From a virus, in the IMG/VR virus record IMGVR_UViG_3300025929_000014, positions 1 through 64,000 of that record: a stretch of 64,000 nt of DNA; one strand, written 5' to 3'. The translations under genes were made by a program, and so were the position numbers. Below, in pieces: positions 1 through 64,000 of the stretch (the first letter of the stretch is position 1; every line of letters starts with the position of its first letter). Below the pieces are notes generated by a model. It saw only the letters and a program-made list of their open reading frames with translations. It was not told the origin of the DNA and made no database searches.

Positions 1-2509
1 TCAGCGCGGATTTCGGCAGACAGACCGCTACCTTCAGGTGCGTGTATTTCTCGACCTCGCCCTTCCAGTTGAAGATGGTCGCCGACGGCACAATGGCCAT
101 CGCCTTCTTGGCGGTGCCCATCTGGCGCCGACGGCAGAAGGACGCCAGGGAGGTGGCCGTCTTGCCCAGTCCCATGTCCAGGGCCAGCATATTACGATCC
201 CTGGCGGCGCTGAGCGAGGCGCCATATTTCTGGAAGGCGAAGAGTTCCCGGCCGCCTTCAGCAACCGTCTTAAAGTCTGGTGGATGCTCCCAGGCTGGGG
301 GCGGCGCGTTATTGCGCGCGAACTCGTGGGCAGCCGCGCGAATGACATGCGGATGGATATTGTGCTTGGGGAAGTGCTCCATGGCCGTCGAAAGCTGGCC
401 TGGATTGAAGCTGATGGTGCCGCCCTGCTTCTTATAGCCCGGTAACGTTTTGAGCTTATCCAGCGTGGGGTTGCCAGTCTTCTTGCCCTGGTCGTTATAT
501 TTATCGTCACGTTCCACGCCGCCATACTGATGGAACGTAGCCTTGCCGTCCTGATGATCGATGCGATCATAGGGCTTGCGCATCTCGAAACGATTTGCGT
601 CATACTCCATGCTATGCGGGCTGTGGGCGTAGCGCTCGGCACGGTCGGCGAGCCGCTCCAGCTTGGTAGCCGAGTCGTTATGACCCTGCGCCTGCTTGCG
701 CAGCTTCTTCTGCTCGTCATAGTTGCTGAGGTTGCGCGCGATGTCGTTGATGTCGGTGGCGATTTTACGCTGCCGAGCGGCGCGCTTGCCCAACTCTTCG
801 CTGTACTGCGTCAGCGCAGATTGATCGGAGATATGCGATTCACCGGCTGGCCGCATGGCGGCGACGGCCGCCTCCGACCAGGGGATCGCCAGATCCTCCT
901 GCCCATCCAGCTCCTGCGCCTTGTTGAAGAGCGCGCCGGCCGGTGTGTCGATGGGCGTGCAGGCTTCGGGGGGCAGCTCGGCGTCGGGCGGCATGACATT
1001 GGTCGCAGCCATCGCGTCTTGCGGGGAGGTGCCATCTGGCGGCATTTCCCCTGGATGCCCAGCACCCTGCGGCTGTTCTGGTGCTTCCGCATCACCGTAA
1101 TTGTCGCCGCTGCCGGCCATGCGCTCGTCGCCGACGATCTCGCTGCCATCCATCAAGGTGCGTGGATTGACGGAGAAGCCGGGCAGTTTACCGATGGCGT
1201 TATGCAGCTGCGTCATCGGCAGCCGCCAGGTATCATCGCCGTTCGGATTGTATTTCTTGCCGTTGAACTTATTGCCCGGCAGCTCTTTGACGGCATCCTT
1301 GATGCTGTTGAACTCCGGGTCGCCGTAGGGGCGTTTCCAGGCTGCGCCGAACATGCCGGGATCGCCGACCGGGTAGAGGCGGTCGCCGGTCTGCTCGCGG
1401 TGCGCCAGGATATGCTGATCGAGGTTCTCCGGGTGGCGCGCGATATCCTCCAGCGTGTCGGCGTGGCGATTGAAGGCGTCTGCCTCTTCGGGAGAGCTGG
1501 CCATACGGGCGCGCTCGCGCAGCACATTGGCGTGCTGCAGATGGCCCTCGTGCGCCGGCTCCAGGGGTGGAGCGGGCGGCGTCAGGATGCTCTGCGGCTC
1601 TTCCGTTTCAGGAGCCGGTGTTTCGGGCGATTCCTCTGTGGAATCAGGTGCCATGTCGTCAGCAGGCCCCGCAGTGTTCGGCAGTCGCGAGTCTGCGGAC
1701 CCCTCACTATTGTCAATAGGAGGATTTTCGGGGGGACTGCCACCTCCCGGCGCTGCTGACGGTGGCGTTTCGGGCGCCGCACCAGCAGGCCCCTCAGCCG
1801 GAGCTGAGGCCCCAGAGTCCAACGCATCTGGATTTTCTGGCGCTGCTGATGGAGGCGGTTCTTGGGCGGGCGCGGGCTGCGCTGCAGGTTCTGGCGCCGT
1901 TGGCGGCGTTATCCCTGTGGCTGGCGGCGCTCCTGTATCGGCCGGTTCCGGCTGGGGAGAAGGGGACACAGCCGGTTCCGGTGGGGGAGCAGGGGTTGCT
2001 GGGGTCTGCCCTGTCGTCTGCGGCATTGGGGGCGCAGGCTCTGGCGACGCTCCAGCTGGTTCGGGTGCTGCTTGGTGCTCGTTATTGAGCTTATCCATCA
2101 CCGGCTGCGGCAGGCCGGCTTCGATTTTCTTGGTGTTTTCGTCGATCAGCACATGGCGCCCTTCGCCCTCGCCGGCATTATTCGGGTGGATGGTGATCCA
2201 CTGCATGCCGGGCGGCGTCGAACTGGAAGCGGCCGTGTGCTTGGCGTCGTAGGCGCTCTCCTGCTCGGTGTGGCGGGCCTGCATATGGGCCAGATTGCCA
2301 AAAAGGCCGATGGGGCGGCTGGCGATCTTCGCCAGATCCGGCTCCTCGTCCAGGAACGGCACCGGCTCGCCGAACACCGCCTGGCGCTGATAGGCTGCCT
2401 TGAGGAGCGCTGGATATTCGGGGCTGTCGGCAGACACGACGGTCGTCGAGCGAATGAGACTGCCATCGACGGTCGGGTAGCGGCGCGTAATGATCAGGGC
2501 TTTAGGCAC
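1..2509 (-). CDS. Large virion-module polyvalent protein (partial, runs off left edge): N-terminal WITIHP motif, Pro-rich linker, two HARP-like repeats, SNF2 helicase
   Basis: Not in the ORF track because it has no stop in the window. GTG at 2509 overlaps the portal stop and is open for 836 codons. Translates to ...WITIHPNNAGEGEGRHVLIDEN..., ...IKDAVKELPGNKFNGKKYNPNGDDTWRLP... and ...NMLALDMGLGKT...AIVPSATIFNWKGEVEK (SNF2 motifs I and Ia). Confidence 0.85.
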   Translation of the reverse strand, partial: MPKALIITRRYPTVDGSLIRSTTVVSADSPEYPALLKAAYQRQAVFGEPVPFLDEEPDLAKIASRPIGLFGNLAHMQARHTEQESAYDAKHTAASSSTPPGMQWITIHPNNAGEGEGRHVLIDENTKKIEAGLPQPVMDKLNNEHQAAPEPAGASPEPAPPMPQTTGQTPATPAPPPEPAVSPSPQPEPADTGAPPATGITPPTAPEPAAQPAPAQEPPPSAAPENPDALDSGASAPAEGPAGAAPETPPSAAPGGGSPPENPPIDNSEGSADSRLPNTAGPADDMAPDSTEESPETPAPETEEPQSILTPPAPPLEPAHEGHLQHANVLRERARMASSPEEADAFNRHADTLEDIARHPENLDQHILAHREQTGDRLYPVGDPGMFGAAWKRPYGDPEFNSIKDAVKELPGNKFNGKKYNPNGDDTWRLPMTQLHNAIGKLPGFSVNPRTLMDGSEIVGDERMAGSGDNYGDAEAPEQPQGAGHPGEMPPDGTSPQDAMAATNVMPPDAELPPEACTPIDTPAGALFNKAQELDGQEDLAIPWSEAAVAAMRPAGESHISDQSALTQYSEELGKRAARQRKIATDINDIARNLSNYDEQKKLRKQAQGHNDSATKLERLADRAERYAHSPHSMEYDANRFEMRKPYDRIDHQDGKATFHQYGGVERDDKYNDQGKKTGNPTLDKLKTLPGYKKQGGTISFNPGQLSTAMEHFPKHNIHPHVIRAAAHEFARNNAPPPAWEHPPDFKTVAEGGRELFAFQKYGASLSAARDRNMLALDMGLGKTATSLASFCRRRQMGTAKKAMAIVPSATIFNWKGEVEKYTHLKVAVCLPKSAL

Positions 2510-5213
2510 AGAGACGCTCCAGCTCTTGATCGAGCGAACGGAAATAAGCAAGCACGTCGGACGGCATGCGCGTGGGGTCGGCCGCGTAGTGCTTGAGGGC
2601 ATCGCCGAAGAAGGCTTCGGGGTCGGTCTCGGCACCGCAATACTTGATGGAGAGATCGCACCAGGCCGGGCGATAGGCGAGCGAATCCAGCTCCAGACAG
2701 AGCGCCTGACCCGCCAGGGCGATCACATCGTCGGGATCGGCGTCGGCATAGACGCGGATGGATTTCTCCGCCCAGGAGAGCGTGCCGGAGACGTGCTCGG
2801 TGCCGCGCAGGGCGATGGCGGGATCCACCTCCACCTTGTAGCCACGCTTGGCGAGGAAGCGATCAATGGTGCTGGGCATGGCGACTTTCTTGCTGCTGTT
2901 GGGCTTCTTGGGTGCCAGTTTGGCCATCTCTTTGGCCCGCTCATGCTGCAGGGCGCCCTGTTCGAGCTGGTGGCCATGTTGCTGATCGGCCTGGCGGCTG
3001 CCGTAGACGAACTGGCGGCCCTGCTCTTCCATCCGGTGGCCGTGCTGGGTGGCCAGCTGCGTTTGCTGGTTGGCACCTTGCAAGCCGGCCTGATGACTGG
3101 CTGATTGCAGTGCGTAGCCCTGCTGGGTAGCTGCCTGCTGGCCCTGTAAACCGGCTTGATGGCTGGCCGACTGGAGCGCGTAGCCTTGCTGGGTGGCGGC
3201 TTGTTGCCCCTGGAGCCCGGCGCCGTGTTCGGCTTGGTCGAGGGTCTGCTCGTGCTTTTGATCGGCTGCCTGGCCGGCGAGTCCAGCTTGATGCGTGGCC
3301 TGGTCGAGCGAGTAGCCATGCTGCTGGGCCAGCTGGTCGGCCTGTTGTGCCGTCTGCAGGCCCGATTGATGCGCCTGTTGGGCCAGCGTCAGCGCGTGCT
3401 GCTGATCCTGCTGGTCGCCGGCGATCCCGGCCTGTTGATCGGTCTGATCGGACTGCAGGTCGGCGCCGTGCTCGGCTTGATCGATAGCCAGGCCATGCTG
3501 ATGGGTGGCCTCGTCGATGCCCAGCTCGTGCTGGTGGCTGGCCTGCTCCAGCGACATCTGATGGCGGAAAGCAGCATCGCGAATCATCAGATGGTGGGCA
3601 TGTTCCGCTATCTGCTCCTGGCTCTCAACGTGGGCCTGTTGCTTCTCGTGCTCCAGGTCCACCTGCTGATCCTGCGAGTCGGCTTCCACCTGGGCCTGGT
3701 GCTCGGTCTGCTGTTGCTGCAAGCCGGCCTTATGGGTCTCCATATCCTTTTCGAGACCATGTTCATGCTCGGCTTTGCCTTGCTCGGCCTGTGCGTTATA
3801 GGCCTGCCAGCCCATCTTGTCGATGGCCGCCAGGTCTTTCACGCCGAAGAGGCTGCCGCCCATCTGCAGGAAGTAGCCGGTGCCGCCCGGATCCAGGCCC
3901 AGTTCCAGCAGCATATCGTCGTGCGAAATCTGCGCGCTGAGGAACTTGTCCTTGAGCATCGACGCCTTGGTAGCGGCGTCTTCTTCTGAAAGGTCCGGCC
4001 AGATCCAGCGGAACTCGCCGAGCCCAAACTCTTTGAGGAGCGGCGTGAAGAGTACATCGGCCAGCCAGTTGGCGAGCGGTAGCAGCGAGCGCCGAAAATG
4101 GACGCCCTCCTGCGCTTGCGCGTGGCCGGAGCCGCCCAGCCCTTCGGTGTTGCTGGGTGCCAGGCCCAGCTCCTGCCGGGTGATATCGAGGCAGACGCAG
4201 GTCAGGTCGATGATCCAGTTGGCGATTTCAGAGCCAAACTGAAGGTACGCCTCGCCACCATTCTGGATAATGGTCTCCACGCCGTGCGGCATCATCTCCA
4301 TCACGCGGGCGTAGCGCGGATCGCCGGCCCGGATCTGGTCGCGCAGCGTCATCAAATCGTTGATCTGATCAATGCTGTAGTTTTCGGGAGCGGAGAGCAA
4401 CGCCTGCGGGATGTTGCCGTCGGTGAAGATGGCGGTCACCCAGGAGCGATGCCGCAGCGCCAGGTTAATGAGCGTGAGGAACTGTTCGATAGGCGAGAAG
4501 CCGTAGGGGGTCCAGACGCGCCTGGTCTTGGGCAGATAGAGCAGCTCGTCGCGCGTGAACTCGTAGCGGTTGACGCCGATGATCACCTGCTCGTAGGCGA
4601 TGGCGGGCGGCTCCGGGCGCCTGCCTTGCAGGTTAATCAGGGGACGCACCAGGCTGCCATCTATCTGCATCAGGGAGTGCAGCTTGCCGTTTTTGGTGGG
4701 CCGCTTATAGATGGAGAGCGCGTCGATCACCAGCACATCTTCGATACACTGGCGCATCCAGGTCTGGTAGTCAAGATCCTTATCGGGGGACTCCCAGAAC
4801 TCGCGCAGCTTATCGATCTTGGGACGCGCCTTCTTCATCATCGCGCGCTGTTCGGCCGTCGTGCCGGTCTTAGGCCGCACATCCCAGGAGAGGCTGCAGA
4901 TCTCGTCCTTGCGGATCTCGATGGCTTTGCGTGCCAGATAGTCCAGGTCGGCCATGGTGCGTAGGGTGGCGAAATTGACGCCCCGATCCGTATCGGGATT
5001 CGCCTGCAGGTTCCAGCCGACGCGGAAGAACTGGGAACGCGGCAGCCCAGAGGCGTCGAGGGGTTGCGCCTCTGGGGGGATGCCGGGTCCGAACTGTGAA
5101 CTGATGTCGCCGCCGCCAGCAACTCGGTTAATGAGTTCCTGCTGGAGCGGGTTGACCACCGTGCCCTTCGGCAGGCCGGTGAGCCGTTTTATGAGATCGG
5201 GGAGAAGAGCCAC
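2502..5213 (-). CDS. Portal protein with long H/Q-rich coiled-coil extension and C-terminal metallopeptidase-like domain
   Basis: N-terminal ~450 aa has portal-type motifs (FTRDELLY, PYGFSPIEQ, FTDGNIP) and lies just downstream of terL. GTG start with upstream AAGG/AGG. Confidence 0.85.
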   Translation of the reverse strand: MALLPDLIKRLTGLPKGTVVNPLQQELINRVAGGGDISSQFGPGIPPEAQPLDASGLPRSQFFRVGWNLQANPDTDRGVNFATLRTMADLDYLARKAIEIRKDEICSLSWDVRPKTGTTAEQRAMMKKARPKIDKLREFWESPDKDLDYQTWMRQCIEDVLVIDALSIYKRPTKNGKLHSLMQIDGSLVRPLINLQGRRPEPPAIAYEQVIIGVNRYEFTRDELLYLPKTRRVWTPYGFSPIEQFLTLINLALRHRSWVTAIFTDGNIPQALLSAPENYSIDQINDLMTLRDQIRAGDPRYARVMEMMPHGVETIIQNGGEAYLQFGSEIANWIIDLTCVCLDITRQELGLAPSNTEGLGGSGHAQAQEGVHFRRSLLPLANWLADVLFTPLLKEFGLGEFRWIWPDLSEEDAATKASMLKDKFLSAQISHDDMLLELGLDPGGTGYFLQMGGSLFGVKDLAAIDKMGWQAYNAQAEQGKAEHEHGLEKDMETHKAGLQQQQTEHQAQVEADSQDQQVDLEHEKQQAHVESQEQIAEHAHHLMIRDAAFRHQMSLEQASHQHELGIDEATHQHGLAIDQAEHGADLQSDQTDQQAGIAGDQQDQQHALTLAQQAHQSGLQTAQQADQLAQQHGYSLDQATHQAGLAGQAADQKHEQTLDQAEHGAGLQGQQAATQQGYALQSASHQAGLQGQQAATQQGYALQSASHQAGLQGANQQTQLATQHGHRMEEQGRQFVYGSRQADQQHGHQLEQGALQHERAKEMAKLAPKKPNSSKKVAMPSTIDRFLAKRGYKVEVDPAIALRGTEHVSGTLSWAEKSIRVYADADPDDVIALAGQALCLELDSLAYRPAWCDLSIKYCGAETDPEAFFGDALKHYAADPTRMPSDVLAYFRSLDQELERLCA
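3087..3218 (-). repeat. Two tandem 66-bp units encoding the identical 22-aa peptide GLQGQQAATQQGYALQSASHQA
   Basis: Read directly from the sequence. 14 of 22 codons differ, all synonymously. Confidence 0.95.
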
Positions 5214-5282
5214 CTACCGCCTTGCGGGGACGAATGTTGCAGGGGATAAACTATGCCTCTTCTCAGTATACAGCCTGGCGCG

Positions 5283-5807
5283 TCAGCCGGTCAGCTGAGA
5301 GGCCAGGGCGCATTCCACGCAGATGCCATGCAGCAGCAGCCGCTCCACGTCACAAGCAGCACAGGGGGCTACCGTGATCGACGCCGAGCCATCGACGGAG
5401 ATCGTCGCCGGTTGATGATCATAGAGTAACCGCAACGGCATCAGCGCGCCTTCGGGCAACCCGGAGAAGACGCGCTCCAGATACCGGGCAGGCATCCCCA
5501 GGATGGAGGAGACGAGCTGCACGAAATCGGCGGGGCGAATAAGGGCCACCACCTGATCCATGGTAATCATGGTCTGCTCGGTGCCGGTGAAGAGATCGTC
5601 TACCGGCAGGGTATAGAGCGGCAGGCTGTTGGCCGGCAGCTGCCCGGTGCAGGCCCAGCATGCCTGTTCCACCCGTTCCTGCCACAAATAAGCGCCCTGC
5701 TGGCAGCTCGCACAGATGCAGCGCCCAATGATCCGTTCACAGCTACAGATGATAATGCCGTGCCGCGCGACCTCCACGTCAGCGCAATCCATAGTCGTCT
5801 CGTTCAT
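5283..5807 (-). CDS. Cys-rich hypothetical protein between terL and portal
   Basis: ATGA overlap with the terL stop gives start MNETTMDC. Several CxC/CxxC motifs. Confidence 0.65.
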   Translation of the reverse strand: MNETTMDCADVEVARHGIIICSCERIIGRCICASCQQGAYLWQERVEQACWACTGQLPANSLPLYTLPVDDLFTGTEQTMITMDQVVALIRPADFVQLVSSILGMPARYLERVFSGLPEGALMPLRLLYDHQPATISVDGSASITVAPCAACDVERLLLHGICVECALASQLTG

Positions 5808-7099
5808 GCTATTTTTCCCTCTTGCGCGGCTCTGAGCAGCTCGTTGTCGAGCTTCTCCTGCTGCATCTGCGCCACGCGCATGCGCAGATACTCCACGTAG
5901 CCATCTTCTTTCCCACAGGCTTCCACTGTGAGAGCCAGGGCCATGACACAATCATCAAACATGCCGTCCGGCGCCCCGTAGCGGATGAGGCCGCTAGGGA
6001 GACGTGTGGAGTCATAGGCTAGCAATTCACCGAGCAATATGGGATCGTTCAGTATGGCGACGGCCTCCCGCTCAAAAAGCAACGCGAGATTATCAATAAT
6101 GCGCATCTTGCTGGCGTTGGTGGTCTGAAACGGTGTGATGTAGAGCTTGTCGCGCCGCAACTCCTCGATAATCGGCACGCCAATGCTGTTCTCTTCTGCC
6201 ACGATGGCGGTAGGGCGATACCGCTCACAGAGGACTTTGAGCCTGTCTCGCTGCGTGTGATAGTCGAGCTGGTTGGACCGTTCCATATGGACCATTCGCA
6301 TGGCCCGGATATCCATCACGATCATCACGGTAAAGTCGCGCCGTCCCCAATCGACGCCAATGGCATAGCGGCTGCCATCCTGTGGCGCTTCGGGCAGCGC
6401 TACCGCGCAGGCTTTGACATTGCGAAAGACAGCCGTGCCATCCGCCAGGAAAGCGGCGAAGATTTCCTGCTGCGCTGCCCGTTCGGTGAGATCGAGCAGC
6501 ATCTTCTCGATCTCGGCGGGCGGCATATAGGGATTGGCATGCGTCGGGTAGGTGCGGCTCCACCATTCGGGCTTGAGTGCGTCCTGTCCATACTGATAAA
6601 GCGTATGAAAGTCGTTGAGTCCGTTGGGCGTGGAGTAGAAGTCCGCCGAGCCTTCGAGATCGATGAGTGTCGGCCGGATGACCTTCTCCCAGGTATCCCT
6701 GAGCTTGGACACATGGGCGGCCTCGTCTACCCCAATATGCTTGTACTTGCGACCGCGCACCACGATATCGCCGTCGAGCGACCACATCTCGATGGACCCA
6801 CCCGACGAAAGATCGATGCGTTTGTCCTGTATCGAGACGCGCGTTGAGATCGGCCGGGCGCGCTCCTTGACATCCTTCCAAACCTCTGAGAGGAGCTTGT
6901 AGTTGGGTGCGAACCAGGCGACGGGATAGCCCTGAATCGCCGGCATCAAGAGACGATAGATGCCGAACATGGATTTGCCGAAGCGGCGGCCACAGTTGAG
7001 GACGTTGAACCGTTGACATTGCGCGAGAATGTCCTTCTGTGCCGGGTGAAGGGCGGGCACCCTACAAATAATCTCAGCCATTGGCCGATGGCTTCCCAT
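5804..7099 (-). CDS. terL: Terminase large subunit
   Basis: Walker A CGRRFGKS, Walker B IGVDEAAH, RNase H-like nuclease motifs IGVDWG and FDDCVMALA. The start may be ATG 7081. Confidence 0.95.
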   Translation of the reverse strand: MGSHRPMAEIICRVPALHPAQKDILAQCQRFNVLNCGRRFGKSMFGIYRLLMPAIQGYPVAWFAPNYKLLSEVWKDVKERARPISTRVSIQDKRIDLSSGGSIEMWSLDGDIVVRGRKYKHIGVDEAAHVSKLRDTWEKVIRPTLIDLEGSADFYSTPNGLNDFHTLYQYGQDALKPEWWSRTYPTHANPYMPPAEIEKMLLDLTERAAQQEIFAAFLADGTAVFRNVKACAVALPEAPQDGSRYAIGVDWGRRDFTVMIVMDIRAMRMVHMERSNQLDYHTQRDRLKVLCERYRPTAIVAEENSIGVPIIEELRRDKLYITPFQTTNASKMRIIDNLALLFEREAVAILNDPILLGELLAYDSTRLPSGLIRYGAPDGMFDDCVMALALTVEACGKEDGYVEYLRMRVAQMQQEKLDNELLRAAQEGKIA

Positions 7100-7285
7100 A
7101 GGTATAACAGACGGTGGGATTACAGTCCAATGACCCGTTTAGGGGATTGAATGCCTGAAATACCCGGCTCTCATCCAGGAGCGGCATTTTCGTGATCCTT
7201 CGTGCGTACGAAGATCTGAGATCTATATGGAGATCTATTATCCATAGAAAGATCTTTCGTCCATCGGCGCGGGAGTGCTGAAATG

Positions 7286-7556
7286 GGGGAAATTGTGGGG
7301 AAATTGCGGGGAAAAAATGCTAGCGGGGAGATGACGCTGGGTGAGTTATGGGTCTGTAGGTAGCAGGGTGACAACATTCCACCAGAGGAAGTTGACCATA
7401 ACGCATGCGCGCCAGAGGAGGCAAAAGGGGTGCGCCCCAACTTTTAATCAAGGTGTCCTGGGTTCGAGTCCCAGTGCCCTCACCAGAGTAAATCGGGCGG
7501 GAGAGCAGGGCTCAGGAAGAGGATTTCAGGGGAAATTGCGGGGAAATTGCGGGGAA
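7286..7556 (+). mobile_element. attP: core = 3' half of tRNA-Lys(UUU) at ~7440-7485, flanked by 11-bp-period GGGGAAATTG(C/T) arm repeats (7286-7314, 7529-7556)
   Basis: CTTTTAA anticodon loop, then TCAAGGTGTC, T-arm CTGGG-TTCGAGT-CCCAG, and TGCCCTC-A-CCA. No 5' half is present. The same repeats occur on both sides, and the integrase is about 1 kb away. Confidence 0.88.
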
Positions 7557-7558
7557 TC

Positions 7559-8044
7559 TCACGTAGTTTTCTGCTCGATGGTCCACATGAGATCGGGACG
7601 AGCAGGCAGCATCGGTCGTGGCGCCTGCTTTACAACGAAGCGGTTCGCCAAGTCCTGCGCCTTAGCACGCACCCTTGCTAGCTCGGCCGTCAGCCTGTCT
7701 ATCTCGTGGCCGTCTTCCGTCCAGGCTTTACCGAGATCCTGATAGTCGTCCATCAGCTCTTTGGTCTGGGCGCGTGCTGTATCCCGGTCATGCTCGGCCT
7801 CATAGAGGGCTGCCAGGAGGGTGAGCACGTCTTCGCGGGCATGCAGCACAAACGCCAGATCCTCTTCGCGCTCGAAGGTGCCGGGCGTGCCGCCACAGTT
7901 GCGGCAACTATTATCCATGATGGTCTCGCCTGAACCATCGACGATGGAGAGAGGACCACAGTACCCAGAATACTCCGTATCCCAGATGCCAAAACTGGCA
8001 GCCTCAGCGCGTGCGTGTATCTCTGCTCTCTGTGCTTCGGTCAT
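7559..8044 (-). CDS. Ead/Ea22-like phage protein
   Basis: IHARAEAASFGIW...DLAFVLHAREDVLTLL pattern followed by a coiled coil. Confidence 0.55.
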   Translation of the reverse strand: MTEAQRAEIHARAEAASFGIWDTEYSGYCGPLSIVDGSGETIMDNSCRNCGGTPGTFEREEDLAFVLHAREDVLTLLAALYEAEHDRDTARAQTKELMDDYQDLGKAWTEDGHEIDRLTAELARVRAKAQDLANRFVVKQAPRPMLPARPDLMWTIEQKTT

Positions 8045-8328
8045 TAGCGCACACCATAGGCTACCAGGGCATAGATAAACTCCTCAGCCCAATCCAGCGC
8101 ATCGCGCCGGCAGTTGCACGGCCCCGCTTTCACCAGGACGTTTAACGGTTCGATCTCACGATCTGTATCCTTCGGCTTGCGCCAGGCCAGCACGTACGGC
8201 TTCCATTGGCCGGTCTCAGGATCCTGGACCGCATCCGGTGTAAGCGGTGGGCAGATCTGCGAAGCAATCGCCTCAAGCTGTGGGCCGAATATGCCTAACC
8301 GGCGATAATAATGGTCTTGATAGGTCAT
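8044..8328 (-). CDS. Hypothetical protein
   Basis: Coupled ORF with an SD. Confidence 0.6.
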   Translation of the reverse strand: MTYQDHYYRRLGIFGPQLEAIASQICPPLTPDAVQDPETGQWKPYVLAWRKPKDTDREIEPLNVLVKAGPCNCRRDALDWAEEFIYALVAYGVR

Positions 8329-8330
8329 AC

Positions 8331-8597
8331 CTACTCCATGTTCGACAGGTACTCGATAAAGGATCGACCGTCTTCAAGAGCGTCTGCCTCACTCGCACAC
8401 TCGTTATTGTTATGGACGATCACCGGACCACCAAGAGAACCATCTTCATTGGTGAAATGAGCCGTCACAAATCCTATCCAGGTGGTTCCTGAAGCGCCGA
8501 TGATAGCCAGTGGAGTGTAGGGACCATGATACTCAGTGCGGATAATCATCAACTGCTCGCGCGTTTGTCCCCACCGGGCATACTCCTCATCCATCAT
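8331..8597 (-). CDS. Hypothetical protein
   Basis: GGAGG SD, tightly packed after int. Confidence 0.6.
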   Translation of the reverse strand: MMDEEYARWGQTREQLMIIRTEYHGPYTPLAIIGASGTTWIGFVTAHFTNEDGSLGGPVIVHNNNECASEADALEDGRSFIEYLSNME

Positions 8598-8599
8598 GT

Positions 8600-9796
8600 C
8601 TACCTCCCATCCAGTCGCTTGAATATCTTCGCAGCGTCTTCACTGTCCTGCGTTTCGGAGAGCTTGGCATAATGGAAGACCATGGCCGGCGTCTTCCAGC
8701 CCATGCGGCCCTGCATGCCCTTGATGGAGACCTCGCCGCCAGCGAGCGCGTGCGTCGTATGCGTGACACGCAAGTCATGGAAGCGAATCTTCGGCACGCC
8801 GGCTGCGAGGATCAGGCGCTGAAACGCGCGATACACGTTGCTCATGCCAAGGAGGGTGCCATTTCTTGAGGGGAAGACCAGATCGTCCGGCTGGGCGTCC
8901 ATCGGGCGGTGCGCCCTGAGCGCGTCGGCCGTATCGGCGTCGATAAGCACGCTGCGATACCCGTCGCCGCCTTTGGTGAACTGATGATGATGGGCAGGGC
9001 CGGAGTCGCTGCCGGTAACCGCTTCAACGACGTGTACTACTGCCATGTTACCAGGTCTGGTGGTCGCCAGGTCGATATTACGCCATTTGAGTGGGATCAG
9101 CTCGCCCTCGCGCATGCCGGTGTAGGCCGCCAGGCGCCAGAAGGGGCCATACTGATGCCGGTCGGCGACCTCCAGGAAACGCTGCAGATCATCGATCTTC
9201 CGCCAGTAGGTAGGCTGCCGCGTCACTTTCACCCTGGGCCGCTTGACGCCCTGGAGCGGATTGGCGCCCAGTTCGTGGCGCTCCAAAGCATCGGAGAGGG
9301 CCGACGAGAGCACCGCCCAGACCAGGCGCCGGGTGTTGTCGGCGACCGGCAATCCGGTGCGGTGATTGTTCAGATCGTCCAGCAACTTGAGGCAGTGCGG
9401 CGCGCGAAGCGCCTGCAGCTCAATATGGCCGATGGCGGGGATGATATGCGTGCGGGTGATCGAGAGATAGTTCTCCCTGGTATTTTCGTTCTGGATACGG
9501 GGCAGCCAGGCCAGGAGGTAGGCGCCGACCGAGCATTTGCTGGGCGCCACCAGCTGGCCCTTGCCGACGGCGTTGCGCAGGCGGGCCAGCTCGCGCTCGG
9601 CCGCCGCTTTGGGATCCGGGTCCGTGCGCTTGGAGAAGGTGCCCACCTGGGACCGCTTGGTGCGGCCGTCGAGATAGACCATCTCCGCCTTCACAACCCA
9701 GGTCGTCACCTCCACCATGGCGCCCTGCAGGCGCTTGTTGCGGCGCTCGTAGGTGCGGGCTTCCATCCAGTAGCGAATCGTGCGTAGGGCATCCAT
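8600..9796 (-). CDS. int: Tyrosine integrase
   Basis: TGMREGEL (R), FHDLR (H-x-x-R), GW in place of GH, and FHYAK (Y). N-terminal arm-binding and SAM-like domains. Confidence 0.95.
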   Translation of the reverse strand: MDALRTIRYWMEARTYERRNKRLQGAMVEVTTWVVKAEMVYLDGRTKRSQVGTFSKRTDPDPKAAAERELARLRNAVGKGQLVAPSKCSVGAYLLAWLPRIQNENTRENYLSITRTHIIPAIGHIELQALRAPHCLKLLDDLNNHRTGLPVADNTRRLVWAVLSSALSDALERHELGANPLQGVKRPRVKVTRQPTYWRKIDDLQRFLEVADRHQYGPFWRLAAYTGMREGELIPLKWRNIDLATTRPGNMAVVHVVEAVTGSDSGPAHHHQFTKGGDGYRSVLIDADTADALRAHRPMDAQPDDLVFPSRNGTLLGMSNVYRAFQRLILAAGVPKIRFHDLRVTHTTHALAGGEVSIKGMQGRMGWKTPAMVFHYAKLSETQDSEDAAKIFKRLDGR

Positions 9797-9805
9797 GCAA
9801 GCATG

Positions 9806-10006
9806 TTAGCGTGCTACGTGGTTCTTGACCACTCCCCGATTCGCATCCAGCCAGGCATCCAGGAGGCGCTTGGAGTACAGGGCCTTATAGCCCATGTTAG
9901 TGACGCGCGGCCACTCCCCCTTTGCCTCCTGCTTGGCCACGAAGTTGACCGAGCAGCTAAACATGTCGGCCACTTCCTGGCGCGTCAGCAACTTGTCGTC
10001 CGGCAC
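9806..10006 (-). CDS. xis: Excisionase-like winged HTH
   Basis: GTG 10006 after GGGAG. LLTRQEVADMFSCS...WP...Y...LDAWL pattern, adjacent to int. Confidence 0.75.
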   Translation of the reverse strand: MPDDKLLTRQEVADMFSCSVNFVAKQEAKGEWPRVTNMGYKALYSKRLLDAWLDANRGVVKNHVAR

Positions 10007-10163
10007 GTCTTTTCTCCCAACACCATACACAGTAGCAATGGAAGCCGCCCGTAGGCGACGGAGGCCAGACACGGCACGCCATGCAGACCTCCTGCCCGCA
10101 GTCATCGCACGCCAGCACGCAGGGAGAACCCTCCCCGCAGCCGGCGCACTCACCGGTCATGAA

Positions 10164-10718
10164 TCAGCTGTACACCCATTTTTCTGGGTGCCCTGTCTCC
10201 TGCAGCTCGCTCATCAGCTTTTTCAACCGTGCCACCTTGGTATCGGGATCGATGAACTTATTCCAGGCGCACTCCGTACAGACGAGCATCACACCTTCGC
10301 CCATTGGAGCATCCTCGAAGACTACTTCACTGAAGCAGATATCCGGCTCTGCGGGAGGTTCCTGGAGCGCCTTGGACTCCTCAATATGGCGCAGCGTATG
10401 CACGCGCCCCTCCTCGAAGCCGACCTTGCGTCCGTGGTCCATGCCCGCTACGTAGCCATCCTGGTGGCCATTCATGTAGTGCTCTTGCAGCTGGGCGAGG
10501 GTAGGCGGCGCGACCACAACCGGCTCCGGCTCCGGCTCGACATGCGTGGTGGCGGGCTTCGGCTGCATAGCGTCAAGCTCCCGCAAGAACTTTTCGATAT
10601 CGAAGATGGGCACCTGCTGCGGTACAGATGGGATAGTGAACTTCTGAACATAGCCCAGTTGGGGATTACAGGCCGAGCAACCGCCCGGACGATTTATTGT
10701 ACACATGCAGATACCCAT
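10164..10718 (-). CDS. Hypothetical protein with GxxxG repeat helix and Cys motifs
   Basis: NGHQDGYVAGMDHGRKVGFEEG. AGGAG SD. Confidence 0.6.
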   Translation of the reverse strand: MGICMCTINRPGGCSACNPQLGYVQKFTIPSVPQQVPIFDIEKFLRELDAMQPKPATTHVEPEPEPVVVAPPTLAQLQEHYMNGHQDGYVAGMDHGRKVGFEEGRVHTLRHIEESKALQEPPAEPDICFSEVVFEDAPMGEGVMLVCTECAWNKFIDPDTKVARLKKLMSELQETGHPEKWVYS

Positions 10719-10730
10719 GATTGTTCTCCT

Positions 10731-11150
10731 TTATGCTTTGCGCGGCTCTAAGAGAGTCAGCGTCCAGTGCTGTTTGTCGTCGTCTTTATCCAGCGTCCAG
10801 GTCCAGTCGGTAAGGAACTTCAAGAGATGCTTGAAGAACGTATCAAACTCTTTGCCGGAAGGATCGGGGCTCGACAACTCTATTTGTAAGGGATGCGAGG
10901 GAAAGTTCAGCTTGGATGCCTTTTGCGGGAGGCCGCTATCTAACATGATGCGGCGAGAGACCAGATACTCCTCAGCCGGCGAATACTCCCTGGGCGCCTT
11001 GTAGACTTGTACGAAACGACGCCAGGCATTATAGGTCTCTGGATCGCTCTGGGCTTCTTTCCAGGACGGCCAGTAGGCAGTCGCTGGATAACATGCTCCC
11101 AGCGTTTCGTACGTGTGCTGGGCCTCCAATTCTATCTGTGCTTCAGTCAT
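10731..11150 (-). CDS. Hypothetical protein
   Basis: Coupled ORF in the operon. Confidence 0.55.
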   Translation of the reverse strand: MTEAQIELEAQHTYETLGACYPATAYWPSWKEAQSDPETYNAWRRFVQVYKAPREYSPAEEYLVSRRIMLDSGLPQKASKLNFPSHPLQIELSSPDPSGKEFDTFFKHLLKFLTDWTWTLDKDDDKQHWTLTLLEPRKA

Positions 11151-11365
11151 GTGCGCACACCCCTAAACCCGACCGGCAGCGGATTGCCGTTCGTCGGAAC
11201 GCATCCACAACAGAAATAAAAGTGATCGCTGGTGTAGACGTAGATCAGGTTCTTGCATCCTGTACAACGATGGACACCTGATTGCCTGGGAGCATCGCGC
11301 ACCTCCTGACCGCATGCGGTACAAGCAGAACCTAGATGCGCGCTACAGCGGTAGCACTTACTCAT
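11147..11365 (-). CDS. Small Cys-rich zinc-finger protein
   Basis: Multiple CxxC motifs. Confidence 0.55.
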   Translation of the reverse strand: MSKCYRCSAHLGSACTACGQEVRDAPRQSGVHRCTGCKNLIYVYTSDHFYFCCGCVPTNGNPLPVGFRGVRT

Positions 11366-11375
11366 CTGTTACCCC

Positions 11376-11819
11376 CTACTCGAAATCCCACCGATGCTTT
11401 TCATCGAGGCGCTCACATTCTGCATCCCATCTATGTGCGGAAATAGCCTCGTAGCACTGCATGCAAAGATGATCGGCCGGACAGCCGAACGACCGCTTAA
11501 TGAGACTGGTCGAGTACACCTTCCCGCAACAGGCGCAGCGAAAAGTAGCCTTACCCGCCTTTTCGCAGCTCTGGCAAAGATGCTCATCCTGCTCGTTCGT
11601 CGCCGATGACTGTAACTCCCAGCCGGCACGCTTCAGCTGCCGCTCGAAGGTCACCATGCAGTAGTGCGGAAAGGGGCGCCCATTCCACTTAGCTACCATC
11701 ACCTCATGGCATTCGGCACAGCGCTCCGCCTCAACCAGCATCAACGCATAGGCCGCTCGCCCTGGACTCTCCAGGAAAATAGAGGGCGTAAAGGTCTCCA
11801 GGTCTTTTTCGGTGTTCAT
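11376..11819 (-). CDS. Zinc-finger protein
   Basis: Four CxxC pairs. GGAGGA SD. Confidence 0.6.
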   Translation of the reverse strand: MNTEKDLETFTPSIFLESPGRAAYALMLVEAERCAECHEVMVAKWNGRPFPHYCMVTFERQLKRAGWELQSSATNEQDEHLCQSCEKAGKATFRCACCGKVYSTSLIKRSFGCPADHLCMQCYEAISAHRWDAECERLDEKHRWDFE

Positions 11820-11985
11820 TTGGGCCTATCCTCCAGCTTCTTTAAGCGCTCCTCCACATCAGCCAGGCGCTTGCCGAGCGGCTTACGCGCCCGAAGCGCG
11901 GACGATGCGCGCTCCACCAACTCCTTGGACGTGACATTGAGCACATGCAGAGCGGCCGCCTCCAGCATGCGCGCATAGGGCTGCT

Positions 11986-12888
11986 TCATGAACGAATCTC
12001 CAGCCAGCCCTGTAAAAATGGAGCGTGGCAGCACACGGCGCCGGAGCCGGCGGCTATCAAATTGGTGGATGGACCCGTAGGCGGCAGGGTGAGCAGCGCA
12101 TCGCCCTGCATCTCGTAGGTCTCGATGGCGAACTCCTCATGCTCCTGGATCAGAAACTCGCGCTCGCGCCAGTGCGCCGGCCACGCATAGGAGAGGGCGA
12201 AGACATGCCCGACCGGCAACTCGTTGCCGCAGATGATGGGGATGTCGAGCGGGGGTGGAGGGCGATTACGTGAGAGATTGCCCCAGGCGCGATAGGTGAG
12301 CCTGGGATCGGCGCGCTCAATATGCTCCTCCAGCCGAAATGGCCCATGTCCCTTCGCGTCCATAAGCATGAAATCAGTACAACGCTGCACGATCTGATGC
12401 TGGAGGAAATGAGCGTCGCGATGCGACATGGCGAGCACGTTCGGCAACGCGTCGCGCTCGGCGATCATGGTCAACAGAAGATCGACGACGCCATCCAGGA
12501 GGCCATCCTGCGAGGACACGCGAAAAGTGGCGCCGGAATGGGCCATCGCCATCTGGCAGAGGAGACCATAGTACGAACAGGTATTGGCTTCCATTGGTGG
12601 GGTCGGCAGCCCGCCCAGGGCATAGAGATTGGGATCGAGGTGGCAGGGGAACGCCGCTTCGGGCAGCAGGCGCTGCTCCGGGCAGGAGAGGAGCAGGTTA
12701 TGCTCCTCGAAGCGGGCGCGCTCCCGGATCAGGGTATCCGTCATCTCCGCTACAGCATCGCCGGGTCCACGATGATACTGCGCCTCATAAGAGACGCTGC
12801 CGGGCACCGACCAGCGCGAGATGGGCAGCTGGAAGCGCAGATAGGAGCTGGGCGAGGTCCAGATGCGGGAAGGAATACTACGTATCAC
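11986..12888 (-). CDS. N-terminally truncated, divergent major capsid protein paralog (core/C-terminal part)
   Basis: Motif order SVSYEAQ / FEEHNLLL / YYGLL / DALPNVLAMS / LPVGHVFALSYAWP / GAVCCHAPFLQG matches, by recollection, an HK97-fold MCP family of high-GC phages. Confidence 0.6.
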   Translation of the reverse strand: MIRSIPSRIWTSPSSYLRFQLPISRWSVPGSVSYEAQYHRGPGDAVAEMTDTLIRERARFEEHNLLLSCPEQRLLPEAAFPCHLDPNLYALGGLPTPPMEANTCSYYGLLCQMAMAHSGATFRVSSQDGLLDGVVDLLLTMIAERDALPNVLAMSHRDAHFLQHQIVQRCTDFMLMDAKGHGPFRLEEHIERADPRLTYRAWGNLSRNRPPPPLDIPIICGNELPVGHVFALSYAWPAHWREREFLIQEHEEFAIETYEMQGDALLTLPPTGPSTNLIAAGSGAVCCHAPFLQGWLEIRS

Positions 12889-13199
12889 GGCGTGGACGCC
12901 GCCATGAGCGCCTGACGCCGATCAATGATCTCCTGACAGGTCAGATAGGAGAGATCGCTCTCACACCTACCTCCCCCTAAAATGGCCGCCAGACCAAAAC
13001 AGTTCTGACAGATTCCGGTAAGCCCCGACTGAACATACGAGCCAGAAGCGGAGCGTATCAAGGAACGCTGCCATAGTACACAATGATCATTCGCGATAAA
13101 AAGGTCGTCCGCCTCCAGCATGCGTTCACACAACGCATCATGTACAGGATCGGGCGAATATGCCCACGAAATATGATTTTCAGGATCAGGAGATGGCAT
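12885..13199 (-). CDS. Hypothetical protein
   Basis: Coupled between the two capsid-like ORFs. Confidence 0.5.
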   Translation of the reverse strand: MPSPDPENHISWAYSPDPVHDALCERMLEADDLFIANDHCVLWQRSLIRSASGSYVQSGLTGICQNCFGLAAILGGGRCESDLSYLTCQEIIDRRQALMAASTP

Positions 13200-13776
13200 C
13201 GGTAATCTGGCTCCAGGTCAGGGCTGCACACCAGCGCTGGATCTTCTCCGGCGAGAGGCCCTGCGTGTGATAGAGGTGGCGGACGTAGGCGCGATACTTG
13301 TCCGGGTTGGAGGGATCATAGATGGGCGGCGCCTCCACCACGATGATGCGTGGCTGACGCTCAGCTGCGGGGCGCAGGCCGATGCCAGAGAGGAGATCAT
13401 CCTCCTGCCCCAGTATCTGGGCGCGAAGCTGCTCACTGATGCGCTTGACATAGGGATGCAGATCTATGTCAGGTGCCGGCATCAGCGAGATCTCGCGCAG
13501 CTGCATCTCACCATCCTGGTTATAGGAGTAGCCGGCCGAATAGAAGTTGCGGATGGGGCGGAACTCGACGGCCTTACCGGAAGCCGGCACACGAGGAATC
13601 TTGTTGCGCAAAGGCGTGAAGCTGAAGGGCTCACCCTGCACGAGTTTCGTGGTAAGGGGAAGTAACTGATAATCCGAAACTAGCTCAGATAGGGGAGGAG
13701 CATAATGAAGAACCGATTGAGCGTACAAGCCTTCCATCGCCCGAATGAGCTGGTCTGGCGGTCTTACTTCATCCAT
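13186..13776 (-). CDS. Short capsid-N-terminus-like protein
   Basis: YQLLPLTTKL..FTPLRNKIPRVPASGKAVEFR resembles the YDL..PAK.L.P..TPLRN.IPR N-terminal motif of the same MCP family. Confidence 0.5.
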   Translation of the reverse strand: MDEVRPPDQLIRAMEGLYAQSVLHYAPPLSELVSDYQLLPLTTKLVQGEPFSFTPLRNKIPRVPASGKAVEFRPIRNFYSAGYSYNQDGEMQLREISLMPAPDIDLHPYVKRISEQLRAQILGQEDDLLSGIGLRPAAERQPRIIVVEAPPIYDPSNPDKYRAYVRHLYHTQGLSPEKIQRWCAALTWSQITDAIS

Positions 13777-14023
13777 CGCTCGCCTCGATGGCGGCCACCG
13801 CTAAAGCGGCCACCTGGACCAAACGGCGCTGACATAATTCCGGGCAGTTATCTTCACTCGCTTTCTGAGCCTCGCCGGCATAGCGCGTGATGTATGCAAT
13901 CCAATCGTTAATGCTGTGCTGCTTATCGTGGATCTCCCCACCCCACCGACCATTCTGATGCAGGCGTTCCGCCTCAATCGTGCTGTAGATGCTCGACCTG
14001 CCTTTGCGCACTAACGCATCCAT
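13769..14023 (-). CDS. MazG-like all-alpha NTP-pyrophosphatase-fold small protein
   Basis: ERLHQNGRWG...YAGEA...LVQVAALAVAAIE. Confidence 0.55.
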   Translation of the reverse strand: MDALVRKGRSSIYSTIEAERLHQNGRWGGEIHDKQHSINDWIAYITRYAGEAQKASEDNCPELCQRRLVQVAALAVAAIEASDG

Positions 14024-14239
14024 AGCGGCCGATCCTCCGGCGAAAGTGTATGGGCGTCAACATCCGCCTCAAGCCATTCGATGGCCGGGCGCTGTGCGGC
14101 CATCAGGGCGTGGCCGGCCACCATGGCGCCCATTTGCAGGGCGTCATATTGCGCTTTGCCGGCCGCATAATAGGCCATCATCAGCTGCTCGTTGGCGGCG
14201 TTGATGTGCGCGATATAGGCTTTGATCGCCTCTGTGTCT

Positions 14240-14608
14240 TCAGATTCCATCCGGCAGATCCTCCAGCTCGGTGACATTGTTCCAGATCGAACGGGGGACG
14301 CCATTTTTGGAGTCCACCCAGCGCAGGCGCACGAACCAACCCCAGATGAGGCCGATGGCGGCCCAATCGACGCCGTTTGGCGCGGTGAGCGCTCCCAGCC
14401 AGGCAAGACCGAGCAATGCCAGCGCTGAAGCTATCGTCGAAAGTGCCATATGTGCGGCAGTGATGGCCAGCCGCTTGCCGAGCGGGTTGATGTTGCAGGC
14501 CCACCAATGAATGCGCGCATGGCCGGCGCTGCAGATGAACGAGTTATCCAGCTCTGCGGAGGTAGATGCTCGACAAACGGGGCAAAGATCTTTCACGTAG
14601 TCACCCAA
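14240..14608 (-). CDS. Zn-ribbon plus membrane-segment protein
   Basis: CPVC...CSAGH followed by hydrophobic helices. Confidence 0.5.
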   Translation of the reverse strand: MGDYVKDLCPVCRASTSAELDNSFICSAGHARIHWWACNINPLGKRLAITAAHMALSTIASALALLGLAWLGALTAPNGVDWAAIGLIWGWFVRLRWVDSKNGVPRSIWNNVTELEDLPDGI

Positions 14609-15318
14609 TCAGAATACTTTTCGATGGCCTCAAGGCATTCCAGTTCTTCGTGTGCCGCCAGGTGCATGATCGCTCCGATGAGCATTTCGTGCAGGGGAGT
14701 GAGGGCGTGGTTGACCAGAATGGGCGCCAGGATCGCCAGGACGCCGCTCGCGTTGTGGCTCTGATACGGCCGGAAGAGGTGAGCGGTCGCCCTGGCCATG
14801 GCGATGGTGGCAGGGGTGGTGTCAACGCCAGAGCGATTGGCGAGGTCGGCGACCTGCGCCGCCAGGCTATCCAGCGTGAAAATGTACTGGTGGCGCTCAT
14901 AGCCCTGGTAGGTCTTGGCGTGGGCGAGAATCTGCTCGACGGTCCTCATGCTGGCGATTTCCCCTTCCTCCAGGAAATGACATTCTAGTGTTTTTTCCCA
15001 AAAAATATGCGGCGCAGGCGATAATATACTGCTGCTGCGTATGGCCCCCGCCCGCCGGGGCTCCACCGGAGTCCCATTTTCGCGTCTTCCCTCTGACACC
15101 CCTACCCCGCCACCCTCCACAAGATCCGGGCCGCTACTCCACTACGGCCCAACTCATCCATAGTAGCACGGTTTGGTCCACCATGCAATACCCTATCCAC
15201 GAAACTTGACGGCGCCAGCCGGCGACCCCATGGGGCCGGCCGCACCCATGCCTAGTGGAAACACGGCGCGGCGCACACCAACCCCCATGGGGGCCGGCGC
15301 GCGGGCTGAGCGCGCTAC

Positions 15319-15822
15319 CTAGTCGGGCGGCGGCGTGGGCGTGGGCGTGGGCGTGGGCGTGGGCGCCTCAGCCTTGCCGTGTAGGGCAAGGTAGGCGGCG
15401 CGTGCGGCAAGCGTGGGGGAGACGGGCTCGTGCTCGATGACGGGCTGCGTGGGCGCGTACATGGGCATGCTGCTCGGCTCATCTACCTGAATGATGATCG
15501 TGGGCGCGCCTCCACCCATGCCACCGGGCACGCGCTGACCATAGCGTTCCGGCCACAGGTGCTCAAGGAGGAACATCAGCAGCTTGGTGTTGCCGCCTAG
15601 TGCCTGGACGTAGGCCGTCTCCTCAAGGGGTACAGCCATGTTGCGCGGCGCCATGATGTCGTCCCACGCGGCGGCGAACTCCGGGTCGTCACGCCACATA
15701 TAGGGCGTGGTGCGGTCGATCTTGAGCTGCTCGGCCACATACTTGACGCGGCGGTGCTTCTCTAGTTCCTGTAGGAATAGGGCTTTCCGCTCAGCGACCG
15801 TTGTCGGGAGTGTTGATGTCAT
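15319..15822 (-). CDS. terS: Terminase small subunit-like protein
   Basis: KALFLQEL..HTH..RTTPYMWRDDPEFAAAWD...KLLMFLLEHLWPERYG, typical of phage TerS-like HTH proteins. ATG 15822 lies 6 nt after an extended -10. Confidence 0.7.
   Translation of the reverse strand: MTSTLPTTVAERKALFLQELEKHRRVKYVAEQLKIDRTTPYMWRDDPEFAAAWDDIMAPRNMAVPLEETAYVQALGGNTKLLMFLLEHLWPERYGQRVPGGMGGGAPTIIIQVDEPSSMPMYAPTQPVIEHEPVSPTLAARAAYLALHGKAEAPTPTPTPTPTPPPD
15332..15365 (+). repeat. (GGCGTG)n hexamer repeat encoding the Pro-Thr tail of TerS
   Basis: About 5.5 perfect copies. Confidence 0.9.
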
Positions 15823-15934
15823 ATGTCCAGTGTAGCAGGGGTGCGCCATTCGCGTCCAGGTAGGGCGCCACGCGCTGAAACGCCCCTTGCCAGTCTCCTA
15901 GCATGGGGCGTTGCGTGGCGGCTGTTGTAGCGCG

Positions 15935-16162
15935 TTAGGCGGCGGCGGTCGCGTCCTCCTCGTCCAGGGCGGCGAGCATGGCGGCGGTCGCGTCCTGCCA
16001 CGTCTGGCGGATGGCTTCGAGCAGGCCGGTAGCCGCTGGTAGGGTGGCGCCCGCTGGACGTGGGCGGCTCATGTACTCTTCGATGAGCATGCACAGCAAG
16101 GAGGCGTCCATTGTTGGGGCTGGGCTGATGGGGGTGGCTGGGCTGATCGGCAGGATGGTCAT
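15935..16162 (-). CDS. Early hypothetical protein
   Basis: AAGGAG SD after promoter cassette 1. Confidence 0.6.
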   Translation of the reverse strand: MTILPISPATPISPAPTMDASLLCMLIEEYMSRPRPAGATLPAATGLLEAIRQTWQDATAAMLAALDEEDATAAA

Positions 16163-16265
16163 GGCCTGGACTCCTTGGCTAGCGGTGCGTCTCACTGACT
16201 CTAGTATGCGGCTGAATGTCTCCCCCTTGCAACATTCGCGCTACAAGGGGGAGACGGTCGGCGGC

Positions 16266-16469
16266 TTAGCAGCGATGGTAGTGGTACGCGTCATTCGCTT
16301 GGCGTGTCTCGCGCTGGATATTCGCCCAGCACGCGTTCTGTGCGTAGCAGGCCATGGTCGCCTCGTCCATCGTGCGCACGACTATGGGGCGCTCGATTTG
16401 GAGCGTATCGACCACGATGTAGACCGTGCGGAAGATCCGGCGTGACATGCGGACGGTGAAGCGTGCCAT
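16266..16469 (-). CDS. Early hypothetical protein
   Basis: AAGGAG SD after a cassette. Confidence 0.65.
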   Translation of the reverse strand: MARFTVRMSRRIFRTVYIVVDTLQIERPIVVRTMDEATMACYAQNACWANIQRETRQANDAYHYHRC

Positions 16470-16580
16470 GATGTTGACTCCTTCGCGCTGGGGAGGCGTC
16501 TCATTCGCGCCTCACATTCCCTACTATGGGGGTGGAGGTTGTCCCCTTGCAACATTGGGGTGTTGCAAGGGGAGTATGGT

Positions 16581-16787
16581 CTACGACGCACGGCACGGTT
16601 TGCCGTCTGCGTCGGTCAGATGCACGATGAACTCCCCCTCGCGATATCCGGCACGTATGGCCGCAATGCGCGCCTCACGCGAATACTTGAAGAATCGTCG
16701 CGCCCCACTAAGCCCCCTCAGATAGCGCCCCTCGACGGATTGGACGATGAAGCCCTTAGTTGGCGTGCCCGCAAGTGTATAGAACAT
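16581..16787 (-). CDS. Early hypothetical protein
   Basis: AAGGAG SD. Confidence 0.6.
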   Translation of the reverse strand: MFYTLAGTPTKGFIVQSVEGRYLRGLSGARRFFKYSREARIAAIRAGYREGEFIVHLTDADGKPCRAS

Positions 16788-16839
16788 GGTGTGCTCCTTG
16801 TGGTCCGTACGGCCGGACCTACGCCCCTATCGTGCTCGA

Positions 16840-17154
16840 TTACTCTGGATAGACTAGGCCGGTGATGGTGGTGGCAATAATGACGGTATCTTGATCGTAG
16901 CTACTCACCTCGACGTGCATCGTGCCACCGGTCGGCGCGTCCAGGGAATATTCGGTGATGTAGGACATGATCTCCTTGGCGGATAGGCCGTCAATGCTGA
17001 GGTAGAAGCCGAACCCTTGCAGCGTGATAGCAGGCTCAAGATGTACCGGACCTTGCCCGCGCTGTACCGCGATGCGATGCGCCGCATTGGAGACTTCTAG
17101 CGCGAATGTCATAGCCGCGTGAATCTGTACCTGAGCGCGATTCTCGATTGCCAT
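16840..17154 (-). CDS. Early hypothetical protein
   Basis: Start revised to the ATG after AAGGAG. Confidence 0.65.
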   Translation of the reverse strand: MAIENRAQVQIHAAMTFALEVSNAAHRIAVQRGQGPVHLEPAITLQGFGFYLSIDGLSAKEIMSYITEYSLDAPTGGTMHVEVSSYDQDTVIIATTITGLVYPE

Positions 17155-17251
17155 GGTCTTGACTCCTTGTGCCGTTGTGGAGGCGTCTCGTCCGCCCCTC
17201 ACTTACCACTATGGGGGAGGATGTCTCCCCCATACAACATTCGGGCTGAGG

Positions 17252-17488
17252 CTATAGCGCTTGCGCGTCCGCATACACCTTTAGATCGGTGTAATAGCCG
17301 CTCAGATTGCCGCCGTCGGTCATAAGGTTACGAATCATCTTGATCGCCCGCTCTTGCGCTGCTGCCTCATCACGTAGGCCGTGTATGTTGGCGTCCAGCG
17401 TGAAGGTTGGCACTTGCCGCGTACTCGTCCAGCCGTCCGAACGCGTGCAAACTATCTGTGCAGTGATCCGGTACTGTGTGGCGTCCAT
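17252..17488 (-). CDS. Early hypothetical protein
   Basis: GAGGAG SD after a cassette. Confidence 0.65.
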   Translation of the reverse strand: MDATQYRITAQIVCTRSDGWTSTRQVPTFTLDANIHGLRDEAAAQERAIKMIRNLMTDGGNLSGYYTDLKVYADAQAL

Positions 17489-17582
17489 ATCTGGTGTGCT
17501 CCTCGTGTGCTAGTGGCCGGTCACTGTTGCCGTCCGCATTCCCCATACTGGGGGAGCATGACTCCCCCCGTCAACATTCAGC

Positions 17583-18158
17583 CTAGCGAATCCACACACC
17601 GTTATCGTATGCTGCTACTTCCGTAGCCGGTCCCCATGTGCCTCGTACTGGCATGCGCCAGACTGTCACCTGTCCGCGTTGTGGCTGTGACTCGCTGGCT
17701 TCCTGTGCGAATGTGCGCGCCTCCTCCTCAGTCGCAAACCACGCGGGCAATCCTGCACTAGTCTCCATCTCGCCTGAACGGTTGTACACCGCATACTCGA
17801 CGTTAGGCGTAGGCTCGTTACCGTCCGCGTACTCGTCCATGCTATCCATGGCGTGTCGGCATTCGCCCGTGCTCAGGTGACAATACGGCTCAATTTCGGC
17901 GCATACATGACGCGGACGGCGAGCCGGTGTATTCGCAAGCTCGATAGCCTTCTCCTGTGCAATGGCGCGCAAGGCGTCCGCCACCTGTAGCATAACCGTG
18001 CCTGCTACCAGAGACGCCATGCCGGTATCAGGATCTCGCTCCTGTACGTTCGCCATGTTGTCAGAGGCGAGCGTAAAACGGTCGTCATAGCAGGATAGCA
18101 GCACTAGCGCCGCTGCTAGGTCGTCCAGACAATCCGTCGCGATCTTGATGAATGCCAT
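17583..18158 (-). CDS. Early hypothetical protein
   Basis: Start revised to MAFIKI after GGAG. Confidence 0.6.
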   Translation of the reverse strand: MAFIKIATDCLDDLAAALVLLSCYDDRFTLASDNMANVQERDPDTGMASLVAGTVMLQVADALRAIAQEKAIELANTPARRPRHVCAEIEPYCHLSTGECRHAMDSMDEYADGNEPTPNVEYAVYNRSGEMETSAGLPAWFATEEEARTFAQEASESQPQRGQVTVWRMPVRGTWGPATEVAAYDNGVWIR

Positions 18159-18266
18159 GTCATGTTCTCCGTCTCGCTCGTGGCCGGTCAGCGCCGACCT
18201 GTTCCCAGTATGGGCCTTGTGTTGCTCCCCCACAACATTCGCGTTATGGGGGAGCCGTCGCATTGT

Positions 18267-18800
18267 CTATGCACTCCTGTGCTTAGGCTGGCACCATTCC
18301 GGCATGGTCAAACCGTACTCTTTAACGATAGCTCGCCGCCTCTGTACGCGTTGCCGTTGCGCTTGCCTATCCTCACGCCGGTCGAATCGCCGGTTATGTG
18401 CGTTGCGTGCGCGCATCTTCTCGTATTCACCGGAGGCGTGCTTGGCTTCATCGTCCGCGTAGGGTTCAGGACGGCAATCCTCACATTCGCACCATTCGCG
18501 CTGCTCAAGATCGTCGCTATCCTTGGTACATATCGCGTTGAAGATGATGCGATGGCAACAGTCGCAATAGGTGATGCGCAGATCTTCGTAGTTGTCGGTA
18601 TTCAGGAGCATATACCGGAGAGAACCACCCGGCTTGATACGCATACCAACGATGCGCGGATGGTCGCCATCCCAATCTTGCGTCCAAGGGTACAAGGAGT
18701 CGAAGCACGCATGACAGACGATGGTGTTTACGTCGTGGTCCGAACGGCTGTAGTCTGTGCGGATGCACTCGAACGCGTCGATTGGGTAGAGGCGTGGCAC
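18267..18800 (-). CDS. Early Cys-rich hypothetical protein
   Basis: GTG after AAGGAG. CxxC motifs and a basic C-terminus. Confidence 0.6.
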   Translation of the reverse strand: MPRLYPIDAFECIRTDYSRSDHDVNTIVCHACFDSLYPWTQDWDGDHPRIVGMRIKPGGSLRYMLLNTDNYEDLRITYCDCCHRIIFNAICTKDSDDLEQREWCECEDCRPEPYADDEAKHASGEYEKMRARNAHNRRFDRREDRQAQRQRVQRRRAIVKEYGLTMPEWCQPKHRSA

Positions 18801-18890
18801 GGTCGTTCTCCTTCTCGCTTGGGGGAGAAGCTCGCTTGCCCTCCCCACACTTCTAACTATGGGCCATCGGTTTACCGGATGCAACATTCG

Positions 18891-19082
18891 CTACAGACGT
18901 ATGGTGTACTCAATAGTGGGCGTGCCCGCGCCGGAAAGGTCGAACCCGCGTACTTCCGCCTCGTCGTATCCGCCAGTGTCTATGGCAGATCGCGCTGCGC
19001 GCTTTGCATCCGCCAGTGTCGCGTAGGGTGAAAGGTCTTCTACCAGATTACCATCTACAAAGAGCCATACTTCATATTCCAT
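18891..19082 (-). CDS. Small acidic early protein
   Basis: GAGGGGAG SD. Confidence 0.6.
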   Translation of the reverse strand: MEYEVWLFVDGNLVEDLSPYATLADAKRAARSAIDTGGYDEAEVRGFDLSGAGTPTIEYTIRL

Positions 19083-19096
19083 CGGTCGATCTCCCC

Positions 19097-19321
19097 TCAG
19101 ATAGAGCCTTGACATCGCGTGCATGTCGCGCCGTCCAGCGTAACCGGCATGTAATGCCAGTGATTGATCTCTCCTCGCTCCCAGTTACGTGGGTGCATCA
19201 CCGCGTCTCGACATGGCTTGCAATGCACTTGCCCGCTACCATCAGGTATCTGGATATACTCCATATTGCCGTCGGGATGTGTGACCAGATCCAGGTTTGC
19301 CGTCATGTATGCTGCTGCCAT
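19097..19321 (-). CDS. Small Zn-binding early protein
   Basis: Two CxxC motifs. GAGGAG SD. Confidence 0.6.
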   Translation of the reverse strand: MAAAYMTANLDLVTHPDGNMEYIQIPDGSGQVHCKPCRDAVMHPRNWERGEINHWHYMPVTLDGATCTRCQGSI

Positions 19322-19387
19322 CGGTCGATCTCTCCTCGTGTGGCCGGGAGCTTCATCCTTGCGGAAGCTCCCACATCGCGACGTGTG

Positions 19388-20116
19388 CTATGCCTCTGGA
19401 TGGCGCGAATCGTAGATAACCTCGTTGTTGTAGCTATCGCCAGATGGGCACATGTAGCGAACCTGTACAACCACGTCCGCGTACTCAGGATCTAGCGCAA
19501 GCTCTTTTGCATGCGAGATGGCGTCGTCTTGCTCGCCGTCCTGATACTCTCGTACCCGCATGGCCGGTCCACATCCGTACTGAAACCTATCGTAGCGGTC
19601 CCATTTTTGGGGGTTTTTGTTGGCGAATCTCTCCGGTACTGCGACTACCATCAGGCAATCTTGACCGAGCCGGATTAGCGCTTTGCAATCGTCGCAGTAG
19701 ATGGCGTGCTCGTAATCCTGGATGTGCGAATAGCACACATGCAGATCATCTGGGCCAAGCTCGCCAGCCATCAGCGCCTTACGTGCGCAATCTAGGCACA
19801 TCTCCTCACCATTGCTGTTCAGATCCGCCACCCAATCGCCGCTGATCTCAAGGTCGTCGTAGCCAGAGAAGCCGACATTGCGCGAAGACCAGCCGTAGGT
19901 CTGATTGTCCAGTAGTGCGGTGAGATTACTCACAATCTGCGCGTAGGTGGTGTACTTGCCTTGCGCGTCGATGTAGCGATGCCATTCGGGCGTCTGCGTG
20001 CCCGTCCATTCGACCTTGCGCGCTTCCATCAGCTTGGCGTAGCGGCCTGCCTGTAGGGCGGCCATGTGGCGCGTGTGGATGGCTTGCTGGCGGTCAGTCT
20101 TCTCGATGGCGGCCAT
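19388..20116 (-). CDS. Early hypothetical protein
   Basis: Start revised to MAAIEK after AAGGAG. Confidence 0.7.
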   Translation of the reverse strand: MAAIEKTDRQQAIHTRHMAALQAGRYAKLMEARKVEWTGTQTPEWHRYIDAQGKYTTYAQIVSNLTALLDNQTYGWSSRNVGFSGYDDLEISGDWVADLNSNGEEMCLDCARKALMAGELGPDDLHVCYSHIQDYEHAIYCDDCKALIRLGQDCLMVVAVPERFANKNPQKWDRYDRFQYGCGPAMRVREYQDGEQDDAISHAKELALDPEYADVVVQVRYMCPSGDSYNNEVIYDSRHPEA

Positions 20117-20210
20117 GGTGTGTGCTCCTTCTTGCGTCTCGCGCTCCGTCGTTCGGTGCGCCTCACATTCCCCATACTGGGGGTGTAAGGCGCATGCCGT
20201 CAACATTCGA

Positions 20211-20483
20211 TTATGCCTTGCGTGCTATCTGTTCGGGATAGAGGCTTGCGCGCCATGTCGTGTAGGGATGCTCGACACTGCCGTATGTCGCGCCGTCGAA
20301 CTCCACCAATACAAAGCAATGTCGATTGCCCCTCACTGGCGGTACGTCCGGGTTTATGACGCGTGCCGTCTGGCCCTTGCGGAGCCATTGCGTGGGATTG
20401 CCAGCATAACCGGAGTAATAGGCTTCCACATCGGCACCAACGATCACCACGTCGCCGGGTTGTAGCTGTGTCCGTCGCACCAT
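20211..20483 (-). CDS. Small beta-rich (SH3/KOW-like) early protein
   Basis: LQPGDVVIV...KGQTARV...VLVEFD. Confidence 0.5.
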   Translation of the reverse strand: MVRRTQLQPGDVVIVGADVEAYYSGYAGNPTQWLRKGQTARVINPDVPPVRGNRHCFVLVEFDGATYGSVEHPYTTWRASLYPEQIARKA

Positions 20484-20541
20484 GGCCGTTCTCCTTCTAC
20501 CAGAGGGAGCCATCCAATGTGGCTCCCTGTCAACATTCGAT

Positions 20542-21186
20542 CTACTTCTTCGCGCACTCTGGCCCCATGCCCCTGTTCAAGCTCGCCGGTACAGTCAGCG
20601 TGCGTCCACATCGGCAGCACTGCCCAGACTCCATGGCGTATGCCTCGCCGTACTTGGCTAGCTCCTCGCTTGTCGCGCCGAACAGGATAGCGACTGCCGC
20701 CTTTTGCCGCTCGTAGCCGTTCGCATAGTTGCGCCAGTAGCGTAGCGTGCCATTAGGCTGGATATCGCCCATGCCGGTGTAGTCCTGCTCATTGTTTGAT
20801 CCTGAGAGATAGCTCAAGACCATGTGGCCGGATGCCTTGCCGTTCCACTGGCGGACCCGCAATGTGACATGGCTTCCATCGGGAAAGGCGACGGTGTAGT
20901 AGCCTTGCGCTACTGTGCGGGTTGTCTCGATGGCTGGCGTCGATGGCGCATCCGCGTAATCGGCCAGTGTAACCGGCGCTATGGGGGTAGCCGCCTTGAC
21001 GATGGCAAGTGACCATCGGCGGAGTACCTCAGCCGCCTTGTCAGCGGCGAGCCGTTCGCCGTCCATCAGGCTGCACGCGAAGCCGTAGGCTTCAGGCCAT
21101 GAGTACATATCCTCTGCGGACCATTCGCCGCCGATAGCTTTCGCTATCTTGGCCGCTCGTTCTGGGCTGGCAATCACAGATGCCAT
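20542..21186 (-). CDS. DUF6011-domain protein
   Basis: C-terminal SGQCCRCGRTLTVPASLNRGMGPECA. Confidence 0.75.
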   Translation of the reverse strand: MASVIASPERAAKIAKAIGGEWSAEDMYSWPEAYGFACSLMDGERLAADKAAEVLRRWSLAIVKAATPIAPVTLADYADAPSTPAIETTRTVAQGYYTVAFPDGSHVTLRVRQWNGKASGHMVLSYLSGSNNEQDYTGMGDIQPNGTLRYWRNYANGYERQKAAVAILFGATSEELAKYGEAYAMESGQCCRCGRTLTVPASLNRGMGPECAKK

Positions 21187-21268
21187 GTTCGCGTTCCTTC
21201 CGACTAAGTGCGGCATCCGTTCGTGCCGCACTTCCTACTATGGGCTATCGGTTTACTGGGTGCAACAT

Positions 21269-21781
21269 TCAGACGATATGTCGGCGGACCTTGCACATTC
21301 TGGCGCTGTTGTCCAGGCTGATGCGGGAGTCTACGATAAACCGCATACGCTTGGGCTTCTCAGCCGTGCCACGCGTGATGATTAGGTACAGCATGTCATG
21401 ATGCAGTGACGCATCGTTAAGAAGCTGGTTGTTGTTCCCGGCCATGTACTCGACCGTTAGCTTGTCGCCCACCTTGAGCAAATCAATCAGCGCGCCGAGC
21501 GTTCCCAGATCGTCGTACTTGTAGCGGGTGACGGAATCCACAGCAGCGTACACCTCGTAGCATCCATAGTCGTCGCCTAGATCCCCCTGATAGCAACGCG
21601 TAGCGGTTACTACGTTAATGCGATGGCGTTGCTCCCATGGGTTCTTGTCGTCCGCCTCCTTGTAGGCTTCGACATAAGATTCGTTCTTGTCCCGGTCATA
21701 CCGGAAGATCGCTCTATCGCATGTCTTGAGCCGTGCGATGTCTTGGGCGGTGATGGCGTAGGGCTCCTGGTAGGCGTCCAT
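21269..21781 (-). CDS. Early hypothetical protein
   Basis: CAGGAG SD after a cassette. Confidence 0.7.
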   Translation of the reverse strand: MDAYQEPYAITAQDIARLKTCDRAIFRYDRDKNESYVEAYKEADDKNPWEQRHRINVVTATRCYQGDLGDDYGCYEVYAAVDSVTRYKYDDLGTLGALIDLLKVGDKLTVEYMAGNNNQLLNDASLHHDMLYLIITRGTAEKPKRMRFIVDSRISLDNSARMCKVRRHIV

Positions 21782-21801
21782 TGTGCTGTACTCCTGTTTG
21801 A

Positions 21802-22560
21802 CTAGCGGCGCGTCGTTCGCGCCTCACATTCCCCATACTGAGGCTTCCGTTGCATCCCGTCAACATTGGGCGCAAGATCCGTCATCATCCAGACGGAGAC
21901 AAACGGCTCCGGGCTGTTGTCCAGGCCGTAATCGTGCGGCCAGTCTCGACCAGTGATGAAGGATAGTGCATGTTGGCGACTAGCGCCCTCGTGGCGTGTG
22001 GCGAGCTTTGCCATTTTCTTTACTCCTCGTCTTCCTCTTCAACATAGGGTGTAGGCTCTGGCAGCGTTTCGATGTCTACCGGCTCCTTAGTGCAGAGCCA
22101 GACCTTATACTGAAAGCCGTTCTCTCTTGACATGCCGCGCTCTCTTGCGTTGTAGGCAAAGAACTCTGCTACAGAGTGCAGATCGGCTCCCGATCCTTCG
22201 CTGCTGTAAGCTCGTGCGTATCCGCTGACGTTCATATGCTCCGGCCAGAAGATCATCGCCTGATACCATTCTGTCTTTGCCATTGTCCTACTCTCCTACA
22301 GGCTTGACGGCGAAAGAGCCTATCCGGTTGCCGTTGACATCGCGCAAAGACTCCGTATGAAACAATGGCCGCTCGATGTAGCTTGTATGCTGCAAGCCTC
22401 CAGGCTTCGGCGTACATGCCACCCTATGGGGCAGGAGAGAGCCAGCGTAGTCCGCCTCCAGCCGTCTGGCTACCTCGCGCAGTGTGCGCGCCACGTCTCG
22501 ACCCGTCCGCATCATGTCATTGCCAAGCTCGATTGTCAGTGTAAACTCTACGTCTTCCAT
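21802..22560 (-). other. Three small hypothetical CDSs (21802-22014, 22020-22283, 22288-22560)
   Basis: Tightly packed with SDs. The first reads through promoter cassette 10. Confidence 0.6.
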
Positions 22561-22621
22561 CGTCCTATCCCTTCAGGTGAGGGAGCCAGTGTTAGGTCTG
22601 GCTCCCATTCTTGCAGCGCGA

Positions 22622-23035
<414 letters not shown>

Positions 23036-23090
23036 GGTCCTCATCCTCTCGTATAGTGGGCGGTGACTCGTTCGCCTCGCCCTGACACTC

Positions 23091-25874
23091 TCAACTATTG
23101 GCCTTGCGTTGTCGGGATGCAACTTTCAGCAAAGACTCGTAATTGTGCAGAGCATTCTGGAGGTGCCGCGTAAAAGCGCGCTGTTGCTGCTCCAGCCCCT
23201 CGATCTGTACCATCGCGGCGTCACGCAGCCGTTTCAGACCATCGCACACCATCTGGTATGCTTCGGCGTCGTATTCAGCCAGGTAATACATGTTCTGGGT
23301 GAAACGCTCGTATGTCTGATCCAGGTGGTAGTACGCACCCCTGATGCCCTCAGCGTTGATTTGCGACCGGAGTACGGCAGTGTACAGGGGGTGATCTACA
23401 ACTTTCGGTCCAGACTCGTGCCAGTTCTTGTATTGCTGGCGCGAGGCGCGTTGACGTTGCCGCTCGCGCCGTCGATGTTCACGCATGGCTTCCTGTCCTC
23501 TCGTTAGGCCGTCGCACACAGGGCGTGCAGTGCTTTATTTGCACTGTCGATGGCTTCCGGGATTAGCTCCGCGATTATCTCGCGGATGTAAGGATCGTCT
23601 GCACCTTCGGCCTCGATGTTGTGTAGGCTGTCATAGCCAAGCTCGATCCCGGCGCGACTGGCTGTGACTGTCACGTAGTAGTAACTGGCTTCGCGATCTC
23701 CGGCGCAGTATTCCATATCGCGCCGTCTGGCGCGTTGCTCCTGTAGCCATGCCTGGTGGCGCGCATAACCCCGTTCGGAGGCGTACTTGGCTATGCCCTC
23801 GCAATTCGGGCTGTAGTGATAAGGCGCATGGCTTTCCCAACTGCGCCAGCTACTATAACCTCCTTCTGCATGATGCTTAGGATTTACCAGACTTCCAGGC
23901 TGCCATGTGTCGGAGAAATCACCACAACACTCGTCAGGCTCCGGGTACTCCTCGTAGTCAACTTTCACCTTGATCTGAAAGCCGTCGCGCTCCATGCGCC
24001 CATGATCGTCCAGGTCTTCGAGCAGCGCATCAATTCGCGCTCGATGCCGGATACCATCTAGAGCATGCTTGGCTGTGGGAATGTGATCGCCGTCCGGGCG
24101 ACGTGCGCGCTTGTAGGCCGCGTAGCTAATTGCCGTCATTTTCGTTCTCCGTTAGCCGCAAGTAGATGCTCGCCATCTCAGAGAGAGGCATAGGCCGGAT
24201 AGTCTCCTCTTGAAAGGTGATCTCGTAGCCAAACTCCACCGGATGCGTCTCAAGGCTCAGAAGCCACCACTCGACCAGCTTCTTCTCCGCGTCTGGGTCG
24301 CCCCACGATACAATGCGGGTGGAATGGACTAGCTCGCCGTACTTGTTGTGGATGTAACCTACAAAGTGCGTCTCTGGGCTCATAACGCGCTTCCCTCTTT
24401 ACTCAGGGGCGACTCGTTGCCGCCCCGACATCACTTACTCTGAGCCTTACTGTTGTTCCCCGTCAACATTCCAGGCATAGTCCTTGATTTCGGCCATGGT
24501 TTGTAGGACAGCGATCAGTTGATATGGTTGCGTGTACGGCAGCTTCAGCAAAGCACAGGCGGTGTTTGCCAGATGCGCGTGCATGCCGTCAAGAATACCG
24601 TCGTCCTCCTGCCCGCTCTCGCGAAACCTATCTGCATAATCCAGAGCGGCCTTGAGATCTTCACGCACCTGGCGAGCACCCGCACCGTCACAGCCCCAAG
24701 CACCCCGCAACAGGACGAAAATACGCCCTCCTAGCACTAGCTTGCTCATGTGTTTGTCCCCAACCAGGCATCCAACATCGACATGAACGCATGGCGATTA
24801 GTCAGATCCAGGCAGCAGGCATCCTCCAGGCGGATAGGATCGCCGCTTCGCATCGAGAAGAAGGCTCGCAAGAGAAAGGTCGAGCCATGGCTGAGGTAAT
24901 CGAGATCCACCAGCCGAATCTTGCGGTAGGGGCGCTCTGGGGTCATATCCTCGATAAACCCCTTCATCATCTCTGAGTGCTTCAGGAGAGCGGCTATCGC
25001 AGCCGCCTCCCGGTCGTCGTTGTAGTAAGCGCCTTCAGTGATGGGCTCGTAAGGAAATCTATTCATGATGTTGCCTCCAGACGCTTAAACAACTCAGGGT
25101 GGATCTCTCGCGCTTGCTGTTCGGAGATCCGCTTACACACGTCGCGTAGCCAATCTACGCTGACGGAGCAACCACACGCAGGACTATCGGCGTGAAAGAG
25201 TACAGCCGCAACGCACTCGATAAAGTAGGTTTGATCATTCCAGAAGCAATGATTGCGGTCTGGGGTGCCGTGTTCCGTCACTGGTATAGCGACCACGTTG
25301 CCGGTGTGCTTGCCCTTGCGCTTGTCTTGCGCCGTCTCGTGCTCAAGATAGAATCGCCAGCCGTTCATGACTCATCCTCCACGCACCCATAAGGGACATC
25401 CCAGTTACCCGTATCGCTGGAGAACTCAATCACCTGCCCGCACTTCGCGCAAGTATGCGTGTAGCTGTAGCCATTCGGTGATTCCCAGTGCTCAGGGAGC
25501 GGGGTATGATCGGAACGCTCGACCTCGTGCCGGATAGCCTCGATGGTTTCCAGCGTCTCTTCCCACTCCTCGTTCGAGAAGTCGTCTTCATCCGCATAGA
25601 TGTGGTCATCAAGATATTCCTGCCACTCCTGCGCGGCTTCGACGGCTTCCGTATTCGCCGGGTCCACCAACACCGTCTCAACCCAGCCGACGAGATCATG
25701 CCCTGCTTCCTCGATTGCGATTGACTCCGGGAAGCGTTTAAGAAGATCCGCATGGACCACCCGGAAGTTCGAGCGCCCTAACGCCTCGCTGTCCCGATGC
25801 TTGCCTATCACGATCAACCAGTCCGCCCTGTCACCCCAGTAAGCGAAGTTCTGCTGCTTGGCTACCGCTAACAT
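23091..25874 (-). other. Seven early hypothetical CDSs (23091-23486, 23504-24139, 24126-24383, 24447-24749, 24746-25066, 25063-25368, 25365-25874)
   Basis: Coupled start/stop overlaps and SDs. 25365-25874 carries the HRDS..SNF...GWVE motif that recurs in phage early genes. Confidence 0.65.
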
Positions 25875-25967
25875 AGTCGTTGCTCCTTGCTTGTTCGCGT
25901 CGCCCCGTCGGCGTCGCCTCACATTCCCTACTCTGGGCCTGGAAGGCGACACCCGTCAACTTTCGAT

Positions 25968-27317
25968 TTAGTAGTAGACGTAGCAGCATGCCTCGACGGG
26001 CAAACCCAGCGCCTTCAATCGCGTAGACACTAGCTCGCACTCAAAATCCAGATAAAGATCTCCCACAAGCGACAGGTAGGAATCGAAGTCGGTATCGCGT
26101 AAGTCTTCTTTGCCCTCCGCAATCGGCATATCGACTACCACCTCGAACGCGCCCGGATCGTATTCCCCCTCGCAGCCCGGAGGAAAATACTTGAGTTGCA
26201 AGCAAGCATCTGTCAGACGCCCCAGCCGCAAAGCTACCTCGCGTAGTTCACTCTCCAGGGCAGGATGCGCTGCGATGAAGGCATCCATTTCTTCGGGAGA
26301 GCCGTACTCACTGTCATCGGCGTACAGGCCATCAAGCACACGTCGCATCATCATGTCGAGTAGCTCTCCCCTGCCTCGTCGGTAATGTGCTCAGCATAAA
26401 TCTCATCATCCAGGTTCATGCGATACCAGTCGCATTCCTCAGCCATCGCTCCGGCCCATGCACCCAGCCGTTCGCGTAGGGCTTGCGCGCTATCGGCCTC
26501 CACCTCCAGAATGCCGATGCTGACTTCCTTCTTGAGAAACTTGACAAAGAACTTAGCCATAAACAATTTCTCCCAATACCGCACATTGGAGGAACACATC
26601 GCCGGTCTCAGCGTCCTCGTTCTCTTCCAGGAAGTGCGCGAGATGCCAGGGATACTTCTCAGCCATCACCTGGAAGCCGCGCTGAATGGCAGCGAAATCG
26701 AGCGTATGCGGGGTCTTCTGGAAATCATCCTCCTCGAAGACCGTCACCGGCAGGCGAAGCGTGTCGCCATCAATGGTGTAGGGACGGCGATCACCGCTAG
26801 ACCAGTAGTGCGAACCCCCCTCGTAGGCGCAGCAGAGCAGGTCCACGATGCGCTTCTCAGGTATCTTGAGCAACACTTCAGCTATCATTCTCGTCCTCTT
26901 CTCTCAGCCTAAATCACTGTTTGGCGCGTGTCGGCGCATAAGGTTGTAGCCACAGCTATGGCTGGGCGCTCGTCGCACATACTTCCCTGGCACCAGATAG
27001 AGCAGGTCTGCGGCGTCCACATCGGCCCCAGCTTCAGGGTCATAGAGGAAATCGTTGAGTGCCGATGGCACCTCCCACAACGTCCTGGTCGATTCCTTGT
27101 AGCAGAACAGTTCGCTGTCGCCACCAATCCCCCACATGTCCTCGAAGTCCCAGACTACCCGGCACTCCAGGCCAGTCAGGCGCTCGATGTCGGCCAGGAC
27201 GGAATCTACATCGTCGTCGGTATGGCCGTCCGCAAACGTGCCGCGAAGCTCCTCAAGCTCTTCGATACGCTGCTGGCGCGAGAGCGATTCATCGTGTGGC
27301 ACCATGATGTCGTGCAT
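25968..27317 (-). other. Acidic early CDSs (25968-26354, 26351-26560, 26553-26888, 26904-27317)
   Basis: Coupled ORFs. 26553-26888 ends DAETGDVFLQCAVLGEIVYG, a widespread phage early-gene motif. Confidence 0.65.
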
Positions 27318-27318
27318 G

Positions 27319-27558
27319 CTATTCCTCCCACTTCAGGCAGGGATACATGTCGTAAGATGCAGGCTCCAGCAGGCTGACCCCCTCGACACCGAAGTACGTA
27401 CAATCCTCTTCGCTCCAGGTAGTACCAGGATCACTGTTACCGTCCGTCTCCATTGCCAGATCATGGGCGTCACCGGCATCATAGTCGTCGGGCACCTCTA
27501 GCTCAAAAAACCCCGTTCGGACAATCGTCTCCTTGATCTCCACCCGGTATCGCTTCAT
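27319..27558 (-). CDS. DpnD/PcfM-like small protein
   Basis: MKRYRVEIKETIVRT..EV....A. Confidence 0.5.
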   Translation of the reverse strand: MKRYRVEIKETIVRTGFFELEVPDDYDAGDAHDLAMETDGNSDPGTTWSEEDCTYFGVEGVSLLEPASYDMYPCLKWEE

Positions 27559-27671
27559 GACGTGCTCCTTTAACTGCGTCGAGGGGAGTCCTGAGAGGAA
27601 CCGCTCCTTCAAGCGTGCTCCCCTCGACAGTTACCATGCTGGGCCTTGAAGTGGTCAGGGCGCAACTTTCG

Positions 27672-28268
27672 CTAGATGGCGTAGGCTTTCACGCGTTTTG
27701 AGAGATTCTTGCGCTCCTTTGTGACCAGAGTCTCCAGGCCGCGAATCTGCTCGTACCAGGCAGATAGCGGCTGCGCATTATACGTCAGGACGGAGCAGTC
27801 AGGGAATCCCCATGCGCCGCGATTCCATAGCGTGCCCGTTGTAAAGTGCGCGTAGAGATAGCCATCTTCCTGGAGCGCGATTTGATTGGCCTCAGCGATA
27901 GAGAGCGGCTGACCCTGCTTTTGCATCTCGCGCACCATCTTGGCGCGAATCTTCTGCGCTTGCATTACTAGGTCTCCTTAATGACTGTAGGCGGTAATGC
28001 GTGAGGATAAGTAACGATGGGGTACGCTGCTCTGCTGCTCATGCTCATCAAGCGGCTTATCGTAGTAGACCAGCACGGAGAAGTCAGGAAAGCCCCAGAT
28101 GCCCCGCTCGTAGCCGCCAACCGTGAGGTAATAGCCGAAGCGAATACCGCAATCGTTCCGCCTCGTTGCATACCGATGCACCTCTGTACACGAGAGAATC
28201 TCTCCCCGCTGCTTCATCTCCTTGACCACTTTGGCTCGGACCACCTGTGCGCAGGACTGTTTAGCCAT
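27672..28268 (-). other. Tandem paralog pair (27672-27965, 27978-28268)
   Basis: Both share AQ..RAK.V.EM...G..LS..E and RG.WGFPD.SVL.Y..PL. Confidence 0.8.
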
Positions 28269-31200
28269 CCTCGCCCTCCAGCAGTTGCACGGCAGCCAGC
28301 ACAGCCGCCAACAGGTCTCTAGGGTCGGCGCTCACGTCCATCAGAATATCGTTGGTTGCCTGCTTGAAGCGCTCGATACGCACGAGCGGATCGTTCGGCG
28401 CCCGGTACTCAATCTCATCGGTGATGCGCTTGCCATTCAGCGAGACGGTGACTTGCACGCCGCTCACGCCTATGCGGCTCACGCCGCAATGCTTGATCGT
28501 CGCCTTCAAGGTTGGATACACGGCATACCAGGAGGCTTCCTCATTCGGATAGCCATGATCCTCGTCGTCGTTGGTCCACTCCTCCACCAGATAAGAGCCA
28601 TCGGGGGCAGGCCCCAGCACGTCGATGGTATGTTGAGCGACCGCCTCCTCATCGCTAAAATGGGCCATTCTGACAAATGCTGCCCGGTCAAGGGCAATCA
28701 TCTCCTCGTTAGGACTCATCATTCACCTCCTCTACCGCGTCGAGCATCAGCACGCCGACATGCGTGGGATCACAGTCCCCCCAAGTAATCTCCTCGTCGC
28801 CCGACAGCGCTAAGGTTTGCGCCTCCTCCGGCGAATCGGCCTCGATATAGACGTGGCCGAACTCTACAGCCTCTATGGAAACCTGTACTCGAAACGTCTT
28901 CTTGCTCATGTGTGACCTCCTTCCCTACAGCTTCCATACTGGGCGTAGATGTTGTAGGGCGTCAAGTTTCAGTTGTATGGCAAATCGTAATACTGCACTT
29001 CGTCGGTCACGTCGATATTCTTGCGCCACGGAAAATCATTGGCGCATGCAGCCTTCTCCCAGTAAGCACCCCTGAACCACTGGCTCACACGCTTGGCCTG
29101 GTCGCAGTAGTAGCGGTAGCGACGCTCGACCTTACGGCTATCGCTGTCGTAGTTCATCTGCTGGCACCAGTCCTCAAACCCAGTGCCGGGATACTCACGC
29201 CAGCGCTCCAGGACTTGATAGAGCACATGCTCGACGAAATCCGGCCCACCATCGCTTCCAATATCGGCTCGATACAACGTGACCGTCAAACGCCCCTTGG
29301 TATCGCCGCGCCGGAGGACAACCTGAACCCACTTGAAGGCATCATAGTCTGGATCGCTCCAGGTCTCCTTATCTTCCAGGTTGCCGCGCAGGGCTTCAGG
29401 CGGAAGGTCCACATGCTTCGCGCCGATCACCTCTATCTGGTGACTAGCGATGAACTCAGCCAGCTTGCTCATCGGTCGCCTCCAGGGTCTTCGGCTTGCG
29501 TGCGCGAGGCTTGCGGACAGGTAATGCGGTAGCGGCCAGAGCCAGCGTGCCAGCCAGCGCCAGGTCGGCTTGTGTCAGCTTGCGGGCGCGAGCCTTCTTT
29601 GGGGGAGGCGCGACCAGCGCCTCTAGGGCTGCGATGGCCTTTTGCTCGGCCTGCTGAGCAGCGAAGGAATGGGCGCGCTCATGGGCGCGAGTGATGTAGT
29701 CGTACTGGCCAGGACGATAGGGCTTGTTTCTCATGGTTGCCTCCTTGGCTTAGCGCTCACTTCAATCTGGAAATAGAGATCGCGTTCATAGTTGCCTAAG
29801 ACTATTCCCCTCCTTGCGCACTCCGTCATGGTGTCCCAGGAAGTGAGATGGATGCTTTCCCCTGGTATAAACACATGGCCGTTGAATGTGAATCCTTCAC
29901 CAGCAGTGGATAAAAAGCATTCCCACCGGTAGCAGTCCTGCTGGGCGTGGCTCCAGTAGCCTGTGTTTGCTCGAAGCTCGTCGGCCTCGACCTGGATACC
30001 ATGTTCTCGCAGCAGGGCAGCCAGCTTCTCACGAGGCTTCATTGTTGAGAGCCTCAGCCCTGCGCTTGGCTCGAACGGCACGGAGAATCAGCATGCCGGG
30101 TCCGTGCTTATTCGGTACGTAATTACACGGCACCAAGTCGTTCTCCGGGTCGGCAATACAGTCACCGCACGCGACACCAACCTGACCGAAGAACTCCGAA
30201 TCCGTCAGCCGCCAGCCTCGACGCTCCAGGTCACGTAGGAAGTCAGACGGCATACCGCCCATGTAATCCTCTTCCTCGATGCCGCAGATTGAGCACTCGA
30301 CACGCCAACGGCAGATCGCCAGGTCGCGTTTGACAGAGAGCTTACCGATCATCTGGATTTGCCTCCTCCCATATCTCTTGCGCCTCATCCTCAATAGACT
30401 GAAGCGCTGCGTAGAACTCGTCCTCTGAGAAGGGATAGGCCAGATCGTGTGGCGTACAGCAGGCATCACTGCCCTCGACGATGGAGCCGACGGTAATCCC
30501 AGCTCGCTTCAAGGAGGAGTGAATGAGTATGTTCACCGTGCAGAGATGCTTACCAAGGTGAGGAGGAGACCACAATTCTACTACCGCAGAGGCGCGCACC
30601 TCAGCCATGCTCATACCAAGTTCTTCCGGCAGCCTGAGCAGTGCTTTGGTCGGACCAAACCAGACGGGAGACGACGCGCTGAAGTAGAAGACCAGATCCT
30701 CCGGCGTCTCCGGCGCGTCCATCCCACGCCATTTTCCATAACGGCCTCGCCGCCACTGAACAGCGACCGGACCTCCAATACAATCACGACAATCTACGGT
30801 GAACGTGATGCGCTCTTCGATGGGGATCGTGAGCGGATCGAACGAGATCCAGGCGCCGCAATCGGTGGACTTGTACACAACGCGCTCGATACGTTGTTCA
30901 AGCGGGTAGCTCTCCGTAGCATCCTGCGGGTCGATGCCCAGCGCCGATGCCAGGTCGCGAAGGTTCTTGATCATCGCCCCTCTTCCCTAATCTGCGCCTC
31001 TACGGCATCCATTTTGTCCTGGTCGGCGCGCACCTGATCGTATTCCGCCAGCTTGGCGCGCACCACATCCCAGTCGGCCATATCGAAGTGCAACGTAATG
31101 GAAGAGATCGCCAGACGCTCGACCATGGTCCGGCTATGTTCATAGTGGGGCAGCAGAGCGTCAGTAATGTTGCCGAACGCGCCGTAGTGCTCATCGACAT

Positions 31201-32768
31201 CGGCATGGCCCAGCCATGCCAGGTTCTCATCCAGCACACGCAGGACATCCCGATCATGCTCCGTCTCATCGCCAAGCGCGACACGCTCACGCAGCTCGAT
31301 GATCCACTCCACGAGAGAGCCGGTTGCTGCCTGCCTGTAGTCGTAGTAATCCATGTCGCTTCCTTTCCTGTGGGGCGAACCGCTCGCCCCTGGATTCCAT
31401 GTTGGGGGATCAGGTTGTGGGGGTGCAACTTTCGCGATAGATGGGTTCGAGTATCTTGACGCCCGTCAGATGGAAGAGCGCGATATGCCCGCCCACAAGC
31501 TCGCGCCCATCCAGATTGGTGAAGTGCTCCTGTGTACGGGGGTTGTAGCGGCAGTGCGCCTCGCTTTGATGCAGCGCGGACGTGAGGTAGGCCAGATGGC
31601 CCACGATACCCGCATGGACTGACTTTCGTCCAGTACGCAGCACGCGCTGTCGGCCAGCTTCGGAGACGCGGAAGGCAAGAGGGCCATAGATATGAAACGT
31701 CCGCATATGCGCGATGACTCTCCCGCTCCGAGTGCCGGTCAGGGCCTTGACGCTCCAGCAGTCCTGCCGAAGATTGCGGTAGACGTAGACTCTGCCTTTG
31801 CCGGGAGCGTACTCCTCGTAGTCGTCTTCGGTGAGCGGGCCGATCATGCGTCCCCCCAGTCGGCAAGACAGTTAGGGTAGTCGGCCACATCAAGCTGGGC
31901 ATAAATGATGTTCATGTCCACCGTCTTCAGGGCCTCCGTCAGGAGATACAGCGCCGTTCGCCCATACTCCAGATCCTCGTAGTTTGACACCAACTGGCGA
32001 GACAGAGCAGAGATATGCTCGGTGCCGCATCGAACCCGGTGGATGGTCCGCAGTAGCTCCGTCGGCATCTCTGTGCTTAGATCGGTTGCTACGGCCTGCG
32101 CCAGAACGTCCGTCGCTGCATTCATAGCATCTCCCTTTCGTAATAGGTGCCATAGAACTCCTGCTGCTGGGTCTCCATGTCGTCCTGGTCAGGCGTCGAT
32201 GGAGGCAGCGCGCCCTCATATGCCTCATTCTGGAAGCAGGTGTGGCAGAGCAGGCTCGGCAGCTCGTCTTCGGTGTAGTGCCATACGTCGGACTGCGTAG
32301 TGCGGCAGTCGATACAGCGCACCAGGCGCGTGTAGCAGCGCTTGCAGATGGCGCCCCCGTCGATGGGGTGCGTGCGCCAGCCTGCATTGACCGCACACAG
32401 GGCCAGTTCTGAGGCAGTGTTGTGGTCCGGGTCTTCAGCCGCCACATAGTTCGTGCGGTCGCCGTCGCAATACTCGCAGTGGATGACCAGCAGGTCAGCA
32501 TAGGCGGCATCGGCCAGCAGGGTCAGGTCACGGTCAGCGCTCATGACAGCCTCCCGTCGAGCGCGAGATGGAGCATGTCGCCAAACACCTCATGGCTACG
32601 ACGCGTCTGCTCATCCTGTTGGCGGAACGCCATCTGCTGGAAGTCGGTCAAACTCTCAACCTGCTCGCGCAGACGCCGGATCTCGCCGGCCATCATCTGC
32701 ATGGCGTCAGCCTGGGCGCTCACTCGTGCAGTCTGCTGCAAACAAAACTGCCATTCTTCGTCGTTCAT
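28261..32768 (-). other. Early hypothetical CDSs (28261-28722, 28709-28909, 28969-29472, 29456-29734, 29731-30042, 30029-30352, 30342-30974, 30971-31354, 31410-31847, 31844-32125, 32122-32544, 32541-32768)
   Basis: Coupled ORFs with SDs. 28969-29472 has FEDWC...YDSDSRK and 31410-31847 has VYRNL..WSV..FRVSEAGRQRVLR, both recurrent phage families of unknown function. Confidence 0.65.
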
Positions 32769-32825
32769 TTCCTCTCCTTTCGGCTACATTTCCAGCATGG
32801 GCCTTGCGTTGTCAGCGATCAACTT

Positions 32826-33494
32826 TCAGGCTGGGCTGATACCGGCAGCCGTGCGGATGAAGTCGCCGGTCGGGATACCATAGAACTGCATCTGCCCACC
32901 CAGCGCCGGAAGGAGCGGAACTTTCAGCGCGCCTACCCGGTCGTAAGGCGGCGCGGCCAGCACGTTGTACCAGGCAGGGTACGCGTAGTCAGAGAGCCAA
33001 TACTTCGAGCCGTTGTAGGCGAAGCCGTCTTCTGAGGGGCCGGTGGGATCGGCGACCTCGCCCACCACGTTGACGGGGCTGCCATTGATGGTCTCCGGGA
33101 ACGCGCTGCTCATCTGCGGATCGACGGTGGATTCCACTACCTCATGGCTCGCCGCCAGGAGCCAAGAATCTGGTAGGGCCGCAGGATTGATCGCCACATA
33201 GGCAATCGGCATACCGTTTTCCTGCGTGTGATAATCGCCCTTGTCAGCCGTCAGCACGACGATAATCGGCACCGGCAGCAGATGCCAATGTTGCGCTACA
33301 TCCGTCTGAAGCCACGCCCGGAGGATCTCCTGACCGCGCAGGGCATCATCAACCGATACCCGATCCGGCACCACCGTGACGATATACACGGACGGCCTCG
33401 ACGATGTGGGCGCGCTCAGAGAATCAGGAAGCCAGGGGCAGGTGAACGCAGCCAGGAAGACCAGGGCCGCATAGAGGGCCGTTTTACGCTTCAT
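32826..33494 (-). CDS. Secreted zincin-like protein (HExxE..DP / GEVAD)
   Basis: Signal-like MKRKTALYAALVFLAA, then ASHEVVESTVDP and GEVADP. Confidence 0.55.
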   Translation of the reverse strand: MKRKTALYAALVFLAAFTCPWLPDSLSAPTSSRPSVYIVTVVPDRVSVDDALRGQEILRAWLQTDVAQHWHLLPVPIIVVLTADKGDYHTQENGMPIAYVAINPAALPDSWLLAASHEVVESTVDPQMSSAFPETINGSPVNVVGEVADPTGPSEDGFAYNGSKYWLSDYAYPAWYNVLAAPPYDRVGALKVPLLPALGGQMQFYGIPTGDFIRTAAGISPA

Positions 33495-35736
33495 CGGACT
33501 CCTGTCCACCCATGCCGAGCAGCTTGATGCCAGAGACAGCTTGCGCCAGGTTGACAGATTGCGCCGGGATGAAGAGCAGACTCTCAAGGCGCTCCTTCAG
33601 CGTGGCGACCAGGGCTGCCAGTTGTTCGAGCGCCAGCCAGGTCTCATCGCTATAGGGCAGGTAGATGACGGATGCGTTCACTTCCGGCTTGTACGTGTGT
33701 TCATAAAAGGGATTGCAGGGCGGAGCGAAGGGGCCGCTCTTCTCCTCGTTCCAGTAAAATATCGACGAATGTTTTGTCCGGCTATCCGCCTTCTCATGCG
33801 GCCAGCGAACCTCCCAGCCGCTCTCCCGATAGCCGCCATGCGGCACTTTGGCCACGTAGAAGCGCTTGAACTGAAAGGCTATAGCCCGGTTCTTCTGGCC
33901 GGAATGGTCATACGGTTTATCGACTTTAATCACCGGCACCCATTCCAGGTCGTCCATGCGGTCCAGCTCGGCGCGCACCTCTTTCATTAGGTCGTCGATG
34001 CTGCGCGCGTCAATCTTGACACCGGCTATGGTGGCGAAGAAGTGCAGGTCGTTGCGGTCCAGGAATAGCTCCACCTCGCCGTAGAGGATATGCCGGAGCG
34101 TCTCCACCTTCTGGGGTTTAAGTTGTCTAGCCATTTGTGTTCTCCTCAGCCCACTCGGCGTCGTAATGGCGTTCGGCGCGCTCCACGACATCTTCCGGCG
34201 AAATGTTCTTGGTGTCACACCAGTGCATGATGTTGGCGATCAGGTCGGTCGCCAGGGATTCCAACTCGCTGTCGTCGGAAACCTCATTCAATGACTGGCC
34301 ACCATACGCATGCTGCGCGAAGGCTTCCAGGGCGGTGATAACAGAGCGGGCACGCCCCTCGTTGGTCAGTACGTTGCCATTCTCATCCATGTGCGTTCTC
34401 CTGCTCATATTCATAATTCTCACGCGCTAGCCGAAGCACGCGCTCGGTGTCCATATTATGAACCTGGCACCAATGCAACACGTCGGTGATGAGGTCAGCC
34501 GCCGCACAATCACGGTCGTTAGGAAACATCTGCATAAATGTAGGGCTGTGCAGCTCTAACGCCGCCTGTACACGCTTTGCGGCAGTCTCCGGTGTCTGTG
34601 CATCTTCATCCATGTGCGTAGACCTCCTCTTCTCTTAGCGCGTCGTCAGTCGTCGCGCCTTCTGTTTCCATACTGGGGGTTGAGGTTGTCAGGTTGCAAC
34701 TTTGGGCGCATGCAGAAGCGAGTCCGGCCAGCATCTCATCGCGTGTGATATTGATTTCCGACCACAGCAGATCTTCACAGAGAAAATCATCCCAGGCTCT
34801 TGGCGTATCCAGGCGGCTTGCATACACGCTATCATTAAACGCCTCAGCTGCTAGCCAACCACACGTCTCCAGCATGTACTCATAGAGCGCCGTTGGCATG
34901 CCCAACGGCCCGCGCTGGAAACGATGTTTCTCCGGCTTGCTCTCCACCCAGCGCCGGAAGAGGACGGGATTATAGACCTCAGCCAGGATAGCTTCGATTG
35001 GGGGCACCTGTGGGCGCATGGCGTCAGCTTCCATCTGTGTGATGCTTCAGGATACGGCGAATCTCCGTCGCGTTCGTCCCGGCGTGCAAAGCGGGATCGG
35101 TAAGCTGTGCCAGTCGGTGTTCTAATGCGATGACGGCCAGCACCACGATGCGCTCCGTCTCCTCGCCGGAGAAGTGCTCGTGCTGTAATTCCTGCGGCGC
35201 ATCCTGCCAGAGAAAGTTGTCCCAGCCGGACGTATTCATATCGGCCAGCGTATTGCGAATGGGATCTTCCTGATCGACGTTATCCGCAGACCAGTAGTAG
35301 AGGTATTGGCCGAGATAGGCTCCGGCCTGGTCAATGAGATTTCCCCTTGTCATAGTGTTCCTCCTTCTGCTCTCTTACCTCTGTCGCTCGTGCTTTGGTT
35401 GGCTCCCGATGCCATTTGTCGTCGTCTTCATGCGCCTGGAAGCGCTCGACGAACCTCCGGGCCTGCTCAGGACTGTCGGTCTCCACATCGTGAATCGTAA
35501 TGCCCTCGTAGACGACCCTAAAGAGATGTACGGAGTATTTCTTGGTCATAAGGCTCCCAGGTAGTCGTCTCGCTCAGCAGCATGGCCATCCCCCAGTCGA
35601 AGACCAGCCATACCTCTCCCGGTCTCCAGGCGGTGTCAACTTCCATCAGCGTGCCGGCACAGCTTTCGCCATTCGTCGTGACCAGAATCTCGTGGTCGAT
35701 CAATGCGCGCCAGGGCGCCAGTTGTTCCTCGCTCAT
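33484..35736 (-). other. Early hypothetical CDSs (33484-34134, 34127-34390, 34383-34613, 34606-35034, 35024-35353, 35331-35549, 35518-35736)
   Basis: Coupled ORFs. 34127-34390 and 34383-34613 are paralogs sharing DLI...HWC. Confidence 0.65.
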
Positions 35737-36000
35737 CTAGCCCCTCTTCTGCCTATAATACGGCATAAACTCGCTATCCTCTGGAAGAGGGCTGTCCTTA
35801 TGGCGGGAGAGCTTGCGGAGCGCTTTGGCCTCCATTTGGCGTATCCGCTCCGCGCTCCTTCCCTGCGTAAGGCCGACGGCCTCAAGCGTTTTCCCTTGCA
35901 TGCGCTGCCGAATCACATCTTGCTCCAGTGCATTCAGCATGCTGGTATGCGTTCGCGCATCGCGTTGTTGATTCCACTCCCGCGTTTCTTTTAACATCAT
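35737..36000 (-). CDS. Stand-alone sigma70 region-4 HTH protein
   Basis: [27 protein letters not shown] compared with RpoD [27 protein letters not shown]. No region 2. Confidence 0.8.
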   Translation of the reverse strand: [87 protein letters not shown]

Positions 36001-36002
36001 TG

Positions 36003-37076
36003 CTACGCCCTCACCACCGAAAACAGCGTTTCCGGCCTATAGAGGTCGCCGTCAATCGTGACCAGGCCGGTGCTGACCAGCTGCGCCATGCGATACTCGC
36101 AGTCCCAGACATCCTCTTCCCTGGCCGCATCCATCACGTCGCGCAGCCACGCGCCGCGCGAGTTAGCTCCCTGCGCCCCCTGCACATGCAGCAGCGCCGT
36201 ATACAGGCGCTGCGCCAGGGGATGATGATTCTCAATGGCTTCGGTTTGGAGCGGCCTCATCCGATTATCACCATCCCAGCTGTACGCCGGTCCAGGCTTT
36301 GCAGACCAATGCTGACTAACAGCTCCTGGTTCACCAGATAGGTAGCCAGCTTCTCGCTGATTTCCAGATCGGCCACCAGGGTTGCTATGCGCTCCAAGCG
36401 CCTCTTTTCTGCCTCTTCCCGCGCGGCATCGGCCTCTTTCTGATCCCACCAAGTTTGCTGTCTCATGCTGTCCAGTCTCCGTTCGCTGGGTTCATGCCAA
36501 CGTCCCGCATGGCGTCGGCCAGGTCCGGCATCTCCTCGCCGATGTCAAAGTCTTTTGACCAGATGGCGTAGTGCGCGAGAGACAGCGCCGCTTTCAGATG
36601 GCGAACCTCTCCCCGCAGCACTCGTATTTCCCGCACCTCCAATGTTTCTTCAGTCATTCGCACCACCCCACGCCCCAGTCCTTGGCCTGCGCCATCGCCA
36701 AACGCCGTAGCTCCGGGTCGTCGATGTCAAGATCCAGCTGACACGCGCTGACGGCGAAGTCACACATGTCAAAGATGCAGGCTTTGCCGTGAATCACGTA
36801 TTCGTCCACGCCTTCGTCGGCCCAATAGGCTACCACTCTCTGCTTTGTCTCTGCGTCCAATTAGTGTTTTCCTCCTTCAGCCCGTTGCAGGTCGCTATCC
36901 AACTTATCGCCGAGCAGCGCCATCGCTTCACCCAGCAGCGCATAGGCCGGCCGCCCATAGAACTCGGCAGCCGTCCGCACCATATCGCGCTCGAAGACCG
37001 GCAATAGCTCATACGCCCTCGCACACCACGCATCTCGACTTAGAATAGCTGTTGTGGTTGGTCGTCGCATGCTCAT
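36003..37076 (-). other. Small hypothetical CDSs (36003-36260, 36257-36466, 36463-36666, 36654-36860, 36861-37076)
   Basis: Coupled small ORFs. Confidence 0.5.
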
Positions 37077-37297
37077 CGCTTTTCCCCCTTTGCCATATAA
37101 CGCGCTGTAGTGGGCCATAGCGCGATCTTTGCCTCTGACGGCGCTTTGGATGCCGGAGGATACCATTCTTGGTCACTCCGCCCGCCACGCTTGCGCTGGC
37201 GTCGTCTACCACACTATGCGCCATCCACGACGCGATGTCAAGCATCGTTTGGTCCATTTGGAGGCAAAAGAGCCTGCGAGCGATGCCGAAAGAGTTG

Positions 37298-37661
37298 GCG
37301 GGACAGATCTGTCCCGCTGATTTTGCGTCCCTCTCCTCTTTATTATGTTAAGTACCAGAGGAAAATGCCCGGAACCCGCAAGCTGGCGGGACAGCAGCGG
37401 GACAGCGGGACAGTTTTCAGCTTGTGATTCTCTATATGTATATATTTTGTTTTTTCGGTTTCCCCTAAAAGGCTTTTACGTGATCCCGTAAATGCCCTTT
37501 TTAATGTGTATATGTATCTAATAACTATATATATCTGTCCCTCCTGTCCCGCAAAGGCGAAAAGACATATACCTCTCTCTGGTACTTGACATAAAAGAGC
37601 GGGACAGAAGCCCTCACGCTTCTGTCCCGCCTTGTCCCTCCAGCCGATTATCTGTCCCGCT
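37298..37661. other. Putative replication origin: GCGGGACAG iterons in both orientations, 18-bp inverted repeats and an AT-rich core
   Basis: Perfect palindrome at 37298-37317. Three direct copies at 37386-37413. Further copies in both orientations at 37533-37661. IR 37343-37360/37577-37594. AT-rich segment ~37430-37535. Directly downstream of the primase-helicase. Confidence 0.75.
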
Positions 37662-40071
37662 AGCTCGCCATAGCCGCCAGTACGACCTCTTCAGCCGGTT
37701 TGGTGAGCACAATGCCCGCCAAGCCCCGTTGCTGCGACACGACGCCCTCCTTCTCCAAACCCCAGGCGTCAAAGACCGGCGCCATCCGCTTGGTCTCTTT
37801 GAGGAACGGGTAGATGACCTGAATGGCATCCAAGAGCCGACCCTTGGAGAGCTGCTTGTAGCCGTTCTCCTTGCAGTAGCCCTCGTAGGATTTATAGAGC
37901 AGACTGGTCGGCGTAAACGATTCGCTGCTGAGCCCGGTCTCGCAGCAATCCTCCAGCCAGGACTTCAGCGCGTCGCCCCGACTGGTAATGGCGTTGAGCA
38001 TCACCTGCATGGCCCTCGACTCCGGGTAATGCTGCACGGCCAGTGCCCGCTTCGCGTAGAGCATGCACATGGAGGCAAAGGCCGGAACATCCGGGCGCAG
38101 CTTATCCAGCAGATAGAGGTCTACCTTCTTTGCGGGGTCAAGTTCCGTCGGGCTATCGGTATGCGTGCTCGGACATTCGATCACCAGCAGCCGCTCACGC
38201 AGCGCGCTCGACGGGTCGGCGAAGCGTGGCCGGTTGTTGGTGGACGCCATCATCTTGGGGCGCCAGGTGTTGTCCTTTATCTCCATACCCCGCAGGGGCC
38301 TGGTGGGCACTCCCTCATGCGACGCCATGGTCTTGATGAGGTCTTCACTTTGGAGGGCTTCGACGGGGAGTTCATCCAGGCAGGCCATGCGCTTATCGCA
38401 GTGTCGCGCGCGTGCCCAGAGCCCTTCCTGATCCCGGTCAAAGATCGTCTGCCCAGCGTAGTCTGTCGGCTGTTGCCCGCAGGCCAGATTCGCTAGCTTG
38501 AGACACGTTCCCTTACCGGAGCGCTTGCCGCCATACAGGATCACCATCTTGTAGAGGTGCATATCCCGGATCATGGCGAGCCCCACATGGGTCATATAGG
38601 CACGACGTGCGATGGGATCGGGGATGGTCTCCCGCAGGAAGCGCCAGATAAGCGGGAAACGGGCTGGCTTATAGGCAAACGGCATGGCATAGGTGTTGTA
38701 GTTGAGGGGATCGTGCGCGCTCCAGGTCATGGTCTTGTGATCGAGCATGCCATTCTCAAACGGCACCTTATCTTCTTCCATCGTAAACGACCGATCTAAT
38801 TTGCATTTAATCAAGGCAAACACGTCACGCATTTTCTTGTGGTTGCGGGGCCATCCGCCCGCCTGGAGCACCTCGCTGGTAGAGACGAAAAGCCGTGAGA
38901 TTTCATCCTCTTCGCATAGATGCCAGTGGGTGCCGGTCCAGGTGCGCAAGCCCTGTATCATGGTGTCCCTGGCGACGGTATTGTGCCGAGCCTCGATCCA
39001 GGCTTTGGCCAGGGCCATATCGTCGGGTTTCGCCTTCTTCTTTTCTGTTTCCTCCGAGCCGTAGCCTTCTGAACGCAGCGCTTTGGCGCAGGCCCGATAG
39101 TCGCCATCAAACTCCGTAATGGCCCGGATGGCGAAGATGGTATAGGCCGTCTGCGCCTCGAACTCCGTCGATGAGGTATAGACGTAGAGCAGGGGCGGGC
39201 CATCCTCCTCCAGGCGTCGCAGGTTGGCCGATACCTCCCCGTCCCGCTTGTCGTCGCCTGGGCGGGTGAGGAAGACGTTCTCGTAGCCTGCCTCCTGTGC
39301 CACGCGCCAGCCATGCTCCACCAGATAGGCCAGCACCTCGTCGAACTCCATGCGCGCGACATATTCGGTGCCGGGCAGGCCCTCCTTCTCGATATAGGTG
39401 CCTGCCTTCTTGTCGGCCGCTACCTTCTGGGTGAAGCTGGTAGCGGTCGCCAGGAGACAATCGACTTCCTCAGCGCTCAGGGCCGGGATCGTCGTCAGGT
39501 CGCCGCTCTGCCAGGTATAGCCTGCCGTCGGCGCGCAGGCCGCGTAGCCGCCCTCCCCCCGCAGCTCGATCCAGGGCTTGCCGTCGGCGCCGCAGGCCAG
39601 CTCCGGGCACCCAATGGCGACCGGGCTGCGGAAATAGACATGGAGGCCCCCCGAAGGGGTGCTTTCGCGTGGCAGCCTGTCCCAGACACCGGGCAGCTGG
39701 GCCTCAAGCCGCTCCCGATACTTCTCCGGCAGGTCGGGGCCGGAGTATTTCGTATCGAAATCAACGATCACCAGCCAGAGGGGCTCCGCTTCCGAGCCGC
39801 CCCCAGATACCAGGCCGCCGATCACGCCGACACCCGGCGCCGCCTTTGGCCCCAGGAAGGCATCGATCAGTTCGATGGCCGGCTGTGCCTTCACCTGGCG
39901 CCACTTCCACTCGCCCTTCGGTTTCTTCGTTGCCAGGTCGGCAATGGGCACCATCGAGCGTCCGGCATGTGCGGCACGCCGCACCTCGTCGAGCCACTCC
40001 TGTGAATGGAGCACCTCGTCAACATTGGGATTAGTCATGCAAAAGTTCCTTGGACAGGGAGCGGAAATCAT
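37660..40071 (-). CDS. Prim-Pol primase fused to D5/SF3 helicase
   Basis: VDFD, STPSGGLHVYF, ELRGEGGY (Prim-Pol). GGKRSGKGT, LDE, STNN (SF3). Likely start 40038. Confidence 0.9.
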   Translation of the reverse strand: MISAPCPRNFCMTNPNVDEVLHSQEWLDEVRRAAHAGRSMVPIADLATKKPKGEWKWRQVKAQPAIELIDAFLGPKAAPGVGVIGGLVSGGGSEAEPLWLVIVDFDTKYSGPDLPEKYRERLEAQLPGVWDRLPRESTPSGGLHVYFRSPVAIGCPELACGADGKPWIELRGEGGYAACAPTAGYTWQSGDLTTIPALSAEEVDCLLATATSFTQKVAADKKAGTYIEKEGLPGTEYVARMEFDEVLAYLVEHGWRVAQEAGYENVFLTRPGDDKRDGEVSANLRRLEEDGPPLLYVYTSSTEFEAQTAYTIFAIRAITEFDGDYRACAKALRSEGYGSEETEKKKAKPDDMALAKAWIEARHNTVARDTMIQGLRTWTGTHWHLCEEDEISRLFVSTSEVLQAGGWPRNHKKMRDVFALIKCKLDRSFTMEEDKVPFENGMLDHKTMTWSAHDPLNYNTYAMPFAYKPARFPLIWRFLRETIPDPIARRAYMTHVGLAMIRDMHLYKMVILYGGKRSGKGTCLKLANLACGQQPTDYAGQTIFDRDQEGLWARARHCDKRMACLDELPVEALQSEDLIKTMASHEGVPTRPLRGMEIKDNTWRPKMMASTNNRPRFADPSSALRERLLVIECPSTHTDSPTELDPAKKVDLYLLDKLRPDVPAFASMCMLYAKRALAVQHYPESRAMQVMLNAITSRGDALKSWLEDCCETGLSSESFTPTSLLYKSYEGYCKENGYKQLSKGRLLDAIQVIYPFLKETKRMAPVFDAWGLEKEGVVSQQRGLAGIVLTKPAEEVVLAAMAS

Positions 40072-40265
40072 CGGTCAGGTTCATCCACCAGCCGGGGACA
40101 TAGAATCCCCCAAAGAATGCTGAGAGGGCGAACCATTCTACATTGGCGTAGAGGGAGAGCAGGCCCCCAACGACCACCATGGACGCGCCAAGCTGGACCC
40201 AGAAGGCGCTCATTAGGAAGCGATGTGGTGGACAGAAATATACGGCGTCACAGCCGCACCATTCG

Positions 40266-40541
40266 TCATCCGGCATTGGCACGCTCCAGTTCTACGAGCA
40301 GGCAGTCAATATCGAGATTGGCCTCTTGCAAGGCGCGGATGAGGAGCTGCACGTTGGGCAGGCAACGCTCGAAGTGCAGTTTCCAGCCATTGATCTCGAC
40401 TATCACGTCGGGCAAGCTGCACGCCGGTTCCAGCCAGCTGCCGCTCATCGGCATAAAGAAACCAGGCGGCGAGTAATCCCAGGTGCTGCTGAAGGGTTTT
40501 CTCGAATATCGGTCTCGAAGTGCCTGGATGTCAACTTTCAT
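40266..40541 (-). CDS. Hypothetical protein
   Basis: Coupled to the RuvC-like gene. Confidence 0.5.
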   Translation of the reverse strand: MKVDIQALRDRYSRKPFSSTWDYSPPGFFMPMSGSWLEPACSLPDVIVEINGWKLHFERCLPNVQLLIRALQEANLDIDCLLVELERANAG

Positions 40542-41029
40542 GACGCTGCCAGGCCGATGCCTGGATTAAAGAGCACAGCGTAGCAGCCATGGCGCACGGC
40601 GTCGGCCGCGTGGCGCAGCGTTTTGGGGAAGTAGTTCCACTCGCGCAGCTTCTCGTCGGTCATAAACCCCTTGGCACTTTGCGCCGATTGGACTAAATAT
40701 GGAATCGAGCGTTGCTCGCATAACGTCTCAATGGCGCCGATGAGCCGCAGGGTCGGTACGGTCGAGCCGGCATGCTCTGCCAGCTTCCAGGGATAGATGC
40801 GATACTCCTCGAAGACGATCTGCGTGGGGAGGTGCAGATCGAAGAGCCTGGTCATATCGGCGATGGTGCCGGGTATCTGGCCTTTATCGTGGAGGGATCC
40901 CCCTAAAAACAGCGCCCACCCGGTGGTATCGCCGGGATCGAGCGCAAGCAGCCGTTCCGGTGGCTGCCAAGAACCGCCTGTCGAACGTTGGCGGTGAACG
41001 GACGCGATGCTGAAGAACTTATCATCCAT
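40538..41029 (-). CDS. RuvC-like Holliday junction resolvase
   Basis: LLALDPGDTTGWA, IVFEEY, HAADA. Start after the AGGAG SD. Confidence 0.8.
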   Translation of the reverse strand: MDDKFFSIASVHRQRSTGGSWQPPERLLALDPGDTTGWALFLGGSLHDKGQIPGTIADMTRLFDLHLPTQIVFEEYRIYPWKLAEHAGSTVPTLRLIGAIETLCEQRSIPYLVQSAQSAKGFMTDEKLREWNYFPKTLRHAADAVRHGCYAVLFNPGIGLAAS

Positions 41030-41093
41030 AGGACATACTCCTGACTTATTTGATCCATCTGGTGATATTAAGTCTATCCTATCCACGAGATCC

Positions 41094-41178
41094 ATGCTAG
41101 CCCCCACTATAAGCCTGGACAACATTTTTGTAAAGTACACGGTAGACTATTGCATTTTGTCTAGTTATCCCCTATGAT
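41094..41178. promoter_or_regulatory. Divergent sigma70-like promoters
   Basis: Minus strand: AATG-TTGTCC-N17-TAGCAT (41122-41094). Plus strand: TTGCAT-N17-TATGAT (41150-41178). Confidence 0.6.
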
Positions 41179-41210
41179 GGCGGCGAGAGACCCAAAGGAG
41201 ACTATAGGAG

Positions 41211-41732
41211 GTGTTTATGTCCATGATGACATTAGATCCACCAGATACCTGGGAAGACCTGATCGACGCGACGGAAGTGGCGCGTATGTTGGGCGGATCG
41301 CATGACCCGGTGTCGGCGCAGACGATCTCCAATTTGGTCGCCGATAAGCGCTTGCGTGCCATACGCATCACCCCCAAGCTGCTGCGCTTCCGGCGCTCGG
41401 ATATCTGGGAGTACCTGCAAGAGGCGATGACCAAGCCGCTCCAGCCCCCGCAGACCACCATTCCGGTGGAACGGGTGCTGACGCCCTATGCCCTGACCGG
41501 CAAGGTCAAGCAGCGCCTGACCAGCGTTGCTCTGGCGGAGACCGCCCTGGCCGCGATTAAGGATATTCGCGTCGATTGGGGCGATGGCTCGCCGGCCAGC
41601 CCAGCCGAAATCGTCAACGGATTGATCGTCGGCAGCCACACCTATGCAGAGCCCGGATCCTATCAGGTGCAGATCGACGTGCTCGCCAATGGCCTGCACA
41701 TCCACACCACCTCGACCTGCGATATAGACTAG
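41211..41732 (+). CDS. Excisionase-type HTH fused to PKD (Ig-like) domain
   Basis: LIDATEVARML...LRAIRI...LRFRRSDI, then VDWGDG...SHTYAEPGSYQV. Confidence 0.75.
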   Translation: MFMSMMTLDPPDTWEDLIDATEVARMLGGSHDPVSAQTISNLVADKRLRAIRITPKLLRFRRSDIWEYLQEAMTKPLQPPQTTIPVERVLTPYALTGKVKQRLTSVALAETALAAIKDIRVDWGDGSPASPAEIVNGLIVGSHTYAEPGSYQVQIDVLANGLHIHTTSTCDID

Positions 41733-41761
41733 GCCCCCTCCCCCGTACATTTCTCCCCGTA

Positions 41762-41786
41762 GCCGCCAGGTTCTGGCGGTTTTTTG
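41762..41786 (+). terminator. Intrinsic terminator
   Basis: GCCGCCAG-GTT-CTGGCGGT followed by a T-run. Confidence 0.8.
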
Positions 41787-41788
41787 TT

Positions 41789-41869
41789 GAATGTTGACGG
41801 GTGTTGACCCAACCCCCAGTATGGTATCCAACGGCCTCGCTTGACAGGTTGAGATGGATGAAATAGAGT
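41789..41869 (+). promoter_or_regulatory. Tandem promoters for the replication operon
   Basis: GAATG-TTGACG-N17-CAGTAT (array type) and TTGACA-N17-TAGAGT. Confidence 0.7.
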
Positions 41870-41885
41870 GTAGTGGAGGTGATAT

Positions 41886-42962
41886 ATGAAAATGGAAGCC
41901 ATGGCCCGTAATCTGGTGCCGATCTTAACGCAACTCAAACCCTTAACCAAAGCGGATAGTAAGACGGCGAATCAGTATGTGTTCTTTCGCCCATCGCCCG
42001 ACGATCCGAATGGCACCATCCTGGTCAGCGCGACCAATGGCCATGTCTTCGCACAGTGCGCGCTCGACGGGCGAGTCGAGGGTCTGCTGGCGGTGTTGCT
42101 CGCCGATCTGCTGCCCATCGTGCGCGCGTCGTCTAGCGTTACGGTGTGCCAGCTGGACTGGACGGCAGAGAAGCTCTCGGCGAGTATCCAGTGCGGCCGA
42201 ACCACAGGACACATTAAAGCGCTTGCCGAACCAGCGCTCTCGCTCTCCGCACGGCCGCAGGTGCCGGCGACGCATGCCGTCGTGCCCGACGCGAGCTATT
42301 TCGGCGCCGCCATCACGTCCACGCTGAAGGCGTTGCCGGCTGCCGAGCAGCTGCGCATCACCGTCGAGCACCATGGCTACCAAATCGTAGCCGACTCCCG
42401 GCCGGCGCGGGTAGTGCATGGCGATCAACAGGGCGCTCCCATTACGCTCGCGTCGTCGGTTGCCGGGCTCTTTGCCGGTCAGCTCTTTATGGGTCCGGCG
42501 CTCGTTGGCTGGGGCGAGGGGTATGTGCTGGCCACATCCCGGAGCGATCCAGATCTGTGGGTGGCGGCCACCCGATTGCCTGACCTGGAGCCGCGCCTCC
42601 TCTTACTCCCGGATGCCAATGCGCAGCCGGCCGCCACCATGCAGGCAGAGGCTCTCCTGGATGCCCTGCAGGCGTTAGAGCGCGCCGATCAGGAGTATGT
42701 GCTTCTGCAGTTTAACGTGCATGGCGCGGACGATATGCTGCGCGTGCGGCGCATCGACGGCCAACTGGTTTCCTCCCTCGACTGCCGCATCAAGGAGCGC
42801 ACCGAGCGGTCAGCGCTCCTGCACGCGCCGACGCTCCTGGCCTGGCTGAAAACCCTGCCCCGCTACATGCAGATCGACTACTGGCCGGACTTCGCCTCGC
42901 ATTATGTCGTGTTCCGGTGTGTCGATGCCCCGCTCACCCTTGCGCTCGCCATCTGTAGCTAA
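41886..42962 (+). CDS. Divergent DNA polymerase III beta-clamp-like protein
   Basis: 358 aa. LVSATNG motif and a beta-rich repeating pattern, in a replication context. Confidence 0.5.
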   Translation: MKMEAMARNLVPILTQLKPLTKADSKTANQYVFFRPSPDDPNGTILVSATNGHVFAQCALDGRVEGLLAVLLADLLPIVRASSSVTVCQLDWTAEKLSASIQCGRTTGHIKALAEPALSLSARPQVPATHAVVPDASYFGAAITSTLKALPAAEQLRITVEHHGYQIVADSRPARVVHGDQQGAPITLASSVAGLFAGQLFMGPALVGWGEGYVLATSRSDPDLWVAATRLPDLEPRLLLLPDANAQPAATMQAEALLDALQALERADQEYVLLQFNVHGADDMLRVRRIDGQLVSSLDCRIKERTERSALLHAPTLLAWLKTLPRYMQIDYWPDFASHYVVFRCVDAPLTLALAICS

Positions 42963-42973
42963 AGGAGAATGTT

Positions 42974-43333
42974 ATGTCAATAGCCGACCGCTTGGCGCTG
43001 ATTGCCGGCGAAATCTCCGCCACTGACAGGGACCTGCACCTACGCGATTTATCGATCATCGAGCGCGCCACCGACGATATCCAGCGCGCTATTCTCGTGC
43101 GGCGCACGCAGCTGGTCGCTGCCCAGAATGCCGATCCTTCCGGCGTGAAGCGCTGCGTCCACCCCATCGAATATCGCAGCTGGACGGATATGGAGCCCTA
43201 TGGTCCTCCCAACGAGCATCGCGTGCGCCTGCATTATCAGTGCCATCTCTGCATGGTTCACGCCGATACGCTGACCGCAGCCGATAGTCCGATGGCTGAC
43301 AAGGTACGCGAGTTTCTCAGGGATACTCAATAA
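42974..43333 (+). CDS. Hypothetical protein
   Basis: AAGGAG SD. Confidence 0.6.
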   Translation: MSIADRLALIAGEISATDRDLHLRDLSIIERATDDIQRAILVRRTQLVAAQNADPSGVKRCVHPIEYRSWTDMEPYGPPNEHRVRLHYQCHLCMVHADTLTAADSPMADKVREFLRDTQ

Positions 43334-44706
43334 TGCAGCTGCGTGCCTATCAGCAAGAGGCCGTCCAGTGGCTCCTCGCCCGCAAGGGCAGGGGCATCCT
43401 GGCCTACGATATGGGGCTCGGCAAGACTCCCACTACGCTTTCCGCCATCGCCCAGATGCGCCAGGGCCGAGTGCTCATCTTCGCCCCGAAGATCGCCTGC
43501 GGGGTCTGGCTCCGGGAGGCCGCACAGTGGCTGCCCGCCTGGCCCCAGCTGCTCTACGCCGGCACCAAGAAGGAGCGTGATGGTATCTGGCAGCAGTATC
43601 TCCAATCAGGCGGTCTCTTGATCACAAACTATCAGATGGCGAAGGAGCTGGTAGAGCGTCAGGCCGTCTGGCCGGTGGTGGTCTGCGATGAAAGCCACCT
43701 GTTGCGTAATCGCAAGACCGGAATGTTTAAGGCCGTCAACTCATTTCGGTCGGGCGCCATGGTGCTGCTCACCGGCTCGCCCATCATGAACCATCCCACC
43801 GATCTCTGGACACAGCTGAAGCTCATCGCTCCCAAGGAGTTCAGCTCCTTCTGGCGCTTCGCGCAGGAGCACTGCGAGGTCAATCAGGGCTTCTTCGGCT
43901 GGGAGATAGGCGATATCAAGACGCCCGAACACACACAACAAGCGCTCAAGCCCTATGTACTGCGCAAGACGAAGGAGGAGGTGCTCACCGAGCTGCCGCC
44001 CAAGATTCGCCAGACCATCCCATTCCCCCTGGCCCCAGGCCAGCGCATGCTCTACGACGACCTGGCCGATGACCTGATGGCCACCATTGCCTCCATGGAG
44101 GGCACAGATATGCTGCTGGCGCCCAACGTGATCGCCAAGATTACCCGGCTCCGTCAGATCTGCGTCACGCCGATTCTCGTGGGTGATATCCATTCCAGCG
44201 CTATGTTCGATGCCCTGGCGGAGTATGCGGCATCCGACTTCGATGCCGGCCGGCCGATTCTGGTCTTCACGCCGTTCGCCGAAGCCCTGGATGCCATTCA
44301 GGAGCGGCTCCAGCCGCTCTGCGGCGAGCATATCTATCGCATCCAGGGCGGCATGTCCTCCAGGGACACCAACGAGCAGGTGGAGGGGTTTCAGCGCGAT
44401 CTCTTCGACGCCAGGGCGTTGCTCTGTACGGTCGGTGTCGGTAGCTCATTCACCGCAACGGCCGCCAAGAGCGTCTACTTCATGGGCAGCGCCTGGAATC
44501 CTGCCCAGAACCTGCAATGCGAGGATCGCGCGCATCGCCTGGGCCAGAAGGGGTCTGTCGTGGTGCGCTACCTGGTCGGTGAGAACACCATCGACGAGCA
44601 CATCCTGGCCACGTTGGATCGTAAAACGACCTGGGCTGCTCTTGCTTTAGACCCCAAGATGTTGCTGCGTCCGGCAGCCGAGCGCGTACAGCGCTTTGTC
44701 AGTTAG
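43333..44706 (+). CDS. SNF2-family helicase
   Basis: LRAYQ, DMGLGKT, DESH, LTGSP, QCEDRAHRLGQ. Confidence 0.92.
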   Translation: MQLRAYQQEAVQWLLARKGRGILAYDMGLGKTPTTLSAIAQMRQGRVLIFAPKIACGVWLREAAQWLPAWPQLLYAGTKKERDGIWQQYLQSGGLLITNYQMAKELVERQAVWPVVVCDESHLLRNRKTGMFKAVNSFRSGAMVLLTGSPIMNHPTDLWTQLKLIAPKEFSSFWRFAQEHCEVNQGFFGWEIGDIKTPEHTQQALKPYVLRKTKEEVLTELPPKIRQTIPFPLAPGQRMLYDDLADDLMATIASMEGTDMLLAPNVIAKITRLRQICVTPILVGDIHSSAMFDALAEYAASDFDAGRPILVFTPFAEALDAIQERLQPLCGEHIYRIQGGMSSRDTNEQVEGFQRDLFDARALLCTVGVGSSFTATAAKSVYFMGSAWNPAQNLQCEDRAHRLGQKGSVVVRYLVGENTIDEHILATLDRKTTWAALALDPKMLLRPAAERVQRFVS

Positions 44707-45800
44707 GAGCGGTATGGAAGAAATCACAGCGAACATTTATCGGTGGACGGCGAAGGAGGCGCAGCTCATCGCCACCAGACACCTGCACGGCATACCGCAT
44801 GTGGGCGACAGCATTACGTTCTCCGGCTTTATCGAGGGGAGCGCCAACTGGATTGTAGAGCATGTGGAGCATATGGTGGGGGGGCACCAAGTCCATTGCG
44901 CACACGTATCACGTACTCAGCATCTATGTACATAAACCAGGAGAGGAACAAGCATTGTATGACCGCACAACCTACTGATCAAGAAGAGGTTCGCCGCAAG
45001 GTCCGCCTCGCCCATGAAGCGGTGCTGGCAGCCGGCCAGGCGCTCTGCGCCTGCGGCATGTGGACGATGGCCGACACTATCCGCTTTGCGGCTGAAGTCC
45101 TGGAGCGCATGGGTACGGACATGAACCAGTACGAGAAGGTGCGTCTGCGCCGGCAGCAGGAGGCAATCGTCAATGGATGAATATTCGACGTGGATTCTCG
45201 AAACCGATGACCTGGCCGCGAAGATGAACCAGTTGGCGAATGACTGCTGGCATCCAGTATTCATGGCGCCGCAACAATGGCTAGAGGAGTATGGACAGGG
45301 CGTCGTCGTCTGTGCCTATACCGTGATCTTCTCTCGCCCGCGTCCTATCCCTGTCCCGCCCAAGCCGAAGCGAGAGGTCAAGCCGCATGGTCGTTAGGGC
45401 TCCAGAGGACTCTTATTATAGAGCTGCGAGAGGCGAGGAACCGATGTTAGTTCCCGGTGGCGTTATCGAGAAACTAGATAGGAATATAGACGCTATCCTT
45501 GCGCTGATCCGGGCGCAAAACACGCAGATCGCTCGGCTGGAACTTGCGCAGGTGCCGGCCGCTCAAGCGCTGCCGAATGCTTTACTACCCAAGCTGGATT
45601 CCCTCATCGACCGTGTGGAGCAGCAGGAACAGGAGTACGGCTATTTGGTGCAGGCGGTCTCTTTGCGCCGGCTGATTCTGGCTCGCGCCAGCCAGGAGGC
45701 GCTTGATCGCCTGGTTATCAGGCTGCCGACCGTCATCATGGTCTCGTTTCTGAGCCTGTTGACGTTTGTGCTGGGGCTCATTGCCCTCATTGTCGTTTAG
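44696..45800 (+). other. Four small hypothetical CDSs (~44713-44935, 44959-45180, 45173-45397, 45387-45800 with C-terminal TM)
   Basis: Coupled ORFs. Confidence 0.55.
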
Positions 45801-45810
45801 GGAGGTAGAG

Positions 45811-46113
45811 ATGTTAGATAAACCTTATGGCTCCGAGTTTGGCTTGTCCGGTAACTACACGGCTCCGACCTTTATGGAACCCAGTTGGAGCTTCGCCGAA
45901 CTGGTGCGCATCGAGCTGGAGCGCGCTCGCATGAAGCACGGCAACGCGCCCTTCCATTCCCTACACGAGGGCTACGCCATCATCCTGGAGGAGATTGACG
46001 AGCTGTGGGCGGAGATCAAACAGCAGTCGCCACAGATTGCGCGGTTGCGCATGGAAGCCATTCAGGCGGCCGCCATGTTGCAGCGCTTCGTCGAAGATCT
46101 GGGGCTGCTGTAA
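45811..46113 (+). CDS. MazG-like all-alpha protein
   Basis: SLHEGYAIILEEIDELWAEIK...EAIQAAAM. Confidence 0.6.
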   Translation: MLDKPYGSEFGLSGNYTAPTFMEPSWSFAELVRIELERARMKHGNAPFHSLHEGYAIILEEIDELWAEIKQQSPQIARLRMEAIQAAAMLQRFVEDLGLL

Positions 46114-46416
46114 TGATGGAAGAAGATATCGTCATCGATCAGCTCAAGGAGCATATTTACGGGCTGGTGGCAGAGCTGAAGCTGGCCACGAGTCCTATCT
46201 ATACCGTGAACCTGCTGCATGAATTGGAGTCGTCGTCCGCGTCGCTCCGCTATGCCCTGCATGATACGGTGCGGACGGAGAAGCTCGCCAGGACGCTCTA
46301 TGAGACCGATCCGACGCGCGATGTGGATTGGTTCCAGCTGCCGGAGTCGGCGCGTGTGCAGCTGCGCGCGCACGCCACTTCGCTTATCGCGCACTATGAT
46401 GTTTTAGAGAAGATCA

Positions 46417-46734
46417 ATGACTGAGGCAGATATTGCGCAGGCTACTGCCCTCTATCTAGCGGGGATGTCGCAGGCCAAGATCGGAAAGAAGTTGCACTAT
46501 GCAGCAACTACTATCTCGCGTAACCTGCGGCTTGCCGGCGTGGCCACCAAGCGGCCCAACCCGCTCCGGGCACAACAGGCGCGCGACTTGCGCGTCCAGC
46601 ACCGGAAGATGACCTGGGACGCTATCGCGCTGGCGGTTGGCTATGCCAATGGTCCCACAGCGCGCACGTCTGTCGCGCGTACCCTGGGCGCCGTCCCCTC
46701 TCGCCGTAACCTGAAAGTAAGGAATGCCGCATGA
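46417..46734 (+). CDS. HTH DNA-binding protein
   Basis: LYLAGMSQAKIGKKL..AATTISRNLRLAGV plus a second HTH. Confidence 0.7.
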   Translation: MTEADIAQATALYLAGMSQAKIGKKLHYAATTISRNLRLAGVATKRPNPLRAQQARDLRVQHRKMTWDAIALAVGYANGPTARTSVARTLGAVPSRRNLKVRNAA

Positions 46735-46886
46735 AGACGACACGCACGATCATTGAAGCCTTACTGGACTGTCTGACGGATCGCGCTGGGTTTGACGCCT
46801 GGTGGGATGAGATTCCCGACGAGATCCAGTGCGACATCAAGGACGACCTGCAGGAAGTCCTGGAGGAGGAACTGGCCTATGACTAA
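46731..46886 (+). CDS. Small acidic protein (not in ORF track)
   Basis: MKTTRTIIEALLDCLTDRAGFDAWWDEIPDEIQ..., ATGA-coupled. Confidence 0.6.
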   Translation: MKTTRTIIEALLDCLTDRAGFDAWWDEIPDEIQCDIKDDLQEVLEEELAYD

Positions 46887-47142
46887 GCCATGTACGCGAG
46901 GCGCTTGTATTCGGGAGGAGCTGTAAAGATGTTCCGCACACCGAAGGAACTCGCGCTCCGCTATGCGCGTGAATTAGACCGGCGTCTGGAGAGCGAGAAC
47001 TATCACTCGCTGTCCGGCGTCCATGAGGCGCTGTGCAACCTGCTGCTGATAGAGCTGGTGCTGGAGCAGGAAACTCTCCATATCATGCGGGAGATTAGCG
47101 AGCGTGGCGGCCTGACCAATCTGGAGAACTGGGAGCGGAACA

Positions 47143-47559
47143 ATGGCTGAGATCGCCTGGGAGTGGAAGCCCAAGCTCGGCCTGCACCATGGAGTCCTCG
47201 ATGGCACCATTCGCGTAGCAGTCTTCAAGGTCGGCAGCCACTACGAGTGGAAGGTCTTCACGCCGGATGACTCGGCAATCGAGCAGTCCGGCGAGAAGCC
47301 GAATCTCAAGGAAGCCAAGCGAGCAGCCGAAAACTGGCTCAACAAGCCGGAGCCAGAGCATCTCCAGTGCTGTATCTGCGGCGGGGAGATGGTTACTCGC
47401 ATCGAATGGCGTGGACCACGCTATACGTTTTGGGTCTCGCATGTACCGGGCGCCGTTGAGTTGCAGGTCGTGGGCGGGAGGCTCTTTAACCTGGGCTATC
47501 GCTGCGCCGCGTGTTGCGACAAGCACAAGGCGGAGCAGCACGATGCCCAGCATGCGTGA
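47143..47559 (+). CDS. Hypothetical protein with Zn motifs
   Basis: Coupled ORF. Confidence 0.55.
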   Translation: MAEIAWEWKPKLGLHHGVLDGTIRVAVFKVGSHYEWKVFTPDDSAIEQSGEKPNLKEAKRAAENWLNKPEPEHLQCCICGGEMVTRIEWRGPRYTFWVSHVPGAVELQVVGGRLFNLGYRCAACCDKHKAEQHDAQHA

Positions 47560-47743
47560 GCTGCGTATCGCCGCCGCCCGCCAAGGGTGGCGGGTGCGCA
47601 AGACAAACGGCAGCCATTTCCAGTTCGTGCCCGCCGATCCGGCACAGCGCCCTGTCTATGCCGCCAGCACGCCGTCCGACCAACGCGCGCTGTCCAATGT
47701 GCTCGCCGACTTGCGGCGATCCGGCTTTCGCTGGCCTATTTGA
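47543..47743 (+). CDS. HicA-like RNase-fold protein (solitary)
   Basis: ARQGWRVRKTNGSHFQF...STPSD...LRRSG. Confidence 0.7.
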   Translation: MPSMRELRIAAARQGWRVRKTNGSHFQFVPADPAQRPVYAASTPSDQRALSNVLADLRRSGFRWPI

Positions 47744-48200
47744 GCAGCCGCTTTGCTGCACGCCCGATGGCATCCTCGTCCGGTCGGATGTTGATGTTCC
47801 AGGTGTTATTGGCCAGCCAGCAGTAGGTCGTGTCCGTCGGATAGTTCTCCAGGCAGCCGGTGGCGAAGAAGGCATAGGCGATATAGTCGCTGCGCAGCTT
47901 CCCTTCGGCATTGACAAAGCGCTGCTCGTTCCGGGTCTTCGGCGCCGGTAGTATCGGCGGATCCTCATTCATAAAATAGGCGCAGGTGGTGGAGACCGCC
48001 TGCGCTTCCTGTTCTAGGGTGTAGCGGGTAGGGCCTCCCCGCCAGTCGTGCATGGCATGGAAGAGCTGGTACGAGGCAATGCCGCAGCCCTGTATCGCCG
48101 CCTCGTAGCGGTTGATGAATTGCTGCGCGTGTGATGATTTCGCCTGTGCCGGCAGTGCGCCGAGCAGCAGTAGTAGGCAGAGAACGCTCGCTAGTTTCAT
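47736..48200 (-). CDS. Secreted protein, counter-oriented moron
   Basis: AAAGGA SD. Signal peptide MKLASVLCLLLLLGALPAQA. Confidence 0.7.
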   Translation of the reverse strand: MKLASVLCLLLLLGALPAQAKSSHAQQFINRYEAAIQGCGIASYQLFHAMHDWRGGPTRYTLEQEAQAVSTTCAYFMNEDPPILPAPKTRNEQRFVNAEGKLRSDYIAYAFFATGCLENYPTDTTYCWLANNTWNINIRPDEDAIGRAAKRLLK

Positions 48201-48312
48201 GGTGTATTCCTTTCCGGCCCAGTATGGCAGGTTTTTCAGGAGACCGCAAATGAAACTTGACAGCCCTCTGGGGTATCCCCCATCGTGGTGGCTATTGGGA
48301 AGGAGGCGTCCA

Positions 48313-48627
48313 ATGGAGTGTAAGGAGTTATGGGCGGACGCTGCCGACCGAGCGGTGGAAGATCCCGACTGCCTGCCGATACAGGTAAACGCCATTAGGT
48401 GGCGGGTAAAAGAGTATGCCGTAGTGTTCTTGGGGCCGCGCTGGCATGATTGGGCCTGTAGTTGTCCAGCTGGCGCGCATCCTGTGTGTAAGCATCGCGC
48501 GATGGTAGCCGCCATCGTCTGTCTCGCCGAAGCGGGAGATGGCCTCGCCATCTATCCCTGGGAAGAGGAGGTTGATTGGATGCAACATCCAGCGTATAGT
48601 AGGAGGGAGGGAATCCCTGTACGGTAA
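48313..48627 (+). CDS. SWIM zinc-finger protein
   Basis: CSCPAGAHPVCKH. Own promoter TTGACA-N18-CATCGT at ~48257-48286. Confidence 0.7.
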   Translation: MECKELWADAADRAVEDPDCLPIQVNAIRWRVKEYAVVFLGPRWHDWACSCPAGAHPVCKHRAMVAAIVCLAEAGDGLAIYPWEEEVDWMQHPAYSRREGIPVR

Positions 48628-48645
48628 GAAGGAGCGTGGAAAAAC

Positions 48646-48894
48646 GTGGAGGAGCAGGTCAGACCAGACCCGAATCAACAACTGAGCGCGATGCAAGCCT
48701 CGCGCGTGATTGGCGTGACCCGCCAGGGGATCAACAAGCTCATCAGGGATGGGCGCCTGAAAGCCTCGCTGGTGGAGGCGCCCGGTCCCTATTACTACTA
48801 CGTTATCCGGCGCGGCGACCTTGACCACTACGTGGCCAATCGGCGCAACGGATGGGGACAGCTGCCGCCAGACTACATCAGCTCGCTGGAGTAG
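48646..48894 (+). CDS. Excisionase-type HTH protein
   Basis: LSAMQASRVIGVTRQGINKLIRDGRLKA. Confidence 0.75.
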   Translation: MEEQVRPDPNQQLSAMQASRVIGVTRQGINKLIRDGRLKASLVEAPGPYYYYVIRRGDLDHYVANRRNGWGQLPPDYISSLE

Positions 48895-48902
48895 GCTGCT
48901 GA

Positions 48903-48932
48903 GCGCCGTCCGTGACGGGGCGGCGCTTTTTC
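48903..48932 (+). terminator. Intrinsic terminator
   Basis: GCGCCGTCC...GGGCGGCGC followed by a T-run. Confidence 0.7.
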
Positions 48933-49014
48933 TCGCGCAAATTGCCCTGGATCAAATGTTGACATATAGATGAAAAACGGTTAGAGTAGAGAAGCAGTGA
49001 GGAAAGGGGGAGAA

Positions 49015-50094
49015 ATGGACGAAACATTACCGGGCATTCGCCAGTCAGACATGGGCGCCTACCGCAAATGCCGGCGCTACTGGGACTATACGTCCGCTCT
49101 GCGCCAGAACCTCCAGCCCGGTGGGCAGGCCATCATCCATTTCTGGTTCGGCACCGGTATGCACTTTGCGCTCGAAGATTTTCACGGCTTCAATCGCTTC
49201 GGCGACCCCCGCCATGCCTTCGCCGCCTATGTGGAAGCCACCCCAGAAGCGCAGCGTCCGCCCAAGTGGGAGGAATATGCCGAGCTGGCGCCATCCATGC
49301 TCGCCTACTATCTGGAGAGCTGGCTGCCGCAGCGCAGCGAATACGACACGCTCTGGGTAGCAGGAAAGCCGCAGCTGGAGGTCAGCTGGAAGCTGCCCCT
49401 GGCCGGTCTTGACCATCCGGTGTCGGGTACGTTCGACCGTCTGGTAACCGATCCCTACGGCCGGCTCTGGATCATGGACTGGAAGATGATGGCCACTATC
49501 GAGACGGCCAAGCTGGACAACGACTTTCAGGTTACTACCTATTTATGGGCAGCCGAGCAACTCTACGGCAAGGTCGAGGGCCTGATCTACGTGCAGTTCA
49601 AGAAGGTGGTGCCCAGAGGCCCGGAATGGCTGGAGAAGAGCGGGCGCTTTAGCATGGCGACCAGCGCGCCCGTTTCGTATGGCTCGTTTGTTGCATCCTT
49701 GAAACATCGCTTTGGCACTGTGCCGTCCGAGTATCAGGCGCATCTTAACAAGCTGGCGATGCTGGAGGATGGCGACGGCGACCTCTTTATCCGGCGCACG
49801 CTGGTGCGGCGCAACCGTAACGCGCTCACCCTGCACGGCCAGCACGTCACCGCCCAGGCCCGCGAGATGACCTATCCGCATCTGGCCATCTATCCCAATC
49901 CCACCAAGGACTGTGGCTACTGCCCGTTTCGGGCACCCTGCCTGGCCGCCGATGACGGCGCCGACGAGGCATATCTGCTCCAGGAAAACTTTGTGAGTAG
50001 GAATACCGCAGATGACTGGCGGGACCGCATCAAGTGGCCCGCCGCCAAAGGGGGTGATGTCAATCTACCCGCAGCTCAATTAGCCGTCGTGTAA
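49015..50094 (+). CDS. Cas4/RecB-like PD-(D/E)XK exonuclease
   Basis: GTFDRL...IMDWK, N-terminal Cys and C-terminal CGYCPFRAPC. Promoter AATG-TTGACA-N17-TAGAGT upstream. Confidence 0.88.
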   Translation: MDETLPGIRQSDMGAYRKCRRYWDYTSALRQNLQPGGQAIIHFWFGTGMHFALEDFHGFNRFGDPRHAFAAYVEATPEAQRPPKWEEYAELAPSMLAYYLESWLPQRSEYDTLWVAGKPQLEVSWKLPLAGLDHPVSGTFDRLVTDPYGRLWIMDWKMMATIETAKLDNDFQVTTYLWAAEQLYGKVEGLIYVQFKKVVPRGPEWLEKSGRFSMATSAPVSYGSFVASLKHRFGTVPSEYQAHLNKLAMLEDGDGDLFIRRTLVRRNRNALTLHGQHVTAQAREMTYPHLAIYPNPTKDCGYCPFRAPCLAADDGADEAYLLQENFVSRNTADDWRDRIKWPAAKGGDVNLPAAQLAVV

Positions 50095-51029
50095 TGAAAG
50101 GAACAGCAATGACCACAGAAGCTCCGCCGCTCCCGCCGCCGCCCATAGCGGTGGTAGCGCCCGCACCGCCCATAGCAGCGACCGCGCCTCCCTTGCCGGC
50201 TGCAGCGCCGGCACCCATCCAGCGTCCCTTTACCATCGTGCAGGAAGGCGCGAATCCCAGCGCCTCCGGCCCGCTCAAGATGATGGTCTATGGCACCTAC
50301 GGCTCCGGCAAGACTTATCTCGCCGGCACCGCTCAGCAGGTCGAGCAGATGCGCGACGTGCTCTACCTGGACGTGGAGGGTGGCTCGCGCACCCTGGTCG
50401 GGCGGGGCATCGACCGTATACCCTGCCAGAACTTCACCACGCTCAACTGGATTAAGGAGTGGCTCATCCGCCACGCCCAGCTCCGGGAAGCCGGCAACAT
50501 CGACGGGCTGCGCAACTGGCAGTCGCAGGTGACCGGTAGCGTGCCGGACCAGCCGCGCCAGTACCGAACGATCATCATCGACTCTCTCTCCGAGCTGGCC
50601 AAGCTGCTGCTGCTCGAACTCTCTGGAGTGAAGATCGGCGCCTCTCACCTGGATGCGCAGATCGATAATCCGCAGAGCGAGGAGTGGGGGCAGCTCTCTG
50701 CCCGCATCAGTCTCCTCGTTCGTACCTTCGTGAACCTGCCGTTCCATATCATCTTCGTGGCGTCGGCCGTCGAGAAGGAAGATGAGGTCAAGCGCCGCTT
50801 CTTCCAGCCGAACTTCAACGGCAAGATGGCGAAGGATGTGCAGGGTTTCCTGGACTGCGTGGCCTACCTCGCCGTGCAGCACAACGAGGCCGGCGAATCT
50901 CAGCGCGTGCTGTCGCTGACGCCGGGCCGCAACTATGACGCCAAGCACCGCTTCACCGGCGCCACCAAAACGCAGATCGCCAACCCGTCGATGGCCGATA
51001 TCTTCGCATTGCATACAGGAGGCAAATAA
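50094..51029 (+). CDS. AAA_24/Sak4-like recombination ATPase
   Basis: GTYGSGKT, LDVEGG, IIIDSLS. Confidence 0.85.
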   Translation: MKGTAMTTEAPPLPPPPIAVVAPAPPIAATAPPLPAAAPAPIQRPFTIVQEGANPSASGPLKMMVYGTYGSGKTYLAGTAQQVEQMRDVLYLDVEGGSRTLVGRGIDRIPCQNFTTLNWIKEWLIRHAQLREAGNIDGLRNWQSQVTGSVPDQPRQYRTIIIDSLSELAKLLLLELSGVKIGASHLDAQIDNPQSEEWGQLSARISLLVRTFVNLPFHIIFVASAVEKEDEVKRRFFQPNFNGKMAKDVQGFLDCVAYLAVQHNEAGESQRVLSLTPGRNYDAKHRFTGATKTQIANPSMADIFALHTGGK

Positions 51030-51031
51030 CT

Positions 51032-51625
51032 ATGAGCGACCTTCAACTCGTACCCAGCCACAATGGCACTCCCGATTTTCCGGCGCCGCCTGAGAACTTC
51101 TTCGGCGCCAGCTCCTTCGGGAGCGCGCCCCAGAGTGGTTCCTTCGCCCCGAACGCCCAGAGCGGCGATGCCGGCGCCGTCTTCACCTTCGGCGACGTGG
51201 ATCCTGAGTTCCGTTCGGCGCGGCCGGTCTTCCCCAATGGCACCTACGACAGCACGATCATCACCGCCCAGCTCAATAAGGGGAAGGCTTCCGGCTTCCG
51301 CCAGATCAAGCTGAATATCAAGGCATACGACAACGACGGCCGCACGGTGTCGGTCTTCCATTACCTGGGCCTGGAAGGCGACACGCCGGAGAAGACCAAG
51401 GAGAAGCTGGCCGCTACCGTGCGGGTGATCAAGGCCGTCGCGCCCACGCTGGATCTCCGCTCCTTCGTCCCCTCCAACGACGAGCATATCGAGCGCCTGT
51501 GCGCCGAGCTGGCCAACCGCACCTGCCGGGCCAAGCTGAAGAGCGAGACCTACCAGGGTCAGGCATCCAACAAGGTGGACTTCGACGGCATCCTGCCCCC
51601 CAGCAAGGGCTTTAGCTTCCAATAA
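51032..51625 (+). CDS. DUF669-like single-stranded DNA-binding protein
   Basis: PNGTYDSTI...ETYQGQASNKV. Follows the Sak4-like gene. Confidence 0.65.
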   Translation: MSDLQLVPSHNGTPDFPAPPENFFGASSFGSAPQSGSFAPNAQSGDAGAVFTFGDVDPEFRSARPVFPNGTYDSTIITAQLNKGKASGFRQIKLNIKAYDNDGRTVSVFHYLGLEGDTPEKTKEKLAATVRVIKAVAPTLDLRSFVPSNDEHIERLCAELANRTCRAKLKSETYQGQASNKVDFDGILPPSKGFSFQ

Positions 51626-51633
51626 GTAGCCAC

Positions 51634-51663
51634 GAGGGCCGGCATCACTTGCCGGCCCTCTTT
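51634..51663 (+). terminator. Hairpin/terminator
   Basis: GAGGGCCGGC-N7-GCCGGCCCTC-TTT. Confidence 0.65.
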
Positions 51664-51676
51664 AAGGGGACGAAAG

Positions 51677-52285
51677 TTGTCAGGTAGCAACCTACCACTG
51701 ATTGGGCTCAAGGGGCATAAAGGCGCCGGCAAGGATTCAGTCGCGAGTATATTGTGCTGCCGGCCCTACAACTTCGTCCGGCGCGCGTTCGCCGACGAGC
51801 TAAAGCGTGAGGTGTACAACGCATTCGGGTACGCCCTGCTGCTCCAGCTCTACGCCAAGGAACAAATAGAGGGCTGCGCCTTCGCCGACTGGATGGGGTT
51901 CCTCGACGCGCATAAATATGATGCGCCGGATGCAGAATACGGCTGGGTGCGTCCCCTGCTGCAGTTCTGGGGCACTGAGTATCGGCGCCAGCTGTGTCGG
52001 GACGATTACTGGCTGCGCAAAATGGAGGCCCTGCTCATGCCCGGCGTGGTGGTGACCGATATCCGCTTTCCCAACGAGGCGGACCTGGTGCGTAAGGCAG
52101 GCGGCTGGATCGTGCATGTCGAGCGCCCCATGGAGGTAACGCCCGATACGCATGCGTCGGAGGCGCTGCTGGATGCCATTGCCGCCGACTACACGCTCTA
52201 TAACGACGGCAGCCTGGAGGATCTGCGTACCGAAGCGGTGACGCTGATCCCCTTCTTGCAAGAACAAGAAGGTGTACGTGGATAG
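51677..52285 (+). CDS. Deoxynucleoside monophosphate kinase
   Basis: GHKGAGKD, FADELK, LLQFWGTE, TDIRFPNE, HASE. Confidence 0.9.
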   Translation: MSGSNLPLIGLKGHKGAGKDSVASILCCRPYNFVRRAFADELKREVYNAFGYALLLQLYAKEQIEGCAFADWMGFLDAHKYDAPDAEYGWVRPLLQFWGTEYRRQLCRDDYWLRKMEALLMPGVVVTDIRFPNEADLVRKAGGWIVHVERPMEVTPDTHASEALLDAIAADYTLYNDGSLEDLRTEAVTLIPFLQEQEGVRG

Positions 52286-53006
52286 CGCCGGCCTGGTCAT
52301 CTTCGATTTCGACGACACGCTTGTTGAGACCTCGTTCCTCTACACGGAGGCGACCGACGAGTACGTAGATCTGGTGTCTTTTTGGGGCTTCGACCGGCAG
52401 CTGGTGCGGACCACGTTTCTGGAGCACGACCGGCTGGCGATGGAGACGCACGGCTTCGGGAAGCGTTGCCGCTTCCCGGATTCCATGGAGGCGACGCTTC
52501 GAGCAATCTGGGTGCCGGGTGGGGCTGTCGGCGTGGAGCCTTTTGCCTGGATGGTCAAGGCCGTCAGGAGCATCGGCTTCTCCGTCTTCCGGCGCCATTC
52601 GGTGTCCAAGCCTGACCTGCACGAGGCCCTGGGCACGCTGCATGGCTTCGGGTACGAGCTGCGCCTGCACACCATGGGCGATCCCGCAGTGCAACAGAAG
52701 CGCATCGACCACGCCGGCATCCGGGAGTATTTCTGGCACATCAACATTCCGTCGGCCAAGGATAGCGACGAGCTGGAGGCCATGTGCTATGGCTACCCCA
52801 AAGGCAGTATCTGGTCCGTCGGCGACTCCGTGCGCAGCGACATTATGCCGTCGCTCATGCTGGGTCTCAAGACCATCCGCGTATACGCCGATGCCTGCCG
52901 GCCGGGATATGACACGACGCAGGACGTTGCTCATGGCAACTACTGGCACGCGCCGAGCCTGAAGACGGCCGTTGACATCATTTTAGCGGAAGATGGGTTG
53001 CAATGA
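52272..53006 (+). CDS. HAD-family hydrolase
   Basis: FDFDDTL and VGDSVRSDI. Confidence 0.85.
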   Translation: MYVDSAGLVIFDFDDTLVETSFLYTEATDEYVDLVSFWGFDRQLVRTTFLEHDRLAMETHGFGKRCRFPDSMEATLRAIWVPGGAVGVEPFAWMVKAVRSIGFSVFRRHSVSKPDLHEALGTLHGFGYELRLHTMGDPAVQQKRIDHAGIREYFWHINIPSAKDSDELEAMCYGYPKGSIWSVGDSVRSDIMPSLMLGLKTIRVYADACRPGYDTTQDVAHGNYWHAPSLKTAVDIILAEDGLQ

Positions 53007-53290
53007 ACAAGTTTTTACAGTTCGTGGGTGTGATTGCGCTCATGTTTGGCGCCTATATCTTGATGGGCTTCGCCGTACAGCAGCTCTGGGGTTGGTTCGT
53101 CGTCCCGTTCTTTCATCTTAGCGCAATCGGCATCGCCGAAGCCCTGGGGTTGACACTGCTCGGCTCTGCCGCCTCGAACTTCAACCCGATCAAGAGCGGT
53201 GATTTCTCGGCAAGGTTCTTGGTTCTTCTGATGATTTTCCGCCCGGCAGGCATCCTGGCCACCGGCTTTCTCCTGCACCTGTTCCTGTAA
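53003..53290 (+). CDS. Membrane protein
   Basis: About 3 hydrophobic helices. Confidence 0.7.
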   Translation: MNKFLQFVGVIALMFGAYILMGFAVQQLWGWFVVPFFHLSAIGIAEALGLTLLGSAASNFNPIKSGDFSARFLVLLMIFRPAGILATGFLLHLFL

Positions 53291-55986
53291 TGAGTACCTG
53301 CGCTGACTGCCCCTACAAAGGTGACTCCTGCGGCTTTCGCGGACCCATCGACGCCCCCGTCGTGATCGTGGGCGAGGCGCCCAGCTTCAACGACCTGGCT
53401 GCCGGGAAACCGTTCTCCGGTGATGCCGGTCAGCTGCTCAAGGGCGTCATCGCGGCCGCAGGTTATGGCGACCTGCCCATTCTGTACACCAATGCCATGG
53501 TCTGCAAGCCGGACTTTTCCGATGAGCCGTTCGCCAAAGGCATTGCGGCCTGTCGGATGCGCCTCTTGGCGGAAGTGAACATGTATCCCCGCAGGATGGT
53601 GATCGCTCTGGGCACCAGCGCACTGCGCGGCCTTATTGGAGGTGCTGGCGAGGATACCAAGCTCAGGGGCCAGTTCCTGAAGCTCTTCAACGGCACGCCC
53701 CTGATGGTCACCTATCGTCCAGGCGCCGTGTTGCGTGCCGTCGGCTATTACCGCCACTTTGCGCGCGATATACGCCGGGCGCTGGCGGTTGGCGCCGGTG
53801 AGCCCCGTCCAGATCCGGGCGAGACGCAGCATGTCGTGCTCGATGCGGCCGGCACACGCGCCCTGGTGCCGAACCTGCTCGCTCTGCCGCATGGACAGCT
53901 GGTGGCATTTGACGTGGAGACTACCGGTCTCAATCCGCGCCTGAACAAAGTAACGTTTCTGGGTATCTCCTACGAGCCGCACCATACCTTCATCATCCCG
54001 GCCGCGCATATCCCCTTGCTGGCGCCCGCCATGCTGGGCGCGAATGCGCGCTGGGTCGGCCACAACGTCCAGTTCGACGTGAAGTTCTTGCAGGCGGCCG
54101 GCCTCGACGTGCCGCTCCATCACGATACACAGATTATGTCGTATTGCCTGGATGAAGTCCCTGGCGGGCATGGGCTCAAGGCGTTGGCCAACGAGCACCT
54201 GGGCACCAACGACTACGAGGCGGCGCTGGATGTCTATAAGAAGAAGCACGGCATCGTCGGCGACTACAGCCAGATCCCCAACGAGATCCTACTGCCCTAT
54301 CTGGCGATGGATGCCGACTACACGCTGCGCCTGGCGAACCTGCTCCTGCCCCAGGTGGAGGCCCAGCCGGACCTGAAGCACCTCTACTATAACACGCTGC
54401 TGCCGGCGACCCGCGCGCTCCTCAAAGTGGAGGCTGCCGGGCTCTGGATGGATCCTGAGCGGACTGAACTTGCTCGCGCGTCCATTACGGTGGAGCGGGA
54501 TAACCGGCTGGCCGAGCTGGAGGATCTGGCCTACGGCATCTGGGATACGGAAGCCTATCGTCGGGATACGGGGTCCAGGGCGGGCGTTAAGGGGCCGTCC
54601 GCCGCGCAGGTCGCGCACATCAGTTCGACGGATAAGAAGAAGATCGACTGGATGCTGAAACGTCTGGAGCTGGGCTATGTGCTCCCCAGCCTGCAGGAGA
54701 AGGCGCTGCGCGATGCCATAGCCGCCCTACCGACAGATCGTGTGGCAGGCCACTTCCTGCAGGTGTTGCAGGGCCTGCGCATGGCCGATAAGGAGCTAAA
54801 AGCGCTCAGGAAGGAAGAGCATACGGATAAGGAGGCGATAGACGCCGCCAATGACCTCAAGACGCGTGCCAAGGCGATCTTCGACTCCTGGGAGCATGCC
54901 TACTGGAAGCCGGCCGAGTATCAAGCCGAACGCGAGACCCGCACGGCCGTAGACTTCACGCCGGGCAGCCCGGCACAGGTCTTGTGGCTGCTCAAGAAGA
55001 TGGGTATTCCGGTCTCCAATACGCAGGAAGACACCATCAAAGGGTATGCGGCGACAGTGCCCTTTATCGAATCGCTACTGGGCTATCGTGGCGCCGTCAA
55101 GTCGCTGGGCACCTACGTGGATGCCATTTCGGAGATCGTAGCCAAAGAGCCGGACGGTCGGGTGCATGCCACCTTCCGCTTGACGACCGTCGTCACCGGG
55201 CGGCTCTCATCGGCCGAGCCCAACCTGCAGAATATCCCACGAGATCCGATGTTGCGGGGTATGTTCGGGGCGCCACCAGGACGCATCCTGGTGGAGGCCG
55301 ATCTCTCGCAGGCCGAGCTGCGGGTGCTGGCCCATCTCTCTGGTGATGCCTTCTTGCGCCAGGTCTATGCCGAAGGGCGCGATCTGCACAGCGAAATGGC
55401 GGCCAGCGTCTTCGGGCCAAACTTCACGCCGGAGCAGCGCACCAAGACCAAGATCCTGAACTTCGGCGTGATCTACGGCATGAGCGCGCATTCACTCTCC
55501 GCTCAGTTCGAGATGCCCCTCAAAGAGGCGGAAGGCATCATCACCCGCTGGTATGAGCGGGTGCCGCAAGCCAAAGCCTACCTGGAAGCCTGCCGGCAGG
55601 CGCCGCTCAAGGGGCATGTGCTGACCACGCCGTTTGGCCGGCGCCGTCGGTACGGGCTGATTACCAACGAGAACATGGATGCCGTCCAGCGCGAGGCCAC
55701 GAACTACGCCATCCAATCGACGGCCAGCGACATTGCGCTCCATGCTGCTATCGTGGTGCAGCCCCAGCTGCCGGCGCTGGACGCCTTCATCGTCAATATC
55801 GTCCACGACTCCATTCTGGTGGAGTGCCCCAATGACGCCCAAACGCCCAACCTGGTCGCTCGCCTTCTGGTGGAGACCATGCGGCGTATCCCCGCCGAGC
55901 GTATCGGCTTTACGGTCCCCATGGATGCCGACGCCAAGATTGGCCGCCATTGGGGGCAGATGCAGAAATGGAAGGAGCAAGGGTGA
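53290..55986 (+). CDS. polA: Family A DNA polymerase with N-terminal UDG-family-4-like domain and 3'-5' exonuclease
   Basis: VGEAP..KPFSGDAG (UDG). FDVETTG and HNVQFD (exo). ADLSQAELR, KILNFGVIYG and VHDS (motifs A, B, C). Confidence 0.93.
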   Translation: MSTCADCPYKGDSCGFRGPIDAPVVIVGEAPSFNDLAAGKPFSGDAGQLLKGVIAAAGYGDLPILYTNAMVCKPDFSDEPFAKGIAACRMRLLAEVNMYPRRMVIALGTSALRGLIGGAGEDTKLRGQFLKLFNGTPLMVTYRPGAVLRAVGYYRHFARDIRRALAVGAGEPRPDPGETQHVVLDAAGTRALVPNLLALPHGQLVAFDVETTGLNPRLNKVTFLGISYEPHHTFIIPAAHIPLLAPAMLGANARWVGHNVQFDVKFLQAAGLDVPLHHDTQIMSYCLDEVPGGHGLKALANEHLGTNDYEAALDVYKKKHGIVGDYSQIPNEILLPYLAMDADYTLRLANLLLPQVEAQPDLKHLYYNTLLPATRALLKVEAAGLWMDPERTELARASITVERDNRLAELEDLAYGIWDTEAYRRDTGSRAGVKGPSAAQVAHISSTDKKKIDWMLKRLELGYVLPSLQEKALRDAIAALPTDRVAGHFLQVLQGLRMADKELKALRKEEHTDKEAIDAANDLKTRAKAIFDSWEHAYWKPAEYQAERETRTAVDFTPGSPAQVLWLLKKMGIPVSNTQEDTIKGYAATVPFIESLLGYRGAVKSLGTYVDAISEIVAKEPDGRVHATFRLTTVVTGRLSSAEPNLQNIPRDPMLRGMFGAPPGRILVEADLSQAELRVLAHLSGDAFLRQVYAEGRDLHSEMAASVFGPNFTPEQRTKTKILNFGVIYGMSAHSLSAQFEMPLKEAEGIITRWYERVPQAKAYLEACRQAPLKGHVLTTPFGRRRRYGLITNENMDAVQREATNYAIQSTASDIALHAAIVVQPQLPALDAFIVNIVHDSILVECPNDAQTPNLVARLLVETMRRIPAERIGFTVPMDADAKIGRHWGQMQKWKEQG

Positions 55987-57047
55987 GCAGTTTTGAGGTC
56001 AAGGTCTACCCCATAGAGCTGCACCCGCACGAGAACGCGGATGCGCTTGAAATCGGCCGTATACCAGGCCAGGATTATCAGTTTGTTGTGCGCAAGGGCC
56101 AGTTCGTGGACGGCGATCTCTTTGTCTATATCCCCGAACAGGCGGTGCTTCCGCAGGATCTCATCGAGGGTATGGGTTTAACCGGAATGTTGCACGGCAG
56201 CAACAAAAACCGGGTGAAGCCGATTCGCCTGCGCGGCGTATTGAGCCAGGGTCTGGCGCATAGGCCGGTTGTCTGGCCTCCCGACTGGGAGCTGGGCATG
56301 GACGTTGGCGACGAGCTGGGCATCACCAAGTATGAGCCGGTTGTCCCCACGCATCTGGAGGGGAGGGTCAAGCCGGCACCTAACCTACCGCGTGCGCCGG
56401 GCGGATCGCTCTTCCAGGGCTACACCGACATCGACAACATCAAGAAGTTTCGCGATGTCCTGCAGCCTGGTGAGCTGGTCTATGTGACGGAGAAGCTCCA
56501 TGGCACCTGCCTTCTGGTCGGCAGCCTGTGTGGCGAGCGGGTGGTTTCCAGCCTGGGGTTGGCCCGGCGTGGCTACATGCTGGAAGACGACGGCAACGTC
56601 TACTGGGAGACGGCCAAACGCTACGAGCTGCACGACAAGCTGGAGATGATGCTGAAGAGCAAGGGCTGCCAGCAGGGCATGATCTTTGGCGAGATCATCG
56701 GCGTGCAGGATCTCAAGTATGGGCACACGGACGGTCAGACGAGCTTTCAGGCGTTTGACTTACTCCTGGAGGAGTCATATGGCTACCAGCCGTATTATGA
56801 GTTCCTGCCGCGTTGTCTGAGCTATGGTATCCCCACCGTGCCCCTGCTCTTTATCGGTCCTTATGCGCCGGACCACATCCTCTCGCTGACGGCCGGCAGC
56901 AGTTCGCTCGCTGATGTGCGTCATGTCCGGGAGGGCGTGGTCATTCGTCCAGCAGCCGAGCGCCGCCATCCCGCCTTGGGGCGGGTGATTCTGAAGAGCA
57001 TCAATCCCGACTATCTCACGCGCAAGAATGGCAGCGAGTTTCACTGA
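55983..57047 (+). CDS. ATP-dependent RNA ligase (DRB0094 family)
   Basis: HENADALE, TEKLHGT, GEIIG, AFDL, REGVV, LKSINPDY. Confidence 0.9.
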   Translation: MSSFEVKVYPIELHPHENADALEIGRIPGQDYQFVVRKGQFVDGDLFVYIPEQAVLPQDLIEGMGLTGMLHGSNKNRVKPIRLRGVLSQGLAHRPVVWPPDWELGMDVGDELGITKYEPVVPTHLEGRVKPAPNLPRAPGGSLFQGYTDIDNIKKFRDVLQPGELVYVTEKLHGTCLLVGSLCGERVVSSLGLARRGYMLEDDGNVYWETAKRYELHDKLEMMLKSKGCQQGMIFGEIIGVQDLKYGHTDGQTSFQAFDLLLEESYGYQPYYEFLPRCLSYGIPTVPLLFIGPYAPDHILSLTAGSSSLADVRHVREGVVIRPAAERRHPALGRVILKSINPDYLTRKNGSEFH

Positions 57048-57844
57048 TGATCGAGATACAACCACAGCCCGGCAGCCTCTACTATCAAACCTTTACTACC
57101 GGAGGGACCACTGTGCCCGCAGAAACGCCGAAGACCAAGCGCCTGGAATATGAGCTGAAGCTCTCGATCTCCAGGGACGACATCCCAGCCGACGACATCG
57201 TGGAGGCCCGCAATCAGATAGAGCGCTGGATCTACGAGGGCATGCAGCTCTTGGCGGACCATTTCACTATCGATCCCGACGACACGGATTTCGTGGATGA
57301 GCAGTGTCATGTTGATAAGACCTACATCAACGAGCTGTCGCTCAAGCAAACCTGGGGCGAGTAATGGCCCTTAGAGCGGTCGTCAAGTATTGCATTACGC
57401 TGTCGGCCGGCGTGGAAGACCTTACCGACCTGGCGCCGGCATTGGCCATCCTGCAACGTGACGTGCGCGACATCGACGAGGTAGTGCATGAGTGCCTCGC
57501 GCACATCGACCTGCGCAAGGTGGAGTATTTGGGGGAGAGACGCGATGACACAGATACTGAGTGACCAGGAACTGTTCACGGCGCTGCAGGTGATGTTGCG
57601 CTCGGCAGTGGAGATCTGCCGTCAGAGCGCTGAAGACATTAGTCCTGTTCCTGCTTCGCGTGCGTTGGTTGATGTATTGGTGCAAGCCTCATTGCTGCCG
57701 GAGTTTGATACGCCTATCTTCAGCGCCTTGAAGCTGCTCGATGTCGCCTGGCATGAGATTTCTCCAAACAGTATTGATTTTGCCGGTATGGAGGTGCTTT
57801 GCACCGCCCTCGCCGATCTCCTGGAGGTGCAGCGTGGCCGCTAA
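57047..57844 (+). other. Three small acidic hypothetical CDSs (57047-57364, 57364-57564, 57545-57844)
   Basis: Coupled ORFs. Confidence 0.55.
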
Positions 57845-58610
57845 GGTCTATATTGTCGGTCGTCCATATATCGACTGGTGGGCCGTCTCTAACTTCCTTA
57901 AAGCGGAGACGGGCGACGGGCTCTCCTGGCAACGTGATGCGGAAGAGGGCGACGAGATTCGTACTGTCTATGATGGGCAGGAGCTGTGCGAGCTGGCTGG
58001 TCGTGTCTGTTATATGAGCTTTGGTGAGAGCCAGGGGCGTAAGACCAACAAGCACTACCTAGACAACATACTGTCCTCCGGGCATGGGTCGGTGCTGGAG
58101 CATGCCAACTGGAACGTGATCGTCACCGGCATCAGCCGCACCTGCAGCCACGAGTTGGTGCGGCACCGGGCCGGCTGGAGCTACTCGCAGCTCTCGCAGC
58201 GCTATGTGGATGAGTCACAGGTTGAAGTCGTAATGCCGTCCGCTATCGCGTCGCTGGGGCGTGACGCGCAGCGTGCCTGGGAAGCAGATATGCGCGATGC
58301 GCGTGAAACCTATAAGCATTGGGCCGATGTGCTCCAGAAGGCGCAACCGGCCGATATGACGACACGCGAGGCCCGCTTGGCTGCCCGTCAGGCTGCTCGC
58401 TCGGTGCTCCCCAACGCGACGGAGACCAAGATCTTCATCACCGCTAACTGTCGGGCGCTCCGTCATTTTTTCACTCTGCGGGGATCCCTGGCGGCCGAGC
58501 CGGAGATTCGCGCCCTGGCACATCAATGGCTTCCGCTGATGCACAAAGAGAGCCCGCATCTCTTCGGTGATCTGCAGATCGTGGATGGGGCGATCACATG
58601 CGTCTCCTAG
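57834..58610 (+). CDS. thyX: Flavin-dependent thymidylate synthase
   Basis: AGRVCY, GHGSVLEH, HELVRHR, SQLSQRY, ARSVLPNA. Confidence 0.95.
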   Translation: MAAKVYIVGRPYIDWWAVSNFLKAETGDGLSWQRDAEEGDEIRTVYDGQELCELAGRVCYMSFGESQGRKTNKHYLDNILSSGHGSVLEHANWNVIVTGISRTCSHELVRHRAGWSYSQLSQRYVDESQVEVVMPSAIASLGRDAQRAWEADMRDARETYKHWADVLQKAQPADMTTREARLAARQAARSVLPNATETKIFITANCRALRHFFTLRGSLAAEPEIRALAHQWLPLMHKESPHLFGDLQIVDGAITCVS

Positions 58611-59866
58611 CCGGTGTGGTGCTCTGGCTGGCGCTGTGCGGCGCACTGCTCTTTGCAGGCGTCTCCATCGCTTACGCGCAGCCGGCGAATGCGTTGCGTA
58701 CGGCAGTGCTGCGGCTGCAATGGGACTGGACGCAGTATCGTTGGGGGCCGATAAACCATTACGTCTGGACTAACTACTATGCGTCAAAGCCGCCGACCTA
58801 CAGTTCTGTGTGCTGGCCGAAGGCGGGAGGGACCGGTTTCGATTGTCCCTACGATTGGCCGGACGCCCAGCTGCTTCCGACCCGGTACGAGCCATGAAGA
58901 TTCTCTGGAAGTTCCTTGACGGGATCTATCTCGGAGTCGTCCTGTGGGCAACATTCGCGCTGCTGGTCGAGGGGCAGCAGCAGCACCAACTCTGGTGGGC
59001 ATTGGGGGTCGGCATCGGCATAGGGGAACGCTACGCGCGCTGGATCTACACGAAGGAGGCATGACATGAAAGTAAAAGGCAATGATCGACACATCCACGT
59101 TGGCCCAAGAATTGCGCATCGTCCAGGAGAATCTCTCCGCTCCCTACGTCCAGCTGGATCGCCTGTACCGGCGTTACCGTTCGACACGTTTGGCTGCCCT
59201 GGCCCCAATCTTAGGTCACTATCAGGCCATCAACAGCCTGTTGGCGGACCTGATAGCGGACCTGAAGAACGTGCCGGCGCCCTTGCTCGCCGGGGAGGAT
59301 TGCGATGAGCCTGGCGCGCATCCAGTCGGTGCCTGATGTCACGTTCCAGTATGTGCCGCTCTTCTTCTGCGGCTGGTGGATGCTCTCCGCCCATGCGCGC
59401 ACCTATCCGCCCAGGTGGCTGACGTTAGGCTGGGGCTTTGCTCATAGCCGCATGGCCGCTATCTACAAGGCAGAGGCCATACTGGAGAACCATGGCGCCC
59501 TGCAGCCGCCTCCGGTGGTGTTCCATGGGTAGGCCCATTGAGCGCTTCTACGCCTATCGCGGCGAGCTGAATGTTGATTCCGTGCAACATTTCATGGGTG
59601 CCATTTGGAAGGACTACAACCGTACATCGCCGGATGCGCTGCGCTGCGCAAAGGGGACGGCGCTGCTGTTACGCCGCTCGCTGCCGGCATATCTGTATTT
59701 TTACGCCGACATCAATTTCCTTACAGATGACACGATTTCTGCCGTCGTCAATCCCATGGACGGTAGGACGGTGCCTATCGAAGTGGACGGCGATCTCCCC
59801 CTTGGCACCTTCCTGGCAGAGCGGGATGGCGAGTATTGGGCGCTGGTGCCGGAGGCGACGCTATGA
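58598..59866 (+). other. Small CDSs (58598-58897 secreted, 58894-59064 membrane, 59082-59336, 59305-59532, 59525-59866)
   Basis: Coupled ORFs. Signal/TM segments in the first two. Confidence 0.55.
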
Positions 59867-59978
59867 AGAAGAAACCGACAAACGGCGAAATGCTGCAGAT
59901 TACCGTTGTATACGGCATCGGTATCGGCATAGCTACCGGTATGCCTTTGTGGTTCTCAACGCCAATAGCGGCCAGCAA

Positions 59979-60563
59979 ATGAATGACGTGCTCTTCTCAT
60001 CGGCCAGCGCCGAGTGGCTCACCCCCGCGCATATCATCAAATCCATTGTGAGCTTCTTTGGCGGCATCGCGCTAGATCCCTGCGCCGAGTCGCACACCGA
60101 TCCGAATGTGCCGGCCGCCAAACGCTTCACCAAAGAGGACGACGGCTTGAAACAGGAGTGGGTCGGCAACTCGATCTACATGAATCCACCGTATGGGCGT
60201 GGTATCGGGGTCTGGATTACCAAGCTGCTGGCCGAGCGCCGGCACTATAGCGAGGCCATCACCCTGATTCCGGCGCGCGTCGATACCGGCTGGTGGGATA
60301 CGCTGATGCAGGTCGAGCCCATCTTCTGCCTGTTGACCGGCCGGTTGACGTTCCATTCGACGCATCCTGGCCTGCCGCCCTCACTCGAAGGCTTGACGCT
60401 CGAAGAGGCTGCGGAGCTACAGGAGAAATACCGGAAGGCGCTCAAGGGCCACCTCGATCCCGATACCGCGCCGTTTCCCAGCGCGCTGGTCTACATCGGC
60501 GAGCGCCGCCATCTCTTCGCCCATCATTTCGCCGAGTTCGGGCGCATCTACGCCCAGTATTAG
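59979..60563 (+). CDS. Phage Dam-family N6-adenine DNA methyltransferase
   Basis: EWLTP, LDPCA, MNPPYG, LIPARVDT.WW, GRLTF, APFPSA. Confidence 0.9.
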   Translation: MNDVLFSSASAEWLTPAHIIKSIVSFFGGIALDPCAESHTDPNVPAAKRFTKEDDGLKQEWVGNSIYMNPPYGRGIGVWITKLLAERRHYSEAITLIPARVDTGWWDTLMQVEPIFCLLTGRLTFHSTHPGLPPSLEGLTLEEAAELQEKYRKALKGHLDPDTAPFPSALVYIGERRHLFAHHFAEFGRIYAQY

Positions 60564-60574
60564 AAGGAGACCAC

Positions 60575-60796
60575 ATGGAGACCAAGAGCAAGATAGCGGA
60601 GATTCAGCACAACTTCACCTACCATCCCCCGAAGGAAGGACAGCAGGATACGTACAGCTTTCTACGCAAACGTGGGCTTGATTTCTCGCTGGATATTTTC
60701 GCCCTGACGCCCAGCTCGCGTGAGCAATCGCTGGCGCTGACCAAGCTCGAAGAGGCGGTGATGTGGGCGAACGCCGCCATCGCTCGGCACGGCTAA
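60575..60796 (+). CDS. Acb2/Tad1-like helical-hairpin protein (candidate immune-signal sponge)
   Basis: NFTYHPP...SREQSLALTKLEEAVMWANAAIAR. AAGGAG SD. Confidence 0.75.
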   Translation: METKSKIAEIQHNFTYHPPKEGQQDTYSFLRKRGLDFSLDIFALTPSSREQSLALTKLEEAVMWANAAIARHG

Positions 60797-60817
60797 TAGC
60801 GGGTCTCTAGCAGGTAA

Positions 60818-60850
60818 GCAAAACCCCCGTCGCGTTGACGGGGGTTTTGC
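60818..60850. terminator. Bidirectional terminator between convergent operons
   Basis: GCAAAACCCCCGTC-GCGTT-GACGGGGGTTTTGC. Confidence 0.85.
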
Positions 60851-60876
60851 TGTGGGCGAAGATACAGGCTCTTCGT

Positions 60877-61983
60877 TTACTTCAGCCACCCTTGCGCGCG
60901 TGCGTAGCGCAGACTGCCGGACAGGCTCAGGAGGCCGTGCCCGTAATGGAGCGGGTCCATGAAATGGCTCCAGCCGGCGCCCTTGAGCAATGCCTCTTTG
61001 GCCTGGTCCGGTGTGAGGCCCGCGCTGAGCAGGTCGGCGACGGCGCCCGCCACGAGCGGGGTTGCCATGCTGGTGCCCTCCCAGGTACACAGGCCGGCGC
61101 AGTTGATCAGTGTGGGGCGCATCGGCGCGATGCCGAAAATATAGTCGCCAGGCGAGGCGATGGCCACGTCCGGCCCGTAGGTACTCCAGCTGGTGATATG
61201 GTTCCACCTATCGGTGGCGGAGACGCGAATTACGCCCGGATAGCTGCCCGGATACATCTGCGCGTTCTGGCCGTTGTTGCCGGCTGCGGCGACCACGATC
61301 ACGCCAACTTTTTCCGCGTAGGCGACGGCTGCGGCCGTTGCCGGATCGCTGCTTGATCCGCCCAGCGACATGCTGATGACGGAGAAGCGATGAATGGCAC
61401 CCCACATAATGGCGGCCGCCACGTCCCGATCATCGGCGCCTTCGCCGTCAAACACCTTGGCGATAGCTGCCTTTGCCTTCGGCGCCACGCCGTAGTAGTC
61501 CGCATACTGGCCGTTGCAGACGATCTCGCACAATACGAACGACCCATGCCCAACCTTATCCACATAGGGACTGGCGTTAGGGATGGTGATGTCTTTGCTG
61601 CATGACACGTAGGGGTTATAGGTCTTACACTGTACCGGCACGCTGCCATGCAGGGGGTTCACCGCCAGGCTGGGGAGTACCTGCCCGGAGAGCACAGTAG
61701 TGGCTTCCGTGCGGTCCAGGCCGGTGTCAATGACGAGGACCGAGACACCGTGTCCATCTGCTTCAGCGCTCCAGGCATCCTGCGCACCGATGGTGTAGAG
61801 ATGCCAGTAGAGCTGCGGGAACGGCGACATGACACCGCCAGGTATAGGCGCGGTGAACGGCAGCGCCTGCCCCCAGGTCGTAGTCGTATACGCACGGCTC
61901 GATGCCATGCTGGCTGGGCTGCTGGGAGCGACCACCAGGCCGCAGAAGAGGAGTGTGCAGAGGATGGACAGGACGCGGCGCAT
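60877..61983 (-). CDS. Secreted subtilisin-family (S8) serine protease
   Basis: Signal peptide, then VIDTG, GHGSFV, AAAGN and GTSMATP. Confidence 0.92.
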   Translation of the reverse strand: MRRVLSILCTLLFCGLVVAPSSPASMASSRAYTTTTWGQALPFTAPIPGGVMSPFPQLYWHLYTIGAQDAWSAEADGHGVSVLVIDTGLDRTEATTVLSGQVLPSLAVNPLHGSVPVQCKTYNPYVSCSKDITIPNASPYVDKVGHGSFVLCEIVCNGQYADYYGVAPKAKAAIAKVFDGEGADDRDVAAAIMWGAIHRFSVISMSLGGSSSDPATAAAVAYAEKVGVIVVAAAGNNGQNAQMYPGSYPGVIRVSATDRWNHITSWSTYGPDVAIASPGDYIFGIAPMRPTLINCAGLCTWEGTSMATPLVAGAVADLLSAGLTPDQAKEALLKGAGWSHFMDPLHYGHGLLSLSGSLRYARAQGWLK

Positions 61984-62810
61984 TAGTTTGCTCCAAGACT
62001 GATGACCCAGGGGTCGAAGGCGAGCTGTGGATTGGCGATGTATGTTTCCGGTAGGTAGACGTAGCCATTGTCTCCCCATGGACCCCAGGAGCCACGAACA
62101 ATGAAGGCGGCAATCCCGGTCCCGCGCGCGTTGGGGGTCCAGCCTACACCGCAGAGCGCGTGCCCGCCCTCAAGCTGATCGGTGGTGGGGTCTGGCTCCG
62201 GCACTATGCCGTTGATCGCCGCCCGGTAATAGCTGGAATACAGCAAGATACCGAAGAGGGGGGTGAAGCCCTGGGCAAGGGCCTGCTTGTAGCCCTCGAC
62301 GGTGCCGTCCAGCGCGTAGTAGTTCGCGATCTCGTGGTTCTTGGCGTGGTCTATGGCCGACTGTGGTGGGGTCTGGGCGTACTGCCCAGCCACGTAGGGG
62401 TAGTTGTGCCAGGCTGCCGCGCCGAACTGATGGAGCGCTGATACCGCATCGCGGATTGTGGATCCAGCATCGCTGGCGTCTGTGCCTTCCAGAGAGCGGG
62501 AGAACCAGTATTGGAGCTGGAACGATATGTCGAAGTCTTCCAGTGCCCCGTAGTGGAGACTGGGAGCCCACACCGCAGGGATGGGAAGGTTGTGCCGCTT
62601 GCGCCTGCTGCGGCGGTAGGCCGCGCCGGAGGCGAAGGAGGTACAGCTGCCCTCCTGCTCCTGGTTGTAGGCGTCCGGGAACTCATTGCGGTAATCAATC
62701 GGGCCGGCTACCGGCTGTGCGGTGAAGTGTTCCTTGAACTGGTAGTCGCGGGGATCGGGCAGCGATTTGCGGAGCCCCAGGTAGTGTCCTTTACTGGTGA
62801 CAAGTCCCAT
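61983..62810 (-). CDS. Papain-family (C1) cysteine protease
   Basis: NQEQEGSCTSF, GGHALCGVGW, VRGSWG..WGDNGY. Confidence 0.9.
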   Translation of the reverse strand: MGLVTSKGHYLGLRKSLPDPRDYQFKEHFTAQPVAGPIDYRNEFPDAYNQEQEGSCTSFASGAAYRRSRRKRHNLPIPAVWAPSLHYGALEDFDISFQLQYWFSRSLEGTDASDAGSTIRDAVSALHQFGAAAWHNYPYVAGQYAQTPPQSAIDHAKNHEIANYYALDGTVEGYKQALAQGFTPLFGILLYSSYYRAAINGIVPEPDPTTDQLEGGHALCGVGWTPNARGTGIAAFIVRGSWGPWGDNGYVYLPETYIANPQLAFDPWVISLGAN

Positions 62811-63698
62811 TTAGATGACTTCCTTGTAGGCGAAGAATGACGGTTTACCTTCCAGAGCAGTGGGCGCCTCAAGCCCCCAGGTGCGCAGCCGCCCCTGGCT
62901 TACGAAATCAAATAAACTGAACCAATGCGCGACCACCACCTGTGGGTACGCCGCTAGCTCGTGGTACATGGTGGCCAGGTTGGCGGCCTGCAGCGCTGTG
63001 CCGACAACGCCACTCTCCCAGCCCATCTCGGTGATGTAGATCGGCCTATCGGTAATGCTGGCGTAGTAGCCCATGTAATCGTGGAGCGTCTGTATGTTCA
63101 CCGGCTTCGCCGGGTCCAGATAGAAGTGGATGCCCACTCCATCGAGGGTAAGGGGATGCTGCATGATCTCCTCGATCCAGGTCACCTGCCGGATGTATTC
63201 GGCTGCCGAGTTGGCGTAGGTGTCCCCGCCGTAGCGGTCTGGATCCCAGGCGAAGACGCCCCCAGTAATCAGCTGGGCGTGCGGCACCGATGCCCTGCCG
63301 GCGACGTGTACGGCGTAGTAGAGTTTCGCGTAGCTCTGCGCCGAGAGCCGAAACTTGGAGCCGAGCGATGCGGGCTCGTTTAAGAACTCGAAAACCTGCA
63401 CACCCTGCATGCTGGCGGCCAGCAGCTCAAACTGCTGCACGTAATCCTCGACATACTGGCCGAACACCACGCTGTTGGTCGGCGCCTGCCATTGTGCGGG
63501 ACCAGCGCCGGGCACGATGGTGAGCGGCACCATGGCGGTGACGTTCTTTCCCCGACTCGTGAGCAGGTTGACGACGCCGGCATCATCGACGCTCTGTAGC
63601 TCCAGCCGGATATCTTTGGTGCCCAGGGCGTTCAGTGTGCCGAGCATGGACTCGGTAATGGAGCCCGGCAGATAGAGGACGACGCCTTTGCGTCTCAT
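62811..63698 (-). CDS. Clan GH-A glycoside hydrolase
   Basis: FLNEP (acid/base), GIHFY, IYITEMGW (nucleophile). Confidence 0.8.
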   Translation of the reverse strand: MRRKGVVLYLPGSITESMLGTLNALGTKDIRLELQSVDDAGVVNLLTSRGKNVTAMVPLTIVPGAGPAQWQAPTNSVVFGQYVEDYVQQFELLAASMQGVQVFEFLNEPASLGSKFRLSAQSYAKLYYAVHVAGRASVPHAQLITGGVFAWDPDRYGGDTYANSAAEYIRQVTWIEEIMQHPLTLDGVGIHFYLDPAKPVNIQTLHDYMGYYASITDRPIYITEMGWESGVVGTALQAANLATMYHELAAYPQVVVAHWFSLFDFVSQGRLRTWGLEAPTALEGKPSFFAYKEVI

Positions 63699-64000
63699 GC
63701 GTCGCTCTGGGCGTAGGTGGCAATAGGCAGCCAGCCATGCACGACGGACTCGCCTTGCAAGAGATGCACTTCGCCCCAGCGATCATCCGTCTTTTTGATG
63801 CGGCCGGTGGGCACGACCTGGGCGCCCAGCTCCAGATAGACCTTGTTATGGTGCGGGTCTATGGCGGCGTCACTGGTGTGCGCTGGGACCGCCTTGAGCA
63901 TGGCCGGTGTGACCATGCGGTAGATCTTGGGGACCACCACTGGCGGCGTCGTGCCGTAGGCCATATCCATCAGTTGCTGCGTGCCGGTGTTGAAGTCCAC
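63695..64000 (-). CDS. C-terminal part of a protein with an SH3-like cell-wall-binding domain (probably continues beyond the window)
   Basis: Pro linker TTPPVVVP, then ...WGEVH...VHGWLP. Confidence 0.45.
   Translation of the reverse strand: MDFNTGTQQLMDMAYGTTPPVVVPKIYRMVTPAMLKAVPAHTSDAAIDPHHNKVYLELGAQVVPTGRIKKTDDRWGEVHLLQGESVVHGWLPIATYAQSDA

Follow-up and report, generated by a model that had tools for sequence, protein, structure and literature searches.

Gene organization of the locus

The window analysed here, bases 1–64,000 of a 105,786-bp IMG/VR record rated complete by CheckV, belongs to an uncultured temperate phage and contains five consecutive minus-strand genes whose four junctions all overlap, as read from the sequence. 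The chain opens with an 84-aa gene (13769..14023) matching phrog_2831, a family of unknown function (E 3e-10), and continues through ORF B (13186..13776; 196 aa), a partial homologue of major capsid proteins (MCPs), a middle ORF with several cysteines (12885..13199; 104 aa), ORF A (11986..12888; 300 aa), which encodes an HK97-fold core, and a 57-aa gene with its ATG at 11989 (11816..11989), which has no family match and is the last of the chain examined. The stop of the 84-aa gene overlaps the start of B in ATGGATGA, the end of B and the start of the middle ORF share 14 nt, the stop of the middle ORF overlaps the start of A in GTGA, and the stop of A overlaps the start of the 57-aa gene in ATGA. 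A preliminary description of this DNA had located A and B correctly on the minus strand and quoted motifs that are all present, but its claim that the two are coupled fails, because they share no direct junction and the 104-aa ORF at 12885–13199 intervenes.

A and B share a reading frame, and the middle ORF lies in another. Codon usage is phage-like in A (GC3 0.75) and B (GC3 0.69), the correct frame scoring best in both, and atypical in the middle ORF (GC3 0.52). No homologues of the middle ORF were found, including by tblastn against INPHARED, and its comparison with the MCP profile revealed no similarity (hhalign probability <1%). The first 23 residues of the middle ORF resemble the 'MPxWYPGSDI' region of the MCP at a level that is not significant (E 0.22). 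The idea that the middle ORF and the tail of B are frameshifted MCP remnants gained no support either, hhalign probabilities being <1% and tblastn in all frames giving nothing better than E 0.5; a search of the other frames of the A/B region likewise found no MCP remnants.

The chain lies on a long minus-strand arm that runs leftwards from ~41 kb and across the record ends. A primase comes first on this arm, followed by many small ORFs. Further along are a terS-like HTH protein (15319–15849; phrog_4044, E 2e-6), the A/B chain, a xis-like HTH protein (9806–10153), a putative int, which is an integrase-sized ORF known from the ORF list only (8600–9796), terL (5804–7099) and the portal gene (2502–5213). 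The location of A and B between xis and terS therefore stands as a position, although these two labels rest on weak HTH-level matches. No Rfam match at gathering level and no tRNA were detected in the 64-kb window.

Upstream of the chain, the nearest copy of a GAAWGTTG motif on the minus strand lies at 16230 with a flanking hairpin (inverted repeat I3, 16205..16268). The repeated motif was counted 26 times, compared with 2 copies expected, and the next copy on that strand is at 7372, ahead of terL. The block from 16.2 to 7.4 kb, comprising the terS-like gene, B, A, xis and int, may form one transcription unit, and from the positions of these two copies A and B perhaps share a transcript with xis and int instead of being transcribed with the head genes.

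Identical proteins are encoded by a second assembly of this phage. The stretch is found in a single DNA sequencing run, from a microbial fuel cell metagenome that is its likely source, and no RNA run is listed as containing it.

The major capsid protein of the phage

Beyond the record ends, the minus-strand arm resumes with a 1641-aa ORF, a 487-aa homologue of head maturation proteases and, after the latter in the head operon, a 510-aa protein (95398–96930). This protein shares 36–38% identity with Tsac_2859 of Thermoanaerobacterium phage THSA-485A, which follows terS, terL, portal and a protease-like gene in its own genome and defines phrog_13692; Tsac_2859 matches the profile of this family end to end (E 2e-188). 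From its resemblance to Tsac_2859 and its head-gene setting, the 510-aa protein is taken as the true MCP of the phage. The preliminary description had expected this gene to the left of the window, which is where it lies once the record ends are joined. The genome thus has an MCP gene separate from A and B; as had also been proposed, these two are intact ORFs placed outside the head module, between the terS-like gene and xis/int.

When an MCP HMM was run against the 1547 six-frame ORFs of the genome, only three scored above inclusion: the MCP itself, B (4e-5) and A (8e-4), the score of A being made up of three collinear pieces. That the two best non-self matches are neighbours is no chance pattern.

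ORF A corresponds to the core of the capsid protein

ORF A carries the motifs SVSYEAQ (residues 31–37), FEEHNLLL (60–67), YYGLL (106–110) and LPVGHVFALSYAWP (224–237), together with G..VCCHAPFLQGWLEI at its C-terminus. These motifs, like those of B, share MAFFT alignment columns with the phage's own MCP and 11 MCP homologues. In BLASTP comparisons with the own MCP, residues 21–74 of A align with residues 107–161 (E 1e-3) and residues 266–296 with residues 474–504 (E 0.06). Moreover, a profile built from A and its relative P0002 aligns with the MCP profile over the C-terminal 80 residues, pairing A 214–296 with MCP 427–504 (E 2.6e-6). Over its length, A corresponds to MCP residues ~107–510 without the N-arm and without an insertion domain of ~160 aa. 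Identity to the own MCP is ~21%, and A has no direct Pfam or PHROG match.

The start of A falls at the alignment column of MCP residue ~100, within the last strand of the E-loop (LRFQLPISRW), which bears out the earlier observation that the MCP N-terminus is missing. Specifically, nothing in A corresponds to the TPxRNxxPR motif or to the first strand of the E-loop, and the protein possesses neither an N-arm nor a complete E-loop. From this point the protein runs through the end of the E-loop, the SxSYEAQY strand of the P-domain, the spine helix with FEEHNLLL, a proline-rich linker that occupies the place of the MCP insertion domain, the A-domain and the C-terminal P-domain strands, and it ends at the natural MCP C-terminus.

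ORF B corresponds to the N-terminal part of the capsid protein

ORF B starts at the MCP start position and continues through an N-terminal helix, the TPxRNxxPR motif (TPLRNKIPR, residues 54–62), a shortened E-loop and the spine helix (QEDDLL, residues 123–128). Residues 9–131 align with residues 9–155 of the own MCP in BLASTP with 28% identity (E 6e-8), and the match to a 12-sequence MCP profile reaches an E-value of 1e-6 in hhalign, with a probability of 91%. Against phrog_13692, the match is confined to positions 54–82 of 491, the TPLRNKIPR segment (E 1.7e-4). This segment of Tsac_2859 from THSA-485A, a 32-residue motif, is also the only tblastn match of B in INPHARED. The MCP-homologous part comprises residues ~1–132, and the remainder (residues 133–196) is a tail without MCP similarity, predicted to form two helices in a model with a pLDDT of 46. 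B lacks the P- and A-domains and has no Pfam match.

On the MCP map, A and B overlap by ~50 residues, and both carry the spine-helix motif 'EE(D/H)NLL'; direct comparison of A with B detected no similarity. Because the spine-helix motif is present in both and the two overlap on the MCP map, A and B are not the halves of a single divided gene. A single gene split by an intron or restored by readthrough was likewise rejected, eight in-frame stops lying within the 297 nt that separate A and B, and a search of this interval for introns or Rfam families at E <= 10 returned only a chance lncRNA match. The two ORFs could have originated by a partial duplication or by two separate captures.

Predicted structures of A and B

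The ESM Atlas model of A (pTM 0.60) resembles viral clusters of 457–567 aa with TM scores of 0.69–0.72, and SU10_MCP and PF05065 clusters with TM scores of 0.60–0.63, while the Atlas feature search gives a score of 0.93 to SU10_MCP clusters. The AF2 model of A has a pLDDT of 56 overall, with good confidence only at residues 110–250. In an exhaustive VIA scan of this model against 48,161 chains, HK97-fold capsids and encapsulins occupy 49 of the 50 best matches, with Z scores of 4.6–7.1 that are each below 8, a range common for the tool, so that the evidence lies in the uniformity of the list; the alignments cover ~160–180 residues, and the one other row is PF0899 (2pk8). The modelled A shows the HK97 fold, with the arrangement of spine helix, A-domain and P-domain. 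The structural check proposed at the outset is borne out in part: the scan with A is headed by HK97-fold shells, but Foldseek gave no significant match for the A model (E >0.1), though capsids and encapsulins top its lists, and B could not be usefully modelled. When the PDB was searched by sequence, neither the MCP profile nor the A profile gave a match.

For B, the AF2 model (pLDDT 46, pTM 0.20) is too poor for a structure search, and the Atlas model (pTM 0.28) has no meaningful matches. Because of this low pLDDT, the assignment of B is one of sequence homology over its first ~130 residues only. The poor models would be in keeping with the extended form of this segment in real capsids, an observation that proves nothing.

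Relatives of A and B and the probable maintenance of A

Among ~15 billion proteins, A has two relatives, P0002 and P0018, giving a family of three members. P0002 (307 aa) is 44–45% identical to A over the full length and has the same truncated start and an intact frame; the blocks LPISRWSVPG and VCCHAPFLQGWLE are invariant between the two. Its match to phrog_13692 (E 1e-5) covers the C-terminus only. P0018, found by an exhaustive HMMER search of 1.84 billion representatives, is a 335-aa metagenomic protein on a 1.6-kb Logan contig and represents an unsplit 'mini-MCP'. It matches the A profile (E 4.6e-14), the MCP profile end to end (E 7e-20, probability 99.2%) and phrog_13692 (E 5e-14); of the MCP, nothing but the first ~40 residues and the ~160-aa insertion is missing from it. 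By linking both groups, P0018 ties A to the MCP family and provides the decisive link between them. A further match of the exhaustive search, P0019 (1685 aa), was discarded as an ankyrin-repeat false positive.

No relative of its own kind was found for B among the ~15 billion proteins, its only match being the local one to MCPs. No loci emerged from scans of IMG/VR with the A and P0002 alignment, with B or with the MCP alignment, nor from scans of JGI metagenomes and GTDB genomes with the A family; tblastn of A against INPHARED gave no match. At E <= 0.01, none of the 15 alignment members, the true MCP included, matches PF17236 (SU10_MCP), and the association of the lineage with SU10_MCP comes only from a precomputed label on P0015 and from Atlas cluster labels.

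The BLASTP, hhalign and profile links to the own MCP uphold the assignment of both proteins to the HK97-fold MCP family, and derivation of A and B from a capsid protein is very likely. They are best described as separate accessory genes from an HK97-fold MCP of the phrog_13692/SU10-like lineage, the same lineage as the real MCP. The term paralogs, applied to them in the preliminary description, overstates their closeness, A being only distantly similar to the own MCP and nearer to the P0018 mini-MCP lineage. None of the signs named beforehand as refuting the idea of repurposed capsid fragments was encountered: A is HK97-like, a separate MCP is present in the head operon, and the close relative of A is undecayed.

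A is probably kept by selection as a truncated protein. In a neutral simulation of substitutions at the divergence of A and P0002, an open frame was kept in only 0.45% of sequences, a comparison that carries an ascertainment bias, as a decayed relative would not be listed as a 307-aa protein. With three proteins in the A family and no relative of B found beyond this phage, the evidence for conservation comes down to one pair.

The main alternative to maintenance is that A, B and the middle ORF are decaying leftovers that merely happen to be still open, from a partial duplication or an additional capsid gene that was acquired near the integration module and is breaking up. The orphan status of B, the unusual codon composition of the middle ORF, the extreme rarity of the family and the low model confidence for A and B all fit such decay, and a pair of fragments that cover some of the same MCP residues, yet are separated by unrelated sequence, resembles the debris of a rearrangement. 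Against this, A and P0002 share one truncated architecture at 44% identity without frame breaks, which few simulated neutral sequences would survive; the codon bias of A and B is typical of the phage; every junction of the chain has a stop/start overlap, which is unexpected for debris; and the other frames of the region hold no MCP remnants. Weighing these points, decay is unlikely.

Proposed role of A and B and comparison with known systems

The reading favoured over decay, in which selection maintains A as an accessory protein of capsid origin, B is probably its partner and capsid binding is a likely activity, is advanced tentatively as a whole, with slightly more doubt than trust. Binding to HK97-type capsid protein would be the common denominator of the plausible roles, among which interference with or modulation of assembly would rank first, followed by decay without function, then by a minor subunit of the virion and last by immune mimicry. 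The roles of dominant-negative blocker, size modulator and immune decoy offered in the preliminary description are likewise hypotheses.

Capsid binding with interference in assembly is a possible mechanism, one to be held with more reserve than the general reading. The shell-forming core, comprising the spine helix, P-domain and A-domain, survives in A, from which the N-arm, the greater part of the E-loop and the surface insertion domain have been lost. Of these lost parts, B retains the N-arm and a shortened E-loop, together with a spine helix, and adds a new helical tail. A might enter or cap capsomers through its retained A- and P-domain contacts while being unable to lock into the lattice, and B might fill sites that normally take the N-arm or E-loop of a neighbour; alternatively, A and B might form a pair. 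Shell assembly would as a result be modulated or poisoned in a related rival phage, in a satellite or in the phage's own head. As a precedent for redirected assembly, Ccm of SaPIbov5 is an MCP homologue (PMC8569155), and prophage proteins able to block virion assembly are described in PMC10884400.

A more specific version of this mechanism, which is a long shot, would make the pair a two-part, shell-incompetent mimic used as a weapon. A would enter the capsomers of a competitor carrying a P0018-type mini-MCP, either a related phage or a capsid-forming satellite, and B would fill the docking sites for the N-arm and E-loop, so that the competitor lattice stays open and the phage's own diverged, insertion-bearing MCP is spared.

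A role within the virion is clearly improbable. Under this alternative, A would be a minor subunit of the phage's own head, for example vertex- or portal-proximal and comparable to gp24 of T4, either by itself or combined with B into a protomer of two pieces. The capsomer-forming parts of the fold are kept in A, B and A jointly span a whole HK97 protomer, and both lie on the late-gene strand ~5 kb upstream of terL. These points are offset by the position outside the head operon, with int and xis intervening before terL, by an identity of only ~21–30% to the real MCP and the missing insertion domain of A, and by the occurrence of the spine helix in both proteins, which leaves no clean complementary halves. 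Furthermore, known vertex paralogues are full-length and encoded next to the MCP gene, as in the gp23/gp24 pair of T4, which counts against such a role.

Least probable is an immune countermeasure, in which the fragments would mimic unassembled capsid protein and occupy HK97-capsid sensors of the CapRel, Lit or STAND type without triggering them: the retained capsid fold and motifs, the accessory-gene location with an expression possibly apart from the head operon, and documented capsid-sensing defences, for example in bioRxiv 10.64898/2026.01.04.697583, speak for it, but triggering a sensor is as likely as blocking one, the phage has no recognised host or sensor, and the literature searched contained no example of a capsid-fragment decoy.

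Returning to the favoured reading of a maintained, capsid-binding accessory pair, A and B can be set beside several known HK97-fold systems. Relative to the own MCP and phrog_13692 (Tsac_2859), they share collinear motifs, whereas each covers only part of the protein, at an identity of 21–30%, and neither adjoins a protease or scaffold gene. P0018, the nearest unsplit relative, lacks the same insertion domain as A; it differs in that a single polypeptide contains both its N-arm motif (LTPLRNRIPR) and its core, parts which here are on two genes with the spine helix in both. Ccm of SaPIbov5 resembles A and B as an extra HK97-fold homologue encoded outside the head module. It is, however, complete and satellite-encoded, co-assembles with the helper MCP, and forms pentamers that force small isometric capsids (PMC8569155), in contrast to A and B, which are truncated and belong to a phage with its own MCP.

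Extra capsid homologues have already been described as vertex proteins (T4 gp24), as size-redirectors borne by satellites (Ccm) and as nanocompartments of cells (encapsulins), and the literature searched contained no description of a phage whose accessory region encodes a pair of truncated capsid fragments. Should the target of A and B prove to be capsid assembly, or immunity that senses capsids, the two would define a new class of factors for phage competition or counter-defence, drawn from the phage's own structural fold; the very small family and the weak structure models lessen the worth of the example.

T4 gp24 (1yue) matches the A model with a Z score of 5.0 and, like A and B, is a second HK97-fold protein in a phage with an MCP. 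It is a full-length virion component of the head module, encoded adjacent to the MCP gene, whereas A and B are truncated proteins encoded in the int/xis block. Encapsulins, including the Family 4 'A-domain' type (PF0899, PDB 2pk8), are HK97-fold proteins outside the virion, some of them cut down to part of the fold. They tie with phage capsids as the best structure matches of A (6x8m, Z 7.1; 9bhu, Z 6.9; 2pk8, Z 5.9), the VIA scan being unable to separate the two groups. The genes neighbouring A and B have no informative Pfam or PHROG match and no cargo gene was recognised among them, and at the sequence level A is linked to phage MCPs and not to encapsulins.

The capsid-like genes and the ORF between them

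The true MCP, encoded outside the window at G000:C1:95398-96930 (L003:1492-3024, minus strand), carries an insertion of about 160 aa at approximately residues 160-320, presumably a surface or insertion domain, which is missing both from P0018, the 335-aa metagenomic mini-MCP, and from A, the truncated MCP-derived protein. Within the window, positions 340-425 of the MCP profile match the stop-to-stop frame 59429-59863 on the plus strand at a sub-threshold E of 0.024. The Dam methylase gene, read in a different frame, overlaps this frame with its 5' end, and the match is probably due to chance.

Between A and B, the latter having an MCP-like N-terminal part, lies a 104-aa ORF (12885-13199, minus strand) that overlaps both neighbours exactly, at its start and at its stop. 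Its GC content is below that of the neighbours, with a GC3 of 0.52 versus about 0.7, and it encodes several cysteines, including a CxxC pair. A search for a homologue of this ORF found none; it could be a gene of recent acquisition, or else a spacer left open by chance. Several of the small minus-strand ORFs surrounding A and B (10164-11819 and 14240-14608) are rich in CxxC pairs and look like zinc ribbons; they returned no family matches. The ORF at 14240-14608 additionally contains hydrophobic stretches.

Organization of the integrase and terminase region

On the minus strand, a terS-like HTH gene (15319-15849) and terL (5804-7099) flank the putative integrase and the xis-like gene, the region from these two to the terS-like gene spanning 8600-15849. 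A phrog_4044 match (E 2e-6) confined to the HTH region weakly suggests that 15319-15849 is terS. The C-terminus of its product forms a (PT)n tail encoded by a GCGTGG hexamer repeat at 15333-15367. Directly upstream of terL, a 161-aa ORF (7559-8044) matches only PHROGs of unknown function.

The octamer GAAWGTTG occurs at 26 sites in the window versus 2 expected, with the majority positioned at gene boundaries along the 16.2-40.5 kb stretch of the minus strand (for example, 16230, 17235, 17572 and, at the far end, 40532); no copies are found between 16230 and 7372.

Ends of the record

The left end of the record cuts off a minus-strand ORF (2-2635) that is 878 aa or longer and has an SNF2-helicase/methylase-like C-terminal segment. 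Because this ORF probably resumes at the right end (104076-105728), the record, although nominally linear, likely represents a permuted circle.

Follow-up and report, generated by a model that had tools for sequence, protein, structure and literature searches.

Sigma70-type promoter modules predicted to serve the small-gene array of an uncultured temperate phage

The window analysed here, 64,000 nucleotides of the 106-kb genome (105.8 kb) of an uncultured temperate phage, contained an array of approximately 56 small co-directional genes on the minus strand, most of them without known function. A Pfam family was recognized in only 3 of the 56 array proteins, indicating an ORFan-rich region, and no homologue of one single-gene cassette protein was detected among 5.8 billion proteins. 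The array gene 31410-31847 was identified as a member of the L5 gp82 family. Neither megablast against phages nor scans of IMG/VR, GTDB genomes and metagenomes, seeded with proteins or based on the motif, found relatives of the phage. About 47 of the 56 array genes were located downstream of a short repeated module and formed units of 1-6 genes (Table 1).

The module had a length of 55-112 nt and started with an invariant AAWGTTG box, the TTG of which was the predicted -35 element. The box was followed by a GC-rich spacer of 17 or 18 nt ending in CC, and by a predicted -10 element (CAnnnT) with RG and a G-rich discriminator, giving the unusual form CCCAnnnTRG. A GC hairpin was present 1-6 nt into the predicted transcript, followed by a strong SD of the AAGGAG type and ATG. 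The leader was 42-52 nt long in 11 of the 18 modules, with SD and ATG at a typical distance. Alignment of 22 copies showed that A-A-W-G-T-T-G was conserved in 20-22 of them, and -11A and -7T in all.

The promoter-hairpin-SD modules described in the original prediction proved to be real. AAWGTTG occurred 37 times in the window, compared to 7.1 +/- 2.8 times in shuffled sequences, and the strict forms AAWGTTG-N21-CAnnnT and AAWGTTG-N20-CAnnnT were seen 10 and 6 times when 0.06 and 0.05 were expected, respectively (together 16 versus 0.11). The minus strand held 15 of these 16 strict copies, between 16203 and 34703. The array contained 18 modules in total when two variants were included, namely GAAACTTG at 28969 and, at 20537, a copy lacking a -10 element, and five more copies of the motif were found beyond the range of the original prediction. 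At 15.9-41.2 kb, 22 of 25 AAWGTTG copies were on the transcribed strand, and the density of the box was 0.99 per kb, whereas the late region had 0.18 per kb.

Table 1. Modules, further motif copies and related features in the window. SD, Shine-Dalgarno-type sequence; first A, first A of AAWG, used as the module coordinate.
Feature	Coordinates	First A	Strand	Box, spacer and -10	Remarks
Module 1	16163..16237	16236	-	GAATGTTGCAA-N18-CATACT	Leader and SD ahead of gene 15935-16162; 16-bp stem (-37.6 kcal/mol) engulfing -35
Module 2	16470..16557	16556	-	CAATGTTGCAA-N18-CATAGT	GTTG-N8-CAAC; one hairpin across -35; leader hairpin and SD ahead of gene 16266-16469
Module 3	17155..17242	17241	-	GAATGTTGTAT-N18-CATAGT	Ahead of 16840-17154; two hairpins (spacer and leader)
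Module 4	17489..17579	17578	-	GAATGTTGACG-N18-CAGTAT	Spacer hairpin; ahead of 17252-17488; GAATG 3 nt after upstream stop
Module 5	18159..18240	18239	-	GAATGTTGTGG-N17-CATACT	Palindrome-class; -35 spanned by hairpin; ahead of gene starting at 18158
Module 6	18801..18889	18888	-	GAATGTTGCAT-N17-CATAGT	Upstream stop 1 nt before motif
Module 7	20117..20208	20207	-	GAATGTTGACG-N18-CAGTAT	Exact 22-mer common with module 10
Module 8, atypical	20484..20538	20537	-	GAATGTTGACA	9-bp hairpin and SD; -10 absent at the 17/18 spacing; perhaps a promoter that has decayed, or a unit with operator/hairpin only
Module 9	21187..21270	21269	-	tGAATGTTGCAC-N17-CATAGT	GAATG overlapped by TGA stop of 21269-21781
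Module 10	21782..21868	21867	-	CAATGTTGACG-N17-CAGTAT	Palindrome-class; within 3' end of 21802-22014 (tail ...YGECEARTTRR)
Module 11	23036..23127	23126	-	GAAAGTTGCAT-N17-AATAGT	Palindrome-class; within 3' end of 23091-23486
Module 12	24384..24471	24470	-	GAATGTTGACG-N18-CAGAGT	Palindrome-class; within 3' end of 24447-24749
Module 13	25875..25964	25963	-	GAAAGTTGACG-N18-CAGAGT	Upstream stop 3 nt before motif
Module 14	27559..27670	27669	-	GAAAGTTGCGC-N18-CAGCAT	Longest leader; hairpin of -30.5 kcal/mol
Module 15	28910..28970	28969	-	tGAAACTTGACG-N18-CAGTAT	Short leader, no hairpin; motif overlapped by TGA
Module 16	31355..31433	31432	-	GAAAGTTGCAC-N18-CAACAT	Palindrome-class; within 3' end of 31410-31847
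Module 17	32769..32827	32826	-	tGAAAGTTGATC-N17-CATGCT	Palindrome-class; short leader; motif overlapped by TGA
Module 18	34614..34704	34703	-	CAAAGTTGCAA-N18-CAGTAT	Palindrome-class; within 3' end of 34606-35034
Stand-alone sigma70 region-4 protein	35737..36000		-		87 aa; shares the leftward operon of the array, which it precedes by about 1 kb
Motif copy	40505..40539	40538	-	tGAAAGTTGACA-N18-GATATT	Ahead of primase operon; motif overlapped by TGA
Leftward predicted promoter	41094..41127	41126	-	AAATGTTGTCC-N17-TAGCAT	Divergent control region
Canonical U-tract terminator	41762-41786				Directly before the module copy at 41789..41822
Rightward copy of module promoter	41789..41822	41790	+	GAATGTTGACG-N17-CAGTAT
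Rightward variant	48252..48286	48253	+	GAAACTTGACA-N18-CATCGT
Putative operator-only palindrome	48571..48586				Inside 48313-48627
Rightward predicted promoter	48954..48987	48955	+	AAATGTTGACA-N17-TAGAGT	AAWGTTG box; canonical T at -12
PD-(D/E)XK nuclease and AAA_24 ATPase	49015..51029		+
Putative operator-only palindrome	51676..51691				Intergenic; no -10
Putative operator-only palindrome	56189..56204				Inside RNA-ligase gene
Perfect 22-bp palindrome	59570..59591			AATGTTG-N8-CAACATT	No -10

The stop codons of the upstream genes were located -2 to +9 nt from GAAWG in 11 array modules and 23-28 nt away in three. Both the abutting or overlapping stops and the five genes reading through into an element, as claimed originally, were confirmed. 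We propose that the stops lie this close to the box because the promoter requires no sequence upstream of -40, which would leave the coding sequence of the upstream gene free to reach the box or run through it.

Downstream of the predicted start site, the first 32 nt showed a median folding energy of -11.0 kcal/mol, compared with -5.6 kcal/mol in background windows of the same region, and values of -9 or lower were obtained for 13 of 17 modules versus 14.5% of the background windows (Mann-Whitney p = 1.6e-5). The z-scores of the whole leaders against shuffled sequences were modest (-2.9 to +1.1). A hairpin at the -35 element or spacer was found in only 6 of the 18 modules, and a U-tract in none. 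As the control region possesses U-tract terminators as well as promoters with the canonical T at -12, the modules constitute a separate class and their hairpins are not ordinary terminators. The leader hairpins would probably serve to stabilize mRNA 5' ends or to mark them. The structural part of the original prediction, namely promoter, leader hairpin, SD and tight abutment to upstream genes, was thus upheld.

Transcription from the modules would most likely be initiated by the host RNA polymerase with its primary sigma factor, because the phage lacked both sigma region 2 and a T7-like polymerase: no match to Sigma70_r2 or to a T7-type RNA polymerase was obtained in the phage, where the control search for the latter family was likewise empty. 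The base at -12 was C instead of T in 18 of the 22 copies, a form atypical for a primary sigma factor, and it could mean a factor-dependent or alternative-sigma class. A candidate for binding the -35/AAWGTTG box was the small protein encoded by 35737-36000, which matched Sigma70_r4 (3e-7) and gave region 4 of RpoD/SigA as the best solved-structure matches. Its recognition helix (SAERIRQMEAKALRKL) has Ala at the place of an Arg in primary sigma factors, where this Arg contacts bases. If the protein bound AAWGTTG, replacing or competing with host sigma region 4, it would turn the array on or off through delayed-early or middle promoters. In addition to the domain matches, the position of the gene just upstream in the same operon, with no promoter gap of its own, the array -35 elements that keep TTG and vary after it, and the non-canonical C, suggesting dependence on a helper, agreed with such a role. 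Nevertheless, small proteins of this HTH type are also found elsewhere and do not necessarily target a -35 box, the module copies at 40538 and 41790 lie where the protein would not yet be made, and the HTH-PKD protein at 41217-41732 was an equally good candidate; we regard this factor dependence as doubtful.

The box was also part of a palindrome. GTTG-N8-CAAC was present 17 times in the 105.8 kb (approximately 1.3 expected), while each of the other spacings from N4 to N13 occurred 0-3 times. Seven of the 17 sites had no -10 element, some of them inside genes, and the perfect palindrome at 59570..59591 was the clearest full putative operator. The enrichment restricted to N=8 and the seven sites without -10 point to a dimeric DNA-binding regulator, and a binding site for such a regulator, from the phage (or host), best accounts for the palindromes and for the bases conserved in addition to a plain -35. 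The regulator would switch the whole promoter set together, as in the repressor-operator or stoperator systems of actinophages. About half of the modules carried the 16-bp palindrome, and eight array modules lacked the CAAC half-site, so the dimer model leaves some copies uncovered. Pfam scanning of 20 candidate regulator proteins recognized no repressor and found DNA-binding domains in two, the HTH-PKD and sigma region-4 proteins. This result would also fit plain strong promoters in which AAWG is a -35 extension contacted by the host RNA polymerase (sigma region 4 or alpha), with no dedicated regulator and incidental palindromes. The fixed position of the box in every copy with a -10 element was consistent with that explanation, as were the T4 early promoters, which carry extra consensus without a dedicated regulator (PMC2988021). 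Polymerase contacts, however, poorly explain the N=8 enrichment and the seven palindromes without -10, and about 20 promoters must be kept silent in the lysogen of a temperate phage, making plain promoters unlikely. We consider it probable that the modules are one class of sigma70-type promoters driving the accessory-gene array of a temperate phage, with activity and timing that we infer from the sequence.

The original prediction had further regarded GAAWGTTG as a fixed recombination junction for the gain and loss of cassettes. One of the closest known systems is that of the promoter-early stem-loop (PeSL) cassettes of T4-type phages (Arbiol 2010, PMC2839356; Comeau 2014, PMC4122927), and the modules resembled PeSLs in the many copies of a composite of sigma70-like promoter, stem-loop, SD and start codon, in their placement directly after upstream stop codons, and in their concentration in an accessory region rich in ORFans, where every copy points in the direction of the genes. 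The proposed analogy held for function, that is, promoter modules in an ORFan-rich region, but not for anatomy: in PeSLs an effective terminator, formed by the stem-loop and accompanied by an AT-rich tract, precedes the promoter (PMC4122927), whereas the regular hairpin of the phage modules is downstream of the -10 element, in the leader. Indels and mini-circles mediated by PeSLs were demonstrated between near-identical T4-type phages (PMC2839356, PMC4122927), while the present phage is temperate and unrelated to T4, no relative of it was found in the collections searched, and its module copies share at most 22 nt of exact homology.

If the modules also acted as preferred crossovers, exchange at short homology would delete, insert or swap ORFan cassettes and might release circles. 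The module similarity indeed started exactly at GAAWG, joining unrelated flanking genes, six distal modules combined a strong hairpin with the promoter, nearer to PeSL anatomy, and the poverty of the cassettes in recognizable families was in line with such exchange. The nuclease and ATPase encoded at 49015..51029, possibly the phage's own recombination module, are the kind of enzyme pair that any short-homology exchange would need. Repeat families with similarity from GAAWG onward were exemplified by 18888/21269 and 23126/32826 (82% over 33 nt). The former, 18845-18889 versus 21226-21270, had been described as near-identical, which was somewhat overstated as the identity was 87% over 45 nt; the other pair described, modules 20207 and 21867, shared an exact 22-mer. 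This 22-mer was the longest exact identity between two modules, against a median in-register identity of 45%. Conservation was limited to AAWGTTG, CAAC and CCCAnnnTRG, with diverging spacers and hairpins; as only functional-looking positions were conserved, there was no sign of homogenization. Moreover, module-bounded cassettes were no more uniform than random contiguous partitions in GC (p = 0.42) or GC3 (p = 0.52), and the only two paralogue pairs were both tandem with no module between the members. No positive evidence for a fixed junction was obtained, the internal tests lean against it, and a crossover role of this kind appears quite improbable.

An integron-like system, in which cleavage at GAAWGTTG by a recombinase would allow cassettes to be captured and excised, had been suggested as well. 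Co-oriented cassettes bounded by a short conserved motif were present, as was a tyrosine recombinase at 8600-9796, the only recombinase among the proteins scanned. This enzyme, however, was a tyrosine integrase of the generic phage kind: its score with the Xer/integron-integrase model was 50.7 bits, where the cut-off is 220 bits. Unlike those of integrons, the cassettes are each provided with a promoter, no long imperfect palindrome of the attC type was found, and the motif also occurs at core-operon promoters on the other strand. The suggestion was thus unsupported, and we judge such a system extremely improbable. The module set is best read as a phage control array of an ordinary type; a gene-shuffling device was not indicated by the analysis.

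In addition to the T4-type PeSLs, the closest known systems were actinophage stoperator-associated promoters and phiC31 operators. Stoperators (L5/D29, R4, phiJoe) share the temperate-phage setting and are many short oriented sites that resemble or overlap -35 elements within the short gaps between early-arm genes, and some of them act as promoters (PMC12266134, PMC10276819). The module array even holds an L5 gp82-family gene. Stoperators differ in being 13-bp and asymmetric, mostly without -10, and in stopping elongation, whereas nearly every phage module has a spaced -10 element and about half are 16-bp palindromes; a gp71-like repressor was not identified in the module phage. The temperate phage phiC31 reportedly has multiple highly conserved early promoters and a conserved inverted-repeat operator repeated in intergenic gaps of its early region, a combination similar to that seen here. 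Its early promoters are said to be unlike sigma70 -35/-10 promoters, and operator and promoter are separate there, while the putative operator half-site of the module phage coincides with the -35 element. The T4 early and middle classes (PMC2988021) and the SPO1 host-takeover module likewise comprise dozens of promoters with a consensus richer than that of the host, ahead of short operons in which small genes for host takeover or accessory functions have strong SDs, but belong to lytic phages. In T4 middle promoters a MotA box, recognized by an activator of the phage, takes the place of the -35 element, whereas in the module phage the TTG of the -35 element is retained and extended upstream.

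The window contained 37 copies of the AAWGTTG box where 7.1 would be expected, and the strict form AAWGTTG-N20/21-CAnnnT, which joins the box to a -10 element, was detected 16 times, compared with an expectation of 0.11. Fifteen of the 16 strict matches were located on the minus strand between 16.2 and 34.7 kb, and counting a GAAACTTG variant at 28969 and a copy lacking the -10 at 20537 brought the array, a run of small co-directional genes, to 18 modules (each positioned by the first A of AAWG). Further copies were identified outside the array and are listed in the table. Alignment of 22 copies showed that both A's of the box, its TTG, the -11 A and the -7 T were invariant, while 18-20 copies had G ahead of TTG, CC ahead of the -10 and another G two bases past the -10; position -12 was C in 18, and the spacing was 17 or 18 nt. 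The box reached a density of 0.99 per kb across the leftward operon versus 0.18 per kb among the late genes, and 22 of the 25 copies in this operon were on the transcribed strand.

The original prediction had described these elements as promoter-hairpin-SD units, with the upstream genes ending at or reading through the GAAWG motif, and both hold as structural descriptions. Predicted -35 and -10 elements at 17/18 spacing followed by SD and ATG were found in 17 of the 18 array modules, and the leaders were more structured than the background. Eleven array modules had the upstream stop between -2 and +9 nt of GAAWG, with a TGA stop overlapping the motif in three of them and also at the outside copy 40538, and the five read-through genes, whose last 8-33 residues are encoded by the module, were confirmed. 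It is rather likely that the modules constitute a coordinated promoter-operator class for the accessory-gene array, in which the host polymerase would read the module promoters and a putative regulator would gate them. The first half of the array (34.7-21.9 kb) contained GAAAG-type modules, mostly carrying the palindrome GTTG-N8-CAAC and heading translationally coupled units of 3-6 genes, and the second half (21.9-16 kb) contained GAATG-type modules heading 1-3 genes each.

The window covers the first 64 kb of a virus record of 105,786 bp, which CheckV rated complete. The phage looks temperate because it encodes a tyrosine integrase. The minus-strand genes ran leftward from approximately 41.1 kb to 15.9 kb in the order of primase, small-gene run and array, and the replication and recombination genes ran rightward. 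As the leftward operon starts from a divergent control region and reaches the array after the primase, expression of the array is probably early. Two rightward promoters stood in tandem in this AT-rich control region (41040-41880), one of the module class at 41789 and the other canonical, near 41841.

Coordinates of features in and around the module array
Feature	Position	Location or strand	Remark
Further module copies outside the array	40538, 41126	minus	
Further module copies outside the array	41790, 48253, 48955	plus	
Tyrosine integrase	8600-9796		
D5-type primase-helicase	37660-40038		
PD-(D/E)XK nuclease and AAA_24 ATPase	49-51 kb		
Canonical promoter TTGCAT-N17-TATGAT	near 41150	control region	T at -12; for the HTH-PKD gene
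Canonical promoter TTGACA-N17-TAGAGT	near 41841	control region, rightward	T at -12
Canonical U-tract terminator	41762-41786	control region	
L5 gp82-like protein	31410-31847	array	Pfam family
DUF6011 protein		array	Pfam family
HTH typical of small terminase		array	Pfam family
Palindromes without a -10 (n = 7)	48571, 51676, 56189, 59573, 85491, 98500, 103485		

The predicted module promoters form a class distinct from the canonical promoters of the phage: position -12 is T in the latter and mostly C in the former, and the modules escape a generic sigma70 scan. A primary-sigma promoter has a TTGACA-like -35, a spacer of 16-18 nt and a TATAAT-like -10 with A at -11 and T at -7. The modules show TTG, both of these -10 bases and 17/18 spacing, but the predominant C at -12 is atypical, and they may therefore be of this type or not. 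No sigma region 2 was matched in the phage, nor was a T7-type RNAP, for which the control search of that family also found nothing. Other readings of the motif were considered and rejected from the sequence; it is not the GAAC-N4-GTTC of a LexA/Cheo box, the 24-nt distance from GAATG to CATA is too long for sporulation-sigma promoters, and the bases do not fit the attC core site GTTRRRY.

The operator side of the proposed class relates to the palindrome GTTG-N8-CAAC, which was present 17 times in the whole genome against approximately 1.3 expected, whereas each of the other spacings from N4 to N13 occurred 0-3 times. Eight exact palindromes coincided with array promoters, and two more array promoters matched with one mismatch. 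Two exact copies were located within the capsid gene without the AAW flank, and the seven sites lacking a -10 included the perfect palindrome AATGTTG-N8-CAACATT. The pattern is the putative signature of a dimeric DNA-binding protein, one half-site of which would coincide with the -35. The palindromes spanned 16538-59588 within the window, with those at 85491, 98500 and 103485 lying beyond it, and the last two flanked a 1641-aa late gene.

The actinophage L5/R4 stoperators resemble this arrangement in having many short -35-like sites in intergenic gaps, oriented with transcription. Those systems have a dedicated repressor that binds the sites and silences the prophage. Among the 20 candidate proteins scanned here, no repressor family was found; the only DNA-binding proteins recognized were an HTH_17-PKD protein and a Sigma70_r4 protein. 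The latter is an 87-aa stand-alone sigma70 region-4 protein encoded just upstream of the array, with Pfam, NCBIfam and solved-structure matches (region 4 of RpoD/SigA), and only weak matches to short proteins with such an HTH were obtained elsewhere. The space upstream of its gene is taken up by an 85-aa gene (36004-36260), which leaves no separate promoter gap. This ORF, on the minus strand, has an ATGA overlap with the upstream stop, and an NCBIfam search with it gave no match. AAWGTTG/GTTG-N8-CAAC might be the target of the free region-4 protein, in the role of a competitor or surrogate at the -35, co-switching about 20 promoters, with the modules also serving as microhomology crossover points that assemble ORFan cassettes; we regard this combined reading as improbable. 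If true, it would make a sigma-domain mimic a global regulator, and a box read by the stand-alone protein would represent a new phage route to control -35 recognition.

The 32 nt past the predicted start had a median folding energy of -11.0 kcal/mol, compared with -5.6 kcal/mol for the background (p = 1.6e-5), while the folding of individual leaders was not extreme relative to shuffles. The regular hairpin was positioned downstream of the -10, and only six modules, all GAATG-type, had one at the -35 or spacer; these were very strong (-19 to -38 kcal/mol) and either enclosed the -35 or occupied the spacer. CTCCCCC/GGGGGAG hairpins covered the promoter in several modules of the GAATG half. Terminator function of the hairpins was rejected because they had no U-tracts, terminator-like hits on the array strand did not exceed those in shuffles, and true U-tract terminators were found elsewhere in the phage. 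Three intergenic minus-strand spacers (16788-16839, 19322-19387 and 22561-22621) carried a GC hairpin and then an SD without a promoter box, and therefore the hairpin tracks gene starts, not strictly the promoter. The leader hairpins would act in the stability or processing of mRNA 5'-ends.

The position of the hairpin also bears on the proposed analogy to the PeSLs of T4-type phages, which held only in part. The layout of a sigma70-like predicted promoter, SD and start codon right after the upstream stop is shared, as is the ORFan-rich setting (PeSLs occupy hyperplastic regions), but the stem-loop of a PeSL is an effective terminator just upstream of the promoter, whereas the array has its regular hairpin after the -10. 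For PeSLs, breakpoints of indels or replacements between close relatives fall at the elements, and mini-circles form; no relative for such a comparison was found in the phage, IMG/VR, GTDB or metagenome collections. As for the accompanying proposal that the modules are crossover points for shuffling cassettes, the internal evidence was mixed but mostly negative. In its favour, module subfamilies (87% identity across 45 nt; 82% across 33 nt) link genes that are unrelated, with similarity starting exactly at GAAWG. However, exact identity between modules did not exceed 22 nt, the median identity was 45%, and conservation was confined to functional-looking positions. The compositional cassette test was also negative, without GC or GC3 signal, and both paralogue pairs were tandem with no module between the members. 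Module-to-module junctions, if seen in reads, would extend PeSL-type shuffling beyond T4-like lytic phages. The suggestion of an integron-like system failed on both the integrase type and the cassette architecture. The integrase, encoded approximately 6 kb outside the array, scored 50.7 bits against the 220-bit cut-off of the Xer/integron-integrase model; integrons have an IntI-type integrase next to attI and promoterless cassettes that end in attC, whereas every cassette here has its own predicted promoter, and neither an attC-like structure nor any Rfam family was found.

Read as a set of promoter-operators, the array exemplifies, in well-formed shape, a design already familiar from other phages, including the phiC31 early promoters with their operators and the host-takeover module of SPO1. 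What sets the array apart is mainly the unusual C at position -12, the fusion of the putative operator to the -35 and a sigma region-4 protein encoded nearby. Comparable designs are also seen in T4 early promoters and PeSLs (PMC2988021, PMC2839356, PMC4122927) and in actinophage stoperator-associated promoters (PMC12266134, PMC10276819).

Searches by DNA, protein and motif in phages, IMG/VR, GTDB and metagenomes found no related genome. Megablast with the 19-kb region as query found nothing among 50,697 phages, and searches of IMG/VR with the primase and capsid proteins detected no relative. The best foreign match of the primase among 5.8 billion proteins was 37% identical, and the capsid protein showed 34% identity to those of Thermoanaerobacterium and Alicyclobacillus phages. 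An exact 21-mer scan of IMG/VR gave 0 matches, a looser motif pattern gave chance singletons only among the matches listed, and a 34-bit pattern gave 2 chance matches in IMG/VR and 12 in GTDB genomes, with no further modules accompanying any of them. The gp82-like protein, used as an anchor in metagenomes, recovered six short low-GC contigs (38-51% identical) without modules. Alicyclobacillus phage MMB025 (105 kb) was dropped as a distant relative because its gene content is quite different, including its own DNA polymerase and sigma factor. For this phage lineage, for which these searches found no cultured or sequenced relatives, the modules provide a clean 20-copy consensus of the putative promoter/operator, a handle for annotating transcription units, guessing host polymerase preferences and designing binding or transcription assays.

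Only 3 of the 56 array proteins belonged to Pfam families, PHROG matches were few and nearly all unnamed, and the protein of a single-gene cassette (21269-21781) had no homologue among 5.8 billion proteins. The tandem paralogue pairs of the array, at 27672-28268 and 34127-34613 on the minus strand, were 35% and 31% identical, respectively. The gene at 22622-23035 (137 aa) encodes an Asp/Glu-rich tract derived from a GAC/GAG run at 22850-22900 on the minus strand (repeat family D18). The three proteins searched (P0001, P0018 and P0019) were each recorded on two contigs, the longer being 105,889 bp; it exceeds the record by 103 bp, and therefore the same phage, or one nearly identical to it, has been assembled a second time.
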